This document shows positions 1-48,617 of a stretch of 48,617 nt of DNA, in pieces. This DNA is from a virus. The first letter of the stretch is position 1. The number at the start of each line of letters is the position of its first letter. The notes beneath the pieces were generated by a model. The model did not search any database, had not been told where the DNA came from, and worked only from the letters and a program-made list of their open reading frames with translations. The position numbers were made by a program, and so were the translations under genes. The stretch lies in IMG/VR virus record IMGVR_UViG_3300019458_000022; one strand, given 5' to 3'.

Positions 1-454
1 CAAGCGCTGCCTTCATCGCCGGGAATCCGATGTCCGCGAGGATGATCCTGGCCTTTCGCGCGCCCTGCATGAACACCAATTCTTCCCGACACAGCAGGCG
101 CTCGAAATCGGCGCCGCAAAGAACGATCCTGAAATCCTCCGCGGTCGCGTCCGGTCGCCGCTCAAACGGAAGCGGCGCCTGTCCGACCGGGTTCGGACGT
201 TCTTCCTGGACTTCCACCGCGACAGGCTCAACCGAGGGGGACACTCCGACCTTTGCGTCCACCGGTCTCGATGCCGGTTGAGGGCTCGGTTGCCTGGCCG
301 CGCGCCTCCGGGTTCTGCAATCCACGCACCGCTTGGGTTCGATCACCTCCGGTAGCTTTTTCTCCTCTACAAGCTGAGTCAGATATTCCCGTTCCTTGTC
401 GCTGAACTCAAACGGCTTTCTGCACTCCAGACAGAGGATAGTTTTCCCTGCCAT
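1..454 (-). CDS. Zinc-ribbon domain protein (3' end runs off the window)
   Basis: Not in the ORF track; read by hand: ATG at 454 after GGAG, MAGKTILCLECRKPFEFSDKEREYL...EPKRCVDCR (two CxxC pairs), open to the window edge. Confidence 0.75.
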   Translation of the reverse strand, partial: MAGKTILCLECRKPFEFSDKEREYLTQLVEEKKLPEVIEPKRCVDCRTRRRAARQPSPQPASRPVDAKVGVSPSVEPVAVEVQEERPNPVGQAPLPFERRPDATAEDFRIVLCGADFERLLCREELVFMQGARKARIILADIGFPAMKAAL

Positions 455-492
455 GATTTGGACTCCACGAAGTTTCCATCGAAACCATGCGG

Positions 493-1200
493 TCACCCTT
501 GAAGGCGCATGTCCTGTTTGTACCCAAAATCGACCCCGAATTCCTTGCATCGCCTGGCGATGGCCTTCACCCATTCCAGGTCGATCGGCCGCGCCCTTGG
601 CCCCGCTTCACACCCCACGAAGATCCAGTTGATCGTCGGCCCGGGATAGACCTCGACTGGCAGCCGCGGCGGCCATTCGGTCTCGGTCCAGCGCTTGAAC
701 GCCCCCCATTCCAGGAATGGCCCGAAGTCGATCGGACCGAGCGCGGGCTCCACGTTGATGAACCTCGCCGTAGCTCTGATCCTGATCAGCCACGGAAGGC
801 GCTCATTGGCAGCTTCCTGGTTCTCGGCGCTCGTGCCGAGATAGACGTTCTGAAGCGGCCAGTCCTTCGGGAGTAGGTCGGCCGCCCGATCGACGTGTTT
901 CGAGAGGATGAGGTACCGATGCTGAGGGGTTCTCCGGATGAGGTCCCACGCCTCGCCTCTCCACGCATCGGCGCCCGGCTCGAACCAGTCGGACAGGCTG
1001 CACACGTAGACGGTCTTCGGCTCCGTCCACGTAAGCGGCGCCGCGAACTCCTGTGTCCGACGTTCGAGGATGGCGGGGTTCTTCCCCTCTGCCGAAAGGA
1101 TATCGTACATGTAGCAGTTCTTGCAGCCCGCACTCACCTTGCGGCATCCGTGCCACGGATTCCAGGTCATGTTACAGAGCGTGACGCCGATTCGTCCCAT
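493..1200 (-). CDS. DUF5131 / phage Gp37-Gp68 family protein (radical-SAM-like)
   Basis: TWNPWHGCRKVSAGCKNCY three-Cys motif, SLSDWF, GTSAENQ, EPALGPID, WIFVGCEAG. Confidence 0.85.
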   Translation of the reverse strand: MGRIGVTLCNMTWNPWHGCRKVSAGCKNCYMYDILSAEGKNPAILERRTQEFAAPLTWTEPKTVYVCSLSDWFEPGADAWRGEAWDLIRRTPQHRYLILSKHVDRAADLLPKDWPLQNVYLGTSAENQEAANERLPWLIRIRATARFINVEPALGPIDFGPFLEWGAFKRWTETEWPPRLPVEVYPGPTINWIFVGCEAGPRARPIDLEWVKAIARRCKEFGVDFGYKQDMRLQG

Positions 1201-1859
1201 CAGGCACTCATGAGTTCGGAGTAGTTGAACTTCGCGCCCATGGCCTCGTGGATGGAGATGATCTCGTCCTTTTCCCCATCGACCTCCAAGAGCGTGTCAT
1301 TGTAGATGTGGATGTACTTCCGGACGCGGATTTTGCCCAGGACGAAGTCCCGGCCCTTCTGGGTCATCCGGTAATACCCGGTTTCCGGATTCCCGTCCTC
1401 CCGGTGGCCCGCGGCCTCCTCCAGGAGACCCCACCAGACGAGCTTTCCGTAGTCTCCGCAGGAATTATTGATTTTGAACTTCCAGAACCGGCGATCGACG
1501 ACGACCGAGATCGCGTGGAACCACCCCGGCTTCATGCCCTCGTGGGCGTAGAAGGCGATCATCGCCCGCGCCATCCAGGAGTTGAACTTCCGCTTGTAGA
1601 TCTTGGCGAACTGCCCGCAGCAAGGACAGATGACGCCGTCCCGGAGATTAGCGTTGAGATAGGTCTTGGCCTCGTCGAGCGTCTCGATGTCCGGGAGCGC
1701 GGGAACCTCGGGTGTAACCGGCCTCGGGGGTTCGGGTTTCGGCTGCTCGTACATGACGACCGGACCCCCGCAGGAGTCGCACTTGCAGATCGAAAGATCC
1801 TGGAAAAGCCCGACCTCGATCTCCAGGATCTTGTGGCAGAACCTACAGACGACCTTCAC
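1200..1859 (-). CDS. Hypothetical phage protein with Cys pairs and possible winged-helix C-terminus
   Basis: CRFC, CDSC, CPCCG motifs; GYYRMTQKGRDF wHTH-like wing; coupled to neighbouring genes. Confidence 0.6.
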   Translation of the reverse strand: MKVVCRFCHKILEIEVGLFQDLSICKCDSCGGPVVMYEQPKPEPPRPVTPEVPALPDIETLDEAKTYLNANLRDGVICPCCGQFAKIYKRKFNSWMARAMIAFYAHEGMKPGWFHAISVVVDRRFWKFKINNSCGDYGKLVWWGLLEEAAGHREDGNPETGYYRMTQKGRDFVLGKIRVRKYIHIYNDTLLEVDGEKDEIISIHEAMGAKFNYSELMSA

Positions 1860-2743
1860 GACGCGAGCCTCCCTTTCGGGAACTCCTGGACTCTAAGCTC
1901 GGCGGGCCATTCGTCCGGGTCCTTGCCCTCTTTGTCCTTGCAGCCCAGTTCCTTCGCGAGGACCCCGCCCTTCTGCTTCATGTGATAGGCGACGTTCGCG
2001 CGCCTGCACTGGGCGAGGATATCGCGCGCCCAGGCAGGGTCCATGCGCCTCGCGCCCGCGCCGCTTTCTCCGCCGACGATGATCCAGTCGAGGCCCGTCG
2101 TGCGATGCCAGGCCGAGTCGCTCCTCTCCATGCCATCCACGACCGCGCCGTCCGGAGCGTCTTCGAGGTCATCGGTCACGGGCACTTGCGCGCCCTGGAA
2201 CCAAGGCGAGAAGTCGATCGGACCGAGGAGAGGTTCGGCCGAGATCCAATGGACGACCGCGGGTACGTTCAGAAGCTCCGGAATACGTTCCTCGGCGCGC
2301 CGCTGGTTCTCGGCGGTCACGCCGAGCCAGACGTTGGGCCTCGGATTTTTCAGCCAGGCTTTCGGGAGCATTCGCCCGATGCAGTCCGCGCGTTTGCTCA
2401 AAAGCATCCAATCGAGGTTCGGCGTCGCCTCGATGAGAGCCCACTGCTTCTCCCTCCACGGATCGAGATCCCGCCGGTCTTCGAAGAGGTCCGCCATGCT
2501 GTAGGCGAACACCCGATCCCGGCGCCCGGCCGCAGCAGCGCGGCGATCCCACCGGAGCGGCTCGTTCCAGTGGGTTTCGCCGAAGAATCTCCGAGGCGCG
2601 CGCTGACCCCACACGTCGAAGCCCATCCGGTTCGACCACATCTCGGCATAGCAAAGATCGCAAGCGGGGCTGACCTTCTGGCATCCCCACCATCCATTGA
2701 ACGTGTGCGTGGCCCAGGAGATCCTCGTTCCTTCGCCCATCAC
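1856..2743 (-). CDS. DUF5131 / phage Gp37-Gp68 family protein (second copy)
   Basis: TRISWATHTFNGWWGCQKVSPACDLCYAE, SMADLFE, WLGVTAENQ, SAEPLLGPID, WIIVGGESG. Confidence 0.9.
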   Translation of the reverse strand: MMGEGTRISWATHTFNGWWGCQKVSPACDLCYAEMWSNRMGFDVWGQRAPRRFFGETHWNEPLRWDRRAAAAGRRDRVFAYSMADLFEDRRDLDPWREKQWALIEATPNLDWMLLSKRADCIGRMLPKAWLKNPRPNVWLGVTAENQRRAEERIPELLNVPAVVHWISAEPLLGPIDFSPWFQGAQVPVTDDLEDAPDGAVVDGMERSDSAWHRTTGLDWIIVGGESGAGARRMDPAWARDILAQCRRANVAYHMKQKGGVLAKELGCKDKEGKDPDEWPAELRVQEFPKGRLAS

Positions 2744-2772
2744 TAGCCTCCGGGTTACCGTTTTCAGCTTCT

Positions 2773-2801
2773 AGTATAGCCAGAACGGAGCCCAAAGTCC
2801 A
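2773..2801 (-). promoter_or_regulatory. Sigma70-like promoter upstream of the DUF5131 genes
   Basis: Minus strand TGGACT-17 nt-TATACT in the intergenic gap. Confidence 0.55.
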
Positions 2802-2840
2802 CACTTGTTCACATCTGTTTCGGACATCTCCGATCCACGA

Positions 2841-3164
2841 CTACGGAAAGGACGGCAAGACACCCGCCGCGAGCTTTTTCTGGACGTCTTCGATCTTGGC
2901 CTTGATCAAGCGGTAGTGCTCCTCGTCGGTAATCGTGAGATAGCCCATGCCCGTCTTCCGGTCGCCCACGACCGCGCTCTCGAAGCGCCCATTTTCGTCG
3001 CGCTTCGGTTCGGTGACCCAAACGCGCTTGATCGGGAACTCGCAGTAACGAGGTAGTTCCTTGCCGGTGAACCGGTCCCGTTCAACGGACTTGACCACGA
3101 GCACCGGGTCCCAGCGGACCTCGACCCCGAACTTCAGGACATCGCCTTCCTTCGAGACTCGCAA
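2841..3164 (-). CDS. Hypothetical protein
   Basis: 107 aa, TTG start after GGAGG, in operon orientation. Confidence 0.65.
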   Translation of the reverse strand: MRVSKEGDVLKFGVEVRWDPVLVVKSVERDRFTGKELPRYCEFPIKRVWVTEPKRDENGRFESAVVGDRKTGMGYLTITDEEHYRLIKAKIEDVQKKLAAGVLPSFP

Positions 3165-3174
3165 TGCACGCCTC

Positions 3175-4032
3175 CTATTCGATCGAGAAGGGCTGCGTCA
3201 TGTCGCCGATCCGGCGGGTGATGCGCTCCCCGAGGTGGGCCGAGAGCGCCTTCATGCTCAGGTTCGTGGCCATCGGCGTCGGGAGGCCGTACTTGTACCG
3301 GTAGTTGAAGATCCGGTACAACTCCTCGTTGAGCCAGTCGCCCATCTTCATGACCTCGATGTCGTCGATGAAAAGGATCGCCGTGCCTTTCTTCTCGACC
3401 GCATCTTCCTGGCGGTACCGCGCGACCACCCGGTCAAGGGCGTCCTCTCGCTTGCTCTTGGCGCTCTGCCGGATGTCGTGCGCGATCTCGGCGCCCTCGG
3501 TGAAGGCGATAGAACAGATTGGGAAGATCTCGCCGAAGTTCTCGTGACCGTTCCACCTCTCGATCGACGAATCGGCGGCCGACTCCTCCTGGGCACAGAC
3601 GGTGTCGATCTCTTCGCAGACCCTGGAGCAGATCGCGCGGACCGTCGCGAAGAGGATATGCGTTTTCCCCGTGCCTGACTTGCTGAGGAGGAGCGGAGCC
3701 TTGTGGTTCATGGGATCGGCGGCGAACCGCTGGCAATAGGCGAGCGCGGCAGCGCCCTTCCCGGAAAGCCAGTCCAGCTTCGCGAAGTGCGCCCGCTTCT
3801 CGAAAAGCGTGGGGACTTCGACGACGGGTTTACGAGCCTGCGCCGCGTCCCGGAGTTTCCGCCGCATCATGCCCCGCAGCGTCTCCATGCGCTCCCGGTC
3901 CCTGTCCGGACAGGGATCGGTCGTAGTCTCGCTCCTTTTCGATGCGGCGTCTTTCGAACTCGTCGCCTCCGATGCTGAAGAAGTCGCCCGCTTTTGATCC
4001 TGCATCGACGTAGCCGTTCCCGCTTCCCCCAT
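3175..4032 (-). CDS. DnaC/IstB-like AAA+ ATPase (helicase loader)
   Basis: Walker A variant SKSGTGKT, Walker B ILFIDD, IFNYRY...PTPMATN, GERITRRI; GGAGG RBS before ATG 4032. Confidence 0.85.
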   Translation of the reverse strand: MGEAGTATSMQDQKRATSSASEATSSKDAASKRSETTTDPCPDRDRERMETLRGMMRRKLRDAAQARKPVVEVPTLFEKRAHFAKLDWLSGKGAAALAYCQRFAADPMNHKAPLLLSKSGTGKTHILFATVRAICSRVCEEIDTVCAQEESAADSSIERWNGHENFGEIFPICSIAFTEGAEIAHDIRQSAKSKREDALDRVVARYRQEDAVEKKGTAILFIDDIEVMKMGDWLNEELYRIFNYRYKYGLPTPMATNLSMKALSAHLGERITRRIGDMTQPFSIE

Positions 4033-4777
4033 TCGCTGCCTCCCTCTTCCTGAATCTCTTCAATTCGCTGAAGACCTCGAACCAGTCCATCTCGCAGTAC
4101 CGGGAGTCCCTGTCGATGTTCCAGATGAGGTCGGTAGGGACTTTCTGTCTCACGAGGTCAGCGACGCAGTTCTTTATCGTCGCCATCTTCGGGCTCTTGA
4201 AGACCTTGGAGAGCTTCTCGGCGACGCGCAGGGCGAACCCGTCAATGTTTCCACCGAGTTTCCCCAAAGTTTCCACCTTTTCTCCCACTTCCCCCCCGTA
4301 CCCCCCTTCCTTATCTCCTTCTCCCCCTTCTCCCCTCTTATAAGAGGGGGAGGGCGGTTTGAAAGCTCCTAGACCATTCTCAGAATCATCGCGGAAATAC
4401 TTGAGACGCTCATTTGCGTAGTCCGGATACCTCTTCATCAGCTTCTTGTTGGGCCTCGGGAGTTTAGAGTGGTACGGGTGGTCGAGAATCTGATAGCGGA
4501 ACCACTTCGGGAAGAAAACGATCCGCTTTCCCTTGGCGGAAAAAAGCACGAAAAGGTTGCGATTGGAAATGGTTTTGAGGTCATCCTCGAAGTTCTTGAC
4601 GTCGTAGACGTCGCCCGGGAAGACCGCCGCCTTGATGTGGTCGTAGTCGGCTTCGAGCAGTCCTTCGTCGTCCGCGTTCGAGAAAGCGCCGACGAACAGA
4701 AGTCTTTGGCGGTGATTGAGTTTGATGAAGTCCGGATCGGTCCAGATTTCGGGGTGCAGCCAACGCTTCCTGGCCAT
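3830..4777 (-). CDS. Phage replication initiator / replisome organiser
   Basis: Start MARKRWLHPEIWTDPDF...RLLFVGAFSNADDEG, typical of phage initiator N-terminal domains; directly upstream of the DnaC-like gene; start trimmed from the ORF track. Confidence 0.75.
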   Translation of the reverse strand: MARKRWLHPEIWTDPDFIKLNHRQRLLFVGAFSNADDEGLLEADYDHIKAAVFPGDVYDVKNFEDDLKTISNRNLFVLFSAKGKRIVFFPKWFRYQILDHPYHSKLPRPNKKLMKRYPDYANERLKYFRDDSENGLGAFKPPSPSYKRGEGGEGDKEGGYGGEVGEKVETLGKLGGNIDGFALRVAEKLSKVFKSPKMATIKNCVADLVRQKVPTDLIWNIDRDSRYCEMDWFEVFSELKRFRKREAANGGSGNGYVDAGSKAGDFFSIGGDEFERRRIEKERDYDRSLSGQGPGAHGDAAGHDAAETPGRGAGS

Positions 4778-4796
4778 GTCCTTTCCCCTCTCGACG

Positions 4797-5060
4797 CTAG
4801 GGAAGCCCCTGGCGCGCCCGACGATCGCTTTCGAGGACCATCTCGAACGTTGGAAGGTCGTCGCGAAACCAGTACCGGATGATCCCGGCTCGTCCGCGGA
4901 TCGGAGGGAGCACCTCCCGATGGCGCTGGAGGAGCCGATCGAAAGCATCGAGGCTCAGGCCGAGGGCTCCGGCCAGGTCCCCGCTGGTCATGATCTGCTT
5001 TTCAGCCTGCTCCAAGGACTCCTCCTCCGCGGCTATGCCGACACTAAGATCTAGGTGCAT
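4797..5060 (-). CDS. Small HTH DNA-binding protein (excisionase/MerR-like)
   Basis: IMTSGDLAGALGLSLDAFDRLL...RYWF pattern. Confidence 0.5.
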   Translation of the reverse strand: MHLDLSVGIAAEEESLEQAEKQIMTSGDLAGALGLSLDAFDRLLQRHREVLPPIRGRAGIIRYWFRDDLPTFEMVLESDRRARQGLP

Positions 5061-5182
5061 TTCTGAGGGAGATCATGATCACCCGTCGCGATGATGGACC
5101 GCCGGTTCGGTGTCCGGCGGCAGCTTCCCCCTCGGTGTCACGTCGTTTTGCCCCCTCCTACTCGCGGTGTAAGGCGACGGGA

Positions 5183-5211
5183 ACTCTACCCCTCGAATCG
5201 GCTCGTGTCAA
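5183..5211 (-). promoter_or_regulatory. Sigma70-like promoter for the replication genes
   Basis: Minus strand TTGACA-17 nt-TAGAGT with an upstream T-tract. Confidence 0.65.
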
Positions 5212-5220
5212 GGAAAAAAA

Positions 5221-6669
5221 TCAGAAGTCCCCCTCCTTTTCCACGAGGTATAGCTCCTCCTTCGCCCGCGTGAAGGACACATACTGCAAGTTGCGCTCCT
5301 GCTGGACCTGCCAGTCCTTCTTCGCGTACGGGAGCGGGGTGAGTTCCGGACGGTAGACGAAGACGCGGTCGGCCTCCAGACCCTTGGCCCGGTGGATGGT
5401 CGAGCAGACGACGCCCTTCTGCTCGTCGGAGAATATCTCCTTGATAAGCGCCTTCAATTCCGGGACCGTCCGTACGCTTTCGGAAAGCACGAAGACGGTC
5501 TCGACCTTGTCGTCCAGGTTGTGCGCCTGGGCTTCTTTCTCCTGTCGATAAAGCCGGTCCATCTCCCGGGTCCGATAGTCGTCGAGCTTCTCCAGGCAGA
5601 TGCCGAGATCATCCGTGTCCATCCGCGTGACCAAGGTCAGGAGGTTCGAGGAGATGTCCTTTCCCCGCAGGATAGCCTTATGCCCCTTCCGGATGAGGGC
5701 GAGGGCGATCTTCGCGAGCGGCGCGTTGATGCGGCAGACGATGAGGTCGCCGTCCGAGACCTGTTCGAGCATCGCCTTCCCCTTGATCACCTCAAGGACG
5801 CCTTCGGGAGCGTCGTCTCTCGGCTCGATCTGGGGTACGATCGAGCGCGCCAGGCGTACATGGCTTCGCGGACAGCGGTAACAGATCGAAAGCGGAAGCT
5901 TTTTGGCGTTCAGTCGCCTGCCGATCCGTTCCATGCTCGTGGTATCGGCCCCGCTGAAGCCGTAGATCGCCTGCCGGGAGTCCCCGATCGCCACCAAGCG
6001 GCTCCGGTTCCCGAGGGCGCGTAGGACCAGTTCGCGTTGCGCCGCATTGAGATCTTGGGCTTCATCGACGCATACCCAGTCGTAGGTCCGGATTGCGAGC
6101 CGTAGCTGGAGCGGCAGCCAGACCATGTCGTCGAAATCGACCGTTTTCGTGTCCTGGAGGTCGAGCGTCAACACCTTGGGGACGGCCTCGACGACCGACG
6201 AGATCCGCTCCTTCTTGATGTCGAGTTCGTAGAAGTCGATGAGGTCCCGGAGGGCCATCTGGTCCCTTGGATCGGTGAGCGTGAGCTTCACGATCGAGCA
6301 GAGCTTCTCGATGTTGTGCCGGAGTTCGATGGTCTCGAAGGCGACGCTGTTGGTGGCCTTGGAGACCAGCCTTGGCATTTTCTTGCGATCGACGGCGCTG
6401 CCGAAGTTCCTGGCGAGCGCCAGGAATCCCAGAGAGTGGATCGTGCGGGCGTCGGCGTTCGCCGGAACGCGCGTCCTAAGCTCGTCGGCGATGTGCTTGT
6501 TGAACGAGCAGAAAAGCACGCGGCCCTTCATGTTCTCCAAGGCGCGGACGAGGGTCGTGGTCTTCCCAGACCCGGCCACGGCCTCGATCGTGGCGTGGCC
6601 GGTTCCGTGGTCACGCCAGTCGAAGATGGCCTTCTGGTAGACGCTTGGTGTCCAGCCGTTTCCGCTCAT
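5221..6669 (-). CDS. UvrD/Rep-like superfamily 1 helicase
   Basis: [54 protein letters not shown]; ATG overlaps the DnaJ stop. Confidence 0.9.
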
Positions 6670-7421
6670 TGGATCTGGATATCGCAATAGAGGTCGCCTG
6701 GCGACGTGCCGTTCGGAAGAGGTTCACCCTGTTCCTTGAGGCGGAGCCGGGTCCCGTTCGTGACGCGCGCAGGAACCGTGATCTCAAGTTGCCGGGAGAC
6801 CTTGACGATGGCCTTTCCCTTGCAATGAGCGCATTTGAAGACGATGGTCTTTCCTCTTCCCCCGCAGTCAGGGCACGACTCCTCGATCCCGATGAAGGTG
6901 ACCGTCCTCATGACGATGCCCTGACCCTTGCAGGACTTGCAGGTCGGCATCTTCGAGCCCGGCATCGAGCCGCTGCCCTTGCAGTAGATGCAGGCTTCGA
7001 GACGATCGACGATCACGCGCTTCATGCAGCCGGAAGCGGCTGCGGACGGGGTCAGGACTAAGTCGATTCGCAGGCTCGGGCCCCGTTTCGGCCGTTTCGC
7101 GTTTCCCGGCCCGAAGATGTTGCCGAAGAGGCCGTTGAGGAGTTCCTCGATCTCCGGGATATCGAAGGGCGATGTGCCGTGGGCCGAGCCATTTTTGGGC
7201 ACGGCGCCGGTCTGGTCATAGAGCCTGCGCTTCTCCGCATCCGAGAGCGCGTCATACGCTTCCGAGATCTCCTTGAACCGTTTTTCGGCCTTCGCGTCGT
7301 TCGGGTTACGGTCCGGGTGGTATTTGAGCGCAAGCTTCCTGTAGGCGGAACGGATCTCGTCCAGGTCCGCATCACGGGCAACCCCAAGCCGCGAGTAGTA
7401 ATCGTCCGTCCCGATGGTCAT
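6666..7421 (-). CDS. dnaJ: DnaJ-class co-chaperone (J domain, Zn-finger repeats, partial C-terminal domain)
   Basis: DYYSRLGV...[14 protein letters not shown] (HPD motif); four CxxCxGxG-type repeats; GDLY. Confidence 0.9.
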
Positions 7422-8644
7422 CCGGCGTCGCTGCCCTCGTCCTCAGGCTTCGGCTCCGCCTTGAGGTTGGTGATCTTCTTCTTCCAGTACGTGTTGTCCT
7501 TCATGTACTTCTTCTTCGTCTTGGCCGGGATCGCCTCCTGGTTGAGGCGGATCTCCGTGACCCATTTGCCGCTGATCACGAAGTCGCCGATGATGATCTT
7601 GGAGTGGCCTCGTACGATCGCGCTGATCCGACCGTCCAAGTCCTTGAACGACTTCCGGAGAGGATCGAGCCGTTCGCGTTCCTGGAGCATGCCCAGGAGC
7701 TTGGCTTCCTTCTCGGGATCAAGGACGACAGGATTGAGCGCGCCCCGCGGCGTCTCCTTGAGGCACGCGGCCCGGAACGGGCACTTTTCGCAAACGGTTT
7801 CGTCATATTCGATTCGTGGCGGAAGTTCCTTGCGGGCCACGAAATCGTTCACCATGCGGGTCCGCTTGAGGAGCCAGTCCACGTACGACTGGACGAGCGG
7901 GATCGCGACCTGCTTGGGCTGCCCGGTCACCTTGTTCTTCATGTAGACCAGGCCGACCTTCGCCTCATTCTCCTTGTCGAGGACGTTGTACAGGGTGATC
8001 TGGGCCGGGACCTTCTTCAGGAACGGCTGGTCGCTTTCCAGAAAATCCTTGGCCGAATCCACGCTCGACCAGATCGCGGGCGAATAGCCCTTCGCGTCGA
8101 AGGGCGGCCGGTAGGTCCGCCCTTTCCACTTCATAACGATCTTGCCGTCGATCTTGCCCTTGATCTTGAGATCCCGATCGACGAACGGGCGCTGCTGCTC
8201 GACGACCTCGTACCCGGCTTCCGCAAGTTCCGCGTAGACCTCCTTTTCGACCCAATGCCCATGCTTGAAGATGAACATCAGGTCAGGCGGCTCGGGGAGC
8301 GCAAGTTCCGGGGAAAGCCTCTGGTAGACGATCCGGCGGATGCAGGGGTCACCGATTTCGCTCGCGCTGTTCCACTCGCTGTAGTAGGGGTCGCGGTGCC
8401 GCGTGAAGAACTTGCTCACGGTCCGGGAGATGTTCTTGTCCGGGTCATGAAGCACCGCATAGGCGAAACTCTCTGGATCTACGGGTTCGTCGAAGACCGG
8501 CGGAGGGGACGCAATCTCCTTTTCGATGACCGGTTCGGACGCCGGGATCTTGGGGGCGCCCGGAGCCGCGTCGATCTTGATATCTTCGGGTGAGGCGTCG
8601 GCTGCCGCGGCCCCGGCTCCCTTGGGTCCCTTGGTCTTCGGCAT
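7418..8644 (-). CDS. Cas4-like PD-(D/E)XK exonuclease
   Basis: [27 protein letters not shown]-terminal [10 protein letters not shown] (1+3 Cys Fe-S arrangement). Confidence 0.75.
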
Positions 8645-8645
8645 C

Positions 8646-8900
8646 CTAACCCTCCTCCAGGCTCCGTTCGATGCGCTTGACCAGGTTCGTCACCAGGTCG
8701 CATTCCGCATGTTCGCACCGGCTGACCGAGCAGCGCTCCGATAGGAGTTCCGAGCGAACCCGGTTATACACCGTTTGGGCCTCGGATCGAAGCGCTTTGT
8801 GGTGGAGCCGGATGATCGAAAGCGGGGCGTTCCTGGCGAGCCAATGGTCGAGCTTGACGCGCTCATCCGGGGACATGACCTGACCGGTTTCCTTCTGCAC
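8646..8900 (-). CDS. Hypothetical protein
   Basis: 84 aa ORF in operon orientation; start uncertain. Confidence 0.5.
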   Translation of the reverse strand: MQKETGQVMSPDERVKLDHWLARNAPLSIIRLHHKALRSEAQTVYNRVRSELLSERCSVSRCEHAECDLVTNLVKRIERSLEEG

Positions 8901-9005
8901 GTAGTAGGGGCACCCGGAGTGGAGTAGAGGGGGACCCGCAGCCCTTAGCTATCCGCAGCAGGTCTGCGTGCCCTAACTCCGGGTGCCTTTACTTCGCGCA
9001 GATGC

Positions 9006-10028
9006 TTACTTCCTGACGAGCCGTTTCCGGCCGCGTCTTTTCACGGCGCGCCGGGGCGCCGGATTGGCCGCTCGCCAGCCTTTGTAGTCCTCCTTGATCT
9101 TAGGGTAATGGAGATGGATCTGGTTCTCCGTCAGGTTGTTCCAATCGCCGCACCCGGGGTAGGTTCGCCCGTCGCCGCTCGTGAAGGCCGTCCGTCTCAT
9201 GAGGTCGTCGGCTGCCGCCTCTTCGTCCCCGCCGTTCATGATCCGGAGCAAGCGCCAGAGCTTCCGCTTCTCGCGCTCCACTTCCTTCGGAAGCTTCGGA
9301 CGCTTGCCGGTCAGGTACGCCATGTTCTGGATGCGGAGGACGTCGATCGACAGTTCCGCAAGCTCATCCGGGGAAAGGTCCCTGATCCCGAGCACTTTCA
9401 TGACCCCGTTCACGATCATGTTGGAGTAGGCGGCCTTGACGATCGAGTCCCTGCTTACCTCGGCCATCGGGACGCGACGCCGGATGTAGATCTTGGTCTC
9501 GTCCGGCGAAAGGCGCGCCTCGCCGCTGTCCAGGAACGCGATGTGCTCCGGATTCTCCCGGTTGAACGGAAGCTCCTTGTGCTCGATCGAGAAGAAATCG
9601 TCGTCGCTCGCACAGGAGCCGACCGCGTGGATGGTGCCGCTCGCCGGATGCCCGAGCCAGAAATCAGCCTCGAAGTAGATCGTAAAGCCGGGGCCATGCT
9701 CCTTGGTCCAGGACTCCTCACGCTGGACGCGGTTCTGGTAGCCCAGGACGCAATTCGATTTCACGCACTCGGCGCCCGGGGCCGTCAGAGCGAGCGTGAC
9801 CGGCTGGTTTGAGCCCTTCCGGGCGATCCAGTGCCGTGGGCGCGTCCGGGAGAGGACGTCTCGCCTGACGGCGTCCACGTAGAGCCCACGCCCTTTGTGT
9901 TCCTGGAGGAGCTTGACGTAATCGACGGCTCCCTCCGCCGGTTCGATCTTCGGGAGCGGCTCCGGTTCGGGTTTCACGGCCGCCACGATTCCTTGAGCTT
10001 CCGGGATGACCTGCTTCTCCGTGTCCAT
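9006..10028 (-). CDS. Probable single-strand annealing recombinase
   Basis: TAPGAE, AVGSCAS, SIVKAAYSNMIVNGVMKVLGI resemble phage SSAP motifs; located near the Cas4-like exonuclease; GGAGG before MDTEK. Confidence 0.5.
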   Translation of the reverse strand: MDTEKQVIPEAQGIVAAVKPEPEPLPKIEPAEGAVDYVKLLQEHKGRGLYVDAVRRDVLSRTRPRHWIARKGSNQPVTLALTAPGAECVKSNCVLGYQNRVQREESWTKEHGPGFTIYFEADFWLGHPASGTIHAVGSCASDDDFFSIEHKELPFNRENPEHIAFLDSGEARLSPDETKIYIRRRVPMAEVSRDSIVKAAYSNMIVNGVMKVLGIRDLSPDELAELSIDVLRIQNMAYLTGKRPKLPKEVEREKRKLWRLLRIMNGGDEEAAADDLMRRTAFTSGDGRTYPGCGDWNNLTENQIHLHYPKIKEDYKGWRAANPAPRRAVKRRGRKRLVRK

Positions 10029-10091
10029 CGCGACCTCCATGCTTCTCCGCTCTACTCTACGGGGATGATGTGACATGCCAGGACACAGCGA

Positions 10092-11789
10092 TTAAAACAG
10101 CTTTTTCAGGTCCTTAGCCTCCATTATAAGGTCGGCCAGTTCCTTCTTCGCCTTGAGCGCATCCAGGATCTTCTCCTCGATCGAGTCCTCGCAGATAACG
10201 TCGAAGTAGGTCACGCTCTGGTGGCGCTCCGAGCCTTTCCTGAAGTTCCGGCCCTCGGCCTGTTCCCGGACGCCGAGACTCCATTCTACCGAATAGAAGA
10301 TCGCGGTGTCGCTCATCCAGAGGTCCAGACCGACGCCGCCGGTACGGATCTGGGCGATGAAGATCTGGGACGGTCCAACCTCCCAGGTATTGTCCTCCCG
10401 GCGTCGGCCCCGGAAGTCCAGGAGCGCCGCGTCCTTGGCCTCCTGCCCCATCGAGCCGAAGAACTTGGTGCATTTGTACTTCTGCGAAAGCAGGTTATAC
10501 AGGCTGATGATGTCGTGGATGAAACGGCACCAGATGATGACCTTTTTGTCGGGCTCACCCATGATCTCGTCCAGGATGCCCTCGATTTCCTTCCCCTTGT
10601 TGGTCGGGATCTCGACCAGTTCGCGGTTCTCGTCCATCGCGTGGCCGCAGCAGATCTGCTGGAGCTTGAGGAGCCGGACGAGCGCGTTCTGGATAACGAT
10701 CGCGCGCGGCAGCCCCTGCTTCTGGGCGTCCTCGATGAAGACGACGAACTCCTTCCTGGCCTCGTCGTAGAGCTTCTTCTGCTCGGCCGTCATCTCGACC
10801 CGGCGGGTCTGGTAGTTCCTCGGAGGAAGATCCTTCAAGCAGTCCTCCTTCTTGTAGCGGATGCCGATCGAGTACAGGCGCCGGGTCATTTCGTCGAGGT
10901 TCTTGTAGCCGATGGCGCCTCCGGGCGCGTCGCTGGCCATGAGGAACGTGTTCTTGAAGATCAGGAACGAATATCCGAACCAGAAGGTGTCAAGGAACTG
11001 GTATTGGCTGAAGATGTCCACGGGCTTGTTCCAAATGGGCGTTCCCGTGAGCGCGATGCGGTACCGGATGTTGGAGCAGATCTTCTTCAGGTGCTTCGAC
11101 TGCTTGGCCTTGTGGTTCTTGATCTGGGTGCTCTCGTCCGCCACGACCATGTCGAAACCGACTTTGCGGAGATCGTCCCGGAGGACGCGCACCCCTTCGT
11201 AGTGGATGAGGTAGATCGTGAGCCTTCCTTCCTCGACCGGGTCCTGAAGGATCTTGATCCTCTTGGGCTTCGATCCCCGAACGATCCGGATGTCGATATT
11301 CGGCACCGTGGCAAAATGCCGGATCTCGTCGGCCCACTGTAGGTGAATGGACATCGGCGCGACCACGAGCGCCTTCCGGACGCCGTTCTTGGCGAATCGG
11401 TAGCAGATGATGTCGATTGCGGTCCGGGTTTTTCCGAGACCGGTCGCGAGAAGCAGGATGGCCTGGTCAAGCCACGTCCCGAACCAGAAGGACGTCCGCT
11501 GATGATCGAACGGCGGAGGTTGGTCCGGCTTCCACTGGTAGTCGATCGTGCCCGGCGTGCGCGCGCCGTCGAGCTTGATCCGAAGGGAGTCGAGGAAGGC
11601 GGGGATCGAGGCTTCGATCTGGCAATCCGGGTGTTTCTGGAAGTATTGGATGGCGTCTAGCGTGAGCGGAATCGCGTAATTGCCAGGAACCTTGTTCTTC
11701 TCGCCCTTCAGGATGTGAACGACGTTCCGGACCGAGTCGTCCTGGCAGCCGTCTAGATGGAGAACCTTCTCACGAAGTTCAAGCCGCAT
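10092..11789 (-). CDS. SNF2-family (SF2) helicase
   Basis: ATGLGKT, VADEST, ALTGTP, GGVGLDL, QAEGRNFRKG. Confidence 0.9.
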   Translation of the reverse strand: MRLELREKVLHLDGCQDDSVRNVVHILKGEKNKVPGNYAIPLTLDAIQYFQKHPDCQIEASIPAFLDSLRIKLDGARTPGTIDYQWKPDQPPPFDHQRTSFWFGTWLDQAILLLATGLGKTRTAIDIICYRFAKNGVRKALVVAPMSIHLQWADEIRHFATVPNIDIRIVRGSKPKRIKILQDPVEEGRLTIYLIHYEGVRVLRDDLRKVGFDMVVADESTQIKNHKAKQSKHLKKICSNIRYRIALTGTPIWNKPVDIFSQYQFLDTFWFGYSFLIFKNTFLMASDAPGGAIGYKNLDEMTRRLYSIGIRYKKEDCLKDLPPRNYQTRRVEMTAEQKKLYDEARKEFVVFIEDAQKQGLPRAIVIQNALVRLLKLQQICCGHAMDENRELVEIPTNKGKEIEGILDEIMGEPDKKVIIWCRFIHDIISLYNLLSQKYKCTKFFGSMGQEAKDAALLDFRGRRREDNTWEVGPSQIFIAQIRTGGVGLDLWMSDTAIFYSVEWSLGVREQAEGRNFRKGSERHQSVTYFDVICEDSIEEKILDALKAKKELADLIMEAKDLKKLF

Positions 11790-11801
11790 TGCGCCCCGGA
11801 A

Positions 11802-12251
11802 CTACCGGTCGTGGATCGTGGGCGTCCGCACGTTCATGCGAACGTCCATCTGCGTCGCCACGAGGTCCCGGTTTCCCCCGTGGGCGTAGGATTCTATCCA
11901 TTGCCTCGCCCGGAGCGCCATCTTCTTCTCGTACTTGTGAAGCTCGATCATCCGCTCGAAGACGCGCTCTTTGATCCCTCTCCCCAGGGCCGCGTCGCAC
12001 AGAATCCGGTGGAACATCGTCTGGAGGAGCCTGAAGGGATTCTTGAGTTCCCGGATCTCGACGGCGTCCAGGGCCTCGAAGTCGCCTTCATCATGTTCCC
12101 AGGTGAACTCCTCCAGCATCTCCGCGACCTTGGCTTTCACCAGGTTTTCGGCGGGTTCCATGAACCGCCACTCCATCTCCTCGACGAGTTCCGCCGGAAG
12201 ACGGACGAGGAAATTGACCATCCGGCCCTTCTGGCTTCTGTCGGGGCTCAT
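11802..12251 (-). CDS. Hypothetical protein, possible N-terminal ribbon-helix-helix
   Basis: MSPDRSQKGRMVNFLVRLPAELVEEME; ATG overlaps the upstream stop. Confidence 0.55.
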   Translation of the reverse strand: MSPDRSQKGRMVNFLVRLPAELVEEMEWRFMEPAENLVKAKVAEMLEEFTWEHDEGDFEALDAVEIRELKNPFRLLQTMFHRILCDAALGRGIKERVFERMIELHKYEKKMALRARQWIESYAHGGNRDLVATQMDVRMNVRTPTIHDR

Positions 12252-12559
12252 ACGCGCGGTGCCTTGGTGAAATCGACCGCGTGCCCGTGCTGGTCCTGGT
12301 ACTGGGCAGGCGCCTGGATCACCTTCTCGTCGATCATCTTGTTGTAGGTGATCCCGCAGGTCCGGCAGATGTACTGGTCCACGACGAAGACGTGGACGTC
12401 GATCTTCGTCGGCAGGACCACGCATTTCGCGAGATCCGGCACCAGCGGATGGGCGATCTGGTGCCCGGCCTTGAGGAGGAAGGCGTTCGCGCCGTTCTCC
12501 TTGCAGATCGGGCACGGATGGACCGGCTTCGATGCCTTGACGTCGGCGGCTTCGGCCAT
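12248..12559 (-). CDS. Small Zn-binding hypothetical protein
   Basis: CPIC and CRTC pairs; GGAGAG upstream of MAEAAD. Confidence 0.6.
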   Translation of the reverse strand: MAEAADVKASKPVHPCPICKENGANAFLLKAGHQIAHPLVPDLAKCVVLPTKIDVHVFVVDQYICRTCGITYNKMIDEKVIQAPAQYQDQHGHAVDFTKAPRV

Positions 12560-12623
12560 GAGGTTCTCTCCTCTCCGGTAATCGAGTTCGAGTTGACGCC
12601 CTAATGGATGATCGAGCGACGGA

Positions 12624-12929
12624 TCACGCCTCCGCATCCCGAGTCGGTAGAAGCCGGTCGGCAACCCACGCGACGGCCTTCTTCTTGGTCATCCCCTCCT
12701 TCACCGCGAGTCCAATAAAAGTGGTCCGGAGCCGACGCCATCCCTCCGGCCGCGGGTGCTTTCGACCGTTTTCCCAGTCCCGGATCGTGGAGGCGTGGAC
12801 ATTCAGCAGTTCGGCGAACTGATCGCGCTCGAATCCGAAATAGGCGCGCAGCGTCCTGATGCCGGATTGCTTCCGCTTCCTCTTCTTCGGAGTTTCGGCC
12901 GTCGAAGGGGGCGTTCCTGACTCACTCAT
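12624..12929 (-). CDS. XRE-family HTH transcriptional regulator
   Basis: IRTLRAYFGFERDQFAELLNVHASTIRDWENGRKHP; first gene of the left arm. Confidence 0.85.
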   Translation of the reverse strand: MSESGTPPSTAETPKKRKRKQSGIRTLRAYFGFERDQFAELLNVHASTIRDWENGRKHPRPEGWRRLRTTFIGLAVKEGMTKKKAVAWVADRLLPTRDAEA

Positions 12930-12944
12930 AGGTCGTTTCAGCCT

Positions 12945-13155
12945 CTCCAATGAGTCATTGGAGTCAGCATTCTCTCCTAAATCGTCGGCGTCCTCAAGAC
13001 TTTTGCGCCTAACGAATCCAAAAAAACGCGCTCTGACGCCCTTATAACGCTATGAAAAACACCAAGTCCGCATTTTGGAGACTCTACGAAAACACTACAA
13101 GAACACGACGATGCGAGTGTAAAATAGCGCTGTTCTGACTCACACGATGAGTCAG
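12945..13155. promoter_or_regulatory. Divergent promoter/operator region
   Basis: AT-rich gap; palindrome CTCCAATGA-G-TCATTGGAG (12945-12963); leftward TTGAGG-17-GAGAAT; rightward TAAAAT (13120-13125); inverted repeat CTGACTCA-N5-TGAGTCAG (13135-13155). Confidence 0.7.
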
Positions 13156-13175
13156 CGCGAGAGGAGGCGTTTTCT

Positions 13176-15587
13176 ATGGCAGAGGAGAAAATCGGAACCC
13201 TGAACGCCCCGGCTTCCGCAGGAGCAACGGCCGATGCGAGCGACGAGCGCGCCGCGATCGAGGCGGAGCGCAAGGAGATCGAGGCTCTTGAGGCGAAGGT
13301 CCAGACGGATGAGGAGCGCTTCACGCTCAGGAAGCGCCGCGAGGATCTCGGCGAACGGCAGAAGCGCATCCAGAAGCTCGCGGATGCGGAGGAATCCCGC
13401 CGTCAGGAGGAGATCGACGAGAAGAGGCAGCAGGTCGAATCGGACAGGAAGGACAAGGAGAAGCGCCGCCAGGAGGACTCCCTCCGGAAGCAGGCCGAGG
13501 ACGAGGAGAAGGCGTTCGTCGCCGACCTCTGCGCGGTCCTGCCGGACGACGAGCGCAACCAGTTGTCCTGGGCGCTCTTCAAGATCGAACCCGGGAAGGG
13601 CGAAAGCCAGGTCACGAACATCCCGCTCTCGCCCGAACTCAACATCTACGACACCGTGCGGAGCCACTGCCCGGAAGGGGGCGAGTTCCACCTCAAACTC
13701 ATGAAGGGCGGCGTCTTCGCCACCCGGCGCGCGCTGGCTGGAATGGTCCGATCCGACGAGGCCAAGGCCGCGATCCAGGACATGCCCCTCCACTTCAAGG
13801 TCCGCCTTTACGAGAAGGACAAGGACGAATACCCGCGGGAGGGCTACGGGCGCCTCAGACCGGAATGGGGCGGCGTCCGGCGCTACGGCGGCTATGACCG
13901 ACCGCCCGGGGAGTACTACGGCCTGCCCGGATACCGTGGCGGACGGCCGCCCATCACCGCCGAGCACATCGAGCTTCAGCGCGACCGGGAGCGCGAGGAG
14001 CGGGAGGAGCGCAAGGAGATGCGTCAGCAGGTCGCCCAAGAGCGCGCCAAGACCATGGACGATCTCAAGGATGAACGCGACCGGCGGCTCTCCGAGCAGC
14101 GCGAGCACTTCAACCAGCAGATGAACCTGCTGACCACCCTGATCAAGGAAGGACGCACGCCGACCAACCAAGGGGACGCCCTCATCAAGGCGCTCCAGGA
14201 GAACCACACGGGCCAGATGAGCCTCATCCGGGAAAGCTACGACAAGCAGATGACGGCGCTCCAGGATGAGGTCAAGCGCCTTCGGGAAAAGGCCGAAGCG
14301 CCGCCCCCCGCGGACGGGAAGAAGGACGACAGCCTGGCGATGTTCCAGATGATGAAGGAGTCCTCGTCGATCCAGGCGACCGTCCTCAAGGAATCGAACG
14401 AGGCCGCGCGGCGCGCATCCGAAGCACAGGCGAACGCGGCCAAGGATGCCGCGATCGCTCAGGCCCAGGCGATGAAGGAGGCGACCGCGTCCCAGGCCGA
14501 GGCGCTCAAGGCCGCGCTCACGAACCAGGCCGACGTCCAGAAGCAGATCATCTCGATGCAGACCGACAGCATGAAGGAGATGGTCGGGCGGATGATGACC
14601 GACTTCAAGGGCACGATCGAGAACATGCTCAAGCAACAAGAGCGCGACCGGGAAGCCGTGCTCAACGAGCGGAAGGCCGAACGGGAGGCTTCGGAAAAGG
14701 AACGCGAGCGCGAGCGCGAACTCTTCAAGGGCGAGCGCGAGCGCGACCGCGAGATGAACAAGAACATGATCGAACTCTGGCGCGAGCAGGCCACGAAGAA
14801 GGGCGGCTCCGAGCAGATGCTCGACCAGGTCATGAAGATGGCCTCGACGGTGATGACGACGACCGGGAAGTCGATCGAGGCCCAGCTTGCCGTGGCGTCG
14901 AAGGTGAACAAGATGGTCCGGAAGATGGACCGCGAGGACGAGGATGAGGAGGAGGAGGACGAGGACAAGAAGAAGTCGGACTTCGACAAGATCCTGGACG
15001 TCGTCCAGCCTCCGCTCATGAAGGTGCTCGACATCGCGCTGGAGCAGGCCCGGCAGGGAAAGCCGACCGACCAGATTCACGCGGAGGCCGAGAAGCTCCT
15101 CCAGGAGCAGATGAGAAACCAAGCCGAGGAGCATCGTAGGCGCGGGGCGGGTGAAGCCGAGGAGCCTGCCGGGGGTACCGCCAGGCGCAAGGAAACGAAA
15201 CAGGAAGACGAAGGAGGAGGAGACATGCTGGAGTCGATGCTGGAGGAGTACCGGGACGATGTCATCCCCGTGATCGTCGCCGCGATCGAGAAGAACGCGG
15301 ACGAGGACTGGCTCACGGGGATGGTCATGTCGCCGGACTTCCCGCCCGCGGCCAGGACCGGGCTGGCGCTTCTCCCGATCAAGAAGGTGATGGAGAAGCT
15401 CATCAAGTTCGCGACCGACGAGGAGAAGGCGGTCCTCAACGCGAACGGCGCCGTGGACTACTTGGTCCGAATCCAGAACCGGATGATCGAGGTCCAGAAG
15501 AAGCTGAAGGAGGCGGAGCGCGAGATGGAGGCCCAGGAGGCGGCTAAGCCCGCGGCGGCTCCTGCGGCGAAACCCGCGGGGCAATAA
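13176..15587 (+). CDS. Large charged coiled-coil protein, function unknown
   Basis: 803 aa, E/K/R/Q/M-rich helical composition, GGAGG RBS. Confidence 0.8.
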   Translation: MAEEKIGTLNAPASAGATADASDERAAIEAERKEIEALEAKVQTDEERFTLRKRREDLGERQKRIQKLADAEESRRQEEIDEKRQQVESDRKDKEKRRQEDSLRKQAEDEEKAFVADLCAVLPDDERNQLSWALFKIEPGKGESQVTNIPLSPELNIYDTVRSHCPEGGEFHLKLMKGGVFATRRALAGMVRSDEAKAAIQDMPLHFKVRLYEKDKDEYPREGYGRLRPEWGGVRRYGGYDRPPGEYYGLPGYRGGRPPITAEHIELQRDREREEREERKEMRQQVAQERAKTMDDLKDERDRRLSEQREHFNQQMNLLTTLIKEGRTPTNQGDALIKALQENHTGQMSLIRESYDKQMTALQDEVKRLREKAEAPPPADGKKDDSLAMFQMMKESSSIQATVLKESNEAARRASEAQANAAKDAAIAQAQAMKEATASQAEALKAALTNQADVQKQIISMQTDSMKEMVGRMMTDFKGTIENMLKQQERDREAVLNERKAEREASEKERERERELFKGERERDREMNKNMIELWREQATKKGGSEQMLDQVMKMASTVMTTTGKSIEAQLAVASKVNKMVRKMDREDEDEEEEDEDKKKSDFDKILDVVQPPLMKVLDIALEQARQGKPTDQIHAEAEKLLQEQMRNQAEEHRRRGAGEAEEPAGGTARRKETKQEDEGGGDMLESMLEEYRDDVIPVIVAAIEKNADEDWLTGMVMSPDFPPAARTGLALLPIKKVMEKLIKFATDEEKAVLNANGAVDYLVRIQNRMIEVQKKLKEAEREMEAQEAAKPAAAPAAKPAGQ

Positions 15588-15597
15588 GCCCCTTTCC

Positions 15598-15627
15598 TTG
15601 ACGGACGTTCGGAATCGCCCGTATAAT
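15598..15627 (+). promoter_or_regulatory. Sigma70-like promoter
   Basis: TTGACG-18 nt-TATAAT. Confidence 0.75.
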
Positions 15628-15704
15628 CCTTTCCGACGAGCGAGTCAGTCCGGAAAGGGCTGGCTCGGCCTGGAAGAGGAGGCCGACGAAAGGACGAGTT
15701 CTTG

Positions 15705-16445
15705 ATGTATATCGACGGCCACCCTCGCGGGCCTCGACGGGATCGCGGGCATTCCCGACACGATCTGGAAGACCATCTCGGATTCTATGGAGGAGGCGCG
15801 GGAGGACTGGGCGATCTCTCGGAAGAGGCATACGGTCGGCCTCCTTATCCCGAGATGGGATACGTGGCCGCGGCGACCGACGCGAAGGGGACGCTCTTCA
15901 ACATCGAGGACTCCGACCGCGGCACGGAAGCGACCGTCGAGAAGATGGCGGAATTGGTCAAGAAGGGGTCGTTCGATCCCTTCGTGATCAAGAACGCCAT
16001 GCGGATCGTCCGCGCCGCTGGAGTTCCCCGGAAGGCTTACCTCAAGGAGATCGAGGCGCTCTTCAGGTACGCGCAGGGAACCCATCCGACGCTTCCCGGC
16101 CTCCGCTACTTCAAGGACACCTGGCACGCGGAGAAGCTCCAGAGCGCGCGGCGCACCGAGGAATTCGGGGGCTCTGATTGTGACGACCTCGTCATTCATC
16201 TCGGTGCCCATCTACTGAGCATAGGGCATGGGCCGATACGCCTGGTGGTGGTCGCCGCAGATCCTCAGCGTCCGGACGAATACTCCCATGTGTACATGTG
16301 GGTCGCTCACCCCGAAGGAAACGCGGTCGATCCAGAAGACGGCTCGCGCTGGATTCCGCTCGACCCGACCGTTGGAAAGCCGATGGGCTGGGAAGTCGAG
16401 AACCCGTTCCGGAAAGCGTACTTCCAGGTGAGCCGTGCCGACTAA
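15705..16445 (+). CDS. Transglutaminase-like (papain-fold) cysteine enzyme, putative maturation protease
   Basis: Catalytic triad motifs GSDCDDL, SHVY, WIPLDPT; begins MYIDG. Confidence 0.75.
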   Translation: MYIDGHPRGPRRDRGHSRHDLEDHLGFYGGGAGGLGDLSEEAYGRPPYPEMGYVAAATDAKGTLFNIEDSDRGTEATVEKMAELVKKGSFDPFVIKNAMRIVRAAGVPRKAYLKEIEALFRYAQGTHPTLPGLRYFKDTWHAEKLQSARRTEEFGGSDCDDLVIHLGAHLLSIGHGPIRLVVVAADPQRPDEYSHVYMWVAHPEGNAVDPEDGSRWIPLDPTVGKPMGWEVENPFRKAYFQVSRAD

Positions 16446-16974
16446 GGCCGCACTCGTCGAGATCGAGGAGGTTCCTTTTGGAATCCGAAAAACCCTGGAG
16501 CAGATGGAAAAGCTTTCAATCCGCGGCGCGCGAGATCCATTCGTCATCATGAACGCGATGAGGCTCGTGAACGCGCTCGGCATCCCCAGGAAGGCTTACC
16601 TCAAGGAGATCGAGGCGCTGCTCCAGTACGCGCAGGGAATCCATCCGGAGTTCGGGGGGCTGCGATACGCGCGCGACCCTCGCGAGGTCATGGAGTCGCC
16701 GCGGATGACCGAGGAGTACGGTCACGGCGACGCCTCGGATCTCGCCGTCTGGCTCGCGGCCCATCTCCTGGCGATCGGGCATGGGCCGGTACGGTTCGTC
16801 GCGATCTCCGCCAAGGATCGTCCGGACGATTTCGTTCACGTCTATCTGCACTACGGGAACCCGGAAGGAAAGCGATTCCGATGGATCGCGCTCGATCCGA
16901 CCGTCGAGGAGCCGATGGGCTGGGAATACCCGGACGCGGCGAAGAAGGTCTACTACGACGTGGGGAAACAGTGA
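16435..16974 (+). CDS. Transglutaminase-like paralogue lacking the catalytic Cys
   Basis: Aligns with the previous gene (DPFVI.NAMR, PRKAYLKEIEAL, HVY, WIALDPT) but has GDASDL in place of SDCDDL. Confidence 0.75.
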   Translation: MPTKAALVEIEEVPFGIRKTLEQMEKLSIRGARDPFVIMNAMRLVNALGIPRKAYLKEIEALLQYAQGIHPEFGGLRYARDPREVMESPRMTEEYGHGDASDLAVWLAAHLLAIGHGPVRFVAISAKDRPDDFVHVYLHYGNPEGKRFRWIALDPTVEEPMGWEYPDAAKKVYYDVGKQ

Positions 16975-17396
16975 TGGGCTTGAGCGGTCGTCAGATCCTG
17001 GCCGGGGTCGGCCTCGTCGGAGCGCTCGCCGGAATCGGCGTTCTCGCAGTCATCAACCGGAAGCGGAGTGACCGGGAGCGCGCGGAGATGGACGGTCTTG
17101 GTCTCGACGCGAAAGGCAGGCGCGCGTACGCCAAGCACGAGGAAGTGAACTGGGGCCGGAAACCCGGCCGCATGATCGTAGTCCGCGAGGGACGTCGCAA
17201 GCGCGACCAGAAGTACCTGGTCGAGATCGGCAACCTGGAGGCGGTCGTCTACCGTTCGCCGAAATCCGGCAACGAGGAGAAGTACCTCCACTTCTTCGAT
17301 TCTCCGAACCCGGTGCTCGCGACGGATTCCAAGGGCAAGCGCCTTTTCATCGTCGGCGGAAAGGCCCAGGTGGACGAGCGGGGAATCGTCGGCTGA
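16974..17396 (+). CDS. Membrane-anchored putative virion protein
   Basis: ATG overlaps the upstream stop; N-terminal hydrophobic helix, MDGLG, then a beta-rich domain. Confidence 0.7.
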   Translation: MGLSGRQILAGVGLVGALAGIGVLAVINRKRSDRERAEMDGLGLDAKGRRAYAKHEEVNWGRKPGRMIVVREGRRKRDQKYLVEIGNLEAVVYRSPKSGNEEKYLHFFDSPNPVLATDSKGKRLFIVGGKAQVDERGIVG

Positions 17397-17407
17397 GCAT
17401 ATTCTAT

Positions 17408-17447
17408 TTGACGTCGAGGTTGGACTCACACTATAATCATGTGAGTC
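17408..17447 (+). promoter_or_regulatory. Sigma70-like promoter with overlapping operator
   Basis: TTGACG-18 nt-TATAAT; the -10 box is flanked by the inverted repeat GACTCACA...TGTGAGTC. Confidence 0.75.
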
Positions 17448-17690
17448 ATGGGAGACTCCTCACCCGAAAGGAGTGGGGAGAAGAGGCGAGAGGACGAGCA
17501 GGCTCGTCTTCTCGAATCGCTCTTTAGGAATGCGAAAGGCTTTGTCTCGCTGTTCGACAAGAGCGGCGTGAGCATGAGCCCGACCATCACGAACGTCTCG
17601 ATGGGGAACATCGAGCTTCGGGAGGACGGGTTCGAGGTCGAGGTGAAGCTCACGCTAAAGCTGTCGATGACCGAGAGGAAACAAAGCTGA
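17448..17690 (+). CDS. Small hypothetical protein in its own transcription unit
   Basis: 80 aa between a promoter and a terminator; no obvious RBS (short leader). Confidence 0.55.
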   Translation: MGDSSPERSGEKRREDEQARLLESLFRNAKGFVSLFDKSGVSMSPTITNVSMGNIELREDGFEVEVKLTLKLSMTERKQS

Positions 17691-17723
17691 AACCCCGCGG
17701 CAGCGCTTAGGCGGCTTCGGTCG

Positions 17724-17794
17724 AAAAGCCCCCTGCGGTGGTTCGGAGGCGGAGATTTCCGCCCGCACGAGCCATCGCAGGGGGTTTTTGTTTT
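17724..17794 (+). terminator. Intrinsic terminator-like structure
   Basis: AAAAGCCCCCTGCG...CGCAGGGGGTTTTTGTTTT with inner stem GGCGGA/TCCGCC. Confidence 0.6.
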
Positions 17795-17832
17795 CCAGGA
17801 AAAACGTTGAGTCAGATTGAAGGAGGATCGGC

Positions 17833-19788
17833 ATGAGTGCGACACTGGCCGCTCGTCGCAGGCGGCACGTCGGTGCGCTCGCCGGTATCGGAGGGACGCG
17901 GAGGCGTCGTCGGCGCCGTCGCGGGATCTCCGATGTGGCGGCGTGGTTCGGACACAAGCGGAAGCATTCCCGCGCGGCCAAGAAGGGCTGGCGCACGCGC
18001 CGCCGCCGCAAGAGCAGCCTGGGTCGGCTCACGAAGGCGGCCCGGAGGAAGGCGGCCAAGAAAGGCTGGCGCCGCCGGAAGCGGAAGGCCGCCGAAGGCG
18101 CGCTCGCCGGTGTCGGCGGGCGTCGTCGTCGGCGCCGTCGTTCCCGGAGCCGCCGTCGCCGTTCGCTCGGTCGGCTCACGAAGGCCGCCCGGAGGAAGGC
18201 GGCCAAGAAGGGCTGGCGCCGCCGCAAGCGCCGCGCCGCGGGCGCGCTCGCCGGTCTCGGCGGCCGTCGTCGCCGTCGTCGTTCGCGGAGCCGCCGTCGT
18301 CGTTCCCATCTCGGGGTCACGCGGCGCCGCCGTTCCCGTCGTCGTCGTTCGCACCTCAGCGGCACCCGCCGCCGCCGTTCCCATCGCCGTCGTCGGCACC
18401 TGAGCGGCACCCGCCGCCGGTCTCGCGGCCGTCGCCGGGGTCTCCGCGGCCTCGGCTACATGACCGAGACCTACGCGGCCGGTCGGTTCGGGCTGGACGG
18501 CCTGGGCCGCATCCTGCCCGGCGAGGTCATCGAGCGGTACAAGATGGGGCGCACCCGCAGGCGCAAGGGCCGGAAGGGCTCCCGGCGCAGCCGGAGCCGC
18601 CGGGGCGTCCGGGGCGTGTCCCTCAGGCCCATCGTCTACGACATGGGCGGAGCCAGGAGACGCCGTCTCGGCGCCTGGATGCCTGGAGAGGTCCGGACGA
18701 CGTTCGGACGGGGGTTCGGTCCCGAAGAGCAGTTCATGGGCCGCGTGCTGCCCGGGGAGGTCATCGAGCGGTACAAGATGGGACGGATGGGCCGCATCCT
18801 GCCCGGTGAAGTGATCGAGCGGTACAAGATGGGCATGCTGCCCGGAGAGGTCCGGACGACGTTCGGACGGGGGTTCGGTCCCGAAGAGCAGTTCATGGGC
18901 CGCGTCGTCGGCCGTGGCCGCGGTCGGGTGACCTACACCCGTCGTCGGCCCGTGCGCGGCGGCGTCACGAGGGTCACCCGGCGTCTCCCCTGGTTCGCGC
19001 GGGGCGCGATGGCGGGGATGTACGCCAACCCGAAGGAGACCTTCGGCGTCGGCCCGTTCAAGTACATCTTCTCGACGCACGGCCTGGTCGGGATCGGCGG
19101 CCTCGCCATGGGGCGTACGGTCTCGAACATCGTCAGCCACCTGCTGCACTTCTTCCTGACGTCGAAGGACGCCGAGGGCAAACCCAAGGCGCTGGTCGCG
19201 GCCCCGCTCATCAACCACGTCGGCGATCTGATCGGGGCGGTCGGCGGCTACGAACTGGGCCAGGTCATCGGCCGGAAGGCGTACGGGACGGATCTGGCGC
19301 GGATGGCGACTCTCGGCGCGATCGGCGGCCAGCTTTTCTCGTACCTTGCGAAGGGCACCATGGCCGTCCTCGACCTCATCGGCCTGGAGGTTCCGGGCGG
19401 CGCCAAGTACGGCGGCCTGGGACGCTACGGCGCGGAAGGCGAGGAACGGGCCATCGGACGCTACGGAGCGGAGGGCGAGGAGCGCGCGATCGGGCGCTAC
19501 GGCGCGGAAGGCGAAGAGCGTGCGATCGGCCGGTACGGCGGCGAGTCCGAAGAGCGCGCCATCGGGCGCCTCGGGCTGCCGGGCCAGGGCTCGCGTCCGG
19601 GCGGTTCCCGTGCCCTCCCTGCGGAAGAGCAGGAGGAGAAGGGGATCATCGACGAAGAGGGCCCCGAGGAGGTCGCCGCTTCCGAGATCATCCGCGATCC
19701 GGAGGCCGAGGAGCCCGAGGAGGAGTTCCTGGGCGCCCTGGCCGACGAGCCCGAGGAGGAGTTCCTGGGCTCGGGAGACAACTTCTAA
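17833..19788 (+). CDS. Protamine-like Arg-rich repeat protein; putative DNA-condensing core (poly)protein
   Basis: AGGAGG RBS; about 260 aa of poly-Arg blocks, internal repeats, hydrophobic segments, acidic C-terminus. Confidence 0.75.
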   Translation: MSATLAARRRRHVGALAGIGGTRRRRRRRRGISDVAAWFGHKRKHSRAAKKGWRTRRRRKSSLGRLTKAARRKAAKKGWRRRKRKAAEGALAGVGGRRRRRRRSRSRRRRSLGRLTKAARRKAAKKGWRRRKRRAAGALAGLGGRRRRRRSRSRRRRSHLGVTRRRRSRRRRSHLSGTRRRRSHRRRRHLSGTRRRSRGRRRGLRGLGYMTETYAAGRFGLDGLGRILPGEVIERYKMGRTRRRKGRKGSRRSRSRRGVRGVSLRPIVYDMGGARRRRLGAWMPGEVRTTFGRGFGPEEQFMGRVLPGEVIERYKMGRMGRILPGEVIERYKMGMLPGEVRTTFGRGFGPEEQFMGRVVGRGRGRVTYTRRRPVRGGVTRVTRRLPWFARGAMAGMYANPKETFGVGPFKYIFSTHGLVGIGGLAMGRTVSNIVSHLLHFFLTSKDAEGKPKALVAAPLINHVGDLIGAVGGYELGQVIGRKAYGTDLARMATLGAIGGQLFSYLAKGTMAVLDLIGLEVPGGAKYGGLGRYGAEGEERAIGRYGAEGEERAIGRYGAEGEERAIGRYGGESEERAIGRLGLPGQGSRPGGSRALPAEEQEEKGIIDEEGPEEVAASEIIRDPEAEEPEEEFLGALADEPEEEFLGSGDNF

Positions 19789-19956
19789 CGAAGGCTGTCG
19801 CGACTGTTCTTTGAGAAGTACCTGGGCCAACGCTGAGTTTCCAGAGCAGTACGGGTTTTACGAGCCGGGTTCCCAGATAAAAAACATTCCGGCCGGAGGG
19901 TGGAGGGCAGGGCTTTTTAGGGTAAGCGTGGCTTGCTGAGGGGAGGTGATCACTCT

Positions 19957-20565
19957 ATGCCGCGTCTGACAGGTAAGCGCGAGATCGTCACGGGCTGGAT
20001 CTACGACGCCGCGACGCTCGGTGTCTCCGGGCTCTCCGGCCGTGGATTCCAGATCCCCAACCCGGTGGATACCTGGGATGCGTTCCAGCAGCCCAAGGGC
20101 CAGGCGGGGAAGACCTTCACCCAGACGAACGTCGAGGCGGGCTCCGGGTTCCTCCCGGGCGTCAAGTCGTTCGTCATCAAGTCGGAGGTCTTCAAGGTCG
20201 AGGATTGCAGGCTCTCGGACGACGTCTGCAAGATCATCGACGGCGGCAACGCGACGCTCAAGATCTCGGAGAAGTCGTACCCCTCTCCGATGCCGATCTG
20301 GCTCTTCTCCGGCGGGACGGGCCTCTTCGACAACGTCCGCAGCGCCGCCGCCGCGGCCGGGGACATCCGGGCGACGGTCGGGCCGGGCAACATCGCCAAC
20401 GTGCTGAAGTTGCACCGGGCTCTGCCGGTTCCCATCAACACGCTGGAACCCTTCGTCTTCGAGTTCCGGTGGCAGCCCGCCATCACGATCGGGCCGCAGC
20501 CGACCGAGGACGGCATCCAGGTGTGGGTGGTGCTGTACGGCTTCCTGAAGCGTCAGGTGGCGTAA
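19957..20565 (+). CDS. Candidate major capsid protein (single jelly-roll-like)
   Basis: 202 aa beta-strand pattern (WIYD...QTNV..GSGFLP...FVI...VWVVLYG); very strong RBS GGAGGTGAT; followed by a GC hairpin; directly after the core-protein gene. The fold is inferred. Confidence 0.5.
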   Translation: MPRLTGKREIVTGWIYDAATLGVSGLSGRGFQIPNPVDTWDAFQQPKGQAGKTFTQTNVEAGSGFLPGVKSFVIKSEVFKVEDCRLSDDVCKIIDGGNATLKISEKSYPSPMPIWLFSGGTGLFDNVRSAAAAAGDIRATVGPGNIANVLKLHRALPVPINTLEPFVFEFRWQPAITIGPQPTEDGIQVWVVLYGFLKRQVA

Positions 20566-20605
20566 GCCGCCCGGCTGCGGAAGGAACCGCACTGGTCGAG
20601 TACAA

Positions 20606-20660
20606 GGGGGAGGGCGCGGCCTCCGCGCCCTCCCCCCGCTGTACCTTCCAGGTTTTTTTG
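20606..20660 (+). terminator. GC-rich hairpin after the capsid candidate
   Basis: GGGGAGGGCGCGG-cct-CCGCGCCCTCCCC, with a T-run about 15 nt downstream. Confidence 0.5.
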
Positions 20661-20721
20661 GCCCTCGGCCTTGTAGAGCCTGCCGAGCGGATGAAGGGGT
20701 GGCTCCCCGGAGGACTTTTTT

Positions 20722-21303
20722 GTGCCGAACGAAACGCGCGAAGAAGACCTGGACGTCAGGGCGCTTCTTCGGAAGATCAACAAGAACCAGAACGCGCTTC
20801 ACTCCCGGCTCACGTCGATCGAGCAGCGGGTTTACAAGTACACCGACGACGTCGGCGAGGTCTCGAAGCGCGGACAGGGGATCTTCGAAGACGTCTTCAA
20901 GGTGATCCTCACGGTCGAGTTCACCGAGGCGCTCCAGGTCCAGAGCGACCAGTTCATCACCGCCAGCGACTTCCATTTTGATTACCTGAAGGTCGCGGGC
21001 TTTCCCGAGCAGTTCAGGTCGCGGGTGAATATCCGGTTCAAGGACATCTCCAGCGACGTGGAACTCGTGGGGCGCCGCGATTTTATGCCGCTCGACACGT
21101 TCGCGGGCACGGGAGAACTTCCGTTCGCGGAAGTCGCGCCCCGGCGCTTCGTCGCCCGCGGCGGCATCCTCATGGACTTCCAGGACAACGGGACCATCGA
21201 CGGGGTGACGCCCTCGAACCCGGGCGACTTCCCGTACCGGATCACGATCACGATCCATGGTCTCAAGGTCTTCCTCCAGAGGGTCGAGCGGCAGGGACAG
21301 TAA
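20722..21303 (+). CDS. Putative structural protein (N-terminal helix plus beta-sandwich)
   Basis: 193 aa, GGAGG plus GTG start, alternating beta pattern. Confidence 0.6.
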   Translation: MPNETREEDLDVRALLRKINKNQNALHSRLTSIEQRVYKYTDDVGEVSKRGQGIFEDVFKVILTVEFTEALQVQSDQFITASDFHFDYLKVAGFPEQFRSRVNIRFKDISSDVELVGRRDFMPLDTFAGTGELPFAEVAPRRFVARGGILMDFQDNGTIDGVTPSNPGDFPYRITITIHGLKVFLQRVERQGQ

Positions 21304-21311
21304 GCCCTGCC

Positions 21312-21947
21312 ATGATCGTGAGACGACCGTTCCGCTTCGCGGCAAGCGAAGTGGAGAAGAACCAGAGGTCACACTACGTCCTGAACGACCTCCCCCTGGA
21401 GCACCAGGTCCGCGGAAACGACATCGTCAACACGGTGATCCGCCGGAAGGAGATCGGATTCCGGACTGTCGCCTATCCCGGCGGCGTCATGAAGTACGAG
21501 GAGGCGATCGTCGGCAAGATCCCGGACGAGCACCGGGTCCATCCGGAGGGCCTGGAATCCTACTACCTGCCCGAGATCGTCGCGCCGCCGGACTTCTCCC
21601 AGCCGCTCATCCTGTCGGACACGTTCACGATCCCAGCCTTGGCGTCGAACTTCGTCACGATCGACTTCACGGTGCCGATCGCGCGCGAGGCCGCGATCAA
21701 GACCGCTTTCTTCGAGGTCGCCGACGCCTCGATCGACACGATCAGCTTCAACATCGTCTACGGCGGCATGAAGAGCGAGTTCGCGGTCAATGTCGAGGTC
21801 TCGCCCCTCGAATCCTGGCAGGCGAACATGCGCCTGGACGAGCAGATGCGGGTCGCCGTGCTCGTCACGAACGCGCTCGCGGGCATCCGTTCGGTCCGGG
21901 TGGCGCTGAACGGCTGGATCTACCCGGTCCATAAGAGGGTGGTGTAG
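21312..21947 (+). CDS. Putative beta-rich structural protein
   Basis: 211 aa; C-terminal beta pattern ending VRVALNGWIY, similar to the end of the 19957 protein. Confidence 0.6.
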   Translation: MIVRRPFRFAASEVEKNQRSHYVLNDLPLEHQVRGNDIVNTVIRRKEIGFRTVAYPGGVMKYEEAIVGKIPDEHRVHPEGLESYYLPEIVAPPDFSQPLILSDTFTIPALASNFVTIDFTVPIAREAAIKTAFFEVADASIDTISFNIVYGGMKSEFAVNVEVSPLESWQANMRLDEQMRVAVLVTNALAGIRSVRVALNGWIYPVHKRVV

Positions 21948-21949
21948 CG

Positions 21950-22585
21950 ATGGTCGATACGCTCACCATCTTCTCGAAGCGCGTCAAGGTCCCGGCCAAG
22001 GGCGTCGTATCGAGCAATTTCTGGGTCTCGATCGGCTTCGGCTCGATCCGGGGGATCGCCAACGCCGACAAGGTCGGCCCCGAAAGCCTGGTCCGGATCA
22101 TCCAGGGAATCAATCCGGAGAAGCGGGACCGCCAGCGGGCCATCAAGCTCTTCGATCCGAACTGCGACATCAAGCTCATCGAGCCCGTGTGCTCGCAGCT
22201 TGTGCGCGTGGACTACGAGAACGACCTGGACGAAGAGGTCAACCTTTCGCTCGACGTCGCGCTCTCGAAGCGGCGCGTCGAGCGGGACGAGGTCAAGTAC
22301 CGGGACTTCTTCAACGAGACGCGCACCGTGCTCGCGGGATCGACGTTCGCGCAGAACGAGGTCAACATCCAGGAAGCCCTGGGACGGTCGGTGACGTCGC
22401 TCCACATCCAGCTTCCGACGTCCACGGACCTCGTCAACCTAAAGATCAACGACGAGGGCACGAACCTTTTCGAGGTCATCGGGGAACGTCGCTTCACGCC
22501 CGAGGCCGACCAGTTGGAAATCTGCCGGGTCTTCATCGAGAACCCGGGCGCGGGCAACCTCGACGTGAGAATCTTCGCGACCTGA
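21950..22585 (+). CDS. Putative beta-rich structural protein
   Basis: 211 aa, tight operon spacing. Confidence 0.6.
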   Translation: MVDTLTIFSKRVKVPAKGVVSSNFWVSIGFGSIRGIANADKVGPESLVRIIQGINPEKRDRQRAIKLFDPNCDIKLIEPVCSQLVRVDYENDLDEEVNLSLDVALSKRRVERDEVKYRDFFNETRTVLAGSTFAQNEVNIQEALGRSVTSLHIQLPTSTDLVNLKINDEGTNLFEVIGERRFTPEADQLEICRVFIENPGAGNLDVRIFAT

Positions 22586-22595
22586 TTTAGAGGGC

Positions 22596-23261
22596 ATGAA
22601 GATGCTGGGCATGCTGAGCGCGGCGCGGATCACGAGCCGTCTCCGCCCCTACGTGGCCGCGGTCAAGCCGCCGACCGTGAAGGGGAAGCGCTGGTTCGTC
22701 GAAGCCTTCTTTCCGAAGACGATCAACTATCGGCCGTTCTTCCACAAGGACTCGATCCGGCACGTCTTCCGGCGCCCGGCGATCGAGGGCGGGATCGACC
22801 ACCGGGTCATCATCGGGTGCCCGGTCGTCGATCCGGCGACCGGAAAGAAGACGCGGGTCGTCTACAAGGCCGACAAGCGGACGAAGGAGCGCTACCCGAC
22901 CTGCTCGGTGAGCCCGATCACGCTCAACATCTGGCATCCGGACACCAAGGCCGAGCGCGAAAAGGTGAAGCGGATCATCAAGGACTACGGCAAGGATCTC
23001 GCCAAAGTCCCGAACAAGATCGGGAAGGCGATCCTCTCCCGCCAGAGGAACCTGGTCCGGATCGAAAACCTGATCGAGCGGATGCGCGGCCGGAAGACCA
23101 CCCGGAAGCGGACCCGCAAGGTCGCCGGGCTGTCCGGCGCGCGCGGCGGACGCCGGGGAGGCATCGGGGTGGGGCTGACGATCGCGCTCGTCGGACTCGG
23201 CGCGCTCGTCACCTGGGGAATCATCGGAAGCTTCACGAGGAAAACGACGGTAGCCGCGTAG
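22596..23261 (+). CDS. Basic protein with C-terminal membrane anchor
   Basis: K/R-rich body; GIGVGLTIALVGLGALVTWGIIG followed by RK. Confidence 0.7.
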   Translation: MKMLGMLSAARITSRLRPYVAAVKPPTVKGKRWFVEAFFPKTINYRPFFHKDSIRHVFRRPAIEGGIDHRVIIGCPVVDPATGKKTRVVYKADKRTKERYPTCSVSPITLNIWHPDTKAEREKVKRIIKDYGKDLAKVPNKIGKAILSRQRNLVRIENLIERMRGRKTTRKRTRKVAGLSGARGGRRGGIGVGLTIALVGLGALVTWGIIGSFTRKTTVAA

Positions 23262-23306
23262 TCGGGATTCCGAGACCGGATGGACTGATTGGATGCGAGG
23301 CGTGGA

Positions 23307-24548
23307 ATGAGCAAGAAGCGCGGACATCGCGGCGGCGCCCGTCATCGCGGGACCGGTGCCAGGGAATCCGGCATCCCGCCCGGTCTCTGGGTGACGCTCT
23401 TCGGCGTGACCGGGATCACAGTGCTTGGGGTGGCTCTCGCCAACTCGAAGAAGAACAACGCGAAGGACAAGGGCACGTCCGGGCTCCGCGACCTTCCGAC
23501 GCACTACCCGTTCTACCCGCGCGTCATGCCGTCCTACGAAGTCCCGATGAAAGTCCACCGGGACGCGGAGATCATCCAGCACCAGGAAGTGAACCCGGCC
23601 GGGAAGGTCATCATCTCCGAGGAGATGCAGCCGGTCGAGAACGTCCAGTACCTCCCGCAATTCACGCCTCCGGCGAGCCGCCGTCTCCCGGACAATCCGT
23701 TCGAGTTCTCTGGAATCGAGGGTGAGGAGCCCGAAGAGGAGTTCATGGGCGCGGCCGAGGAGCCGGAAGAGCAGTTCCTCGGGACGACGCGACCCAAGCC
23801 CTACTATCCCACCGACTTCGAGGCCGTGAACGCCACTTTCGAGAAGGTGGACGGCCTGAAGCTGGAGGGGATCAACGTCGGCGAAGCGAAAGCCCCTGCG
23901 ACCGTCGAGGAGATGTTCGCGCAGAAGATCATGCAGACGACCATCGAAGCCGAGGAGGATACGAAGCGCGACCAGAAGCGCTTCGATGACGAACTCGGCA
24001 ACCGCGAGGCGACGGCCGACGACCTCGACATCGACGACACCGCTCCGGACGAGGATGAAAAGGACGATGAAGAGGCCGGGGACGTGATGGAGGAGGACAA
24101 GGCCGAAAAGGAAGAACCCGAAGGGAAGGACGAGGCCGAGGAGAAGGAGGACGAGTTCGAGGAGCTTGACGAGGACGACATCGAGAAGGCCCTCGACGAA
24201 GCCGAGAAGGCGCCTCCGGCTCCGTCCGCTCCGCCAAAGGCCATCGTCGAAATGCCCGGTCCTCCCATCAAGGAGGAAGTCATCACCGAGGTCCGTCCGG
24301 TCCTTCCTGGAAGGCCCCCGGGTGGGGCGCCCGCGGAAGTCAAGGTCGGCGGCAAGTGGATCGGCGCGAAACCCGGCCGCCCGCTGCCCGAACACGCAGT
24401 CGCCAAAGGCGTTCGGCGCAAGGTGACCCGGATCGCCGGAGTCGATGCCAGGAAGCTCGCGATGCTCGCCGAACTCGGCGAATACGACAAGGCCAAAGAA
24501 GAGGCGTTCGAGGCGCTCGAAAACGGGCTTATGAACGGCCTCTTCTAG
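23307..24548 (+). CDS. Membrane-anchored acidic low-complexity protein
   Basis: N-terminal TM; two PEE[EQ]F[ML]G motifs; D/E-rich tract; start after GAGG. Confidence 0.7.
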   Translation: MSKKRGHRGGARHRGTGARESGIPPGLWVTLFGVTGITVLGVALANSKKNNAKDKGTSGLRDLPTHYPFYPRVMPSYEVPMKVHRDAEIIQHQEVNPAGKVIISEEMQPVENVQYLPQFTPPASRRLPDNPFEFSGIEGEEPEEEFMGAAEEPEEQFLGTTRPKPYYPTDFEAVNATFEKVDGLKLEGINVGEAKAPATVEEMFAQKIMQTTIEAEEDTKRDQKRFDDELGNREATADDLDIDDTAPDEDEKDDEEAGDVMEEDKAEKEEPEGKDEAEEKEDEFEELDEDDIEKALDEAEKAPPAPSAPPKAIVEMPGPPIKEEVITEVRPVLPGRPPGGAPAEVKVGGKWIGAKPGRPLPEHAVAKGVRRKVTRIAGVDARKLAMLAELGEYDKAKEEAFEALENGLMNGLF

Positions 24549-24560
24549 AGGCGGAATTCC

Positions 24561-24923
24561 ATGTACATCAACGAGATCGGCGATCCGAAGCGCAGGAGGC
24601 GGGTGCCTCCTTCATGGGCCGCCGCCAAGGGCTTGAGGCGGAAGTTAAGCGGGCCCGTGGAAGAGGAGGCTCCGCCGGTCGAGGATGTCGTGGCTACCGG
24701 CCCGAAGGACGTCGAGCTTCCCGGGCCCAAGATCGAGCAGTTGCGCCCGACGCGGGCGTACGAAGAGCTTCCGGCGATCCCCGAGTTCGAGTTCGGAGGC
24801 GAAATGGTCCTCCCGGAGGACGTCGAAAAGGTCGCCGAACTTTCGGAGTTCGGCGAGTACCACGCCCAGGACCCGATCGCTCTGCGATCCCTGGAGAACG
24901 CGATCATCAATGGACTTCTCTGA
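24561..24923 (+). CDS. MY-start hypothetical virion protein
   Basis: MYINEIG; C-terminus resembles that of the previous gene. Confidence 0.7.
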   Translation: MYINEIGDPKRRRRVPPSWAAAKGLRRKLSGPVEEEAPPVEDVVATGPKDVELPGPKIEQLRPTRAYEELPAIPEFEFGGEMVLPEDVEKVAELSEFGEYHAQDPIALRSLENAIINGLL

Positions 24924-25774
24924 TGTACGTCAGCGCAATGGAAACGTTCGAGCACGGAGCGCTCGCGGGTGTCACGAGCATCGTGGCGCCCGATGGGCGC
25001 CAGCTTGGAGCAAGCCTCGGGAAGAAGGTGCGGAAGACGGTCAAGCGCGCAGGGAGAGGCGTCAAGCGGATCGCGAAGACGAAAGCCTTCCAGTACGCGA
25101 TGGCGCCCTTCACGGCCGGGATGTCGATCGCATCCGTCCGGAAGGGCGCGAAGAAGGCGCTCGTCAAGTACGGACCGTACGTCGCGATCGCCGCGCAAGC
25201 GCTCAACCTTGTCGTTCCCGGACTGGGAGTGGCGGTGGGCGCGGCGATCGCCGCGGGCTCAACCGCGTTGCAGGCAAAAGAGGCCAAGAAACAGGTGAAG
25301 GAGGCGGAGAAGCAGGCTCTTTCAGCGCAGGCGGCCGAAACCCAGGCGATGGCCGACGAGCAAATGAATAGCGCGTACACGACTGGAGAGAAGTACTTCA
25401 CGGAAAAGTACGGCATGAGCCGGGACAAGTGGACCGCGCTTCCGTACGACGACAAGCTCAAGTTCGTCCAGAACGTCGTCTACGACCAGAACCAGGAACA
25501 GATGGCGGCGGAAGGGGTCACGCGGGAGCAGTTCATGGCGATGCCCGTTGAGGAACAAAACAGCATTGTCGCGGCCCTGGGCGAAACCGAGTTCAAGGAG
25601 CTTAGCTCGGGCGAGCGAAGGAAATTGACCGCCGAACTCGCGTCGGCGGTCGGGGAGCCCGTGCCCGAGGAAGGACTCCTCGGGCTTCCGCTCTGGGCGT
25701 GGCTCGCCATCGGAGGAACCGTCGTTGTCGGGATTCCGGTGGTAGTCATGTTGGCGCGTAGGAAGGCGGCATAG
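24923..25774 (+). CDS. MY-start membrane protein
   Basis: MYVSA; ATG overlaps the upstream stop; internal hydrophobic hairpin and C-terminal TM followed by RRK. Confidence 0.7.
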   Translation: MYVSAMETFEHGALAGVTSIVAPDGRQLGASLGKKVRKTVKRAGRGVKRIAKTKAFQYAMAPFTAGMSIASVRKGAKKALVKYGPYVAIAAQALNLVVPGLGVAVGAAIAAGSTALQAKEAKKQVKEAEKQALSAQAAETQAMADEQMNSAYTTGEKYFTEKYGMSRDKWTALPYDDKLKFVQNVVYDQNQEQMAAEGVTREQFMAMPVEEQNSIVAALGETEFKELSSGERRKLTAELASAVGEPVPEEGLLGLPLWAWLAIGGTVVVGIPVVVMLARRKAA

Positions 25775-25777
25775 CGC

Positions 25778-26035
25778 ATGTACCTCGGATACCAGCCCTA
25801 TACGGTCGCGGGCGCGATGAAGCCCTCGATCCGCCTCAAGGCCATGGCCGGGCTTGGCGAAGTCCCGGTGGTCGTGGTCAAGGACGAGGCCGCGACCGCA
25901 AGTTTCGGGCAGAAGATCACGAGCATGCTTCCCTTCGCAGTCGCGATGGTCGGGGTTTCCGTCGTTTCGAGCCTTGCGGTGTACGCGATCACGAAGCTCA
26001 TCGAGGGGAAAAAAGGCAGGCCGGAGCGCAGGTAG
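25778..26035 (+). CDS. MY-start small membrane protein
   Basis: MYLG...MAGLGE; C-terminal TM and basic tail. Confidence 0.7.
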   Translation: MYLGYQPYTVAGAMKPSIRLKAMAGLGEVPVVVVKDEAATASFGQKITSMLPFAVAMVGVSVVSSLAVYAITKLIEGKKGRPERR

Positions 26036-26056
26036 AGGAATTCTCGGAGGCCGAAC

Positions 26057-26425
26057 ATGTACATGGGCGTTGTCGAGCGGAGCATCGGGTACCTTTCGAA
26101 CGGCCACTCCGTTCTCACCCAGAAGGTGACGCCGGAGCAAGCGGAGAAGCTCTCCAAGGAGAGCCCCTCGGTCTGGGACAAGATCGTGGAGAACCTCCCG
26201 ACCGTGGTCGCCAAGGGCTACGAGACCTATCTCAAGCTTCGTGGCGAAGGAAAGCCCGCGAAGATCCCACCGCCTGTGAGCGTCCCGGTCTCGGCCTTCG
26301 CGCCGACGCCGACCCCCACGACGCCGGGCTGGGTGCTTCCGGTCACGCTCGGGGTACTCGGTCTGGGCGCTCTCGGGACCGTGGTCTATCTCGCGACTCG
26401 CAAGGGGAACAACAAGAAGAAGTAG
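26057..26425 (+). CDS. MY-start small membrane protein
   Basis: MYMG; Pro/Thr linker; C-terminal TM followed by RK...KKK. Confidence 0.7.
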   Translation: MYMGVVERSIGYLSNGHSVLTQKVTPEQAEKLSKESPSVWDKIVENLPTVVAKGYETYLKLRGEGKPAKIPPPVSVPVSAFAPTPTPTTPGWVLPVTLGVLGLGALGTVVYLATRKGNNKKK

Positions 26426-26427
26426 CC

Positions 26428-26832
26428 ATGTACGTTTCGGCCATCGAAAAACGCCGTGGCGCCGGGATGGACGGCAGCTTCTACCTCGCCCAGGGCGAGG
26501 AAGAGGAGTTGAAGTCCCTGGAAAAGGCCGCGGCTGGAACGAAGGAAGCCGAGAAGAAGGAAAAGGAGCCTGAGAAACCGGCGTGGCAGAAGGCGGTCGA
26601 AGCCGGAGCGACGGCAGCGGCGGCGATTGCGACAACGGCGATCACGAAGGGCCGGAAGATCGAGCCGGTTCCGCCAGGGGATGAAGAGACCGCGGCTGCG
26701 AGAAGGTTCGCGGCCGGGGAAGGGCTACCCGAGAAGACGTTCATGCAGAAATACGGAGTGATGATCGGAGTCGGCGCTGCCGCGATCGGCGTGCCGACCC
26801 TGCTCTATTTTCTCCTGAGGAAGCCTGCGTAG
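26428..26832 (+). CDS. MY-start small membrane protein
   Basis: MYVSA; C-terminal KYG-TM-RK. Confidence 0.7.
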   Translation: MYVSAIEKRRGAGMDGSFYLAQGEEEELKSLEKAAAGTKEAEKKEKEPEKPAWQKAVEAGATAAAAIATTAITKGRKIEPVPPGDEETAAARRFAAGEGLPEKTFMQKYGVMIGVGAAAIGVPTLLYFLLRKPA

Positions 26833-26834
26833 CC

Positions 26835-27173
26835 ATGTACATGAACGGAAGCGGCATCGGCCAGTGGGCGGACATCATTTCCGCGGTCGTTCCGGCTCTC
26901 GCCAAGGTCGGGACGTCGGTCTACGGGGCGAAAGTTACGAAAGACATCATCAAGAAGCAGGAAAAATCGGCGATCCAGCAGGCCCAGCTTGCGCTCAAGG
27001 CCCAGCAGGCGGCTCTGGCGGCCCAAATGGCACAGGAAAAGCGGGCGGCCGACGCCGAGAAGAGCTTCTTCGAGAAGTACGGCCTCTACATCGGGATCGG
27101 CGTGGCCGCGGTCGGGATTCCGGTCGCGGTTCTTCTGGCGATGCCGAAGGCGAAGGAAAAGAAGTCGAAATGA
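26835..27173 (+). CDS. MY-start small membrane protein
   Basis: MYMNGSGIGQ; C-terminal KYG-TM-basic tail. Confidence 0.7.
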   Translation: MYMNGSGIGQWADIISAVVPALAKVGTSVYGAKVTKDIIKKQEKSAIQQAQLALKAQQAALAAQMAQEKRAADAEKSFFEKYGLYIGIGVAAVGIPVAVLLAMPKAKEKKSK

Positions 27174-28024
27174 GCCGGTACATCGGAGCCGAGGACAAGG
27201 TGCTGACCGAGGACGACGACGACGTCGAGAAGGTCGAAGGCGAGGTGCTGTTCGAGGCACAGACGCCCTACCAGAAGATCTGCCTCTTCGTCGAGCGGAA
27301 CGGCTCGGTCTCGCTCACCCTCGACAAGTACTGGCAGTTCTACGGGCCCGAGGAGCACATCTACCACGAATCGCTCATGACGGTCCCGATGCTCATCGCC
27401 AAGCGGATCAAGGACGTCGTCATCCTGGGAGGCGGCGACGGGCTCGCCGTCCGGGAGGCGCTCCGGTTCCAGGAACTCCGGAAAGTATGCCTCGTCGAAC
27501 TGGACCCCTCGATGATCCGGATGGCCCGGGAGCACCCCGTCATGCGGTCGCTCAACCGGGACGCTCTCCAGAACAAGAGGGCGGAAGTCTACGCGATGGA
27601 CGCGCAGCGTTTCCTCAAGGACAACCGGAAGTGTTTCGACGTCATCGTCTGCGACTTCCCGGACCCCACGAGCCCGGTGATCGCGCAGCTTTTCTCGAAA
27701 GCCTTCTACCGGGAGGTCGCCGGACACCTCGCTCCCGGAGGCGTGGTGTCCGTCCAGGGGTCGAGCCCGTCGAGCGAACTCGATTTCGTGACCACCTACG
27801 TCAATCTCGCGTCGGTGTTCCCCTATGTCCGGCCGTACGCGCCGGTCATGCCGACCATGGGAATGGCCGGGATGTTCGTCGCGTCGGATGCGCCGATCAA
27901 GATGCGCCGGGGTTTCCCTGAAGGGCTCAGGTTCCTGAACAAGAAGACCATGGACGACATGTTCGATCGCGGGTCGGCGATCGGGAAGGCGCTTTTGTCC
28001 AAGTACGACGCCCTTTTGGCTTAG
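27170..28024 (+). CDS. speE: Spermidine synthase / polyamine aminopropyltransferase
   Basis: QTPYQKI, EHIYHESL, VILGGGDG, VELDP, DAQRF, FDVIVCDFPDP, LFSKAFY, LAPGG. Confidence 0.9.
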   Translation: MSRYIGAEDKVLTEDDDDVEKVEGEVLFEAQTPYQKICLFVERNGSVSLTLDKYWQFYGPEEHIYHESLMTVPMLIAKRIKDVVILGGGDGLAVREALRFQELRKVCLVELDPSMIRMAREHPVMRSLNRDALQNKRAEVYAMDAQRFLKDNRKCFDVIVCDFPDPTSPVIAQLFSKAFYREVAGHLAPGGVVSVQGSSPSSELDFVTTYVNLASVFPYVRPYAPVMPTMGMAGMFVASDAPIKMRRGFPEGLRFLNKKTMDDMFDRGSAIGKALLSKYDALLA

Positions 28025-28033
28025 AGGTCTCTC

Positions 28034-28363
28034 GTGTACATCAGCGACGTCGAAAAGCGCGCCAAGGGACGGCTGCTCCAGCAGCGGGACGGAAAGCCCG
28101 CCAAGCGCATCCCGAGGTCCGCCGTGCGGAAGGCGCTGGAGAACGCGATCCTGGCGCTCGACCGCGTCATGAACGACCTCGACGTCGTCGTCGAGGACTT
28201 CTGGACCGACGAGGACGGGAAGCCGCTCACGAAGGGGCTTCCGGCCAAGAACCACTCGATCGACGCGGCCGACCAGCTTTATCTCGCGAAGAACAAGCTC
28301 TATCGGGCGATCCGGCTCCTGGAGAACGCGGGCCGGGGAAACGTCGCGGAGGAGGCGCACTAA
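28034..28363 (+). CDS. MY-start helical hypothetical protein
   Basis: GTG start after GAGG, (M)YISD. Confidence 0.65.
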   Translation: MYISDVEKRAKGRLLQQRDGKPAKRIPRSAVRKALENAILALDRVMNDLDVVVEDFWTDEDGKPLTKGLPAKNHSIDAADQLYLAKNKLYRAIRLLENAGRGNVAEEAH

Positions 28364-29019
28364 TGTACCTCTCCGGCACGAATTCGAGCCTGGCGCAGGC
28401 GGTGCTGAAGGAGATCCCGCCGGGTCTCCTCAAGAAGACCGCCGAGGACGAGGCCCGGAAATACAACGAGGCCAAGTACAAGGACGCCTACTTCCGCAAG
28501 CGCGTGGCCGAACTCATGAAGCTCCATGACGACGTGCTCGCGGACGTGAAGAAGTACGAGGAGAAGGCCCGCGAGATCGGGGACGAGAACTTGAGGCTGA
28601 AGGCTCTCAAGGAGATCTCGAAGGCCGTACACCGGCTGTCCCTCATGAAGCGGCTGCTCTCGGAAATGAAGCCGGGGGCGAACGCTTCCGTGAACGGCAT
28701 CCATGGTCTTGGAAACGCCGGATTCTGGGCGACGCTCGCCCAAAACCCGGCGACCGTGTTCGTGGCCCCCATCGGATTCGCCATCGCCATCGGTCTCGGA
28801 GCCGCGCTCATCTCCGGACTGGAGCACATCAAGGAGATCATTCCGGCCGTGAGCACCGCGCTTAAAATCGCGGTCGCGGTCGTCGGGGTTTCCGCCGGAG
28901 TTCTCGGCGTCATCTGGATGGCACGGATCATCCGCGACATCTGGGAGGCCGACAAGAAAGAGAAGAAGGTCGAAGCGGAAAGGCCCAGGACGCCGATCGT
29001 GTCGCCCAGGACGCCATAA
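28363..29019 (+). CDS. MY-start coiled-coil protein with two TM segments
   Basis: MYLSG; IHGLG precedes two TMs; ends ARIIRDIWE. Confidence 0.7.
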   Translation: MYLSGTNSSLAQAVLKEIPPGLLKKTAEDEARKYNEAKYKDAYFRKRVAELMKLHDDVLADVKKYEEKAREIGDENLRLKALKEISKAVHRLSLMKRLLSEMKPGANASVNGIHGLGNAGFWATLAQNPATVFVAPIGFAIAIGLGAALISGLEHIKEIIPAVSTALKIAVAVVGVSAGVLGVIWMARIIRDIWEADKKEKKVEAERPRTPIVSPRTP

Positions 29020-29040
29020 GAGACTTTCCGGAGGAAGACC

Positions 29041-29634
29041 ATGTACGCGAACGTCGGAAACGTGGCCATGATGGGAGCGCTCGGTCAGACGGGCGAGGAG
29101 ATCCACGCCCGCGCGGCCAGGCTCATCAAGGAGTACGAGACGCTTCTCGATACGGCCAAGCGCATCAAGAGCGACGAGGCCGTGAAGGAACTCGTCGGCC
29201 GCTTCGGGATCGGGCGACCCAAGGACGAGCGGACGCCTGACTACTACTACGTGAACGTGAAGAGCTACTACGACCGGGCGGTCGCGGCCGTGCCGACGAA
29301 CTACGCGATCTGGAAAGCCGGATCGCGGCCGATCAACCGTGTCGAGGGCCTCTCCGACGCCATCAAGGATCTGGAGCCCCGGGTCAAGGACGCGGCGTCG
29401 CGTTTCGGCCTGATGCCCGGAGTCCCTCCCAAGGAGATCATCCGGGAAGAGAAGGTGATCGAGAGGTTCATCGAGCAGGAGTTCCTGGGGCTCCCGGTCA
29501 AGACCTGGCTCTACATCTCGGGGGGCGTCGCCGCGACCGGCGTCCTTGTCGGAATCATCATCGCGGCGACGAAGTCGGCTCCCGCGGGACGGAGGAAGGC
29601 GGCGATGGGCGGGATGGGACGGATGGGGCATTGA
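29041..29634 (+). CDS. MY-start membrane protein
   Basis: MYANV...MGALGQ; C-terminal TM. Confidence 0.7.
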   Translation: MYANVGNVAMMGALGQTGEEIHARAARLIKEYETLLDTAKRIKSDEAVKELVGRFGIGRPKDERTPDYYYVNVKSYYDRAVAAVPTNYAIWKAGSRPINRVEGLSDAIKDLEPRVKDAASRFGLMPGVPPKEIIREEKVIERFIEQEFLGLPVKTWLYISGGVAATGVLVGIIIAATKSAPAGRRKAAMGGMGRMGH

Positions 29635-29708
29635 AGCGCGATCAACCCTAGCCGGAGGCAGGGAGGATTTCACCCACATATATAGAAAAGGTGAAAGGAG
29701 CTTGACAG

Positions 29709-30104
29709 ATGGGCACGAGGAACACGCTTCACTTCATCGACCCGAGCGCGCTGCCGTTCATCGTGAACATCCCCTTCACGGGGCTCACGAGCGCGGCGGA
29801 CATCACGGTCGATTCGGGGGTCATCAACCCGGATCGGGACTTCTACGGCTTCGTCATCCGGTCCTCGGGAAACGGAAAGTTCTCGTTCAAGCTCACGGAC
29901 GGCGACGGGCAGGATCTCTCCTCCGCTTTCATCGACGGGATCGACGTCATGGGCGAGGAGATCGTCAGGAATCTCGGCGAATCGGGGCGGCTCGTCCCGA
30001 TCTTCGCTCCCAAGGGGTCGAAGATCACGGTCGTGCTCCACAAGGACGACGCTGGGACCGTGGACGGGACCATCGAAGTCCGGGGGGTGACGATCGAGGG
30101 CTAA
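29709..30104 (+). CDS. Small beta-rich putative structural protein
   Basis: 131 aa, AAGGAG RBS. Confidence 0.7.
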   Translation: MGTRNTLHFIDPSALPFIVNIPFTGLTSAADITVDSGVINPDRDFYGFVIRSSGNGKFSFKLTDGDGQDLSSAFIDGIDVMGEEIVRNLGESGRLVPIFAPKGSKITVVLHKDDAGTVDGTIEVRGVTIEG

Positions 30105-30256
30105 CATGAACTTCGTGCGCGTAGAGGGCGCTCTGGCCTCGCGGCTCGATCCGCGGGCGGACGAGGCGGTCGCCCTTGTTTTTGGGGCGATAGAGCGCCC
30201 CCTAAGAGGACGATGAACGGTCGGATATAGGAGCCTGATTTTTTAGGAGGTCGTCC

Positions 30257-30655
30257 ATGGCAGGGTTCGCAACGACGTTGGTGGCCACGGTGACGGGACC
30301 GGGCCCGCTCACCTTCACGGCCATCAGTTCCGAGGGAGCGGTCATCGCGACCGGCCTCACGGAATTCGTCTTCCCCGACAACGGGAAGCGGTTCCAGGTC
30401 CAGGTCGTCGATGGGTCGAACAGCAGCGGCGCCTTCCAGTACCGTCTGATGTACAAGGGGAACGGCGGCACCGTGAAGCTGATCGACGTGGTCTCCGCGG
30501 CGGCGGGCGAGGTTCTGAAGAGCTTCGCCGTCGAGAGTCCGCTCCTCGAAGTGCTGGGCGACGGCACCCGGTCGATCTCCGCGGAAGCGATCATCGCGAT
30601 CGGCGCCCCCGCGGACGGCTGTCTCGTGGTGATCGTCGTCCAGCGCGAGACGTAG
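30257..30655 (+). CDS. Beta-rich structural protein, tandem paralogue 1
   Basis: MAGF...GLTEFVFP...GCLVVIVVQRET. Confidence 0.8.
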   Translation: MAGFATTLVATVTGPGPLTFTAISSEGAVIATGLTEFVFPDNGKRFQVQVVDGSNSSGAFQYRLMYKGNGGTVKLIDVVSAAAGEVLKSFAVESPLLEVLGDGTRSISAEAIIAIGAPADGCLVVIVVQRET

Positions 30656-30730
30656 CCGGGGGTTCCGAACCTGGAGAGTTAGACACGGGGCCTGGAGAAC
30701 GGCTCAAGGACTGCCGAAGGAAGGTGCGAC

Positions 30731-31123
30731 ATGGCCGGATTTGTACATACCCTCGTGGCGTCGGTCACCGACGTGGGTCCGATCACGTTCACGGCGATCG
30801 AGGACGAGGGGGCCACGATCACCCCGGGCCTGACGGAGTTCGTGTTCCCGGACACGGGGCGCGTCTCCCAGGTCCAGGTGGTCGATGCATCGGACTTCGG
30901 GCCGTTCAGCTTCCGCCTGAGCTACAAGGGCGACAGCGGCGTCGTGAAGCTCATGGACATCGTGTCCAAGACGGCGGGCGAGGTGTTCAAGAAGTTCAAC
31001 GTGAACAAACCGCTCTTGGAGGTCGAGGGCAACGGGGTCCGGGCGCTTCGTGCGGAAGCCCTGGCCGTAGGCGCTTTCGATCTCGGGTGTCTCGTCATCG
31101 TCGTCGTGGAACGGGAGACGTAG
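30731..31123 (+). CDS. Beta-rich structural protein, tandem paralogue 2
   Basis: Aligns end to end with the 30257 and 31201 proteins. Confidence 0.8.
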   Translation: MAGFVHTLVASVTDVGPITFTAIEDEGATITPGLTEFVFPDTGRVSQVQVVDASDFGPFSFRLSYKGDSGVVKLMDIVSKTAGEVFKKFNVNKPLLEVEGNGVRALRAEALAVGAFDLGCLVIVVVERET

Positions 31124-31200
31124 GCGGAGGTTCGCAACAGATGGGCTAGGCATGGAGCCTGGCCGGAAGTTTTACGCGGATTGTTGAAGGAGGATGCAGC

Positions 31201-31599
31201 ATGGCAGGGTTCGCGCACACTCTTGTGGCCTCGGTCACCGGCGTGGGTCCGCTCACGTTCACGGCGATCGAAGACGAGGGGGCCACGATCACCCCGGGTC
31301 TGACGGAGTTCGTGTTCCCGAACTCGGGTCGCGTCTCCCAGGTCCAGGTGGTCGATGCCTCGAACAGCGCCGGTGCCTTCTCCTACCGCCTGAAGTACAA
31401 GGGGGACAGCGGCACCGTGAAGCTCATCGACGTCGTGTCCGCGGCGGCGGGCGAGGTCTTGAAGAGCTTCGCCATCGAGAGCCCGCTCCTCGAAGTCAGG
31501 GGAAACGGCACCCGGGCGCTGCTGGCCGAAGCCATCGTCGCGGGCGGCGCGACGCCGGACGGCTGCCTCGTCGTCATCGTCGTCGAGCGGGAGACCTAG
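31201..31599 (+). CDS. Beta-rich structural protein, tandem paralogue 3
   Basis: Aligns end to end with the 30257 and 30731 proteins. Confidence 0.8.
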   Translation: MAGFAHTLVASVTGVGPLTFTAIEDEGATITPGLTEFVFPNSGRVSQVQVVDASNSAGAFSYRLKYKGDSGTVKLIDVVSAAAGEVLKSFAIESPLLEVRGNGTRALLAEAIVAGGATPDGCLVVIVVERET

Positions 31600-31693
31600 A
31601 CCGACGATCCTTCCGCATGTCTGCCTCCGGCCCGTCGTGGGCCGGAGGCGGGCTGCGGTGAGGCTCGCGGCGTAGTGAAAGGACAGTCTGCCT

Positions 31694-32254
31694 ATGTACC
31701 TGGCGGCTGGAGAAGACGACCTGGATGCGCCTCCGGTCCCCAAGCTCGCGAAGGAAATGGGGATTCCGGCGAAGGTCTTGCAGTCCGCCTTGGACAAGGA
31801 GAGAGAGGCGCTCAAGCAAGCGCCGAACAAGCTCAAGTTCCTGCGGGAACGGCTGGTCAGCGCAAGGGAGGGGCTCGACCGCGCGGAGAAGGAGCTTCTC
31901 GACCTGAAGGCGAGAGCGAAGGCTGCGCACGACCCTGGCCGCAGAGCCGCAGCGCTCCGTGCGATCGAGGAATTCGAGAGGAAAATTTCGAAAGCGAGGG
32001 CCATGCTCAAGGAGGCCGCCGGAAACGTGGGGCTCGGCGTATGGTTCATCCCGATCATGGGGATCATCACGGCCGGGGCCACGATCTGGCTCTTCTTCGA
32101 GAACAAGGACAAGCTCGGCGACCTTATCGGGAAATCCTCGGACGCTCTCGTCATAGGCGCGTATACGGCCGCGATCGGCGTGGGCCTGATCGGAATGATC
32201 TATTTCGCGAGGCTCGCGAGGGACATCTGGGAGCCCAAGAAGGCGGAGAGATAA
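31694..32254 (+). CDS. MY-start coiled-coil protein with two TM segments (paralogue of 28363)
   Basis: MYLAAG; VGLG precedes two TMs; ends ARLARDIWE. Confidence 0.7.
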   Translation: MYLAAGEDDLDAPPVPKLAKEMGIPAKVLQSALDKEREALKQAPNKLKFLRERLVSAREGLDRAEKELLDLKARAKAAHDPGRRAAALRAIEEFERKISKARAMLKEAAGNVGLGVWFIPIMGIITAGATIWLFFENKDKLGDLIGKSSDALVIGAYTAAIGVGLIGMIYFARLARDIWEPKKAER

Positions 32255-32256
32255 CC

Positions 32257-32856
32257 ATGTACATCGGAAACGCGCGCCCGTCACGGCTCGGCGTGCTCGT
32301 CGAGCTTTCGCCGAATCCGAAGGCAGGTTTTTCCGCGTCCATTCCCTACATCGCCGGTGCGGCCGTAGGTCTCGTCGGACAGTCCGTGATCCCCGGGGAA
32401 TCGACGGGCGCCAAGGTGGCCAAGACCGTGCTCCTTCTCGGAGGTCTCACGTCCGCGGGGCTTGCGCTCTATCAGATCGCCAAACCCGTGGGCGCCCCGG
32501 AATCGAAGGCAGGATACGACCTCAAAGACCTGTTCGTGACGAGCGAACCCGGCTGGAGGCTTTTCGGAACGCCTCGGATCGACCTCAAGATCACGAACAA
32601 GAGCGACAAGGCCAAGGATCTAGTCATCCGGGCGGGACAGTACGAGGACAAGATCTCGGACCAGACCAGGGAGGTCGAACTCGCACCCGTTTCCATGGCG
32701 CTCGGTCCGGGGGAGACCAAGGCCCACGAGTTTTTCCTGTCGGTTCCGGCCTTCTGGACGTCTGCCAGGATCGTGAGCTTCAACATTCTTGATGCCAAGA
32801 CAAATGAATTGGTTGCGACCTACGACGCTAGGTTCCCGGCGAGGTTCGAGATCTAG
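32257..32856 (+). CDS. MY-start membrane protein with Ig-like C-terminal domain
   Basis: MYIG; two hydrophobic segments; GWRLFGTPRIDL beta domain. Confidence 0.7.
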   Translation: MYIGNARPSRLGVLVELSPNPKAGFSASIPYIAGAAVGLVGQSVIPGESTGAKVAKTVLLLGGLTSAGLALYQIAKPVGAPESKAGYDLKDLFVTSEPGWRLFGTPRIDLKITNKSDKAKDLVIRAGQYEDKISDQTREVELAPVSMALGPGETKAHEFFLSVPAFWTSARIVSFNILDAKTNELVATYDARFPARFEI

Positions 32857-33795
32857 ATGCCGAGATTCAGACAATACGCGGTCTACCCGTACGAGGCCGA
32901 GTTCGGCTTCTCGCCGGGATTCTACGGACCGGAGGCGCGCGTCATGCAGGTCCAGATGCCCGCTCTGGCGGGGAAGCGCCGGGACGGTCTCCGTCCGACC
33001 CGTCGTCTGAGCGCCACCCAGGGGATGATCGCCCGAGAGATCGCCGAGAACTACCGGAAAAAGAATTCCCATCTCGGCCTCATCCTTGGAATCCCGGTCG
33101 GGGCCGTCTTCGTGACCGGCCTCGTCTACGAACTCTTCCTCAAGAAGAAGCTCGCGGCGTCCGGAAAGGGCGTCGAGGGGTTGACCGACTTCCTCATCCC
33201 CAAGGGGATCAAGGGCCAGTTGGACCGTATTGCGGAGACGAGCGGAAAGGCCGTCGCCGCCGGAATCCCGATCGGCGTGGGCGCGCTCGTCATCTTCGGC
33301 GCGGCGATGGTCCCGGGTGACTACAAGTGGAGCCCCTACGTCAAGATGCTCGGGATCGCGGCCGGGATCTACGTCGGAGCAAGCGGCGCCGCATACGGGC
33401 TCGCGCCCGCGCCGAAACCTCCCGGGGAGATCCCCGGGGCGCCCACGGTGGTCGCCGGTGGGCCCGTCGTCGTCACCGGGGAGCACGGCTGGAAGTTCCT
33501 GGGGACCCCGAGGTTCGATCTCAACGTCCGGAATACGACGGGCTTGCCCATCGAACTCGCGGTCCGCGGGCAGGAGTGGCTCGGTTCGTCACCAGGGGCC
33601 GGGTCTCTCGAAGTGACCTGGCCGGTCCGGAATATCCGGGTCGCTCCGGCGGCGATCGTAACGGAGCCGTTCTATCTCGTGAAAGAGCAGGTCCAGAAGT
33701 TCCCCGGAGTCCGGACGGTTCAGTTCGACGTGACCGACATGAAGGACGGACGCAAGGTCGCTACCCTGGTCAAGAGTTTCGATTATTCTGCGTAA
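32857..33795 (+). CDS. Membrane protein with Ig-like C-terminal domain (paralogue of 32257)
   Basis: Three hydrophobic segments; GWKFLGTPRFDL. Confidence 0.7.
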   Translation: MPRFRQYAVYPYEAEFGFSPGFYGPEARVMQVQMPALAGKRRDGLRPTRRLSATQGMIAREIAENYRKKNSHLGLILGIPVGAVFVTGLVYELFLKKKLAASGKGVEGLTDFLIPKGIKGQLDRIAETSGKAVAAGIPIGVGALVIFGAAMVPGDYKWSPYVKMLGIAAGIYVGASGAAYGLAPAPKPPGEIPGAPTVVAGGPVVVTGEHGWKFLGTPRFDLNVRNTTGLPIELAVRGQEWLGSSPGAGSLEVTWPVRNIRVAPAAIVTEPFYLVKEQVQKFPGVRTVQFDVTDMKDGRKVATLVKSFDYSA

Positions 33796-33804
33796 GGACG
33801 AGCT

Positions 33805-34566
33805 ATGGTGACGCTGCCTCATCCGGTTCCTGCGGACTACGTCCTCATCAAGCCGTCCACGTACGAGGACGTCCAGATCACCGACTACGTCAAGGACACG
33901 CAGGCCGGGTACCCGCGCACGTTCCTGGCCGTGGACAAGGGCAAGTACTCGGTCAAGCCGGACGGCAGCCGCGTCCCCGAACCGGACGAGCGCATCCAGA
34001 TGATGGTCGTCGAGAGCGAGAGACCCGAGGCGGACAAGCTCGGCTCCATCTGGTCGTGGAAGGTCGTCAACGAACTCACCAACAACCAGTTGGTCTACCG
34101 GGCTCCGGACCGGGCGCGCGCGCTCAAGGAAGCCCAGGAACACGCGGCGGCGGCCGAGAAGATCCCGATGGACTACAAGAGCCCGGCGAAGCCCGTCTGG
34201 CCGATCTTGCTCGGGGTCGGCGCCGCCGTGCTCGGGGTCGGAGGATTCCTCTATTGGCTGGCGACCCGCAAGAAGGAGCGGCCATCGCTCGGGGACTACC
34301 CCGAAACCGAGTTCATGATGGGTGATCTCCCGGAGGAGCAGTTCCTGGGCGCCCGGCGTCGGATGGGCAAGATGAGCCGTGCGGCCCAGAGGTTCGTCTC
34401 GACGAAGATCCGCGCCCTTCGGCACGAGGGCTATCCGGCCAAGCAGGCGGCCCGGATCGCCTACGAGTACGCGCGCCGCGCGGGCTACAAGGTTCCGGAA
34501 CCTCGCAAGGTCGCCGGGGTCGGGCGCATAGGGCCAAAGAAGAAGAAGAAGCGGATCTACTGCTAG
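33805..34566 (+). CDS. Membrane protein with basic C-terminal module
   Basis: Central TM; PEEQFLG; KQAARIAYEYARRAG basic helix. Confidence 0.7.
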   Translation: MVTLPHPVPADYVLIKPSTYEDVQITDYVKDTQAGYPRTFLAVDKGKYSVKPDGSRVPEPDERIQMMVVESERPEADKLGSIWSWKVVNELTNNQLVYRAPDRARALKEAQEHAAAAEKIPMDYKSPAKPVWPILLGVGAAVLGVGGFLYWLATRKKERPSLGDYPETEFMMGDLPEEQFLGARRRMGKMSRAAQRFVSTKIRALRHEGYPAKQAARIAYEYARRAGYKVPEPRKVAGVGRIGPKKKKKRIYC

Positions 34567-34575
34567 GAGACGGGA

Positions 34576-35022
34576 ATGTACATCGGACAGGCACCGGCGC
34601 AAACGATCGTCCGGATTCCCGTCTGGCTCAAGGTCATGGACATTCCGCTCGCGGGCCAGAAGGAGGGAGCGCCCATCTACGAGGCGCAGGCGTCCTACGC
34701 GATCAGCGTTCAGCCCGGCGTCTGGACCGACTACGGGGGGGAAGTCCCGTCCGACCGGGAAGGGAAGATCCATTTCGACGACGTCCCGGTTTCGGCGACC
34801 GTGGGCGACACGAAGGTGCCGGTCCAGAAGGTCCGTTTCAAGATCAGGAAAGAAGGGTATGACCCGCAGGTCGTCGAGGTGCTGCCGACCGCGGTCCCCA
34901 AGTCGATCGACCTCGTGCTCAAGAAGACCGGATACGTATTCAAGTGGTGGCATGTGGCGGTGCCCGTGTTTGGAACGGGCCTCACCGTTCTCATCTGGCG
35001 TCTGGCAACACGGGGACGGTAG
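34576..35022 (+). CDS. MY-start membrane protein with prealbumin/PEGA-like beta domain
   Basis: MYIGQ; SDREGKIHF, IRKEGY; FKWW-TM. Confidence 0.65.
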   Translation: MYIGQAPAQTIVRIPVWLKVMDIPLAGQKEGAPIYEAQASYAISVQPGVWTDYGGEVPSDREGKIHFDDVPVSATVGDTKVPVQKVRFKIRKEGYDPQVVEVLPTAVPKSIDLVLKKTGYVFKWWHVAVPVFGTGLTVLIWRLATRGR

Positions 35023-35034
35023 ATCGGAGGCGGC

Positions 35035-35916
35035 GTGAGACTGGGAAGCATCGCGGAGATCAACAAGGCGCTCGCCGGATACGTCAAGTTCCGGCCCGAG
35101 TATCTTTCGGACTTCGACCTGGGCGTGCTCGGCAAGCGCGGAGTTCCCGGACGACAGATCCTTTACCGGTTCCTCGGTCGGGAAGACGAGACCGAGGTCG
35201 TTCTCGGGGTCGATGCCGTCGAGAGCGCCGAGGACGAGCGCGAGGTCGGCAAGAAAATCAAGGTCTCCGAGAACGAACTTCTTAGAGAAGGATGGGAGTG
35301 GTTCAAGCCCTCGGGCGTGAAGCGTACCTCGGTCGCCATCCAGGTGATTGCGGACGGTAAACCGCTTCCGGGCGCGGTCGTCGCCCTCTGGGGAGGGCTT
35401 CCTCCGTTTGCGGGCAAGGTAGCGGAGATCCTGACCGACTCCGGGGGCATGGCCCGGTTCGAGAACGTGGCGCTCCTCCCGGCGATGGCCTTCCGCGTGA
35501 GCAAGGATGGATACGCGGCGCAGAACGTGACCGCGCGGCCGGATGGCGCGATTTCGGTCGCGCTCGCAGCCGAAGGCTTCAAGTTCAAGTGGTGGATGGC
35601 GCTCATCCCGGTCGGCGTCATCGGGGGGATCTGGGGCCTCTCCGCGATCCTCTCAAAGAGAAGCTCCTCGAAGCTCCATGGGCTCCCGACGAAAGGCGCC
35701 CCTGGGCTCGGGAATATGGGCGCGGACGATCTCGATCGGCTCCGGGCCTACGAGACCCGGCTCCGGCGCGCCTATGACGCGCTCACTGAAGCCGACCGGG
35801 AAGCCGGGAGGCTCCGAAAGGGAGCCGAAGTCGGAGACCTCCGGCGCATGCAGCGGAACGTCAGGGCCATGATCGACGAGGCCGAGGAACGGATGGCCCG
35901 GGAAGGCGAGGAATAG
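35035..35916 (+). CDS. Membrane protein with carboxypeptidase-regulatory-like beta domain
   Basis: GKPLPGAVV...TDSGGMARF...VSKDGY; FKWW-TM; PGLG then a coiled coil. Confidence 0.65.
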   Translation: MRLGSIAEINKALAGYVKFRPEYLSDFDLGVLGKRGVPGRQILYRFLGREDETEVVLGVDAVESAEDEREVGKKIKVSENELLREGWEWFKPSGVKRTSVAIQVIADGKPLPGAVVALWGGLPPFAGKVAEILTDSGGMARFENVALLPAMAFRVSKDGYAAQNVTARPDGAISVALAAEGFKFKWWMALIPVGVIGGIWGLSAILSKRSSSKLHGLPTKGAPGLGNMGADDLDRLRAYETRLRRAYDALTEADREAGRLRKGAEVGDLRRMQRNVRAMIDEAEERMAREGEE

Positions 35917-35917
35917 C

Positions 35918-36418
35918 ATGTATCTCCAGCAGACGCAGGACGACGGCCGGTTCTTCCACGTCCCGAAGGACTACCGGCAGTGGAGCCAGTACGAGCAGTT
36001 CCTCGCCTGGAGCCTGAGGGCCGCTCGGAGCGCGGACAAGTTCCGGGCCGTCGCCCAGCGCGTCTTCGCGCTTGCCACGGGACCGAAGAAGGACGTTCTC
36101 ATGGCCAAGATCGGCCAGAAGGCGGACCCGAAGAGCGGGATTTCGCTCTACGACTGGGTCTGGCGGCGCGCGGCGCTCAGGAACCCGCATCTCTGGAAGA
36201 GCCAGGAAGCGCGGCAGTGCGTCCTTCGCCTGGAGGCGTTGACGGGCGATCTCCGGAAGGGGCTCGCCCAGGAAGGTCTCGGACAGGCCGAAGACCGGAA
36301 GATCTCCGGCTGGGTCTGGGTCGGCGCCGCCGCGCTCGGCCTGGGAAGCCTGGCGGTTCTACTCTTCGCTCCGCGGAAGCAGGGACGGCTTCGCCTGGCG
36401 GGAACGCGCCGGAGGTAG
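35918..36418 (+). CDS. MY-start membrane protein
   Basis: MYLQ; EGLGQ; C-terminal TM. Confidence 0.7.
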   Translation: MYLQQTQDDGRFFHVPKDYRQWSQYEQFLAWSLRAARSADKFRAVAQRVFALATGPKKDVLMAKIGQKADPKSGISLYDWVWRRAALRNPHLWKSQEARQCVLRLEALTGDLRKGLAQEGLGQAEDRKISGWVWVGAAALGLGSLAVLLFAPRKQGRLRLAGTRRR

Positions 36419-36434
36419 GAATAGGGGAGACGCC

Positions 36435-36818
36435 ATGTACCTCTCGATGATGACGGGTCAAGGGCGCAGGATGAACGGCGCGCGGACGAACATGTCCGCG
36501 CTCGCCGGGATCATGAATCCCGCGCTCGGACAGGTCGCGCTCCCGTTCACTTCTGTCAAGGACCCGACGACGTTCCTCATGGGCGCCGGGCTTGCCGGAG
36601 TCGGGCTCGCGCTCGGAGTCGGTGCCATGGGTGCCCTTTTCTTCCTCGGTACGGCGCTCGAAGCGAAATCGAAGCTCGTCAAGGTCACGGGCTATGCGCT
36701 TTCGGTGACGAGCGGCGTCGGGCTCCTTCTGGCGATCGCGGGTCTCATCGGAGGTCTCATGCAGAAGAAGGCTGCGGCACCGCAGGCCCAGGCCGAAAAG
36801 ACTACGGAGACGGTATAG
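36435..36818 (+). CDS. MY-start protein with two TM segments
   Basis: MYLSM...ALAG...ALGQ. Confidence 0.7.
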   Translation: MYLSMMTGQGRRMNGARTNMSALAGIMNPALGQVALPFTSVKDPTTFLMGAGLAGVGLALGVGAMGALFFLGTALEAKSKLVKVTGYALSVTSGVGLLLAIAGLIGGLMQKKAAAPQAQAEKTTETV

Positions 36819-36832
36819 CCGGGAAAAAGACA

Positions 36833-37255
36833 ATGTACGTGAACGGGACCTTGAAGGTGGCGGGCGCGCTCGGGAACCCGACCGTTCTCGGCGCTCGCCG
36901 TTCTCGGATCGGACAGGCTCCCTCCGAGAACGCCGGAACCATCGTCCCGAAGGTAGGACCGTTCGGATTGGCGCCGTTGCCTACGGGCCTGATCTTCATC
37001 GCGGGCGGAGCCGTCGCCGGAATCCTCGGGACCTATTGGAGCCGCCGACGCACGACGATCCTCGGCAAGAAGGTCTCCACGTTCTGGAACTTGCAGTTCG
37101 GCACCGGCGGAATCGGGATAGCGATGGCATGGCTCGCCGCGTTTCCCATGATCCTGACCGGCGCCGGGTATATCGTCCTTCATTTATTCATGAAGTACGG
37201 ACTTGGGGAGTTGGAGAAGGCCGCAGCCGCTCCCGCTCCAAAAACCCAGGGATGA
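36833..37255 (+). CDS. MY-start protein with two TM segments
   Basis: MYVNG...ALG..VLG..RIGQ. Confidence 0.7.
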   Translation: MYVNGTLKVAGALGNPTVLGARRSRIGQAPSENAGTIVPKVGPFGLAPLPTGLIFIAGGAVAGILGTYWSRRRTTILGKKVSTFWNLQFGTGGIGIAMAWLAAFPMILTGAGYIVLHLFMKYGLGELEKAAAAPAPKTQG

Positions 37256-37278
37256 CAGTGTAGCGGAGTACGGGTATA

Positions 37279-37512
37279 ATGAAGGAACTCGCGGACTTCC
37301 TCCTCCAGTACGGATGGGTCGGCCTGTCCGTCATCCTGATGTTCGTCTGCGTTTTTCTCTACTTCCGGGCGGAGAAGAAGGAAAAAAAGATCTACGAGCT
37401 TTACGAGCGGAACGAGGCCAACTCCCTCAAGTACGCCGATGGGATGGAAAAGATGAGGCAGACGGTCGAAAGGCTGCTCCTGCAAGGCGGAAGAGGGACC
37501 GGTGCGCCATGA
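37279..37512 (+). CDS. Small single-TM protein, BhlA/UviB holin-like
   Basis: QYGWVGLSVILMFVCVFLYF followed by a charged coiled coil. Confidence 0.45.
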   Translation: MKELADFLLQYGWVGLSVILMFVCVFLYFRAEKKEKKIYELYERNEANSLKYADGMEKMRQTVERLLLQGGRGTGAP

Positions 37513-37946
37513 TGAAAAAACATCGAACGGATTTCCCGTCGCCTTCCCAGAAGAAGTTCGAGGAAGCGACCGAGCGTGCGCAGAGGACACTGGACATGGC
37601 GGAGAAGGCTCTCGAAGGACACCCGATCCCGCACAAGGCGGTGATCGTGTCGAAGGACAAGGCGTACCGGGACGCCTCCAGGGCGGCGCTGGCCGACCGG
37701 TCGGACTACGAGATCGTGGCCGTGGACCCGGACGAGGCCATCGAGCCCGTCCTCAAGGGAAGCGTGAACGTGGTCTTCCTTCTGGACTACAACGAACGCC
37801 ACCTGGAAGCTCTCTCGAAGTGCGTGGCCAAGAAGGTGATCGCGGTAGCTTCTGAAGACGACACGCAGCGCGCGTGGCTTCACGATCTCAGGGCGATCGT
37901 CGTCAAGACGCCTCTTTCTCCGGAGATGATGAAGCTCGCGTTTTAG
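37509..37946 (+). CDS. Divergent response-regulator receiver (CheY-like) protein
   Basis: beta/alpha pattern KAVIVSKD...VVFLLDY...VIAVAS...IVVKTP. Confidence 0.45.
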   Translation: MMKKHRTDFPSPSQKKFEEATERAQRTLDMAEKALEGHPIPHKAVIVSKDKAYRDASRAALADRSDYEIVAVDPDEAIEPVLKGSVNVVFLLDYNERHLEALSKCVAKKVIAVASEDDTQRAWLHDLRAIVVKTPLSPEMMKLAF

Positions 37947-37964
37947 GAATTCGAGGGAATCGCC

Positions 37965-38780
37965 ATGTACGTCAGCCTCGCTGGAACGTCCCGGATGGGG
38001 GCGCTCGGCCGGACCTATCCGGAAGAGATCGAATCGACGATCCGTAACATCGGCATGTCGCTCGATCTCATCATGGACTCGACGCTCAACCTGCCCCCGG
38101 GCGAGCAGAAGGGAGTGATCGAGAAGGTTCGCTCGCTCAACGCGCAACTGACGAATGAGATCGTCGTCCCGAGCGACCAACTTTCGGACGAAGAAGCGAA
38201 ACACCGGCTCTGGAAGATCTCCACCGACCTCTTCGCTCTCGAAGGGATCTTCCGCAAGGCCGGGGTCGAACTGAAGCCGCTTCCGATGGAGCCGACCACG
38301 ACCGGTACCGCGACGATTCCGCGGGCCGACGCGAAGGCCCTGTCCGACCGGTACAAGGAGGCATTCACGCTCTTCCCGAACCTCCAGAATCGCTGGCCGC
38401 CGATGCGGGCGTTCGCGGTCAAGATGGCGCCCCTGCCTTTCATCGGCCCGCTCTTCGTCGCGCTCACGAACGCGATCGACCAGCGGATGAAATGGCTGGA
38501 CAACAACCTTCTTCCGGTGGACAAGCTCATCAATGATCTCAAGGTCCAGATCGACGCCGGGACCGACCCCATCCGCTTCGACCGGAACGCCTTCGACCGG
38601 CTTCGTACGTGGATCGGGTCCGTGTTCTCGATGGAGGACAAGATCAAGCGCCTGGAAGGCGAGTTCCTGAAGAAGGCAGATCCCTACAAGGCGCCGATCC
38701 CCTGGGGAAAGATCGGCCTCGTGGCCGCGGGGACCACCGTGTTCGTAGGAGGTCTCTGGTATCTCCTCAAGAGGGCGTAA
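37965..38780 (+). CDS. MY-start helical protein with C-terminal TM
   Basis: MYVSLAG...MGALGR; IPWGKIGLVAAG-TM-KR. Confidence 0.7.
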   Translation: MYVSLAGTSRMGALGRTYPEEIESTIRNIGMSLDLIMDSTLNLPPGEQKGVIEKVRSLNAQLTNEIVVPSDQLSDEEAKHRLWKISTDLFALEGIFRKAGVELKPLPMEPTTTGTATIPRADAKALSDRYKEAFTLFPNLQNRWPPMRAFAVKMAPLPFIGPLFVALTNAIDQRMKWLDNNLLPVDKLINDLKVQIDAGTDPIRFDRNAFDRLRTWIGSVFSMEDKIKRLEGEFLKKADPYKAPIPWGKIGLVAAGTTVFVGGLWYLLKRA

Positions 38781-38792
38781 GGAGAGGTCATC

Positions 38793-39626
38793 ATGTGGAG
38801 CCGAGAGATCGTCTGGGGCAAGTGGGTCCCGCCGGATGTGAAGGCGGCGCTCTGGCAGTCCCCGGCCGAGATCTACACGCCCTTCAATTACGTGAGCGGA
38901 CTGGGCGCGAGGCGCCCCCTGACCAGGGCTCCATGGGCCTACGGTTTCAGAGAAGTCCGTCCGGAACACGCGAAAGTGGCGAGACTGCTTGCGCAGGCGC
39001 GCGGGCAACTGACGAAAGAGAACTACGACGCCGCGCTCGAAATCGCCTATCGGGCCGAGAAGCTGGCCCACCGTTCTGGACTGGTCGATGTCCTCGACGA
39101 GATCCGGGACGTGATCGACGAGGCCGAAACCTCGGAGGCTCTCCTCATGGGGCTTGGCGGCCTGGGTGCCGAGGTCACGGAGACCCAGATCCGCCGGGCT
39201 CTCGATACCGCGCGCGAGAAGGCCGCGGAGGGCCAGGTCGGATCGGCGATCTCCTTCGGGCGGCAGGCGCTCGACATGGCCTATGAAGGGGGGTTCCAGG
39301 ATCTGGAGGAAGAAGCGCGCAGTTTCCTGATCCGGGAGGTCCATCCGTCGCATGTGGACGGCGTGGGGGTCGGAGCGCTTCTCTCCGTGATCCACGATCG
39401 CCATGCGCGACTCGTCTGCGCCGATGCCTGGGAAGGACCCATGGCGTTCCGCGAGTACCTCGAAGAGGCGGCTCCTGGATTCGAGAGCGGGCGTTACCAC
39501 GTCGCCTATTTCGGCGCCGATGCCGACAGCGCCTACCGGGTCATGAAGGACGTCGAGGAGGCTTTCGATGCCGCCCCCGTCCTAGACCCGATCGCCCGCG
39601 ACATGCTCTACGGAGCCGTGACCTAA
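38793..39626 (+). CDS. Hypothetical helical protein
   Basis: 277 aa; domains separated by SGLG, MGLGGLG and DGVG. Confidence 0.7.
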   Translation: MWSREIVWGKWVPPDVKAALWQSPAEIYTPFNYVSGLGARRPLTRAPWAYGFREVRPEHAKVARLLAQARGQLTKENYDAALEIAYRAEKLAHRSGLVDVLDEIRDVIDEAETSEALLMGLGGLGAEVTETQIRRALDTAREKAAEGQVGSAISFGRQALDMAYEGGFQDLEEEARSFLIREVHPSHVDGVGVGALLSVIHDRHARLVCADAWEGPMAFREYLEEAAPGFESGRYHVAYFGADADSAYRVMKDVEEAFDAAPVLDPIARDMLYGAVT

Positions 39627-39638
39627 AGAGAGGAAGCT

Positions 39639-40214
39639 ATGTACGTCGGCGACGAACCGGCCAGGAAAAAGAGCTTCTGCGGGAGGCATCCCGACGCGGA
39701 GTTCATGGGGAAGGCGCCGGAGGAGCAGTTCCTGGGCGGAGACCTTCTCGTCATCGAGGGTCTAGACCATCTGAACGAGGTCGGACAGCCGATCGGCCCC
39801 TACGAGCCCGACTACCGTCCGGACCTGGTTCCCTGGGTGACCAAGCCGTCCACGAACCATTTCGCGGCCTATCGGAGGGCCAAGGACGGCCGCTACTGGG
39901 GGCCCGGAAACCAGTATCTCCCTGGATTTCCCCCGGCCCATCTCTATCCGGAATGCGACATCTGGCCGGAAAGCGCGATCGCTGGCATCCACGGCATCGA
40001 CGACCTCGGACTTCATGAGGAGGCTGAGCAGGAACGGGCTCTCGCGATCGCGAAGAGCCAGTATCGGGTCGCCAAGGACGCGAAGACGAGAGGGCAGATG
40101 GAGATATTCAACGAGCAGGTCGGCTTCCTGAGAGGCGTGAAACGACTCGCGGAAGTCGAAGGGGCGGCGCGGCTTGAGACCGAAGTCCACCGGATGATCC
40201 AGGACTTGGGGTGA
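39639..40214 (+). CDS. MY-start hypothetical protein
   Basis: MYVGD; PDAEFMG, PEEQFLG. Confidence 0.7.
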   Translation: MYVGDEPARKKSFCGRHPDAEFMGKAPEEQFLGGDLLVIEGLDHLNEVGQPIGPYEPDYRPDLVPWVTKPSTNHFAAYRRAKDGRYWGPGNQYLPGFPPAHLYPECDIWPESAIAGIHGIDDLGLHEEAEQERALAIAKSQYRVAKDAKTRGQMEIFNEQVGFLRGVKRLAEVEGAARLETEVHRMIQDLG

Positions 40215-40218
40215 AGCG

Positions 40219-40488
40219 ATGTCCTTGGGATTTCATTTGGCCTACGAACGCGAACGGGCCTGGGACAGAGCGAGGGTCTACTACGACAATGCCGTCCAGG
40301 CCGTCGCGATGGACTTGCCGAATCAGGAGGAAACGGTCTTCAAGGCCCTTGGCTACGTCCAGGCGATTCTCGACGCGATGAGCGATCTTGAAGATGTCGA
40401 TCCCAGGGAGGAGGATGCGGTAGCCGATTTCCAGGAGGATCTGACGGATCTCATCCGCTACCTCCGAGCATTCGTTAAAGCCTCCTGA
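40219..40488 (+). CDS. Small acidic helical protein
   Basis: 89 aa, in operon. Confidence 0.6.
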   Translation: MSLGFHLAYERERAWDRARVYYDNAVQAVAMDLPNQEETVFKALGYVQAILDAMSDLEDVDPREEDAVADFQEDLTDLIRYLRAFVKAS

Positions 40489-40519
40489 TCTTTGCGGTGT
40501 GTTTTTTCGTGGAGGTCGT

Positions 40520-40960
40520 ATGAAGAAGGGCGCATGGGTCGCGTTCCTGGTGCTGGTGATGGCTGGGATGGGCTGGGCAGTCGTCCAGAACGCCGCTCCT
40601 CCGGCCGCGGAAGCCCAACCGCTCGCGAACACCCTGGGGCTCAAGGGGCTCGTCAAGGGTCTCCTCATCGGGGCCGTTGTCGGGGCTCTCGTCGCTCTCG
40701 CGGGATGGGCGAAGGACAAAGACAAGAAGCAGTGGGATTGGGACCAGGCCGCCCCGACCCTCATCTGGGGCGCGATCGTGGGAGCCCTTGCGGGCATGGG
40801 CCAGAAGGACATCGGGGACCTTGACGCGCTCAAGGACAACGCGGCCTACGTGATCATCGCCGAGCTTCTCGGGAAGGTCGGCTTCCGGAAGGGCGCGCCG
40901 GTCATCGGGAACGTCGTTGCGACGTTCCTGGGAAAGAAACCGGAGGCGCCAAAGTCGTAA
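40520..40960 (+). CDS. Multi-TM membrane protein (possible holin)
   Basis: GGAGG before MKKGAW; signal-like N-terminus and further hydrophobic segments. Confidence 0.6.
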   Translation: MKKGAWVAFLVLVMAGMGWAVVQNAAPPAAEAQPLANTLGLKGLVKGLLIGAVVGALVALAGWAKDKDKKQWDWDQAAPTLIWGAIVGALAGMGQKDIGDLDALKDNAAYVIIAELLGKVGFRKGAPVIGNVVATFLGKKPEAPKS

Positions 40961-41033
40961 ACCCGAATCCCCGTTAGGAGCAAACGATGCCTGGGGGAAT
41001 GGGCGTGAGTTCCCCCAGGCATTTTTAGATCGG

Positions 41034-41279
41034 ATGTATCTGGCTCAGTTGGTCATGGCGCCCAATCGGCCCTCGATCCTGGTCGGCGCAAAAAGCATCG
41101 GCCCGGAGATCAAGGAGGCGTTGCCCTATTTCATAAAACCGGTCGAGCAACTAGGGCCGAAAGAGCTTTACTGGGAGATCCAGGAGATCCGTCCCATCGG
41201 AGGCGTCGGAAATTCCGATGTGGATGATCTCATCGAGTTCTCGGATCTTGTCGGTCTGGAATTCACGGAATGGCCGTAA
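41034..41279 (+). CDS. MY-start small protein
   Basis: MYLAQ; 81 aa; weak RBS. Confidence 0.45.
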   Translation: MYLAQLVMAPNRPSILVGAKSIGPEIKEALPYFIKPVEQLGPKELYWEIQEIRPIGGVGNSDVDDLIEFSDLVGLEFTEWP

Positions 41280-41313
41280 TTCGCGGAGAGATGGTTAAGC
41301 CCGTCGCAAGAAC

Positions 41314-43242
41314 ATGACCGTCAGGAAGAGTGACTTCTTCACAACGTTTCCTTCCTTCACCGGACCTTTCGGCGCAACCGGAGTCCAGGGAGAAACGGGT
41401 CTTCAAGGAGAGACCGGAATCCAGGGCGAGACCGGAGCCCAAGGAGTTCAAGGAGAGACCGGGATCGGAGTCCAGGGCGCAACCGGAGTCCAAGGTCAGA
41501 CCGGCATTCAAGGGCTGACGGGCGCTCAAGGCATTCAAGGTGAAACCGGGCTCACGGGCGTGACCGGTGTTCAAGGTGAGACGGGCGTTCAGGGCCAGAC
41601 CGGGGTCCAGGGCATCACCGGTGTTCAAGGTGTTACCGGCGCCCAAGGCCAGACAGGGGTCCAGGGTCAGACCGGAGTTCAGGGCCAGACTGGAGTTCAG
41701 GGCGTCACAGGCGCTCAGGGCCAGACGGGAGTCCAAGGACAAACCGGAGTCCAGGGTCAAACGGGCGTTCAAGGTCAGACCGGAGTCCAGGGCCAGACTG
41801 GAGTTCAGGGCGTCACAGGCGCTCAGGGCCAGACGGGAGTCCAAGGCCAGACCGGAGTCCAAGGCCAAACCGGCGTTCAGGGACAAACCGGAGTCCAGGG
41901 TCAAACGGGAGTTCAAGGTCAGACCGGAGTCCAGGGCCAGACCGGAGTTCAAGGACAAACCGGAGTCCAAGGCCAGACCGGAGTCCAAGGCCAAACCGGC
42001 GTTCAGGGACAAACCGGAGTCCAGGGTCAAACGGGCGTTCAAGGTCAGACCGGAGTCCAGGGCCAGACTGGAGTTCAGGGCGTCACAGGCGCTCAGGGCC
42101 AGACGGGAGTCCAAGGCCAAACCGGCGTTCAGGGGCAGACGGGAGTTCAAGGACAAACCGGAGTCCAGGGTCAAACGGGACTTCAAGGTCAGACCGGAGT
42201 CCAGGGCCAGACCGGAGTTCAAGGACAAACCGGAGTCCAAGGCCAGACCGGAGTCCAAGGCCAAACCGGCGTTCAGGGACAAACCGGAGTCCAGGGACAA
42301 ACGGGCGTCCAAGGCCAAACCGGAGTCCAGGGTCAGACCGGAGTTCAAGGACAAACCGGAGTCCAAGGCCAAACCGGCGTTCAGGGGCAGACGGGAGTTC
42401 AGGGACAAACGGGCGTCCAAGGCCAAACCGGAGTCCAGGGCCAGACGGGAGTTCAAGGACAAACCGGCGTTCAGGGACAAACGGGCGTCCAAGGCCAAAC
42501 CGGAGTCCAGGGCCAGACGGGAGTTCAGGGACAAACGGGCGTCCAAGGCCAAACCGGCGTTCGGGGACAAACCGGCGTCCAGGGCCAGACTGGGGTTCAA
42601 GGTCAAACGGGCGTTCGGGGCCAGACCGGCGTCCAGGGCCAGACGGGAGTTCAAGGACAAACCGGCGTCCAAGGACAGACAGGAGTCCAAGGTCAAACGG
42701 GCGTTCAAGGCCAGACTGGACTTCAGGGCCCGACCGGACCATCAAGTGTTCGATTCCTGTTCTATGCCGATCAACTTGATAATCCTGATACTTCCGATTG
42801 GGCGGTCAACTCACTTGCTCCGGCGAATACGGAAACCGGTCTCACGGCTCTCACGGTCAGATCGTTCGACGACACGGCGGAAGAGGGCGTCGGTTTCATC
42901 TTCAGCATTCCGACCGGGCTTTCAAACTACAAGATAACCTTCAAGTCGCGCGCACGGACTGCGCCCGCGGCGGCGAGGAGAGTCGGTCTCCGACTTTACC
43001 ATCGGGAAATCCCGGACAATGCGGTAGTTTCCGGATGGACGAACATGCAGCTTACGGATATCGACATCCCGGCCAACATCTTCTTCCAGTACGACGGCCA
43101 AACGCTGGCGTTCACGGACTTCAATCCGGACCTCGTGGCAGGGCGACTCTATCAGTTTGAGCTTACGCGCATCGACCCATCGACAGGTACCGATCTTGAA
43201 GGTGACTGGGATCTTCTCGAACTCGGCATCGAGTTGACCTAA
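41314..43242 (+). CDS. Collagen-like fibre/spike protein with C-terminal globular domain
   Basis: About 150 Gly-X-Y triplets dominated by GVQ-GQT, then a beta-rich domain of about 165 aa. Confidence 0.9.
41371..42745 (+). repeat. Degenerate 18-bp tandem repeat encoding GVQGQT
   Basis: Units such as ggagtccagggccagacc with synonymous variation. Confidence 0.9.
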
Positions 43243-43261
43243 GGGAGAACGGAGCCGGTTT

Positions 43262-43972
43262 ATGGCCATGGAGTTCGCGAACAATGGAGGTGCGCAGACT
43301 CTGGCGAGCGTCGCTTCGCTGCCCGTTCCTGCCGCCACGGCAAGCTTCGCATTCTGGGTGAACATGACCTCCCTTGTCGCCAACATCCGGCGGTTCATGG
43401 GGTCGGCAACAAATTTCGAGATCCGGGCTGGAAATGCCGCCGGTACGACGCCTCCGGGGATCGTCGTGAACGATCTTTTCAACGACTCGGACGGCGCCAT
43501 GGCCGCGACCGCGCTAGTGACCGGACAGTGGTTCCATGTCGTCGGCACAGGAGAGTTGACCGGAGGCAACTCAATCACGGATGTTTACATAAACGGGGTC
43601 CTTAACGGAGGACCGACCACCGTGGTCGGGAGCGCGACTGCCGCGGGAACCTTCACGATAGGGAATCGCACCGGGATGGCCAGCAGCGAGGGGCTGAACG
43701 GAATCCTGGACGACGTTCGGGTGTACAACCGCCGCCTCTCGGCCGCGGAGGTCCGGACGATCCATGCCGCGCGCGGAGTGGACGGAATCGTCGATGGTCT
43801 GATCGCGAGGGTCCTGTTTGGCGAAGGTCCAAGAGGAAGTTCTCCTAGCGGCGCCGGGTTCGTCAAGGACGTGAGCAACAATAAGATCAACTACACACCG
43901 ACCGGCAGCCCGGTCTACAGGGAATCCATTCTCCGCTTCAGACGGAAGCTCATGCAGGCGGGGGTCATGTAA
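43262..43972 (+). CDS. LamG / concanavalin-A-like domain protein
   Basis: SFAFWVN, GQWFHVVGT, VYING, TIG, LNGILDDVRVYNRRLSAAEV. Confidence 0.85.
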   Translation: MAMEFANNGGAQTLASVASLPVPAATASFAFWVNMTSLVANIRRFMGSATNFEIRAGNAAGTTPPGIVVNDLFNDSDGAMAATALVTGQWFHVVGTGELTGGNSITDVYINGVLNGGPTTVVGSATAAGTFTIGNRTGMASSEGLNGILDDVRVYNRRLSAAEVRTIHAARGVDGIVDGLIARVLFGEGPRGSSPSGAGFVKDVSNNKINYTPTGSPVYRESILRFRRKLMQAGVM

Positions 43973-45249
43973 TGGGTGCGGTGCTCAATAGAACGACGAA
44001 GGAATACCTGACGAGCGTCAACGAACCGGACTTCCCGGTCGCTCAGTGGGTCATCAACCCGGACGTGCTCGCCCTACAGCTTGCGGGAGTTCCCACCCGT
44101 TACTGGAAGATCCTCCCCGGCGACATCGTCGTCGAGATGAATGCCGCCGAAAAGCAGGTGGTGGACGACTCCGTTCAGCGGATCAGGCTTCGGTCTTCTG
44201 CCGCGGCCGATTTCGACGGCGTCCCCGTCGTGAAGGCGAACGGCAAGGACGTCCACACGATCACGATCGACAAGCTCAACCTCGTGAATGCGGTCGTCGG
44301 TTCGGGCTCGGAGTCGCTCCGCGTCAACGCAAGCTCCCCCATCGCCGTCTCGGATTCCACGCCCGCCCTCGTCGCTGGTCTGGCGACGATCACGATCGGC
44401 CCCACGAAGCAGATGGGGGATATCATCCTCGCCTGCAAGGATTCGGCCGGAAATCTGATCACCGGAGAGCTTACGGTCCGGTTCCGTTCGGTTCAGACTT
44501 TTCCGGAAGGACCGCTTGCGCCATTCGCGATCTTCGGGGCGCGTCTCAACAGCATTACGGCGAACACCGTGAGCATTGGGACCGCCGGTCAGCCGTCCGC
44601 GATGCGCGACCGGCAGAACGCCTTCGACATCATTTTCAGCGGAGTCCTTACGGCGGACATCACCGTGTCCGGAGCAAACGGACTTCAGACGGGCCTTGTC
44701 GAGCAGCCGAACACATGGTATGCGGTCCTCGTCATCGCGGACTCTACCGGAGTGAACCCGGTCGCTCTACTTCTCACGGACACGCCGAACAACCCGACGC
44801 TTCCTCCGGGTTACGACGTTTCCCGCCGGGTCGGCTGGGTAAGGAACAACGGATCAAGCAACTTCCTCTCGATGATCCAGACCGGCCGGGGATCGGTGCG
44901 TACGTACAACTACGACGTTCCAGTGGCCCAACTGATCGCGCTCTCGGGGGGGAACGCGACGGTTTTCACGGCGGTCAGCCTCGCGGCCCTCGTGCCGCCT
45001 TCATCGAGGATCGCGCTTGTTGGGATGAACCTGGTCACGGTGCTTGCGACGGACAGGGCCCGCATCCGGCCCACGGGGAGCACGGTCACGAATCCAGGCT
45101 TCATCTTCAGGCCCGGCCTCCTGTCGTCCGTGGGCGTGACCCTGACCATGGAGGTCGTCCTCAACGCGAACCAATCCCTGGATTACATTCTCGACAGCGC
45201 TACTGGAGCGCTTGACCTTGGAGTTCTCGGCTTTACGGACGAAATCTAA
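43972..45249 (+). CDS. Putative spike/fibre-associated structural protein
   Basis: beta-rich; GANGL...NTWYAVLVI...PTLPPGY...RRVGWVR resembles phage fibre proteins. Confidence 0.6.
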   Translation: MGAVLNRTTKEYLTSVNEPDFPVAQWVINPDVLALQLAGVPTRYWKILPGDIVVEMNAAEKQVVDDSVQRIRLRSSAAADFDGVPVVKANGKDVHTITIDKLNLVNAVVGSGSESLRVNASSPIAVSDSTPALVAGLATITIGPTKQMGDIILACKDSAGNLITGELTVRFRSVQTFPEGPLAPFAIFGARLNSITANTVSIGTAGQPSAMRDRQNAFDIIFSGVLTADITVSGANGLQTGLVEQPNTWYAVLVIADSTGVNPVALLLTDTPNNPTLPPGYDVSRRVGWVRNNGSSNFLSMIQTGRGSVRTYNYDVPVAQLIALSGGNATVFTAVSLAALVPPSSRIALVGMNLVTVLATDRARIRPTGSTVTNPGFIFRPGLLSSVGVTLTMEVVLNANQSLDYILDSATGALDLGVLGFTDEI

Positions 45250-45268
45250 AAGAGGAAGGAGAGGCGCG

Positions 45269-48112
45269 GTGGCGACCTTGGGGCTCTCCATGATCGTGCG
45301 GGACGAAGAAGAGACGCTCCCGCGGTGCCTGGAGAGCGTGCGTGGACTTTTCGACGAACTCGTCGTCGTGGATACCGGATCGACCGACCGTACGAAAGGG
45401 ATCGCCTCCTCCTTCGGCGCCAAGATCCACGAATTCGCATGGATCGACGACTTCTCGGCCGCTCGGAACTTCTCGTTTGGCCAGGTTTCGTCCGACTTCA
45501 TCATGTGGCTGGATGCGGACGATGTCCTCAAGTCCGAAGACCTCGTGAAGCTCCGCCGCCTCAAGGACGCGCTCCGGCCTGCGCATGCCTATCTCATGGC
45601 CTACGACTACGCGCAGGACGAATTCGGGAATTCCATGTGCCGACTCTATCGGCACCGCATCGTCCCAAGGAGACCCGAGGTCTTCTGGAAATACCCGATC
45701 CATGAATGTCTCTCGATCCCGGAAGCTTGGCGCCAGGTGATGACGGACATCACGGTCACGCACAAGCGGACGGCCAAGGAAGCGGCGCGGGATGCCGGAC
45801 GGAACCTCGCTCTTCTACGGAAAGCGGCCGATAAGAGTCCGGATGACCGGCGCATCCAGTTCTACCTGGGGAAAGAACTCGCCCATGCGGGCCTTGTGGA
45901 CGAGGCGATTCCGGTGCTCAGAAGCTTCCTGACCGATCCAGACTGGCACGAGAACAGGATCAGCGCGCACCTCCTCCTCGCGCAGTGCTACTACAGGAAA
46001 GGCGAGTGGAAGAAGGTCATCGAGACGTGCTTCGGCGCGATCCATATCGACCCGCGTTGGGCCGAGTTCTACGTCCTCATCGGGGAGGTCTATTACAACC
46101 GGAAGGACTGGACCAAGGCGATCCAATGGTACGAGACCGCTTCGAAGATGAAGCTCCCGGAAACCGCGGGAACGATCGCCCCGGAGAACTATACGTGGAT
46201 ACCTCACGACCGCCTGTGCAAGTGCTACTCGAACGTGGGGAAGATCCGGCGCGCATACGAGGCCAATGAGATGGCGCTCGGCTACAGGCCCACGGACGAG
46301 CGGCTTCTTTACAACCAACGGTATCTTCGGGATGTCCTTTTTGACCGTTTGAATGAGCGACCTTACCGGCTGAGTCTTGGCAGCGGAGGGAAGCCCGTTC
46401 CGTCCTATCGTCGGACGGCACGGGCGCCTGGACCCGATGTCGATTGCGTCTTCGACCCGGCCAAGCTCCCGTACGATACGGCCACAGTTCACGCGATCTA
46501 CGCCGAGCATGTCCTGGAGTACATGGGGCATGAGGAAGCCCTTGGCTCGATTGCGGAATGGGCGAGGGCTCTCCGGCACGGCGGCGCCCTCACCCTCAAG
46601 GTCGTGGATCTCGACCTCTCGTGCGAGGCGTTCCTCAGGTCGGAGGACAGAAAGCGGGATTCTGCCGAGCGATGGACCCCGAAAGAATGGTTCCGCTACG
46701 CGCTTTACGGGGGGCCGCTCTCGAAGGACGGGGCCTCCCAGAATGGCCACCGCAAGACCGGGTTTACGAAGGCGGAACTCGGAAGACTTCTTTCCGATCA
46801 CGGGTTCGAGGTCGAGCACCTCGAAAGCTATGACGCAAACGGGATTCCGTCGATCGAGGTTCGAGCGGTCCAAACGCGACAGGCGATGAAAGTCTGCTGG
46901 CTTCTCCGGGGCGATGTACCTGACGATCTCCGCGTTCGCCTCTTCAACGTCTCCGAATGGCTCGCTACGCGCGGCATCCACTCCGAAATGAACCCGCTTT
47001 ATGCCTCTGGATCGGAAGATCTGGGTGCGATGCTCAACGAATTGCGGCGGTACGACATTGTCGTCGTGACGAAGCCCGGCGCCGTCGAGGAAAAGCTCGC
47101 CGATCTGCTCAACAGGTGCGGGGTCGGGACCGTCTATTGCGCCTCGTCCGGACCTGGACTCGGCGACGAGGCCAGAACGATCGCCCATTTCTCCAGGAGA
47201 GTCGTCTTCTGGTCCGAGGAACAGCGGAGAAGCGTCAAGGACGTTCATGGCATCGTCATTCCCGGCGCGCTGGGTGTGGCCGAGCTTTGTCTCGAAGACC
47301 CAGGTCAGCTTCAGGGCAAGACGTGGGTCTCGCTCTTCGAGGAAATCTGCCGGGAGAACTGCGATCCCCCGTCCGTGGACATAGTGATCGCGGCCCGGAA
47401 AGATGAAGGCAAGCATCTGAGGCGTGCGATCGAAGCAATTCGGAAGAATACCGACTGGCCCTACCGAATGATGGTCATCGGTGCGATAGACGAAGAGATT
47501 TTCGGCTGGATCAAGAAGCAAGCAGACGTGTCATTCCAGCGCGAGGACGCCCAGGAATCGTGGCGCGTCCTGGTCTCCGGTCTTTCGCTCACCAAGGCGC
47601 CGTATGCCTGCATTCTCGACGCGAACGCCATCGTCTGCCAGGGTTGGCTCGGAGCATTGATGCATGAGGCGGTAAAACCCGGAGTCGGCGCAGTCGGACC
47701 ACTCTCGAACCTGGATCGGGACCTACTTCAAAAGGAGCGGCTCCTCCCGGACCGCGCCGATCCCCCCAGGGGATTGGATAAAGAGCGGATGGAGGAGATG
47801 CTTCCCGAGCTTTACGAATGGTCTCATCCGAAAGCGATCCGGACCACGGATCAGTTGCCGCTTTACTGCATCGCGTTCCCCCGGGTCTCGGTCGAAAAGA
47901 TCCTTTCCATGAACGGGACCGGAAGAGGCGAAAAGACCGTCGCCGGACTAATCTCCGATGCCGGAGGCTCCCTCGTCCAGACCCTCGACGCCTGCATTGT
48001 TCTACCTGAAGACAAATTTAGTGCTCGAATGGCATCCGGTCATCATGCTATAATTGAGAACACTTTCACAGTTAAGAGTCCGGTGAGAGAGGCAGAAGAT
48101 GCCCCCGCGTAA
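45269..48112 (+). CDS. Multidomain glycosyltransferase: GT2, TPR, methyltransferase-like and second degenerate GT2 domains
   Basis: LSMIVRDEE..LPRCLES, VDTGSTDRT, DDFSAARN, WLDAD, IHE; TPR helices; LSLGSG...EHVLEY...RALRHGG; VDIVI...VGAVGP. Confidence 0.85.
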   Translation: MATLGLSMIVRDEEETLPRCLESVRGLFDELVVVDTGSTDRTKGIASSFGAKIHEFAWIDDFSAARNFSFGQVSSDFIMWLDADDVLKSEDLVKLRRLKDALRPAHAYLMAYDYAQDEFGNSMCRLYRHRIVPRRPEVFWKYPIHECLSIPEAWRQVMTDITVTHKRTAKEAARDAGRNLALLRKAADKSPDDRRIQFYLGKELAHAGLVDEAIPVLRSFLTDPDWHENRISAHLLLAQCYYRKGEWKKVIETCFGAIHIDPRWAEFYVLIGEVYYNRKDWTKAIQWYETASKMKLPETAGTIAPENYTWIPHDRLCKCYSNVGKIRRAYEANEMALGYRPTDERLLYNQRYLRDVLFDRLNERPYRLSLGSGGKPVPSYRRTARAPGPDVDCVFDPAKLPYDTATVHAIYAEHVLEYMGHEEALGSIAEWARALRHGGALTLKVVDLDLSCEAFLRSEDRKRDSAERWTPKEWFRYALYGGPLSKDGASQNGHRKTGFTKAELGRLLSDHGFEVEHLESYDANGIPSIEVRAVQTRQAMKVCWLLRGDVPDDLRVRLFNVSEWLATRGIHSEMNPLYASGSEDLGAMLNELRRYDIVVVTKPGAVEEKLADLLNRCGVGTVYCASSGPGLGDEARTIAHFSRRVVFWSEEQRRSVKDVHGIVIPGALGVAELCLEDPGQLQGKTWVSLFEEICRENCDPPSVDIVIAARKDEGKHLRRAIEAIRKNTDWPYRMMVIGAIDEEIFGWIKKQADVSFQREDAQESWRVLVSGLSLTKAPYACILDANAIVCQGWLGALMHEAVKPGVGAVGPLSNLDRDLLQKERLLPDRADPPRGLDKERMEEMLPELYEWSHPKAIRTTDQLPLYCIAFPRVSVEKILSMNGTGRGEKTVAGLISDAGGSLVQTLDACIVLPEDKFSARMASGHHAIIENTFTVKSPVREAEDAPA

Positions 48113-48617
48113 AGGCGATTTCCTCTTTCTCGCTTTCCCGACCGGTGCGGGTGAAACCGGGCTTCAAGGCGCTACCGGACTGCAAGGCGAGACGGGAATC
48201 CAGGGCCAGACGGGATCGGGCGGTCCTCAAGGCGAGACCGGACTTGCCGGAACCACTGGGCCTCAGGGTGAAACGGGGGTTCAGGGCATCACGGGACTTC
48301 AAGGCGAAACCGGTATCCAAGGTGTCACGGGATTCCAGGGCGCGACCGGAATCGACGGTCAGACCGGAGTCCAGGGACAGACCGGAGTCCAAGGCGTCAC
48401 GGGCGTACAAGGCCAGACGGGGGTTCAAGGGCAAACCGGCGTCCAGGGCCAGACCGGAGTTCAAGGACAGACGGGAGTCCAGGGCGTCACCGGTGCGCAG
48501 GGTCAGACCGGCGTCCAAGGCCAGACCGGAGTCCAGGGTCAGACCGGAGTCCAAGGCGTCACGGGCACGCAAGGCCAAACCGGGGTTCAGGGTCAGACCG
48601 GCGTCCAAGGCCAGACG
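48099..48617 (+). CDS. Second collagen-like fibre protein (runs off the window)
   Basis: Not in the ORF track; MPPRKGDFLFLAFPTGAGETGLQG followed by GVQGQT repeats to the edge. Confidence 0.85.
   Translation, partial: MPPRKGDFLFLAFPTGAGETGLQGATGLQGETGIQGQTGSGGPQGETGLAGTTGPQGETGVQGITGLQGETGIQGVTGFQGATGIDGQTGVQGQTGVQGVTGVQGQTGVQGQTGVQGQTGVQGQTGVQGVTGAQGQTGVQGQTGVQGQTGVQGVTGTQGQTGVQGQTGVQGQT

Follow-up and report, generated by a model that had tools for sequence, protein, structure and literature searches.

Tyrosine starts among the late genes

The window analyzed here, a 48,617-nt stretch of viral DNA (IMG/VR record IMGVR_UViG_3300019458_000022), raises the question of why so many of its late genes begin with the same few residues, and what a shared start could do for the virus. 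The first-pass annotation had listed 19 late genes that start with Met-Tyr-hydrophobic, and codon inspection, independent gene calls and site counts confirmed them (Table 1): at every one of the 19 coordinates a start codon (ATG in 18, GTG at 28034) is followed by TAY and then a hydrophobic codon, so that the start reads M-Y-[ILVMA] in 19/19. No start had to be reassigned away from Met-Tyr: the stored gene calls of the public assembly, made by an independent gene caller, give the same starts for the tagged genes, and in nine of them an in-frame stop lies 3–21 nt upstream, so the true start is not further 5'. Across the window, 19 of the 28 plus-strand [AG]TGTAY (RTGTAY) sites are gene starts, and with Tyr at 2.6% of residues the probability of at least 19 among 47 late genes is 3e-18.

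The supposed enrichment of Tyr at position 2 in late over left-arm genes is equally clear (19/47 late versus 0/29-31 early genes; Fisher p = 1.8e-5), the tag being carried by ~40% of late (particle-building) genes in this uncultured, large bacterial virus and its relatives. As had been proposed, it is missing from the left arm, including 18 further genes past the window's left edge, and from the capsid-like, collagen and glycosyltransferase genes, and its carriers are mostly unrelated proteins with only a few paralogue pairs among them. The tag is longer than first described, M-Y-[ILVM]-[GSNA], often with Asp or Glu next, and it also occurs in displaced or variant forms, namely M-S-R-Y-I-G and M-A-L-Y-I-D, with two extra residues before Tyr, and M-S-Y. 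Variants with residues inserted before Tyr indicate that the tag does not strictly depend on Met-Tyr being at the very end. Portability is evident from paralogue pairs that differ in the tag (15705 versus 16435; 32257 versus 32857; 34576 versus 35035), the untagged paralogue of 32257 (32857-33795) having a different, invariant N-terminus, and from the displaced tag on the spermidine synthase (27170). C-terminal transmembrane (TM) anchors, which had been attributed to most tagged proteins, proved to be a tendency and no rule (12–14 of 19 tagged versus 12 of 28 untagged late proteins). We found no published description of an M-Y tag in the literature, and the M-Y form of the leader is specific to this viral clade.

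Table 1 Tagged genes, the enzyme pair and the displaced tag in the window.
Coordinates	Strand	Feature	N-terminus	Other features	Orthologues and start
15705..16445	+	Tagged transglutaminase-fold Cys-His-Asp enzyme	M-Y-I-D	~60-residue leader with G-G-L-G-D	
16435..16974	+	Untagged enzyme paralogue, catalytic Cys to Ala		50% identical to 15705, no leader	
24561..24923	+	Tagged gene	M-Y-I-N	Early I-G-D	
24923..25774	+	Tagged gene	M-Y-V-S	C-terminal TM and basic tail	L004 also M-Y-V-S
25778..26035	+	Tagged gene	M-Y-L-G	G-L-G-E at residues 25-28, TM	L004 tagged with GTG start; L008 variant M-S-Y
26057..26425	+	Tagged gene	M-Y-M-G	Tail-anchored	
26428..26832	+	Tagged gene	M-Y-V-S	Tail-anchored, without [LIM]G site	
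26835..27173	+	Tagged gene	M-Y-M-N	Then G-I-G-Q, tail-anchored	Leader length differs among three lineages, body after G-Q/F conserved; L008 M-A-L-Y-I-D
27170..28024	+	Spermidine/spermine-synthase-like gene	M-S-R-Y-I-G (displaced)	PF01564 at 7e-35	L004 M-Y-L-G
28034..28363	+	Tagged gene, GTG start	fMet-Y-I-S	Soluble helical protein	M-Y-I-[SG] in 6/6 lineages
28363..29019	+	Tagged gene	M-Y-L-S	Two TM segments	
29041..29634	+	Tagged gene	M-Y-A-N	Then A-L-G-Q, tail-anchored	Leader length varies between lineages; L008 without G site
31694..32254	+	Tagged gene	M-Y-L-A	Paralogue of 28363	L008 M-H-L
32257..32856	+	Tagged gene	M-Y-I-G-N		
34576..35022	+	Tagged gene	M-Y-I-G-Q		Identical tag in L004 and L006
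35918..36418	+	Tagged gene	M-Y-L-Q	Tail-anchored	
36435..36818	+	Tagged gene	M-Y-L-S	A-L-G-Q at about residue 32, two TM	
36833..37255	+	Tagged gene	M-Y-V-N	Then A-L-G-N, two TM	
37965..38780	+	Tagged gene	M-Y-V-S	Then A-L-G-R, C-terminal TM	L006 tagged; L008 M-L-N
39639..40214	+	Tagged gene	M-Y-V-G	Soluble	L008 M-Y-I-N
41034..41279	+	Tagged gene	M-Y-L-A		Least certain start (weak ribosome-binding site, in-frame TTG upstream at 40917); gene caller agrees; in L008 a small M-Y-V-N gene likewise precedes the collagen gene at this place

Conservation of the tag

The same bias was sought in related genomes and found: the tag recurs in three related lineages (L004/L006/L005, L008/L002 and L003; ~57-60% protein identity) and is kept in ~32 of 36 orthologues, with a few losses (M-H-L, M-L-N) and with following residues that vary in sequence and length. 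Its four residues are fixed across lineages at 26–77% identity while adjacent residues change freely, which points to purifying selection. That selection acts on the peptide, not the nucleotides: codon positions 1-2 carry much information, the wobble positions of codons 3-6 almost none, and within the tag Leu is encoded by both CTN and TTG and Ser by both AGC and TCN. Codon 2 is indeed both TAC and TAT (16 and 3), the TAT share being that of the 18% background. The early suggestion of a peptide-level signal is thus borne out, since conservation at the nucleotide level only is at odds with the free wobble positions.

A second motif in the leaders

Most tagged proteins had also been said to continue into a short leader ending in x-[LIM]-G; the motif is statistically enriched, but optional, with a clear early [LIM]G[QEDNR] in ~10 of the 19 and none in four. 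Counted over residues 5-45 against composition-preserving shuffles, [LIM]G occurs 23 times in tagged proteins (12.1+-3.0 in shuffles, p about 0.001) and [LIM]G[QEDN] eight times (2.1+-1.4, p about 0.001), the latter a ~four-fold enrichment restricted to tagged proteins; the same shuffle test gave no enrichment in untagged N-termini. Sites are gained and lost between orthologues and are not kept in every orthologue group. The residue after Gly varies as well, Q being replaced by E, D, N or R across paralogues and orthologues, which makes cross-linking via Gln, one of the fates first envisaged for the leader, unlikely as a general mechanism. Sec, Tat, lipoprotein and prepilin signal peptides (basic n-region plus h-region of at least 10 residues, twin-Arg, lipobox Cys, or G then a hydrophobic helix) were considered and rejected, residues 5-30 being polar or Gly-rich and the TM segments C-terminal.

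A tagged transglutaminase-fold enzyme and its inactive paralogue

The viral Cys enzyme was thought to carry the tag itself, and the active copy (15705) does, the inactive paralogue being untagged; an active/inactive pair is also encoded by a distant relative (P0006/P0008). The active copy has orthologues P0002, P0003 and P0006, each beginning with M-Y-[IL]-S and keeping G-[LIF]-G in a variable leader. In the AF2 model, residues 1-60 are disordered and the core exceeds pLDDT 95 (>95), with 3ISR, LapG, PeiP and CPR-C4 as top Foldseek matches and 3ISR, 4U65, 4FGP and 8Z4F among the matches, so that the modeled fold is that of a transglutaminase, closest to LapG-type proteases. Among 127 homologues, Cys159, His195 and Asp220 hardly vary. 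By sequence, LapG was reached at E = 0.62 in a PDB profile search with 15705; DUF920 membership was not found for 15705, the window protein having no Pfam match, and more distant homologues match PF01841 Transglut_core, not DUF920. With such a fold, 15705 might also serve to cross-link proteins, or as an amidase or cell-wall hydrolase, rather than as a protease.

The tag as a proposed address for late proteins

We posit, with a probability of about one half, that the tag is an N-terminal address or docking signal on virion membrane and cargo proteins, bringing these late products together at the particle under assembly or at its patch of membrane, with a candidate cut site in about half of them. 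M-Y-[ILVM]-[GSNA] would then be a portable N-terminal peptide on unrelated late proteins, mostly tail-anchored and including a few soluble enzymes, whose Met-Tyr-aliphatic residues may form a three-residue hydrophobic overhang with a hinge or helix-cap residue next. The tag would be recognized by one component of the assembly pathway shared by all carriers, be it capsid shell, scaffold or the protease itself, and recognition would collect the tagged proteins at the forming particle or membrane patch; the flexible linker of variable length, ending in [LIM]-G-[QEDN] in about half of the tagged proteins, would offer a putative processing site. Consistent with such an address, the tag is accessible in the AF2 models, both at the disordered leader of 15705 and at 28034, where residues 1-4 form a free overhang before helix 5-18. 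That the tagged proteins belong to the particle is itself something we infer.

Four residues are very short for a specific address.

Only tentatively do we propose that the co-encoded, self-tagged transglutaminase-fold Cys-His-Asp enzyme cuts at [LIM]-G-[QEDN]. The fullest version is more doubtful: that the four-residue code and the optional [LIM]-Gly cut site constitute the means by which a large tailless virus of prokaryotes sorts and matures its membrane proteome, a self-tagged transglutaminase-fold cysteine protease with an inactive partner both reading the code and trimming the proteins. If true, bacterial viruses would have an independently arisen equivalent of adenovirus and T4 maturation, and the way in which viral membrane proteins come together in a virus-specific membrane patch would be explained.

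Alternative explanations

The tag might instead be a structural hook in the finished particle, set, for instance, in the lipid headgroup region or a neighboring subunit and never cleaved, the [LIM]G motifs being flexible linkers only. Such a role would suit the tagged proteins without a G site whose N-terminus is conserved as part of the body (the 28034 family), as well as the coming and going of G sites between orthologues; however, soluble enzymes (transglutaminase-fold, spermidine synthase) are tagged too, with long, disordered, indel-rich leaders before the fold, and a leader of this kind between tag and enzyme fold is more what one would expect of a segment that is removed or serves as an address than of a structural element. 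We consider a hook unlikely.

Rather unlikely, in our judgment, is a tag that governs what becomes of the protein or nascent chain, not where it goes. Met aminopeptidase does not cleave before large residues; Tyr2 would block removal of the initiator Met, and Met-Tyr-aliphatic may tune early elongation, peptidyl-tRNA drop-off or stability (N-degron-like or protective) of bulk late proteins. Selection confined to the first 4-5 residues, and tags on membrane and soluble proteins alike, agree with this, but the highest-GC3 genes, probably the most expressed (capsid-like 19957-23261, the M-A-G-F trio), are untagged. Moreover, the displaced M-S-R-Y-I-G and M-A-L-Y-I-D keep Y-aliphatic-small while altering residue 2, so that a residue-2-dependent effect would be undone, and the co-enrichment of [LIM]G[QEDN] is left unexplained.

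The start region could also be read as an RNA element, AUGUAYNU, serving as operator for a translational repressor or activator of late genes, like T4 RegA at start codons. Nucleotides 1-5 and 8 are almost invariant, as such an operator would have it, and the palindrome ATGTACAT occurs at six window starts. Nevertheless, we hold an operator to be very improbable, since the pattern of conservation has the periodicity of codons, wobble positions being free, position 4 is a small-residue class drawn from unrelated codons (GGN, AGC, TCN, AAC, GCN), position 3 is never Phe (UUY), which NUN would permit, the tag is kept after GUG starts, and the displaced variants hold Y-aliphatic-small away from the AUG. 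Nor is there any signal upstream of the tagged genes beyond a Shine-Dalgarno sequence, which untagged genes also have. Scarcely credible is an inherited remnant, leftover homology from few ancestors with no present function: a few tagged genes are paralogous (28363/31694; the C-termini of 26428/26835), but most tagged proteins have no detectable mutual similarity, and the four residues stay fixed across lineages while their neighbors vary.

Comparison with known maturation systems

An address with a candidate cut site resembles the T4 capsid targeting sequence (CTS), removed by the prohead protease gp21, and the propeptides of giant phages of the phiKZ/SPN3US type, likewise short N-terminal peptides on unrelated late proteins. 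The T4 CTS is ~10 residues long and ends in L/I-x-E. There, a consensus site for the virus-encoded protease follows the peptide, the likeness here being the candidate [LIM]-G site; in contrast, the present tag has four residues and its carriers are mostly tail-anchored membrane proteins. The T4 protease is a herpesvirus/HK97-type serine protease of a tailed head without a membrane, whereas the candidate enzyme here has a transglutaminase fold, and no large late protein gave a Pfam or PHROG match, the window and its relatives yielding no tailed-phage hallmark gene (prohead serine protease, portal, terminase or HK97-fold capsid). As a precedent for virion targeting by an N-terminal tag, the CTS peptide is sufficient to load foreign proteins into the T4 head (PMC3012670).

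LapG is a proven protease that cuts an N-terminal segment off its substrate at small residues, Ala108/Ala109 (PMC3032545). LapG/BTLCP enzymes share with 15705 a Cys-His-Asp triad on a transglutaminase-like fold. Yet LapG works in the periplasm on one adhesin, under the control of LapD and c-di-GMP, while 15705 is cytoplasmic and self-tagged, has an inactive paralogue as partner and would have many substrates.

In the tailless icosahedral adenoviruses, many particle proteins carry Gly-containing sites near their ends that are trimmed at maturation by a cysteine protease, adenain, at (M/I/L)XGG-X or (M/I/L)XGX-G; ASFV and poxvirus core proteins are also processed. The [LIM]G[QEDN] of the tagged leaders, for all its enrichment, has a different register from the adenain consensus. 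Adenain belongs to the Ulp1/CE clan, a fold unrelated to that of 15705, and the sole cysteine-enzyme candidate here has the transglutaminase fold. We know of no prokaryotic member of the adenovirus lineage with a maturation protease. In a published model the maturation protease of that lineage is a eukaryotic acquisition (PMC6260650). Any likeness to the adenain system would be convergent.

The only cultured distant relative, Salisaeta phage SSIP-1, representing tailless phages that contain a membrane, differs in having proteins without the M-Y start and a genome of 44 kb, versus ~175 kb for this element. In common are numerous small proteins with a tail anchor and basic ends, several N-terminal regions with G-L-G or G-M-G, and two genes of ~210 residues at the place of 21312 and 21950 in the window. 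As to jelly-roll major capsid proteins, no sequence match to gp45/gp46 was found, and an Atlas look-up of 21312 gave weak beta-sandwich leads only. Beyond gp34, no SSIP-1 protein matched the window significantly. The structural protein gp34, itself C-terminally membrane-anchored, is a weak homologue of 15705 and 16435 (E = 5e-7 and 3e-5, in a small database), and a gp34-like transglutaminase-fold protein together with many small tail-anchored proteins is an SSIP-1-like feature of the window, albeit one resting on a weak sequence match.

Tagged starts in the late module

The window takes up the right-hand 48.6 kb of a metagenome contig of ~175 kb; its genes are present again on another assembly, of 168,645 bp. 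The early arm of the window encodes replication and repair functions on the minus strand, and from 13,176 onward follows a late module of ~47 tightly packed plus-strand genes, in which no tailed-phage hallmark was found by Pfam or PHROG matching. Many late products are small and end in a C-terminal transmembrane (TM) helix followed by Lys/Arg.

Features of the early arm and late module of the window
Feature	Coordinates	Strand	Remarks
SNF2 helicase, UvrD helicase, PD-(D/E)XK nuclease, DnaJ, DUF5131	left of ~13 kb	-	early arm
DUF5131 paralogue pair	493-1200 and 1856-2743	-	early arm; 32% identical; Cys-rich zinc-finger-like gene between
803-residue coiled-coil, Met-rich protein	13176-15587	+	head of late module
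Transglutaminase-like protein pair	15705-16974	+	late module
Two ORFs in the same frame (22596-24548)	22596-23261 and ~23307-24548	+	TAG at 23259 and TGA at 23286 between
Spermidine/spermine-synthase-like gene	27170-28024	+	PF01564, 7e-35
Three tandem paralogues	30257-31599	+	62-77% identical; all start M-A-G-F
Untagged membrane protein	32857-33795	+	residues 1-25 invariant across five lineages
Collagen-repeat protein		+	late module
ConA-like lectin domain		+	late module
GT2-TPR-methyltransferase fusion		+	late module

The 19 late genes that the first-pass annotation described as starting Met-Tyr-hydrophobic do so: every start coordinate reads ATG (GTG at 28034), TAY and a hydrophobic codon, and the gene annotation deposited with the public assembly leaves these starts where they are. 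Most have a GGAG-type ribosome-binding site, nine have an in-frame stop at most 21 nt upstream, and of the window's 28 RTGTAY sites on the plus strand, 19 open a gene. The least secure is 41034, with a weak ribosome-binding site; a relative has a small M-Y-V-N gene at this position. Given that Tyr makes up 2.6% of residues, the probability of at least 19 M-Y starts among 47 genes is 3e-18. The left arm, said to be free of the tag, indeed has none in 29 early genes (Fisher p = 1.8e-5), a set that includes 18 genes past the window's left edge, in L011. The tag is thus a late-gene trait, carried by ~40% of late genes, soluble enzymes included.

Across 46 tagged genes, pooled from the window and two relatives, position 3 holds L, I, V or M in 44 and Phe in none, and 43 have G, S, N or A at position 4. 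D, E, G or A predominate at position 5 and aliphatic or small residues at position 6, so that the tag extends past the three residues first described. AF2 models the first four residues of the 28034 product as a free overhang, with a helix beginning at residue 5; the small residue at position 4 therefore has the look of a hinge or helix cap that follows three hydrophobic end residues.

Conservation of the tag in related contigs

Related contigs were reached via homologues of the tagged enzyme encoded at 15705 and of the 32857 product. Three of them (L004, L006 and L005) share ~57% protein identity with the window, L003 has an enzyme 77% identical to the window's, and a more distant element, with an enzyme 61% identical, is represented by two stretches, L002 and L008; one related contig falls in an NCBI bin labelled Vicinamibacteria. 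No relative was matched in the phage collection by DNA and protein searches, or in IMG/VR scans with two query sequences.

The start bias recurs in these genomes, with 16 tagged starts within 15 kb in L004 (where 16 of 18 RTGTAY sites are starts), 12 in L008 and L002 together, six called tagged genes in L006 plus a seventh ATGTACATCGGC site at 7821 without a listed ORF, and two in L005. M-Y is kept in ~32 of 36 orthologues of the window's tagged genes (overall identity 26-77%), while the residues after the tag vary freely and the leader differs in length; the 28034 family starts M-Y-I-[SG] in all six known lineages. Orthologues starting M-H-L and M-L-N have lost the tag. Others carry it displaced, as in M-S-Y and M-A-L-Y-I-D of L008, and in the spermidine synthase at 27170, which starts M-S-R-Y-I-G in the window vs M-Y-L-G in L004. 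Since these variants retain Tyr-aliphatic-small near the N-terminus, the core is Y-aliphatic-small at or near the end of the protein, with a free Met-Tyr end usual but not obligatory. The presence of a tagged spermidine synthase in the late module suggests that polyamine synthesis is tied to particle assembly or DNA condensation. A distant enzyme homologue, P0078, also starts M-Y-L-S, on a contig (L010) that has no tagged neighbours and stops before any late module, which makes this case uninformative.

The transglutaminase-fold enzyme

As the first-pass annotation had noted for the viral Cys enzyme, the 15705 product and its orthologues bear the tag themselves. Their leader of ~50-60 residues is indel-rich, with one G-[LIF]-G kept, and precedes a conserved core; in the AF2 model the core has pLDDT >95 and the leader is disordered. 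Cys159, His195 and Asp220 are nearly invariant over 127 homologues. The closest solved folds are the putative cysteine protease 3ISR, LapG, the pseudomurein endoisopeptidase PeiP and the CPR-C4 protease, with Rad4/PNGase and true transglutaminases ranked lower (E values ~5e-4 to 1e-2). LapG is the closest enzyme precedent, being a protease of the same fold that cuts off an N-terminal piece at small residues (PMC3032545). The adjacent paralogue, 16435, lacks a leader, and its catalytic Cys is replaced by Ala. This overlapping active/inactive gene pair is found in both the window and the distant relative (L002, 10001-11247), which suggests a two-subunit enzyme or an enzyme with a pseudo-enzyme partner. 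The family is large (6,015 representatives at E <= 1e-3; roughly 2,900 homologues at E <= 1e-10), and because only 4 of the top 147 representatives begin M-Y, the tag is a trait of this clade and not of the enzyme family.

A second motif downstream of the tag

The proposal that most tagged proteins continue into a short leader ending in [LIM]-G holds in part, with a clear early site in ~10 of the 19, sometimes immediate, as in M-Y-I-G-Q, and none in four. The density of [LIM]G in residues 5-45 showed no enrichment over the rest of each protein, a comparison confounded by Gly/Leu-rich TM segments and therefore replaced by composition-preserving shuffles of residues 5-45. Tagged window proteins then gave 23 [LIM]G (12.1+-3.0 in shuffles, p ~0.001) and eight [LIM]G[QEDN] (2.1+-1.4, p ~0.001), and those of all three loci gave 17 of the latter against 4.5; untagged N-termini of the window gave 14 and 0, against 14.7 and 2.2. 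The sites appear and vanish between orthologues, and since the Gly may be followed by Q, E, D, N or R, with Q not conserved, a general cross-linking through Gln is unlikely. Among 20 distant representatives of the transglutaminase family, the N-terminal extensions contain G-[LIMF]-G five times vs 3.0+-1.8 expected, which is not significant in an underpowered comparison.

Possible functions of the tag

The tag is accessible, stands before flexible linkers, is present or absent among paralogues, and occurs on soluble enzymes and membrane proteins alike, and the data fit a recognition tag that is N-terminal and portable; it occurs only in the module that presumably builds the particle. We give the reading as an address roughly even odds (about 0.5), and regard cleavage by the 15705 enzyme as doubtful; the tagged proteins would be particle members that are recognised and, if the latter is right, processed. 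The nearest known principle is the capsid targeting sequence of T4 (PMC3012670). SSIP-1, a Salisaeta phage, is the only cultured virus with a detectable link to the window, its structural protein gp34 weakly matching the transglutaminase-like pair; its virion module is similar in make-up to the window's late module, but its proteins lack M-Y tags. Literature searches found no published description of the tag, and classical signal peptide and prepilin readings were rejected on sequence.

On two assumptions, that the N-termini of the tail-anchored carriers are cytoplasmic and that a patch of cell membrane gives rise to the viral membrane, the capsid shell would lie on the side of the tags and the DNA on that of the basic C-terminal ends; speculatively, a docking role would fit. 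Among the alternatives, the tag may be a structural hook that stays uncleaved, or may affect the nascent chain or the stability of the protein.

An RNA operator is disfavoured by the codons. Information across tagged starts is high at the first two positions of codons 2 and 3 and low at the wobble positions of codons 3-6 (0.3, 0.1, 0.06 and 0.05 bits); Leu at position 3 is coded by CTC, CTG, CTA, CTT and TTG, Ser at position 4 by AGC, TCC and TCG, and the small-residue class at position 4 by unrelated codons. The codon-2 Tyr is TAT in 3 of 19 cases vs 18% of internal Tyr codons, and the sole upstream signal is a purine-rich Shine-Dalgarno shared with untagged genes. Because wobble is free, codons are varied and the displaced variants retain the peptide while shifting it off the AUG, conservation is not confined to the nucleotide level, and the peptide-level signal first proposed stands. 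Leftover homology is likewise disfavoured, by the selective conservation of the tag.

A short, portable, peptide-level tag offers a directly testable handle on how membrane-containing phages choose proteins for their internal membrane, and in practice helps to annotate virion genes of an otherwise unannotatable clade. Should the linked enzyme prove to be the one that does the processing, prokaryotic tailless viruses would possess their own maturation protease; a published model treats the maturation protease in this virus lineage as a eukaryotic acquisition (PMC6260650).

Other features of the element

The 803-residue 13176 product, 47% identical to its counterpart in the distant relative and without a family match, is a candidate scaffold or tag receptor. 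The five lineages that share the invariant N-terminus of the 32857 product include the distant one, where identity over the rest of the protein falls to 32%; this stretch is a second N-terminal element under extreme conservation, with many Tyr, Phe and Gly residues. The M-A-G-F paralogues have a hydrophobic C-terminus and very high GC3, are preceded by a gene of related size at 29709, and number one or two in relatives. The orthologue of 22596-24548 is a single ORF of 626 residues in L004 and 480 in L008; read-through with TAG as sense fails at the TGA only 27 nt further on, and the window copy is either a natural split gene or a disrupted one. Finally, L007 and L008 lie on the 341-kb JGI contig Ga0214473_10000007, which contains the late region twice, in identical copies 151,716 bp apart; as another assembly of this element measures 151,788 bp, the contig is a concatemer of a circular or terminally redundant genome of ~151.7 kb.

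Follow-up and report, generated by a model that had tools for sequence, protein, structure and literature searches.

A predicted transglutaminase-fold enzyme and its pseudoenzyme twin in an uncultivated large bacterial virus

The genome of an uncultivated large bacterial virus encodes two adjacent transglutaminase-like paralogues. By sequence, one of them (A) keeps the Cys-His-Asp triad in the same order as known enzymes, and the other (B) is a pseudoenzyme that is maintained rather than decaying. The pair lies in the window analysed here, the whole 48.6-kb stretch of a source contig of at least 168 kb, and together with a third gene (C), it forms one translationally coupled unit behind its own host-type promoter. 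The features of this unit are as follows.

15598..15627, + strand: sigma-70-type promoter-like site TTGACG-18-TATAAT before gene A, agreeing with 11/12 consensus positions
15642..15647, + strand: GAGTCA motif just 3' of the -10 hexamer, read from the sequence; possible operator
15705..16445, + strand: gene A (ATG 15705 to TAA 16445; 246 aa), predicted transglutaminase-fold enzyme with Cys159-His195-Asp220 intact
15705..15884, + strand: gene A leader, residues 1-60, with an MYIDG start; disordered and Arg/His/Gly-rich, with the hydrophobic-Gly motifs HLG, GGLG and EMG
16179..16181, + strand: codon TGT of the Cys159 nucleophile of gene A
16435..16974, + strand: gene B (GTG 16435 to TGA 16974; 179 aa), leaderless predicted pseudoenzyme whose start overlaps the end of A by 11 nt
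16732..16734, + strand: codon GCC (Ala100) of gene B at the nucleophile position, differing from TGT at 3/3 bases
16974..17396, + strand: gene C (140 aa), whose ATG overlaps the TGA of B by 1 nt
17408..17437, + strand: next promoter-like site TTGACG-18-TATAAT, the downstream bound of the A-B-C unit

We assign both A and B to the transglutaminase-like fold (PF01841, clan Peptidase_CA) on the strength of predicted models. An earlier note on this DNA had placed the pair in this superfamily and proposed AlphaFold prediction of each protein as a check; modelled singly, both proteins (pLDDT 84.5 for A and 94.5 for B) take the transglutaminase fold. A Foldseek search with the A model returns LapG, 3ISR, Rad4, PeiP, TG3 and PNGase with a probability of 1.00, while the structural matches of B in VIA reach Z 10-13 over 131-160 residues to 3KD4 (the top match, Z 13.3), TG3, FXIII, TG2, LapG and PNGase, with protein 4.2 (Z 9.2-9.4) and Rad4/XPC also among them. 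An Atlas shape search with B gives TM 0.81 to a cluster that is 100% PF01841 Transglut_core. By sequence, the link of A and B to PF01841 is transitive, running through relatives found with a profile of the pair: neither A nor B matches a Pfam model directly at E up to 1, PHROG scans of the two proteins and of 66 family members give none, and phmmer and small-profile searches against PDB sequences yield chance-level matches only, such that a wider profile was needed. The pair profile collects 2226 relatives, and among 58 sampled, 50 match PF01841 (best E 8.9e-16), 17 DUF553 and 10 CEP76 peptidase-like. Against the PDB, a search with the family profile recovers 3ISR (E 3e-5) and LapG (E 1.5e-4), and the alignments keep the Cys, His and Asp in register.

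In A, the conserved motifs are D158-C159-D160-D161, H195-V-Y (CAT 16287-16289) and L219-D220-P-T (GAC 16362-16364), in line with the earlier description of an active copy with DCDD...HVY...LDPT. Cys159 is in register with the catalytic Cys of LapG, the whole triad is in register with the Cys, His and Asp of 3ISR, and the triad columns of the family (n=161) hold Cys in 152, His in 160 and Asp in 155 sequences. The leader of A begins with MY, has GGLG at residues 33-36 and is charged and disordered (pLDDT <50 at residues 1-35 and 54-58 of the AlphaFold model); we find no signal peptide, SAR segment or wall-binding domain in A. As had been claimed, only the active copy carries an MY leader with GGLG, and B aligns from A residue 60 onward. 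The MY start is also found in L001/L002, P0008 and L003, and hydrophobic-Gly motifs recur in a leader that is variable in its remaining part. Gene A of L010 was called from a later start; a TTG-GCG-TAC (M-A-Y) start can be read from its DNA as a possibility.

The two open reading frames are adjacent paralogues at the coordinates given above, 50% identical over 185 residues (E 9e-62). The corresponding motifs of B are D99-A100-S101-D102, H135-V-Y and L153-D154-P-T; the reading of the second copy as DASD with His and Asp kept is thus borne out, with Ala100 for the Cys, Ser101 for the Asp that follows it and both His135 and Asp154 in place. We observe no Cys anywhere in the 179 aa of B and no hydrophobic signal at its N-terminus. 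The nucleophile column of the B-type sequences holds Ala in six (P0002, P0004-P0006, P0011 and P0013) and Val in P0012, and the Cys is replaced in every B-type sequence, across independent assemblies, with the His and Asp invariant. Because the step from TGT to GCC takes three base changes and the replacement is found in all B-type sequences, the loss of the Cys appears to go beyond chance. B is unlikely to use an alternative nucleophile, as it contains no Cys and the position of Ser101 varies among relatives (S, T, G or A). Fusion of A and B into one gene and a frameshift artefact are both rejected, as the two genes lie in different frames with a stop/start overlap, likewise in all relatives.

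The earlier note had proposed dN/dS of the dead copy in relatives as a check, and had named decay of that copy as a possible refutation. We obtain values of 0.06-0.26 for A and 0.11-0.39 for B, indicative of purifying selection, with B evolving somewhat faster than A (dN 0.27 vs 0.19, same relatives); B is intact with A in four other loci, and no decay is seen. Given this recurrence of A-B-C, dN/dS of 0.1-0.4 and only four fixed differences between the A and B clades, B is best described from its sequence as a maintained pseudoenzyme, in which the cleft and the remainder of the fold have been retained. It shows what is expected of one, namely a lost catalytic residue, purifying selection on the rest and co-inheritance with A, and it belongs to the superfamily by descent and fold, not as an enzyme.

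The four other loci in which the A-B-C order recurs (L001, L002, L003 and L010, the third a 341-kb contig) represent three further lineages, and synteny with an Arg-rich protein and four ~200-aa genes is kept in all relatives. In a quick tree, the A and B clades jointly form one clade (SH-aLRT 97), which indicates that B is the sister of A by duplication within this viral lineage. B-type proteins without an adjacent A are found in two partial contigs, L004 (15.7 kb, with no second copy by tblastn) and one of 3.5 kb, and B may thus be able to work alone. With A as the tblastn query, no match appears among 50,697 deposited phage genomes, no relative was found in IMG/VR or in a scan of GTDB species genomes, and a scan of JGI metagenomes returned only two already known loci and added three distant fragments.

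The claim that the pair has its own TTGACG/TATAAT promoter holds up, as the site at 15598-15627 has the sequence TTGACG-18-TATAAT with 11/12 consensus positions, and two such sites occur in an 8-kb stretch compared to 0.6 in shuffles. A like site (TTGACG ... TAGAAT) lies upstream of gene A in L002, and those of L010 (TATAAT with a poor -35) and L003 (TTGACG with a poor -10) are less clear. GAGTC/GACTC is also found 3' of the -10 in L002, L010 and L003, and it flanks the -10 of the 17408-17437 promoter. The overlaps between A and B (11 nt) and between B and C (1 nt) are those of a translationally coupled unit, and this coupling is only suggestive of a physical complex of A and B. The C protein has one N-terminal hydrophobic helix (approximately residues 8-27) followed by NRKRSDRER, and given this basic stretch, its soluble part should be cytoplasmic. 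Orthologues of C (137-138 aa) lie 3' of B in L001, L002, L003 and L010; we found no family or fold for C, and the Atlas search gave no usable match (Atlas model pLDDT 0.36). The unit as a whole stands at the start of an unannotated plus-strand arm and borders the replication and early arm.

Candidate substrates are suggested by two recurring signatures in the window. An M-Y-(I/L/V/M/A) start is found in 19/45 plus-strand genes versus 0/14 minus-strand genes; A is the sole MY-type gene outside 24.5-41.3 kb, and the other 18 are clustered on the plus strand. [AG]LG occurs in 6/19 MY leaders versus 1/40 (p 0.003), in a count that was made post hoc. We considered the MY start as a DNA-level signal and found no common upstream sequence beyond ordinary ribosome-binding sites, which makes a protein-level signature more likely. 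The second signature, E[EQ][EQ]F[LM]G (PEE[EQ]F[LM]G), is present in 9 copies in 5 neighbouring proteins, in coding frames only, and is seen again in the Arg-rich orthologue from L003 and L010. As circumstantial evidence, this context is compatible with the earlier proposal of a role for the pair in virion maturation and with GLG or PEEQFLG peptides being substrates of A. No other protease-like protein was found among the ~40 window proteins scanned, and a second protease may be encoded elsewhere on the contig.

Peptidases, cross-linkers, deamidases and glycanases all share this fold, and the chemistry of A is not readable from the fold alone. The best explanation as a whole, which we favour tentatively and at somewhat less than an even chance, is that A cleaves late viral proteins with B as its non-catalytic partner and C as a membrane holder. 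A would form an acyl-enzyme on the virus's own late proteins, most probably cleaving them at hydrophobic-Gly motifs; the candidate sites are PEE[EQ]F[LM]G, the proteins with MY leaders and the leader of A itself. B, produced in parallel with A, would be a partner with no catalysis of its own that can still bind whatever partner or peptide A binds, and its role could be that of adaptor, activator or timing brake. C may hold the A-B pair at the membrane. The probable target of the pair is thus the late proteins of the virus itself. A bolder version, which is speculative and rather doubtful as it stands, is that A-B(-C) is the maturation machine in an undescribed lineage of bacterial viruses that are huge (168-341 kb) and have structural genes unlike those of any known phage family. 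In these viruses A, steered by its dead twin, would remove M-Y-hydrophobic-x-Gly leaders and would also cut core and membrane proteins at PEE[EQ]F[LM]G. If true, A would represent a new class of viral maturation protease, and the pair would be the first enzyme/pseudoenzyme pair in virion assembly; processing of many leader-bearing late proteins by A would amount to a new type of virion maturation and offer a handle on a lineage with unrecognised capsid genes. Phage and bacterial metagenomes abound in transglutaminase-fold proteins (2226 relatives here and several all-viral Atlas clusters), and to our knowledge, almost none from a virus has a known viral role. The pair is also a clean natural experiment, in that the twin differs essentially only by the nucleophile, has been kept for long and is predicted to share its message with the enzyme.

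Among other readings of the same data, A could be a true transglutaminase that joins proteins of the virion or core by isopeptide bonds between Gln and Lys, for example between the Gln in PEEQF[LM]G and the AAKKGWR repeats, rich in Lys, of the neighbouring Arg-rich 651-aa protein, with B holding the substrate. The fold and triad are those of TG2, TG3 and factor XIII, the acyl-enzyme chemistry is identical to that of proteolysis and Gln is found in 6/9 motif copies in the window. The remaining 3/9 copies, as well as all C-terminal copies of L003 and L010, have Glu, which cannot be an acyl donor, and the small prokaryotic members that have been characterised (LapG, PeiP/PeiW and CPR-C4) are hydrolases, such that we consider cross-linking unlikely.

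It is quite unlikely that A is instead a peptidoglycan cross-link endopeptidase, carried in the virion for entry or acting at lysis, with C as a holin- or anchor-like membrane partner and B as a regulator. The fold matches include PeiP/PeiW of archaeal phages, which cut pseudomurein isopeptide bonds. This peptidase C71 group matches more weakly (Foldseek E 3e-3, VIA Z 9.3, profile E 0.67), and no pseudomurein-binding repeat domain is found in A or B. More remote members of the family are encoded on phage contigs close to tail, tape-measure or tail-lysin-like genes, many of them carry a hydrophobic segment at the N-terminus, and C is a co-transcribed transmembrane protein. Against this stand the lack in A of the export and wall-binding elements named above, the charged and disordered nature of its leader, and the basic stretch after the C helix, which puts the soluble part of C in the cytoplasm; we also know of no precedent for a dead twin in lysis cassettes.

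The pair could also act on host proteins in takeover or counter-defence, with A as a protease or deamidase and B as a decoy, an immunity-like inhibitor or a substrate trap. Near-consensus sigma-70 promoters mark early phage genes more often than late ones, which weighs against the favoured reading, and the promoter of this operon would suit early expression; the operon also lies at the border of the replication and early arm. Deamidase and protease effectors of papain-like and transglutaminase-like type have been described (PMC10318531). We nevertheless regard a host target as improbable, as the MY-type N-terminus of A is common to the clustered plus-strand genes and absent from the minus-strand early genes, and all relatives retain the Arg-rich protein and the four ~200-aa genes in synteny. 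Finally, that B is a functionless duplicate heading for loss, or an assembly or sequencing artefact, would agree with its missing nucleophile and its higher dN, but is very improbable and on the sequences at hand already contradicted, with B intact in five loci from independent samples, under purifying selection (dN/dS 0.11-0.39), invariant in its His and Asp, separated from A by four fixed differences and three base changes at the Cys codon, and coupled on both sides.

When compared to known systems, the favoured enzyme and dead partner each have counterparts of the same fold. A resembles LapG (PDB 4FGO, 4U65) and 3ISR, a putative protease of Cytophaga, in its fold and Cys-His-Asp order, and the G-x-G-D-C-[DE]-D pattern around its nucleophile (GDCDD) is almost identical to GAGDCEDYAI of LapG (GDCED). 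LapG is a site-specific endopeptidase that binds Ca2+ next to its active site (PMC4359373). Acidic residues near the nucleophile suggest that A may depend on Ca2+ as well, whereas B lacks the acidic residue directly after the nucleophile position, where LapG has the acidic residues of its Ca2+ site. LapG is periplasmic, secreted and controlled by LapD, whereas A is viral, with a disordered leader, a dead twin and no signal peptide. We do not count A and B as members of the LapG/BTLCP family, as they lack a signal peptide and PF06035 (Peptidase_C93) is nearly absent from the relatives, matching only 2/58 (E 0.0014).

B, in turn, is like protein 4.2 (EPB42), Rad4/XPC and FBXO21, in which the fold is kept, the active site is lost and the protein is used for binding or as a scaffold; in protein 4.2, Ala stands where the Cys would be. 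EPB42, Rad4 and FBXO21 are large eukaryotic multidomain proteins with no adjacent co-translated active sister, whereas B keeps its His and Asp. Both EPB42 and FBXO21 are inactive (PMC10318531). For the proposed processing by A, the adenovirus protease, the HK97-type prohead proteases and T4 gp21 serve as a working analogy, in that leaders are trimmed and cuts are made at a short motif repeated in many virion proteins. The adenovirus protease cuts (M/L/I)xGG-x or (M/L/I)xGx-G with a His-Glu-Cys triad and the prohead proteases are Ser enzymes, such that their folds and catalytic orders differ from those of A; we know of no maturation protease with a transglutaminase fold. For the pair itself, the working analogy is with Rpn11-Rpn8, BRCC36-Abraxas and caspase-8-cFLIP, which are heterodimers of active and inactive paralogues with folds that differ from that of A and B, and in which the dead paralogue places, activates or restrains the live enzyme.

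Two adjacent paralogues, genes A and B, occupy 15705-16974 and share 50% identity over 185 residues (BLASTP, E 9e-62). With a third gene, C, they are laid out as follows.

15705-16445, plus strand: gene A, ATG start, 246 aa
16435-16974, plus strand: gene B, GTG start, 179 aa
16974-17396: gene C, 140 aa, starting on the last base of the B stop codon

The alignment with B begins at residue 60 of A, and B thus corresponds to A minus its first 60 residues. A contains the motifs D158-C159-D160-D161, H195-V-Y and L-D220-P-T, while B contains D99-A100-S101-D102, H135-V-Y and L-D154-P-T. The codon for the nucleophile Cys of A is TGT (16179-16181); B has GCC at this site (16732-16734), three base changes away, and no cysteine in the whole protein. 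A opens with MY and carries GGLG (residues 33-36), and B has neither the first 60 residues nor an MY start. An earlier note had described this arrangement, namely adjacent paralogues with DCDD...HVY...LDPT in one, DASD with His and Asp retained in the other, and an MY leader with GGLG only in the active copy, and we find each of these elements in place.

Searches of Pfam, PHROGs and PDB sequences with A and B returned no match to either. Built from A, B and five close relatives, a profile retrieved 2226 proteins from 1.84 billion representatives (E up to 0.001), and in 58 sampled members of this family we observe Pfam Transglut_core in 50 (best E 8.9e-16), DUF553 in 17 and a CEP76 peptidase-like domain in 10. 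The family signature is G-D-C-D-D ... S-H-V-Y ... L-D-[AP]-T ... G-W-E. With a wider family profile, sequence matches are obtained to the Cytophaga putative cysteine protease 3ISR (E 3e-5) and to LapG (E 1.5e-4); in profile comparison, the Cys of DCDD aligns with the catalytic Cys of LapG (GAGDCEDYAI), and the family His and Asp align with those of 3ISR. AlphaFold2 models from the family alignment have a pLDDT of 84.5 for A, in which residues 1-60 are disordered, and 94.5 for B (pTM 0.90). Foldseek matches A to LapG, 3ISR, Rad4/XPC, PeiP, TG3, PNGase and CPR-C4, while the best VIA-align match of B is 3KD4 (Z 13.3), ahead of TG3, factor XIII, TG2, LapG and PNGase (Z 10-11) and of inactive protein 4.2 and XPC (Z 9.2-9.7). 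An ESM Atlas shape search reaches TM 0.8 to one Transglut_core cluster and four all-viral clusters. Together, the profile, model and structure matches uphold the transglutaminase-like fold proposed earlier for both proteins and a full triad in A. A and B are members of the transglutaminase-like (Peptidase_CA) superfamily by descent and fold, A as a likely active enzyme, B as no more than an inactive member.

The nucleophile column of 161 family proteins has Cys in 152, Ala in 8 and Val in 1, with the His kept in 160/161. The Cys-less proteins are B, its exact database copy P0003, the orthologues P0004-P0006 and P0011, the stand-alone P0012 and P0013, and the long-branch outlier P0123. In a quick maximum-likelihood tree, on which the inference of duplication rests, the A and B clades form one clade (SH-aLRT 97) and the Cys-less proteins one sub-clade (support 90), a topology that points to a single duplication within this viral lineage and a single loss of Cys. 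The order A-B-C recurs in four related loci, L001 and L002 (258, 188 and 137 aa), L010 (246, 183 and 137 aa) and L003, on a 341-kb contig (237, 178 and 138 aa), with neighbours identical in kind on either side. Nei-Gojobori dN/dS values, which are rough because dS is saturated, are 0.06-0.26 for A and 0.11-0.39 for B, and B evolves somewhat faster (dN 0.27 versus 0.19 with the same relatives). Between five A-type (Cys-bearing) and five B-type (Cys-less) proteins, only four columns are fixed differently, one being the change of Cys to Ala. The conserved order, the dN/dS values and the few fixed differences indicate that B is a pseudoenzyme under conservation, its cleft intact in all other respects; decay of the second copy, or an artefact, is ruled out by conservation across loci and by its dN/dS. 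We consider it very probable that A and B are an enzyme-plus-pseudoenzyme pair. The Asp after the Cys is absent from every B-type protein, which has S, T, G or A instead. In LapG, the corresponding stretch sits beside functionally important Ca2+ ions (PMC4359373), and by analogy the same may apply here.

Two B-type proteins occur without a neighbouring A. One lies at 6439-6984 of L004, a 15.7-kb phage-like contig with no second copy by tblastn, and the other, P0012, is on a 3.5-kb Logan contig with no adjacent Cys-bearing copy. With these lone proteins, both on partial contigs, an obligate A-B complex is unproven. L004 also encodes a DNA polymerase III beta clamp and two N6/N4 methyltransferases.

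The promoter that the earlier note had placed before the pair is matched by a sigma-70-type site, TTGACG-18-TATAAT, at 15598-15627 (11/12 consensus positions). The identical hexamer pair recurs at 17408-17437, and 0.6 such promoter-like sites are expected in the shuffled 8-kb region. Upstream of gene A, L002 has a like site (TTGACG ... TAGAAT), and the site is less clear in L010 (TATAAT present, poor -35) and L003 (TTGACG present, poor -10). B starts 11 nt before the end of A; these overlaps of A with B and B with C, together with the two flanking promoter-like sites, make A, B and C one coupled unit. The sequence of C shows a single hydrophobic helix close to the N-terminus with basic residues after it, which predicts a cytoplasmic location for the soluble part of C. 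GAGTC/GACTC motifs lie around or directly after the -10 in the window (15598-15647 and 17408-17437), L002 (5119-5190) and L010 (2305-2370). Such a motif is found downstream of gene A's site in L002, L010 and L003 alike, and a viral regulator may use these conserved motifs as operators.

The window belongs to a 168,645-bp contig and divides into two arms, the first with phage-type replication genes and the second almost devoid of family matches.

1-12.9 kb, minus strand: SNF2 helicase, UvrD-type helicase, Cas4-like nuclease, DnaC-like loader and replication initiator
From 13.2 kb, plus strand, exceptions with matches: collagen-like fibres, LamG domain, spermidine synthase and glycosyltransferase fusion

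Promoters and ribosome-binding sites are of bacterial type, and no relatives were found in deposited phage genomes, IMG/VR or GTDB species genomes. The replication genes, signals, contig size and lack of relatives point to an uncultivated large bacterial virus or virus-like element, whose lineage is undescribed. Neither an HK97-type capsid nor a portal or terminase was seen within the window. Directly upstream of the operon, 13176-15587 (plus strand) encodes an 803-aa coiled-coil-like protein with a very high content of Glu, Lys and Arg, kept in all relatives (748-806 aa) and without a family match; in L001, L002 and L010, two additional genes (108-110 and 225-231 aa) separate its homologue from gene A. 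Downstream, four successive genes of ~200 aa (19957-22585, plus strand) are likewise kept in all relatives without a family match. The first of these finds nameless viral clusters in the Atlas search, and its leads to PRD1 P2/P3-like capsid clusters (0.76-0.78) do not rise above chance level. At 12323-13159, between C and the gene for an Arg-rich protein, L003 has genes that are absent from the window, one encoding a patatin-like phospholipase.

An M-Y-(I/L/V/M/A) start is found in 19/45 plus-strand genes versus 0/14 minus-strand genes (binomial p ~1e-18, given Tyr as 2.7% of residues). Eighteen of these genes cluster at 24.5-41.3 kb (24561-41279, plus strand), A at 15705 being the only one elsewhere. 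The start is usually ATGTAC, often with x-Gly or Gly next, and the upstream regions share no DNA motif beyond ribosome-binding sites. B and C have no MY start; gene A of L001/L002, P0008 and L003 does, as does another L003 gene. The MY start may mark a leader, serve as a targeting tag or signal processing of the N-terminus. The leader of A has acidic runs followed by hydrophobic-Gly motifs (EEAYG, GGLG, EMG), and orthologue leaders have similar ones (SGFG, AGLG, SGIG). Residues ~10-35 of gene A in L001/L002 and ~17-30 in L003 are rich in Cys and His (C-P-L-H-G-D-Y-C ... C-P) and may form a small knuckle that binds metal; the window's A has a His/Arg-rich stretch in its place.

A second motif, E[EQ][EQ]F[LM]G, usually with Pro in front, has nine copies in five otherwise unrelated window proteins, whose genes start at 17833, 23289, 29041, 33805 and 39639.

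Window, plus strand: copies at 18724, 18883, 19717, 19753, 23733, 23766, 29473, 34333 and 39720
L003: copies at 14892 and 14919
L010: copies at 5316, 6225 and 6261

The motif is confined to coding frames in the window, with a chance expectation of ~0.01 (rough, from residue frequencies; 6/9 copies lie within internal repeats), and unrelated phage loci lack it. It is kept at the C-terminal tail of the orthologous Arg-rich protein in L003 and L010, and the 35-residue MY leader of gene 39639 ends in it. Its presence across unrelated proteins makes it a candidate for what a site-specific protease or docking partner would need.

We tentatively propose that A would work by thiol acyl transfer, most likely as an endopeptidase, with late proteins of the virus itself and possibly the leader of A as targets, that B would be a stoichiometric non-catalytic partner still recognising the same peptide or A itself, and that C may tether both to the membrane; as a whole, we rate this reading at slightly under an even chance. 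A scan of roughly 40 window proteins showed no protease-like protein besides these, and distant family members in phage contigs lie inside structural blocks, near tail genes. A cross-linking transglutaminase would use identical chemistry and could draw on the motif Gln and the Lys-rich repeats next door, but Glu replaces Gln in 3/9 window copies and in all C-terminal copies in relatives. That A is a cell-wall peptidase for entry or lysis has a precedent in PeiP/PeiW and would suit the tail genes adjoining distant relatives, the hydrophobic N-termini of many family members and C as a TM protein; however, A lacks an export signal and a wall-binding domain, and the dead twin would be left unexplained. 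A host-directed effector would fit a host-type promoter beside the early arm, but neither the MY signature nor the conserved synteny with structural-looking genes fits it. With respect to the earlier note, its observation of an active copy beside a dead one is confirmed, and its interpretation, an enzyme whose dead copy acts as substrate adaptor, inhibitor or structural subunit for virion maturation, is supported only in part.

In other folds, inactive paralogues are known to act as partners of active enzymes. Full-text literature searches gave no paper that describes a transglutaminase-like enzyme paired with a pseudoenzyme, or a transglutaminase-like phage protein with a role in the virion. 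Unlike the LapG family, A and B have no signal peptide, and unlike the PeiW family, they have no binding repeats; matches to both are weak, and A and B are not members of the LapG family and probably not of the PeiW family. Inactive transglutaminase-fold proteins are already known in EPB42, FBXO21 and Rad4/XPC (PMC10318531). The viral pair, judged from the quick tree, arose by a duplication of its own; in it, a small viral enzyme of the transglutaminase fold appears together with a dead twin that is conserved and co-translated.

Follow-up and report, generated by a model that had tools for sequence, protein, structure and literature searches.

A large polycationic protein in the late module of an uncultured bacterial virus-like element is a candidate DNA-compacting core protein

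Introduction

To our knowledge, the known bacterial viruses package their DNA essentially protein-free, accompanied by ions, polyamines and some internal proteins, and cores of protamine- or histone-like proteins typify eukaryotic viruses. What, then, is the role of a 651-residue, extremely basic protein encoded by a large uncultured bacterial virus-like element of about 150-175 kb? The gene lies within a stretch of 48,617 nucleotides that was analysed as a whole (the window). In an earlier note its product, here called P0001, had been read as a membrane-tethered, protamine-like core polyprotein punctuated by cleavage motifs similar to those of adenovirus core precursors.

Results

The open reading frame is a genuine gene

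The features that bear on expression of P0001 are:

17724..17795, + strand: very stable hairpin with a U-run, resembling an intrinsic terminator (dG -53.4 kcal/mol, z -9.2 versus shuffles), between an 80-aa gene and the Arg-rich gene
17821..17826, + strand: Shine-Dalgarno sequence AGGAGG, 6 nt 5' of the ATG at 17833
17833..19788, + strand: coding sequence of the 651-aa polycationic protein P0001, based on frame, codon and homologue evidence

That this frame is translated, as the earlier note had presupposed, was upheld by the AGGAGG site, a synonymous excess through the poly-Arg part, and full-length homologues. When P0001 was compared with a 74%-identical homologue, the synonymous share of differing codons was highest in the P0001 frame for two of three segments. 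In the poly-Arg segment this share was 0.45, versus 0.05-0.36 in the five other frames, and in the middle segment it was 0.28 versus 0.30 in the antisense frame that has the third codon position in common. The C-terminal, non-repetitive half had a GC3 of 0.88-0.94. An antisense ORF of 672 aa was interrupted at the locus of a distant homologue. An artefact of high GC content or a shadow of an antisense gene could be ruled out by the AGGAGG site, the synonymous excess, and the fact that the antisense ORF is not kept open. We conclude that the ORF at 17833-19788 on the + strand is a genuine coding gene.

The public gene call starts internally at Met210 (position 18460). We rejected this start, as it has no ribosome site and the part upstream of it is conserved in homologues. 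Automatic gene calling systematically truncates such genes, which explains why the family has been overlooked so far.

P0001 joins a polybasic half to a Gly-rich helical domain and an acidic tail

The translation can be divided as follows:

17833..18459, + strand: residues 1-209, poly-Arg/Ser tracts, KAARRKAAKKGWRRRK units and GALAG[IVL]GG patches; net charge +95
18460..19026, + strand: residues 210-398, GYMxxxYAAGRFGxDG, three LPGEVIERYKMG and two PGEVRTTFGRGFGPEEQFMG amid basic tracts; net charge +30
19027..19392, + strand: residues 399-520, Gly-rich hydrophobic domain, the best-conserved part, with three long helices predicted
19420..19569, + strand: four tandem 12-residue GRYGxExEERAI repeats with a 36-nt period
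19573..19785, + strand: acidic tail (last 71 residues), net charge -19, with two PEEEFLG motifs, ending in ...GDNF

All sequence elements that had been listed for this protein were present in its 651 residues, namely GALAGIG, GALAGVG, GALAGLG, SLG (twice), HLG, HLSG (twice), LRGLG and LDGLG, followed by three copies of GR[IV]LPGEVIERYKMG, two of PGEVRTTFGRGFGPEEQFMGRV, four of GRYGxExEERAI, and the acidic tail. The first 209 residues contain 97 Arg and Lys versus 2 Asp and Glu. Over residues 1-398 the share of Arg and Lys is 36% (142 residues) at a net charge of +125, and the complete protein has a net charge of +106. Duplications are evident in the DNA, for instance as 67-nt copies that are 99% identical, 74-nt copies that are 89% identical, and the 36-nt period, which is repeated 4.2 times.

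An AF2 model of the C-terminal half had a mean pLDDT of 50, with three helices of medium confidence only (pLDDT about 66-72) and no ordered structure beyond these. The proposed membrane tether was not supported: the best 19-residue Kyte-Doolittle mean of P0001 was 1.43, compared with 2.0-2.4 in the true TM segments of neighbouring proteins, and the corresponding values in relatives were 1.38 (P0004) and 1.70 (P0008).

At its very end the tail may resemble those of single-stranded DNA-binding proteins. The acidic tails of SSBs end in Phe (E. coli SSB ...DDDIPF; T7 gp2.5) and associate in cis or in trans with basic surfaces that bind DNA. Seven aligned relatives of P0001 end in [D/S/T]-P-F-COOH and the window protein in DNF; unlike SSB, P0001 has no OB fold.

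P0001 belongs to a new family that precedes putative structural genes

Full-length homologues were found in at least five further metagenomic contigs. The contigs come from cave and sediment metagenomes. All members follow one plan: the N-terminal half is polybasic and is followed by the Gly-rich three-helix domain, GRYGxExEERAIG repeats (2-4 copies in all relatives) and an acidic tail, which carries PEEEF[LM]G twice and terminates in PF in most members. P0003, P0020 and P0004 retain the KKGWR and GALAG units. The basic half is built from duplicating short modules. Its length in complete members lies between about 177 and 398 residues, and Lys can take the place of Arg, as in P0004 with 60 R and 28 K. 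Since the layout is kept while the basic half shifts in length and in Arg/Lys usage, selection appears to act on charge and not on exact sequence.

Searches with P0001 and its neighbours against Pfam, PHROGs and NCBIfam gave no match, and phmmer of P0001 against PDB sequences returned nothing meaningful. No match was obtained by tblastn of the C-terminal domain and the 202-aa protein from the downstream genes against 50,697 GenBank phage records. A scan of IMG/VR contigs and GTDB species genomes likewise yielded no relatives of P0001 or the 202-aa protein, and no prophage or host link. The basic half alone retrieved no relatives beyond the family, and an exhaustive profile search returned metagenomic relatives only. 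The family is therefore known from metagenome assemblies only, and P0001 represents a new protein family with homologues that are neither annotated nor cultured.

Downstream, the late module includes these genes:

19957..22585, + strand: four consecutive proteins of 193-211 aa, putative major structural proteins; GC3 0.87-0.93, the maximum of the window
27170..28024, + strand: spermidine synthase, within the late module and also in the module of a distant relative

The synteny search proposed in the earlier note gave a positive result, with an Arg/Lys-rich homologue directly upstream of the common ~200-aa protein in every sufficiently sequenced relative; the same ~200-aa protein follows directly downstream in the window, L001, L003, L006, L007, L008 and the contig of P0030. 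Even in the most distant relatives, the first of the four proteins keeps 49% identity. Comparison of the ~200-aa proteins with the Atlas gave a weak lead to PRD1 P3/P2 clusters (0.76-0.78), AF2 modelled the 202-aa protein with a pLDDT of 35, and hhalign against PRD1 P3 and P31 returned probabilities below 1%. Within the window we recognised neither a capsid nor a portal, terminase or packaging ATPase, and a Walker-A scan of the late module for a packaging ATPase found none. The module also encodes collagen fibres, a LamG protein and a PHROG 'virion structural protein' match, and it is rich in small membrane proteins, strong TM segments occurring in 19 of its 44 ORFs, mostly with basic tails.

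In its non-repetitive part, P0001 matches the GC3 of the four following genes, compared with 0.74-0.79 for the enzyme genes, and its codon bias resembles that of the putative major structural genes. These data also bear on the idea that P0001 has no structural role and does not package the element's own DNA, but acts as an effector that compacts the host nucleoid or shuts it off, or that binds RNA; in its favour, a disordered polycationic protein would be able to bind nucleic acids of any kind. We consider this very unlikely, because the gene is co-oriented and syntenic with the late, structural-looking module in all relatives, has the codon bias of the most highly expressed late genes, and lies apart from the replication and helicase genes, which are on the opposite strand. 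The view that a protein of protamine-like composition is encoded here in a prokaryotic virus-like late module was borne out.

Short motifs of P0001 recur on other proteins of the module

The PEEEF[LM]G pair of the P0001 tail recurs on three further module proteins:

23289..24548, + strand: membrane protein with a PEEEFMG and PEEQFLG pair, which is absent from the L001 orthologue
33805..34566, + strand: membrane protein with PETEFMMG and PEEQFLG right behind its TM segment
39639..40214, + strand: protein with PDAEFMG and PEEQFLG close to its N-terminus

Within the window, the pattern [ED][EQ]F[LM]G occurred 8 times in coding frames and 9 times in all six frames, where 0.1 would be expected over six frames, and it is paired on four otherwise unrelated module proteins. 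PEE[EQ]F[LM]G may be a virion-targeting or processing signal. It could also serve, together with ERYKMG and GRYGxExEERAIG, as one of several multivalent docking sites on a scaffold, cement or tape-like assembly protein that engages capsid or membrane proteins, the basic tracts mainly recruiting DNA or acidic surfaces during assembly. Apart from the excess and pairing just described, such a role would suit a gene that immediately precedes the putative major structural genes, as well as the persistence of the motifs across relatives in which the copy number of each varies; the RY[KQ][MV]G core extends even to the distant P0008 and P0031, as LRYQVxG. However, docking needs far less charge than +125, and the L001 orthologue of the 23289 protein lacks the PEEEFMG pair, so that we regard a scaffold function as decidedly unlikely.

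Hydrophobic-Gly punctuation and a neighbouring transglutaminase-fold enzyme leave room for processing

Upstream of P0001 lie two related genes:

15705..16445, + strand: transglutaminase-fold enzyme with a Cys-His-Asp triad (GGSDCDD / SHVY / LDPT) that is invariant in three orthologues
16435..16974, + strand: paralogue of the 15705 enzyme in which the catalytic Cys is Ala and His and Asp are retained; inactive

The earlier note had placed an enzyme of a family other than adenain near P0001, and the transglutaminase fold and conserved triad agree with this. The nearest Atlas entries of the 15705 enzyme were Transglut_core viral clusters carrying PF01841 (features 0.96, structure TM 0.83-0.85), one of which has Peptidase_C93 in 20% of its members. 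There was no direct Pfam match at E <= 0.1, no meaningful match to PDB sequences came from a profile of the enzyme pair, and no adenain-family (C5) protease was recognised within the window. The enzyme has a variable N-terminal extension with a conserved (A/S/G)G(L/I)G.

P0001 contains 18 hydrophobic-Gly dipeptides compared with 9.5 expected from composition-preserving shuffles, a roughly two-fold enrichment (3 of 2000 shuffles reached 18), although these copies derive from internal duplications and are not independent events. The claim that the motifs fit an adenain pattern held in part. Five [MLI]xGxG strings are indeed present in P0001, but closer homologues have only 2-3, the number in P0003 was not above shuffles, and the distant members tested, P0008 and P0009 (the latter a shortened gene call of P0031), have none; type-1 sites, (M/L/I)xGG-x, were absent from all family members tested. 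The adenain pattern is therefore not conserved across the family. A looser pattern, [G/S/D/A]-hydrophobic-Gly, was about three-fold enriched in the basic half of five of six family members, and can equally well represent linkers or short hydrophobic patches. Over the whole late module, G-hydrophobic-G occurred 53 times versus 30 expected; this excess is no proof of shared cleavage sites, because Gly-zipper TM helices largely explain it.

P0001 may be cut into peptides. In its full form, the idea is that P0001 is a polyprotein from which the transglutaminase-fold enzyme, perhaps with its inactive paralogue as a partner, releases protamine-like peptides at small-residue/hydrophobic/Gly sites, in the way that adenain processes pVII and pX. 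This would be compatible with a core protein, to which it adds a processing step. It agrees with both enrichments, with the coincidence of module and indel boundaries with such sites, with the triad retained in three genomes and the Transglut_core clusters (one partly Peptidase_C93), and with the extension motif of the enzyme, which could be an autoprocessing site. Several observations nevertheless make it unlikely in our view: besides the erratic distribution of the adenain consensus, the five P0001 sites trace to two duplicated units, GALAGIG also occurs in the 16881 protein, within a true TM helix, and may be just a small hydrophobic patch, and the transglutaminase fold also covers cross-linkers, amidases and deamidases. 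More specifically, in a bacterial virus of very large genome size the protease and pseudo-enzyme could cut P0001 at Gly-hydrophobic-Gly, the peptides and virus-made spermidine then condensing the DNA within a membrane-lined particle. We give this composite scheme little credence; if true, it would mean that adenovirus-like core maturation, otherwise known from eukaryotic viruses only, was invented independently in prokaryotic viruses.

The same fold could alternatively make P0001 a cross-linking substrate, with the conserved enzyme nearby joining the Gln of PE[EQM]QF[MF]G to lysines, for instance those of KAARRKAAKKGW, and so stitching core and membrane proteins together. Gln is present in 7 of 7 internal motif copies (P0001, P0003, P0020, P0004), and PEEQFLG stands second in the pair on each of the three other proteins. 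The tail copies, however, have Glu instead of Gln, and small bacterial Transglut_core proteins are mostly regarded as hydrolases, which makes this highly improbable.

Discussion

The explanation that we favour, at somewhat less than even confidence, is that P0001 is a core packaging protein that neutralises and compacts the DNA of the element. Its extreme basic charge is carried in disordered repeats, as is characteristic of the viral polycationic DNA-condensing class, and by function it is most likely a polycationic packaging protein of a kind so far known from animal viruses only. We infer that it would bind DNA and be present in the particle. As an abundantly expressed late protein, P0001 would neutralise and compact the double-stranded DNA through its disordered, repeat-built basic half, which could bind DNA non-specifically in a manner likened to that of protamines, adenovirus VII/Mu, baculovirus P6.9 and ascovirus P64. 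The three-helix Gly-rich domain may oligomerise, or dock P0001 to the inner surface or membrane of the particle, and the acidic tail may mask the basic half before it encounters DNA, or dock onto a partner. The virus-encoded spermidine synthase might supply small polycations for the same purpose, and its conservation within the late module fits this theme of charge neutralisation. A conserved, highly expressed protein of +106 beside putative major structural genes, and in one module with a spermidine synthase, would point to another solution for genome compaction in uncultured bacterial viruses of 150-175 kb. By simple arithmetic, about 3,300 copies of P0001, with about double the mass of the DNA, would be required to neutralise all of the roughly 350,000 phosphates; neutralisation would therefore be partial only, or be achieved by released basic fragments.

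How does P0001 compare with known systems? Like adenovirus pVII and pX (Mu), which are acted upon by adenain, it is Arg-rich and encoded by a dsDNA virus together with a cysteine enzyme, and by analogy it may condense DNA. Five of its strings fit (M/L/I)xGx-G, a consensus that is not conserved in its homologues. Unlike the adenovirus proteins, to which it has no sequence relationship, it is 651 aa long (versus 198 and 79 aa), its host is prokaryotic, and the neighbouring enzyme has a transglutaminase fold and not an adenain fold. Phage internal head proteins (T4 IPI-III, phiKZ-type inner-body proteins) are packaged with the DNA and trimmed by the head maturation protease. They differ from P0001 in being only mildly basic and in being cut by a serine protease at other motifs, and no PHROG family matched P0001.

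Ascovirus P64 offers a functional precedent, being a 64-kDa virion protein with a pI of 12.2 and basic repeats that condenses a genome of 100-200 kb (PMC6163548). Both it and P0001 are unusually large cationic proteins of tandem basic repeats that go with a large dsDNA genome. There is no detectable homology, the basic repeats of P64 are C-terminal and combined with a 2-Cys adaptor, and P64 lacks the Gly-rich helical domain and acidic motif tail of P0001. Protamines and baculovirus P6.9 differ from P0001 in being smaller than 15 kDa and without further domains. What they have in common with it are Arg/Ser(Thr)-rich tracts, such as RRRRRRSRSRRRRS in P0001, a pattern that is regulated by phosphorylation in protamines and P6.9.

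A translated Arg-rich frame

The observation of an earlier note on 17833-19788, in which poly-Arg blocks and repeated basic units are followed by a hydrophobic region and an acidic tail, was confirmed: the gene is real, and all of the listed elements are present in the 651-residue translation of this plus-strand ORF (P0001). The charge of P0001 is strongly polarised, with a net value of +106 overall:

Residues 1-209: net charge +95
Residues 210-398: net charge +30
Hydrophobic domain: net charge about 0
Last 71 residues: net charge -19

The P0001 DNA contains direct repeats, tandem as well as dispersed (67-nt copies 99% identical, 74-nt copies 89%, 31-nt copies 97%), and its modules are therefore recent internal duplications; a 36-nt unit is present in 4.2 copies.

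The frame is translated, as indicated by a ribosome site, N-terminal conservation, and an excess of synonymous differences. A perfect AGGAGG lies six bases 5' of the ATG at 17833, and no ribosome site precedes the ATG of Met210, where the public gene call for the window contig starts (442 aa). The Arg-rich part upstream of Met210 is conserved at the protein level in homologues that share the P0001 start, MSATLAA, in their calls, and the C-terminal half has a GC3 of 0.88-0.94. In a codon alignment with a 74%-identical homologue (locus L002), the synonymous share of differing codons in three successive segments was 0.45, 0.28, and 0.53 for the P0001 frame versus 0.36, 0.30, and 0.38 for the next-highest frame, the antisense one sharing third positions, so that the two are level in the middle segment; the measure is mildly biased because the P0001 frame guided the alignment. 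The antisense 672-aa ORF is not preserved at the locus of a distant homologue and was rejected as a candidate. Arg codons in P0001 are shifted to CGT (37 of 136, versus 14 of 181 in neighbouring genes). Public calls in the family start at an internal Met (442 versus 651 aa in the window, 257 versus 576 in L003, and 345 versus 475 for the L006/L007 lineage), and the polybasic half is therefore absent from protein databases.

P0001 defines a new protein family

All relatives of P0001 are metagenomic (word-based search and exhaustive profile search, 1.8 billion representatives), and none was found in the GenBank phages, IMG/VR subset, and GTDB genomes searched. A search with the basic half alone gave no relatives outside the family, which comprises, besides P0001:

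P0003: full length, 571 aa
P0020 (locus L003): full length, 576 aa
P0004: full length, 459 aa, 50% identity
P0008: full length, 417 aa
P0031 (locus L006): full length, 475 aa
P0005, P0006, P0007, P0009: truncated calls or contig-end fragments

One common plan is found in all members. In complete members the length of the polybasic N-terminal half varies from about 177 to 398 residues, and R+K stays constant at 36-37% in the three closest ones. Arg and Lys are freely exchanged. The best-conserved part is a Gly-rich hydrophobic domain (NPxETFGVGxFK...GGLxLGRT...INHxxDLxGxVGGYExG...GGQLF), in which AF2, run on an eight-sequence alignment, predicted three long helices (pLDDT about 66-72), with no order elsewhere. 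Two to four GRYGxExEERAIG-type repeats are also present, together with an acidic tail bearing two motifs of the PEEEF[LM]G type, which read PEDQF[LS]G and PEREFKE in distant members; the tail ends in [D/S/T]PF in 7/7 relatives and in DNF in P0001.

A polycationic protein of a late-looking module

The window forms a late-looking module, dark and co-oriented, that faces a replication arm (UvrD helicase, Cas4-like nuclease, SNF2 helicase, and replication initiator). An 803-aa coiled-coil protein, a paralogue pair, a small TM protein, and an 80-aa gene lie 5' of P0001, and many small proteins lie beyond the four genes that follow it. The surroundings of P0001 include:

15705-16445: transglutaminase-fold enzyme; Cys, His, and Asp kept in three genomes (GGSDCDD, SHVY, LDPT)
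16435-16974: its paralogue, catalytic Cys changed to Ala
17724-17795: very stable hairpin and U-run (-53 kcal/mol, z -9.2) ending the 80-aa gene
19957-22585: four proteins of 193-211 aa, GC3 highest in the window

Since only about 37 nt separate the hairpin and U-run from the ribosome site, expression of P0001 would depend on either read-through or an unrecognised promoter. The enzyme gave no match to Pfam, NCBIfam, and PDB sequences, and ESM Atlas groups it with viral Transglut_core clusters (features 0.96; structure TM 0.83-0.85). The order of enzyme pair, Arg-rich gene, and 200-aa genes is the same in L001 and L002. The search for syntenic Arg-rich genes suggested earlier bore out this linkage, as the gene adjoins the first 200-aa gene in L003, L006, L007, L008, and the P0030 contig; the identity of the first 200-aa protein holds at 49% where that of the P0001 relatives is down to about 29%.

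No virion hallmark gene and no Walker-A packaging ATPase were recognised in the window. ESM Atlas gave a weak lead from the first of the four proteins (202 aa) to PRD1 P3/P2 clusters (0.76-0.78), its close neighbour clusters being unannotated and mostly labelled as tailed-phage contigs; the AF2 fold prediction failed, and neither PRD1 P3 nor PRD1 P31 was matched by hhalign. The module also encodes a spermidine synthase, present in the distant L006 module too, collagen-like fibres, LamG, and a glycosyltransferase. The collagen-repeat gene (41314-43242) has a GC3 of 0.58, far below the 0.74-0.93 seen elsewhere in the module. A tandem array at 30257-31599 of three paralogues, each about 131 aa long (start MAGF, end VV[QE]RET, GC3 0.88-0.91), may provide another abundant structural component.

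We tentatively propose that P0001, as a large polycationic late protein, neutralises the charge of the element's DNA and condenses it; among its putative functions this is the best supported. Ascovirus P64 (PMC6163548), adenovirus VII/Mu, and P6.9 are functional analogues, not relatives.

Membrane tethering and cleavage

The proposed membrane tether was not upheld. The best 19-residue hydropathy is 1.43 in P0001 (1.38 in P0004), versus 2.0-2.4 in neighbouring TM proteins, and the helices of the hydrophobic domain bear conserved polar residues. A membrane anchor is thus not supported, and the domain reads as a predicted oligomerisation or peripheral-binding domain. A segment with a Kyte-Doolittle mean of at least 1.8 is present in 19 of the 44 late-module ORFs, mostly basic-tailed. 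The protein encoded directly 3' of the four 200-aa genes (22596-23261; 221 aa, GC3 0.92) is also strongly basic, at net +36, and carries a TM anchor at its C-terminus; as a candidate for a membrane-anchored protein facing the DNA it ranks above P0001. Seventeen of the 44 late-module ORFs (15705-41279) start with Met-Tyr and a hydrophobic or small residue (MYI, MYV, MYL, MYM, MYA), and an 18th ORF (28034), which has a GTG start, begins V-Y-I. Small TM proteins whose C-terminal tails are basic make up most of this set.

The suggested resemblance to sites of adenain, the adenovirus protease, held in part. Of its type-2 pattern, [MLI]xGxG, P0001 has five copies versus 1.0 expected, which derive from two duplicated units, and the pattern fades across the family (two in P0003, three in P0004, none in the distant P0008 and P0009). 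The type-1 pattern (M/L/I)xGG-x has zero occurrences in all five proteins. What is shared is a looser punctuation: hydrophobic-Gly is enriched about 2x, and five of six members show an enrichment of about 3x for [G/S/D/A]-hydrophobic-Gly. This punctuation would favour processing of P0001 by the adjacent transglutaminase-fold enzyme, as would a conserved (A/S/G)G(L/I)G inside the enzyme's own variable N-terminal extension, which would fit autoprocessing. However, a true TM helix in the 16881 protein also contains GALAGIG, and Gly-zipper helices account for most of the G-hydrophobic-G enrichment seen across the module. On the pattern alone cleavage of P0001 is possible, and we consider processing by this enzyme a plausible but unlikely addition to the condensation role.

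A shared acidic motif

Nine copies of the motif [ED][EQ]F[LM]G are found when all six frames of the window are translated, eight of them in coding frames, versus 0.1 expected overall. Fuller PE-type motifs are arranged pairwise on four module proteins that are otherwise unrelated; within the P0001 family, internal copies always carry Gln and tail copies Glu. In the L001 orthologue of the 23289 protein, DEVxGV-type acidic repeats take the place of the pair, and the motif is therefore lineage-specific outside the P0001 family. Its role may be that of a signal for docking, targeting, processing, or cross-linking. Acidic repeats DEVDGVG / GVDEVEGVDETDGVDEVG (L001 14623-16062, L006 1000-2424) replace the PEEEF[LM]G pairs of other lineages, and these short acidic motifs appear to be swapped between lineages.

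Genome size of relatives

Two copies of the locus, 151.7 kb apart, are present on the 341-kb relative contig Ga0214473_10000007 (L001, L004, L005), and a separate assembly yields a contig of 151.8 kb. Because these values match, the true genome of this relative is about 152 kb, and the 341-kb contig is a concatemer of more than two copies. Contig L010 (ENA k141_618563, 139,916 bp) starts inside the right end of the window and runs on into large multi-glycosyltransferase genes, which would fit a genome that is circular or circularly permuted and joins the window's end to a glycan-gene region.

Follow-up and report, generated by a model that had tools for sequence, protein, structure and literature searches.

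A short acidic peptide motif shared by four unrelated late proteins of a virus, with a possible role in particle assembly or maturation

A short acidic peptide with the consensus P[ED]x[EQ]F[LM](M)G recurs in four unrelated late proteins encoded on a 48,617-nucleotide stretch of DNA (the window, part of a 175-kb element) from a large uncultured virus known through metagenomes only. It represents a genuine signal common to these proteins, a short linear motif specific to the virus, and it is most likely read in particle assembly or maturation. Our preferred reading, held tentatively at a probability of about 0.42, is a dock-and-cut tag that would be cleaved after its Gly by a putative peptidase, the 15705 protein. 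Docking without cleavage is possible as well and nearly as likely.

Results

A six-frame regular expression scan of the window found 10 copies of the motif in 4 of 56 proteins (Table 1). All strict copies lie in the coding frame, on the plus strand and in the late module, and neither the minus strand, nor any of the other five frames, nor the 12-13 early genes gave a strict match in the scan. An earlier note on this DNA had placed the motif in pairs in four unrelated proteins. Its motif coordinates were reproduced exactly, and BLAST similarity among the four carriers spans 20-59 residues and is confined to the motif region. Chance would yield a mean of 0.003 copies according to 300 within-protein shuffles, and the analytic expectation is 0.0037. 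The comparison with shuffled proteins that the same note had proposed (10 versus ~0.004) thus disposes of the objection that the motif might be no more frequent than expected. As the two mid-protein copies of the core protein are part of a duplicated 23-residue unit (72/90 nt identical), the number of independent events is nearer 4-6 than 10, which is still well over chance.

Table 1. Motif copies, carrier proteins and candidate reader in the window. Proteins are referred to in the text by their start positions.
Feature	Positions	Strand	Description	Basis
Carrier 1, core protein	17833..19788	+	651 aa; Arg-rich repeats, hydrophobic Gly-rich region, acidic tail
PEEQFMG, core protein	18721..18741	+	mid-protein, in duplicated 23-residue unit	regex scan
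PEEQFMG, core protein	18880..18900	+	second copy of duplicated 23-residue unit	regex scan
PEEEFLG, core protein	19714..19734	+	acidic C-terminal tail	regex scan
PEEEFLG, core protein	19750..19770	+	5 residues ahead of C-terminus; tail end ...DNF	regex scan
Carrier 2, 23289 protein	23289..24548	+	413-419 aa (ATG at 23307); basic N-terminus, transmembrane helix, long acidic region
Cassette, 23289/23307 protein	23691..23783	+	~31 residues; EFSG, PEEEFMG (23730-23750), PEEQFLG (23763-23783)
Carrier 3, 33805 protein	33805..34566	+	253 aa; N-terminal domain, transmembrane helix, motif linker, widespread small basic domain (phrog_2423)
Cassette, 33805 protein	34273..34350	+	PSLG, PETEFMMG (34300-34323), PEEQFLG (34330-34350)
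Carrier 4, 39639 protein	39639..40214	+	191 aa; MYVG start, motif region, conserved globular part
Cassette, 39639 protein	39651..39737	+	N-terminus; SFCG, PDAEFMG (39690-39710), PEEQFLG (39717-39737)
Near-motif EQEFLG, 29041 protein	29473..29490	+	without Pro; directly before transmembrane helix	regex scan
Near-motif REQFMA	25523..25540	+	Ala for Gly; gene re-called at 24923-25774
Candidate reader, 15705 protein	15705..16445	+	transglutaminase-fold (predicted); Cys (GSDCDD), His (SHVY), Asp (LDPT)
Paralogue of 15705 protein	16435..16974	+	catalytic Cys to Ala (GDASD)

The carriers have in common a cassette of ~27 residues in which a hydrophobic-x-Gly element is followed by PxxEFMG and then PEEQFLG. 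Paired copies are separated by spacers of 2-5 residues, with a Phe-to-Phe distance of 9-12 residues. All copies are placed in linkers or tails that are acidic or rich in Pro/Gly, and disorder-promoting residues make up a fraction of 0.57-0.66 of the composition within 20 residues on either side of the motif, versus a background of 0.50. The settings comprise an N-terminal region, a linker after a transmembrane helix and a C-terminal tail: the cassette of the 33805 protein lies in the linker joining the transmembrane helix to the small basic C-terminal domain, while that of the 39639 protein adjoins the start of a conserved GGDLLVIEGL domain. Going by gene order only, the carriers are probably virion components, one of them a core protein resembling protamines, two anchored in the membrane and one soluble. 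The near-motif EQEFLG of the 29041 protein reads GEEFLG in the relative L004; it is probably a piece of a conserved juxtamembrane segment and not the same tag.

Uncultured relatives keep the motif in 2 to ~9 copies, including tandem ETPEEQFMG arrays, and its positions move between orthologues. The 39639 family covers this range of 2 to ~9 copies and includes arrays with a period of 9; the last copy touches the start of the GGDLLVIEGL domain in four of five sequences, and the fifth (P0005) retains only Leu-Gly-Gly. The 33805 orthologue carries PEMEWMG and a new C-terminal copy. The C-terminal pair of the core protein is retained in the L004 and L005 orthologues and down to a lineage whose neighbouring 19957 protein is 74% identical. 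This pair is Glu-only in three lineages, and the tail end Asp-x-(Pro)-Phe-COOH is conserved in all four lineages. In the L004 orthologue of the 23289 protein the pair is replaced by GVDEVEG-type repeats that have no aliphatic residue before Gly, and more distant relatives have other paired acidic repeats in the same places. Overall, the motif is retained in lineages down to 58-74% protein identity. Loss in orthologues, the other objection anticipated by the earlier note, is therefore not what we see: the motif is kept, with turnover.

Among 27 copies from the window and its relatives, the residue before Phe is exclusively Glu or Gln and Phe is near-invariant (one Trp); about half of the motif copies are the Glu version. 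The codons for Pro, Glu, Leu and Gly differ synonymously among the 27 copies and the flanking DNA is unrelated, which shows that selection acts on the peptide. The claim that codons vary between copies stands in so far as third positions of Pro, Glu, Leu and Gly differ, but the copies resemble one another through codon bias, and in two different genes PEEQFLG is encoded by identical DNA. We defined a short linear motif operationally as 3-10 residues in disordered context that occur in non-homologous proteins and are conserved with positional turnover. The motif recurs in non-homologous proteins above chance, has a linker or tail setting and is retained in orthologues with turnover. Together with peptide-level selection and confinement to the late module, these data uphold the part of the original interpretation that sees in it a short linear motif; protease recognition and docking, the two functions that the note had offered, are both compatible with them.

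GALAG and PEEQF are the top 5-mers common to non-homologous late proteins. GAL(A)G is found at residues 11-18 in five proteins, aliphatic-Gly is found at repeat boundaries of the core protein, and GALAG and the motif are alike in ending on an aliphatic residue followed by Gly. The proposal that the motif belongs to a wider peptide code of this virus gains some support from the shared rank and ending of the two peptides.

The 15705 protein has, in its predicted structure, a transglutaminase-like Cys-His-Asp fold. Atlas structure matches to Transglut_core clusters gave a TM of 0.62-0.67 when normalised by the query and 0.88 by the best matching cluster. The AF2 model (pLDDT 54) had its best Z of 8.4 to 3kd4 (VIA) and Z of 5-6.3 to Factor XIII, TG2, TG3, PeiP, LapG, PNGase and vasohibin. 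Most of the 23 matches with a Z of at least 5 were transglutaminase-fold peptidases and transglutaminases; cross-linking transglutaminases and protein-glutaminases are also among the fold matches, and the top Foldseek probabilities went to PeiP/PeiW and LapG. The protein conforms to the superfamily pattern of a Cys at a helix N-terminus with His and Asp on the next strands, and all three residues are conserved, except that the paralogue has Ala in place of Cys. At the sequence level, the best Pfam match for the 15705 protein and its paralogue was E = 0.03, on the L004 paralogue, and no significant similarity of the 15705 protein to LapG or PeiP/PeiW was found. The pairing of an active-Cys protein with a Cys-to-Ala paralogue is also present in L004. 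A role of the 15705 protein as maturation peptidase is something we infer from the modelled fold, because this fold also covers virus-encoded cell-wall isopeptidases (PeiP/PeiW).

Discussion

How might one peptide serve four such different proteins? According to the dock-and-cut reading, the acidic Pro-Glu-Glu-Glu/Gln-Phe part would be a handle for one common partner and the aliphatic-Gly end would be the scissile site for the putative 15705 peptidase, possibly helped by its Cys-to-Ala paralogue (16435). A cut after Gly would release the variable N-terminal region of the 39639 protein in 9-12-residue pieces, free the soluble domains of the 23289 and 33805 proteins from their membrane anchors and take the terminal handles off the core protein. 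Cleavage after Gly is known from papain-like Cys peptidases such as adenain, PLpro, Atg4 and the C39 leader peptidases. SPN3US propeptides carry several cleavage motifs each and are cut into pieces (PMC10052503). Enrichment, restriction to the late module, peptide-level selection and conservation with turnover all speak for a dock-and-cut tag, as do the candidate enzyme pair within the same module and an ending like the GAL(A)G punctuation. Against it, the 15705 fold also spans cell-wall isopeptidases, cross-linking transglutaminases and glutaminases, the model is middling and Pfam similarity is marginal. Trimming 5- and 12-residue pieces from the core C-terminus would make little sense if the tail were not a handle, period-9 tandem arrays and fast copy-number change are classic traits of avidity docking, the GVDEVEG-type repeats of L004 lack the aliphatic residue in front of Gly, and virion membership of the carriers is assumed from their gene order.

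Several of these points favour a motif that stays intact. Its acidic-aromatic peptide would fit a pocket on an assembly partner that is itself repeated, for instance the capsid protein at its inner face, the 13176 protein with its scaffold-like coiled coil, the 16435 paralogue in its inactive form or a hub of the host. Paired or tandem copies would add avidity, so that the motif loads or tethers its carriers. The 2 to ~9 copies at a regular 9-12-residue spacing, the positional turnover between orthologues, the seven-residue footprint between Pro and Gly and the placement in acidic disordered tails, including the extreme core C-terminus with its Asp-x-(Pro)-Phe-COOH end conserved in four lineages, are all consistent with such docking. 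By analogy, encapsulin cargo-loading peptides, the DPF/FxDxF arrays of endocytic adaptors and the adenovirus pVI and pVII peptides that bind in one hexon pocket (10.1101/857581) may serve as precedents. The Cys-peptidase-like pair in the same module and the aliphatic-Gly end common to the motif and other boundary motifs argue against docking alone, which we regard as a possible reading. Transglutaminase chemistry appears improbable: the transglutaminase-fold enzyme would act on the Gln of PEEQF[LM]G, either joining it to Lys residues of basic virion proteins or converting it to Glu by deamidation, and those copies that encode Glu from the start would be mimics, pre-converted or non-reactive. 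The matches of the 15705 model to Factor XIII, TG2, TG3 and protein-glutaminases would suit this chemistry, as would the strict Gln or Glu before Phe and the order of Glu first and Gln second in three pairs; hydrophobic residues after Gln suit some transglutaminase substrates, e.g. QQFFG of substance P. However, roughly half of the copies have Glu and thus offer no acyl donor, in three lineages the C-terminal pair of the core protein has nothing but Glu, and an E/Q difference is a single-base conservative exchange that a simple binding site would lead one to expect as well.

A functionless cassette, that is, a repeat-prone acidic segment spread by duplication or recombination and drifting in disordered regions, is similarly unlikely. 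It would explain why ~27 residues and not merely 7 are common to the carriers, why two PEEQFLG copies in different genes are DNA-identical, why some copies are recent tandem duplicates and why other acidic repeats replace the region in relatives. Yet 27 copies strictly preserve Pro, Glu/Gln, Phe, Leu/Met and Gly despite synonymous change and unrelated flanks, the motif persists down to 58-74% protein identity, and it is never found out of frame or in early genes. To an incidentally translated DNA- or RNA-level element, such as a protein-binding site or repeat, we give hardly any credence. A 14-nt core, GARSAGTTCMTGGG, does recur with 0-1 mismatches, but the copies share one strand and one frame relative to the genes, substitutions are conservative in amino acids (E/Q, L/M, F/W), synonymous sites vary, and the DNA likeness is accounted for by strong codon bias (GC3 0.8-0.9). 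We would be surprised by either of two bolder ideas, namely that the tag, instead of being a classical cut site, is a substrate or ligand of the transglutaminase-fold pair, which would chemically edit or cross-link virion proteins at Gln as a maturation switch, or that the acidic-Phe arrays recruit a hub of the planctomycete host that forms membrane coats or vesicles, so as to wrap a membrane inside the virus. If one of them were true, it would represent a particle-assembly principle undescribed for bacterial viruses.

Comparison with known systems

Among the known systems that we compared, none corresponds to this motif with its candidate reader. Cleavage sites of the T4/phiKZ type have Glu as their last residue (L/I-x-E or S/A/G-x-E), and a serine protease of the T4 gp21/herpesvirus assemblin type cuts them; the present motif ends in Leu/Met-Gly and is thus not a prohead-protease site with P1 Glu. 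In T4, phiKZ and SPN3US, one short motif occurs in unrelated head-internal proteins, where it marks variable propeptides beside conserved mature domains, and long propeptides hold several copies and are cut small (PMC10052503; see also PMC9026906). The likeness to these phages and to the T4 capsid targeting sequences/gp21 is a short motif that recurs in unrelated proteins next to conserved domains. Among the ~30 late proteins of the window, a gp21/assemblin-type serine protease had no Pfam or PHROG match; the only peptidase-like genes in the window have the transglutaminase fold, unlike in T4 and phiKZ. Portal, terminase and HK97-type capsid genes were not detected in the window with Pfam and PHROG, and a jelly-roll capsid is a weak lead.

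Adenain sites read (M/I/L)XGG-X or (M/I/L)XGX-G, a consensus that none of the 10 copies fits and that is modestly enriched elsewhere in the late proteins (39 vs 25.2 +- 4.8). In adenovirus, peptides of pVI and pVII bind to the same hexon pocket, and docking is coupled to release (10.1101/857581). The two systems resemble each other in combining a protamine-like core and membrane-active proteins with related short peptides, which in adenovirus stand beside Gly-containing Cys-protease cut sites. They differ in the enzyme, which here has Cys-His-Asp order in a predicted transglutaminase fold and is not adenain; Pfam gave no match to a clan CE (adenain/Ulp) protease in the late proteins of the window.

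Encapsulin cargo-loading peptides are hydrophobic/Gly-rich, usually basic and typically C-terminal, and their partner is an HK97-fold shell. Like our motif they are short peptides of flexible segments in unrelated proteins and may be present more than once; their role is to direct cargo to the shell interior. The present motif is acidic, often internal or N-terminal and mostly not C-terminal, and is therefore not of this type; Pfam and PHROG gave no match to an encapsulin or HK97 family in the window. The endocytic adaptor motifs (DPF/W, FxDxF, NPF) are multi-copy, fast-evolving acidic-Phe peptides of disordered regions; during coat assembly they attach to a folded hub through avidity. Being eukaryotic, from another kingdom and of another consensus, they offer no more than a 'works like' comparison.

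On the enzyme side, LapG is a sequence-specific transglutaminase-like protease (Peptidase_C93) whose target is a di-alanine site of a periplasmic adhesin, and PeiP/PeiW are virus-encoded pseudomurein endoisopeptidases that cut the cell wall; we know of no role of either in processing virion proteins. With all of them the 15705 protein would share the predicted fold and the Cys-His-Asp triad, resembling LapG as a candidate sequence-specific protease and PeiP/PeiW in being encoded by a virus.

A paired motif in four unrelated late proteins

A six-frame scan confirmed the motif P[ED]x[EQ]F[LM](M)G at all ten places listed in the earlier note, in four open reading frames, and returned no further copy in any frame of the window. 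The string IEQFLG at 22015 was discarded as a copy, being out of frame relative to the 21950 gene. The window has a G+C content of 62%. Its early genes, an SNF2 helicase among them, occupy the minus strand to about 13 kb and are followed by a long plus-strand late module. Against the ten copies found, 300 within-protein shuffles of the 56 called proteins gave a mean of 0.003 (analytic expectation 0.0037). Two core-protein copies sit in a duplicated 23-residue unit, so that about four to six rather than ten independent events should be counted, a number many orders of magnitude over chance. The carriers had been described as unrelated, and BLAST between them indeed gave local matches only, of 20-59 residues at the motif region. 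These matches reveal an ordered cassette of about 27 residues common to three carriers, in which a hydrophobic-x-Gly unit (EFSG, PSLG or SFCG) is followed by PxxEFM(M)G and PEEQFLG.

Coordinates of the motif carriers and of neighbouring features in the window and in relatives (L004, the 341-kb relative of the 74% lineage; L005 and L006, further relatives' loci)
Feature	Sequence	Coordinates	Strand	Remark
Core protein	window	17833-19788	+	motif in mid-protein linker and C-terminal tail
23289 protein	window	23289-24548	+	motif in linker joining two conserved segments
33805 protein	window	33805-34566	+	motif in linker from transmembrane helix to small basic domain
39639 protein	window	39639-40214	+	motif in N-terminal region
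Small basic helical domain	window	34357-34509		residues 185-235 of the 33805 protein
Common end of the 23289 and 24561 proteins	window	24480-24545 and 24860-24920		L004 orthologue ends ...ERLMNGDL
Gene starting MYVSAMETF...	window	24923-25774		hidden within long spurious ORF 24356-25774
Three tandem paralogues	window	30257-31599		about 130 aa, MAGF...TLVA..., beta-rich
Asp-x-(Pro)-Phe end of core protein	window	19771-19785		
Asp-x-(Pro)-Phe end of core protein	L004	9874-9888		
Asp-x-(Pro)-Phe end of core protein	L005	~2054-2068		
Asp-x-(Pro)-Phe end of core protein	L006	~2410-2424		
Fused orthologues of the 22596 and 23289 genes	L004	13134-14576		one 480-aa protein
Patatin-like phospholipase gene and three small genes	L004	7257-8093		

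Codon bias is strong (GC3 0.8-0.9), and the copies are therefore alike as DNA. The claim that codons vary between copies held in general, since the Pro (CCC/CCG/CCT), Glu (GAA/GAG), Leu and Gly codons differ among 27 copies from the window and its relatives; it failed for two PEEQFLG copies in different genes, which are identical as DNA. The flanks of the 27 copies are unrelated. Position -1 of the motif is only ever Glu or Gln; Phe fills the aromatic position (Trp once), Met or Leu the one after it (Phe once) and Gly the last (Ser once). A 14-nt DNA core was absent at 0-1 mismatch from the other frames and the opposite strand. Codons and flanks that vary around a peptide pattern that holds, together with a core never seen elsewhere, argue that it is the peptide on which selection acts.

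Persistence and turnover in relatives

The virus lineage itself is essentially undescribed. No relative was found among cultured phages (megablast of 12 kb; tblastn of the 15705 and 19957 proteins) or among IMG/VR contigs queried with three single proteins or alignments, and a 19957-family profile search of 401 sampled Planctomycetota genomes found no integrated relative. Relatives do occur in metagenome assemblies. Four orthologues of the 39639 protein (50-60% identity) all carry the motif in their variable N-terminal region, family members having from 2 to about 9 copies, one tandem ETPEEQFMG array included. In four of the five sequences of this family the last copy directly adjoins GGDLLVIEGL, the invariant start of the conserved domain; in the fifth, Leu-Gly-Gly is all that is left at this point. 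A 33805 orthologue at 44% identity has PEMEWMG at the equivalent linker and a new copy near its C-terminus, and a family member at 36% is without the motif.

Relatives of the core protein were reached via the neighbouring gene of the 'capsid-like' 19957 family, whose protein identity names the lineages. Two mid-protein copies and the C-terminal pair persist in the 88% lineage; in the 74% lineage the C-terminal pair remains, with PEEQFFG at another place. In place of the motif, paired repeats occur in the 49% lineage (LPEREFKERL, and EDEVDGVG twice), and in the 23289 orthologue of the 74% lineage GVDEVEG-type repeats replace the motif pair at the same spot. The motif is thus conserved in orthologues, so that with its excess over chance neither outcome named in the earlier note as refuting it was seen; such persistence with turnover is typical of a functional short linear motif. 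The GVDEVEG-type and EDEVDGVG repeats form a second family of paired acidic repeats ending in Gly. In L004 the 23289 orthologue is fused to that of the 22596 gene, and the motif pair is replaced by GVDEVEGVDETDGVDEVG. L004 also carries a patatin-like phospholipase gene and three small genes, all lacking from the window, between its transglutaminase-like pair and its core gene.

Asp-x-(Pro)-Phe (DNF, DTPF, GDPF, DSPF) closes each of the four core-protein orthologues, even that of the lineage without the PEEEF[LM]G pair. This end looks like a separate conserved C-terminal handle and is similar in form to other acidic ...PF tails, for instance SSB's.

We sought the motif pair as DNA, with exact GC-rich codons required, in IMG/VR and in 185,579 species genomes, and obtained matches at 4 loci and in at least 120 stretches, respectively. 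On translation the matches listed were out-of-frame reads, simple DNA repeats or unrelated genes (e.g. a trpB-like leader region), so this exact-codon scan gave, among the matches listed, no evidence of mimicry of a host motif. The 46-residue cassette used as a protein query returned only itself. A PEP-CTERM/PEF-CTERM-type sorting signal was rejected, as in none of the four carriers is the motif followed by a transmembrane helix and a basic tail. To our knowledge, the consensus of beta-clamp, SSB-tail and FtsZ-tail motifs does not fit the tag either.

The late module and its other shared elements

The late module is of an unusual make-up. About 30 of its proteins lacked a structural Pfam/PHROG match; a spermidine synthase, a collagen-like protein, a LamG-like protein and a GT2-TPR-methyltransferase are the exceptions in the module. 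From gene order we infer that the carriers are virion components. All motif copies lie in acidic or Pro/Gly-rich segments. Database homologues of the basic domain in the 33805 protein number about 100 and occur on their own or as part of proteins of 48 to 1286 aa (phrog_2423, of unknown function). The domain is a widespread module, and the motif linker would part it from the membrane anchor.

Many late proteins start with Met-Tyr-aliphatic and end with a transmembrane helix and basic tail. The start is found in about 16 late genes from 15705 to 39639 and is kept in L003, L004 and L006 orthologues, the 49% lineage included. GALAG, ALAGI and PEEQF are the 5-mers most widely common to non-homologous late proteins, indicating more than one recurrent peptide element in the module. 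GAL(A)G lies at residues 11-18 in five window proteins and, with the Met-Tyr start, looks like a short leader; it ends as the motif does, in an aliphatic residue and then Gly. For the gene starting MYVSAMETF..., a switch in GC3 at about 24930 reveals the true frame; its product contains two near-motifs, REQFMA and GETEFKEL, besides GALAG at residues 12-16. A further shared terminal element is the end AEL.E(Y/F)...(F/L).(A/S)LEN(G/A)(L/I)(M/I)NGL(F/L)-COOH, common to the 23289 and 24561 proteins.

Adenain-type strings ([MIL]xGGx or [MIL]xGxG) are modestly enriched in late proteins 13176-41279 (39 vs 25.2 +- 4.8) and not in early proteins (5 vs 5.2), and aliphatic-Gly dipeptides are enriched 1.3-1.6 times in late proteins; part of this may be due to Gly-rich transmembrane helices. 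The tandem paralogues, preceded by a fourth small beta-rich gene (29709), are possible spike or vertex components. For the 19957 protein, the AF2 model has a pLDDT of 35, and weak Atlas leads to PRD1 P3/P2 (0.76-0.78) hint at a jelly roll.

A candidate reader of the tag

The 15705 and 16435 proteins are paralogues that both keep a His and an Asp; 15705 has a Cys in GSDCDD where 16435 has Ala, and such an active/inactive pairing is present in the 74% relative too. By sequence the 15705 family matched nothing significantly in PDB or Pfam. Its ESM Atlas model matched viral Transglut_core clusters (TM 0.62-0.67 by query), and a middling AF2 model (pLDDT 54, pTM 0.55) found 3kd4, of transglutaminase fold, as best PDB match (Z 8.4), followed at Z 3.5-6.3 by Factor XIII, TG2/3, PeiP/PeiW, LapG, PNGase, vasohibin and protein-glutaminase. 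Foldseek gave its top probabilities to PeiP and LapG. A transglutaminase fold is thus reasonably supported by the models, and the activity could be that of a peptidase, an isopeptidase/lysin, a cross-linker or a deamidase.

We tentatively favour, at a probability of roughly 0.42, a dock-and-cut tag, which the 15705 enzyme would cleave after the terminal Gly. We do so because the transglutaminase-fold pair sits between a coiled-coil scaffold-like gene and the core gene, because cleavage after Gly is common in papain-like Cys enzymes, because the motif end resembles other boundary elements and because the motif marks the boundary between variable and conserved parts in the 39639 family. Multivalent docking of an uncut tag is nearly as likely in our view, and would account no less well than docking with cleavage for the tandem arrays, the regularly spaced copies and the tail at the C-terminus. 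Transglutaminase chemistry at the motif Gln would suit the fold of the candidate reader and is improbable, many copies being Glu-only. The conservation data are a poor fit to a functionless drifting cassette, to which we give little credence, and to a DNA-level signal, which is highly improbable.

In a late module with almost no recognisable structural genes, a shared and conserved tag offers a rare means of grouping the particle's proteins and of tracing their reader. If the 15705 enzyme cuts at the tag, it would be a maturation protease with a specificity predictable from sequence, a role not known for the transglutaminase fold, and the tag could then serve for the annotation of packaged proteins throughout the clade. 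If the tag is one for docking, it would instead be a compact signal for loading, about 27 residues long.

Relation to known systems

Tags of this kind, recurring in virion proteins, are already known from T4, phiKZ/SPN3US, adenovirus and encapsulins. The motif, its paired cassette and the candidate transglutaminase-fold reader match none of these systems. The putative P1 residue is Gly, whereas T4/phiKZ-type sites have Glu; the adenain consensus of adenovirus was fitted by 0 of 10 copies, and Pfam/PHROG detected no HK97 or encapsulin shell in the window. Multiple copies in a variable N-terminal region, as in the 39639 family, parallel SPN3US, whose long propeptides contain more than one cleavage motif and are processed into fragments (PMC10052503). 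The closest functional analogy to a tag common to a protamine-like protein and membrane proteins is adenovirus, in which one hexon pocket takes both the core protein pVII and the lytic protein pVI, and the viral Cys protease releases them (10.1101/857581).
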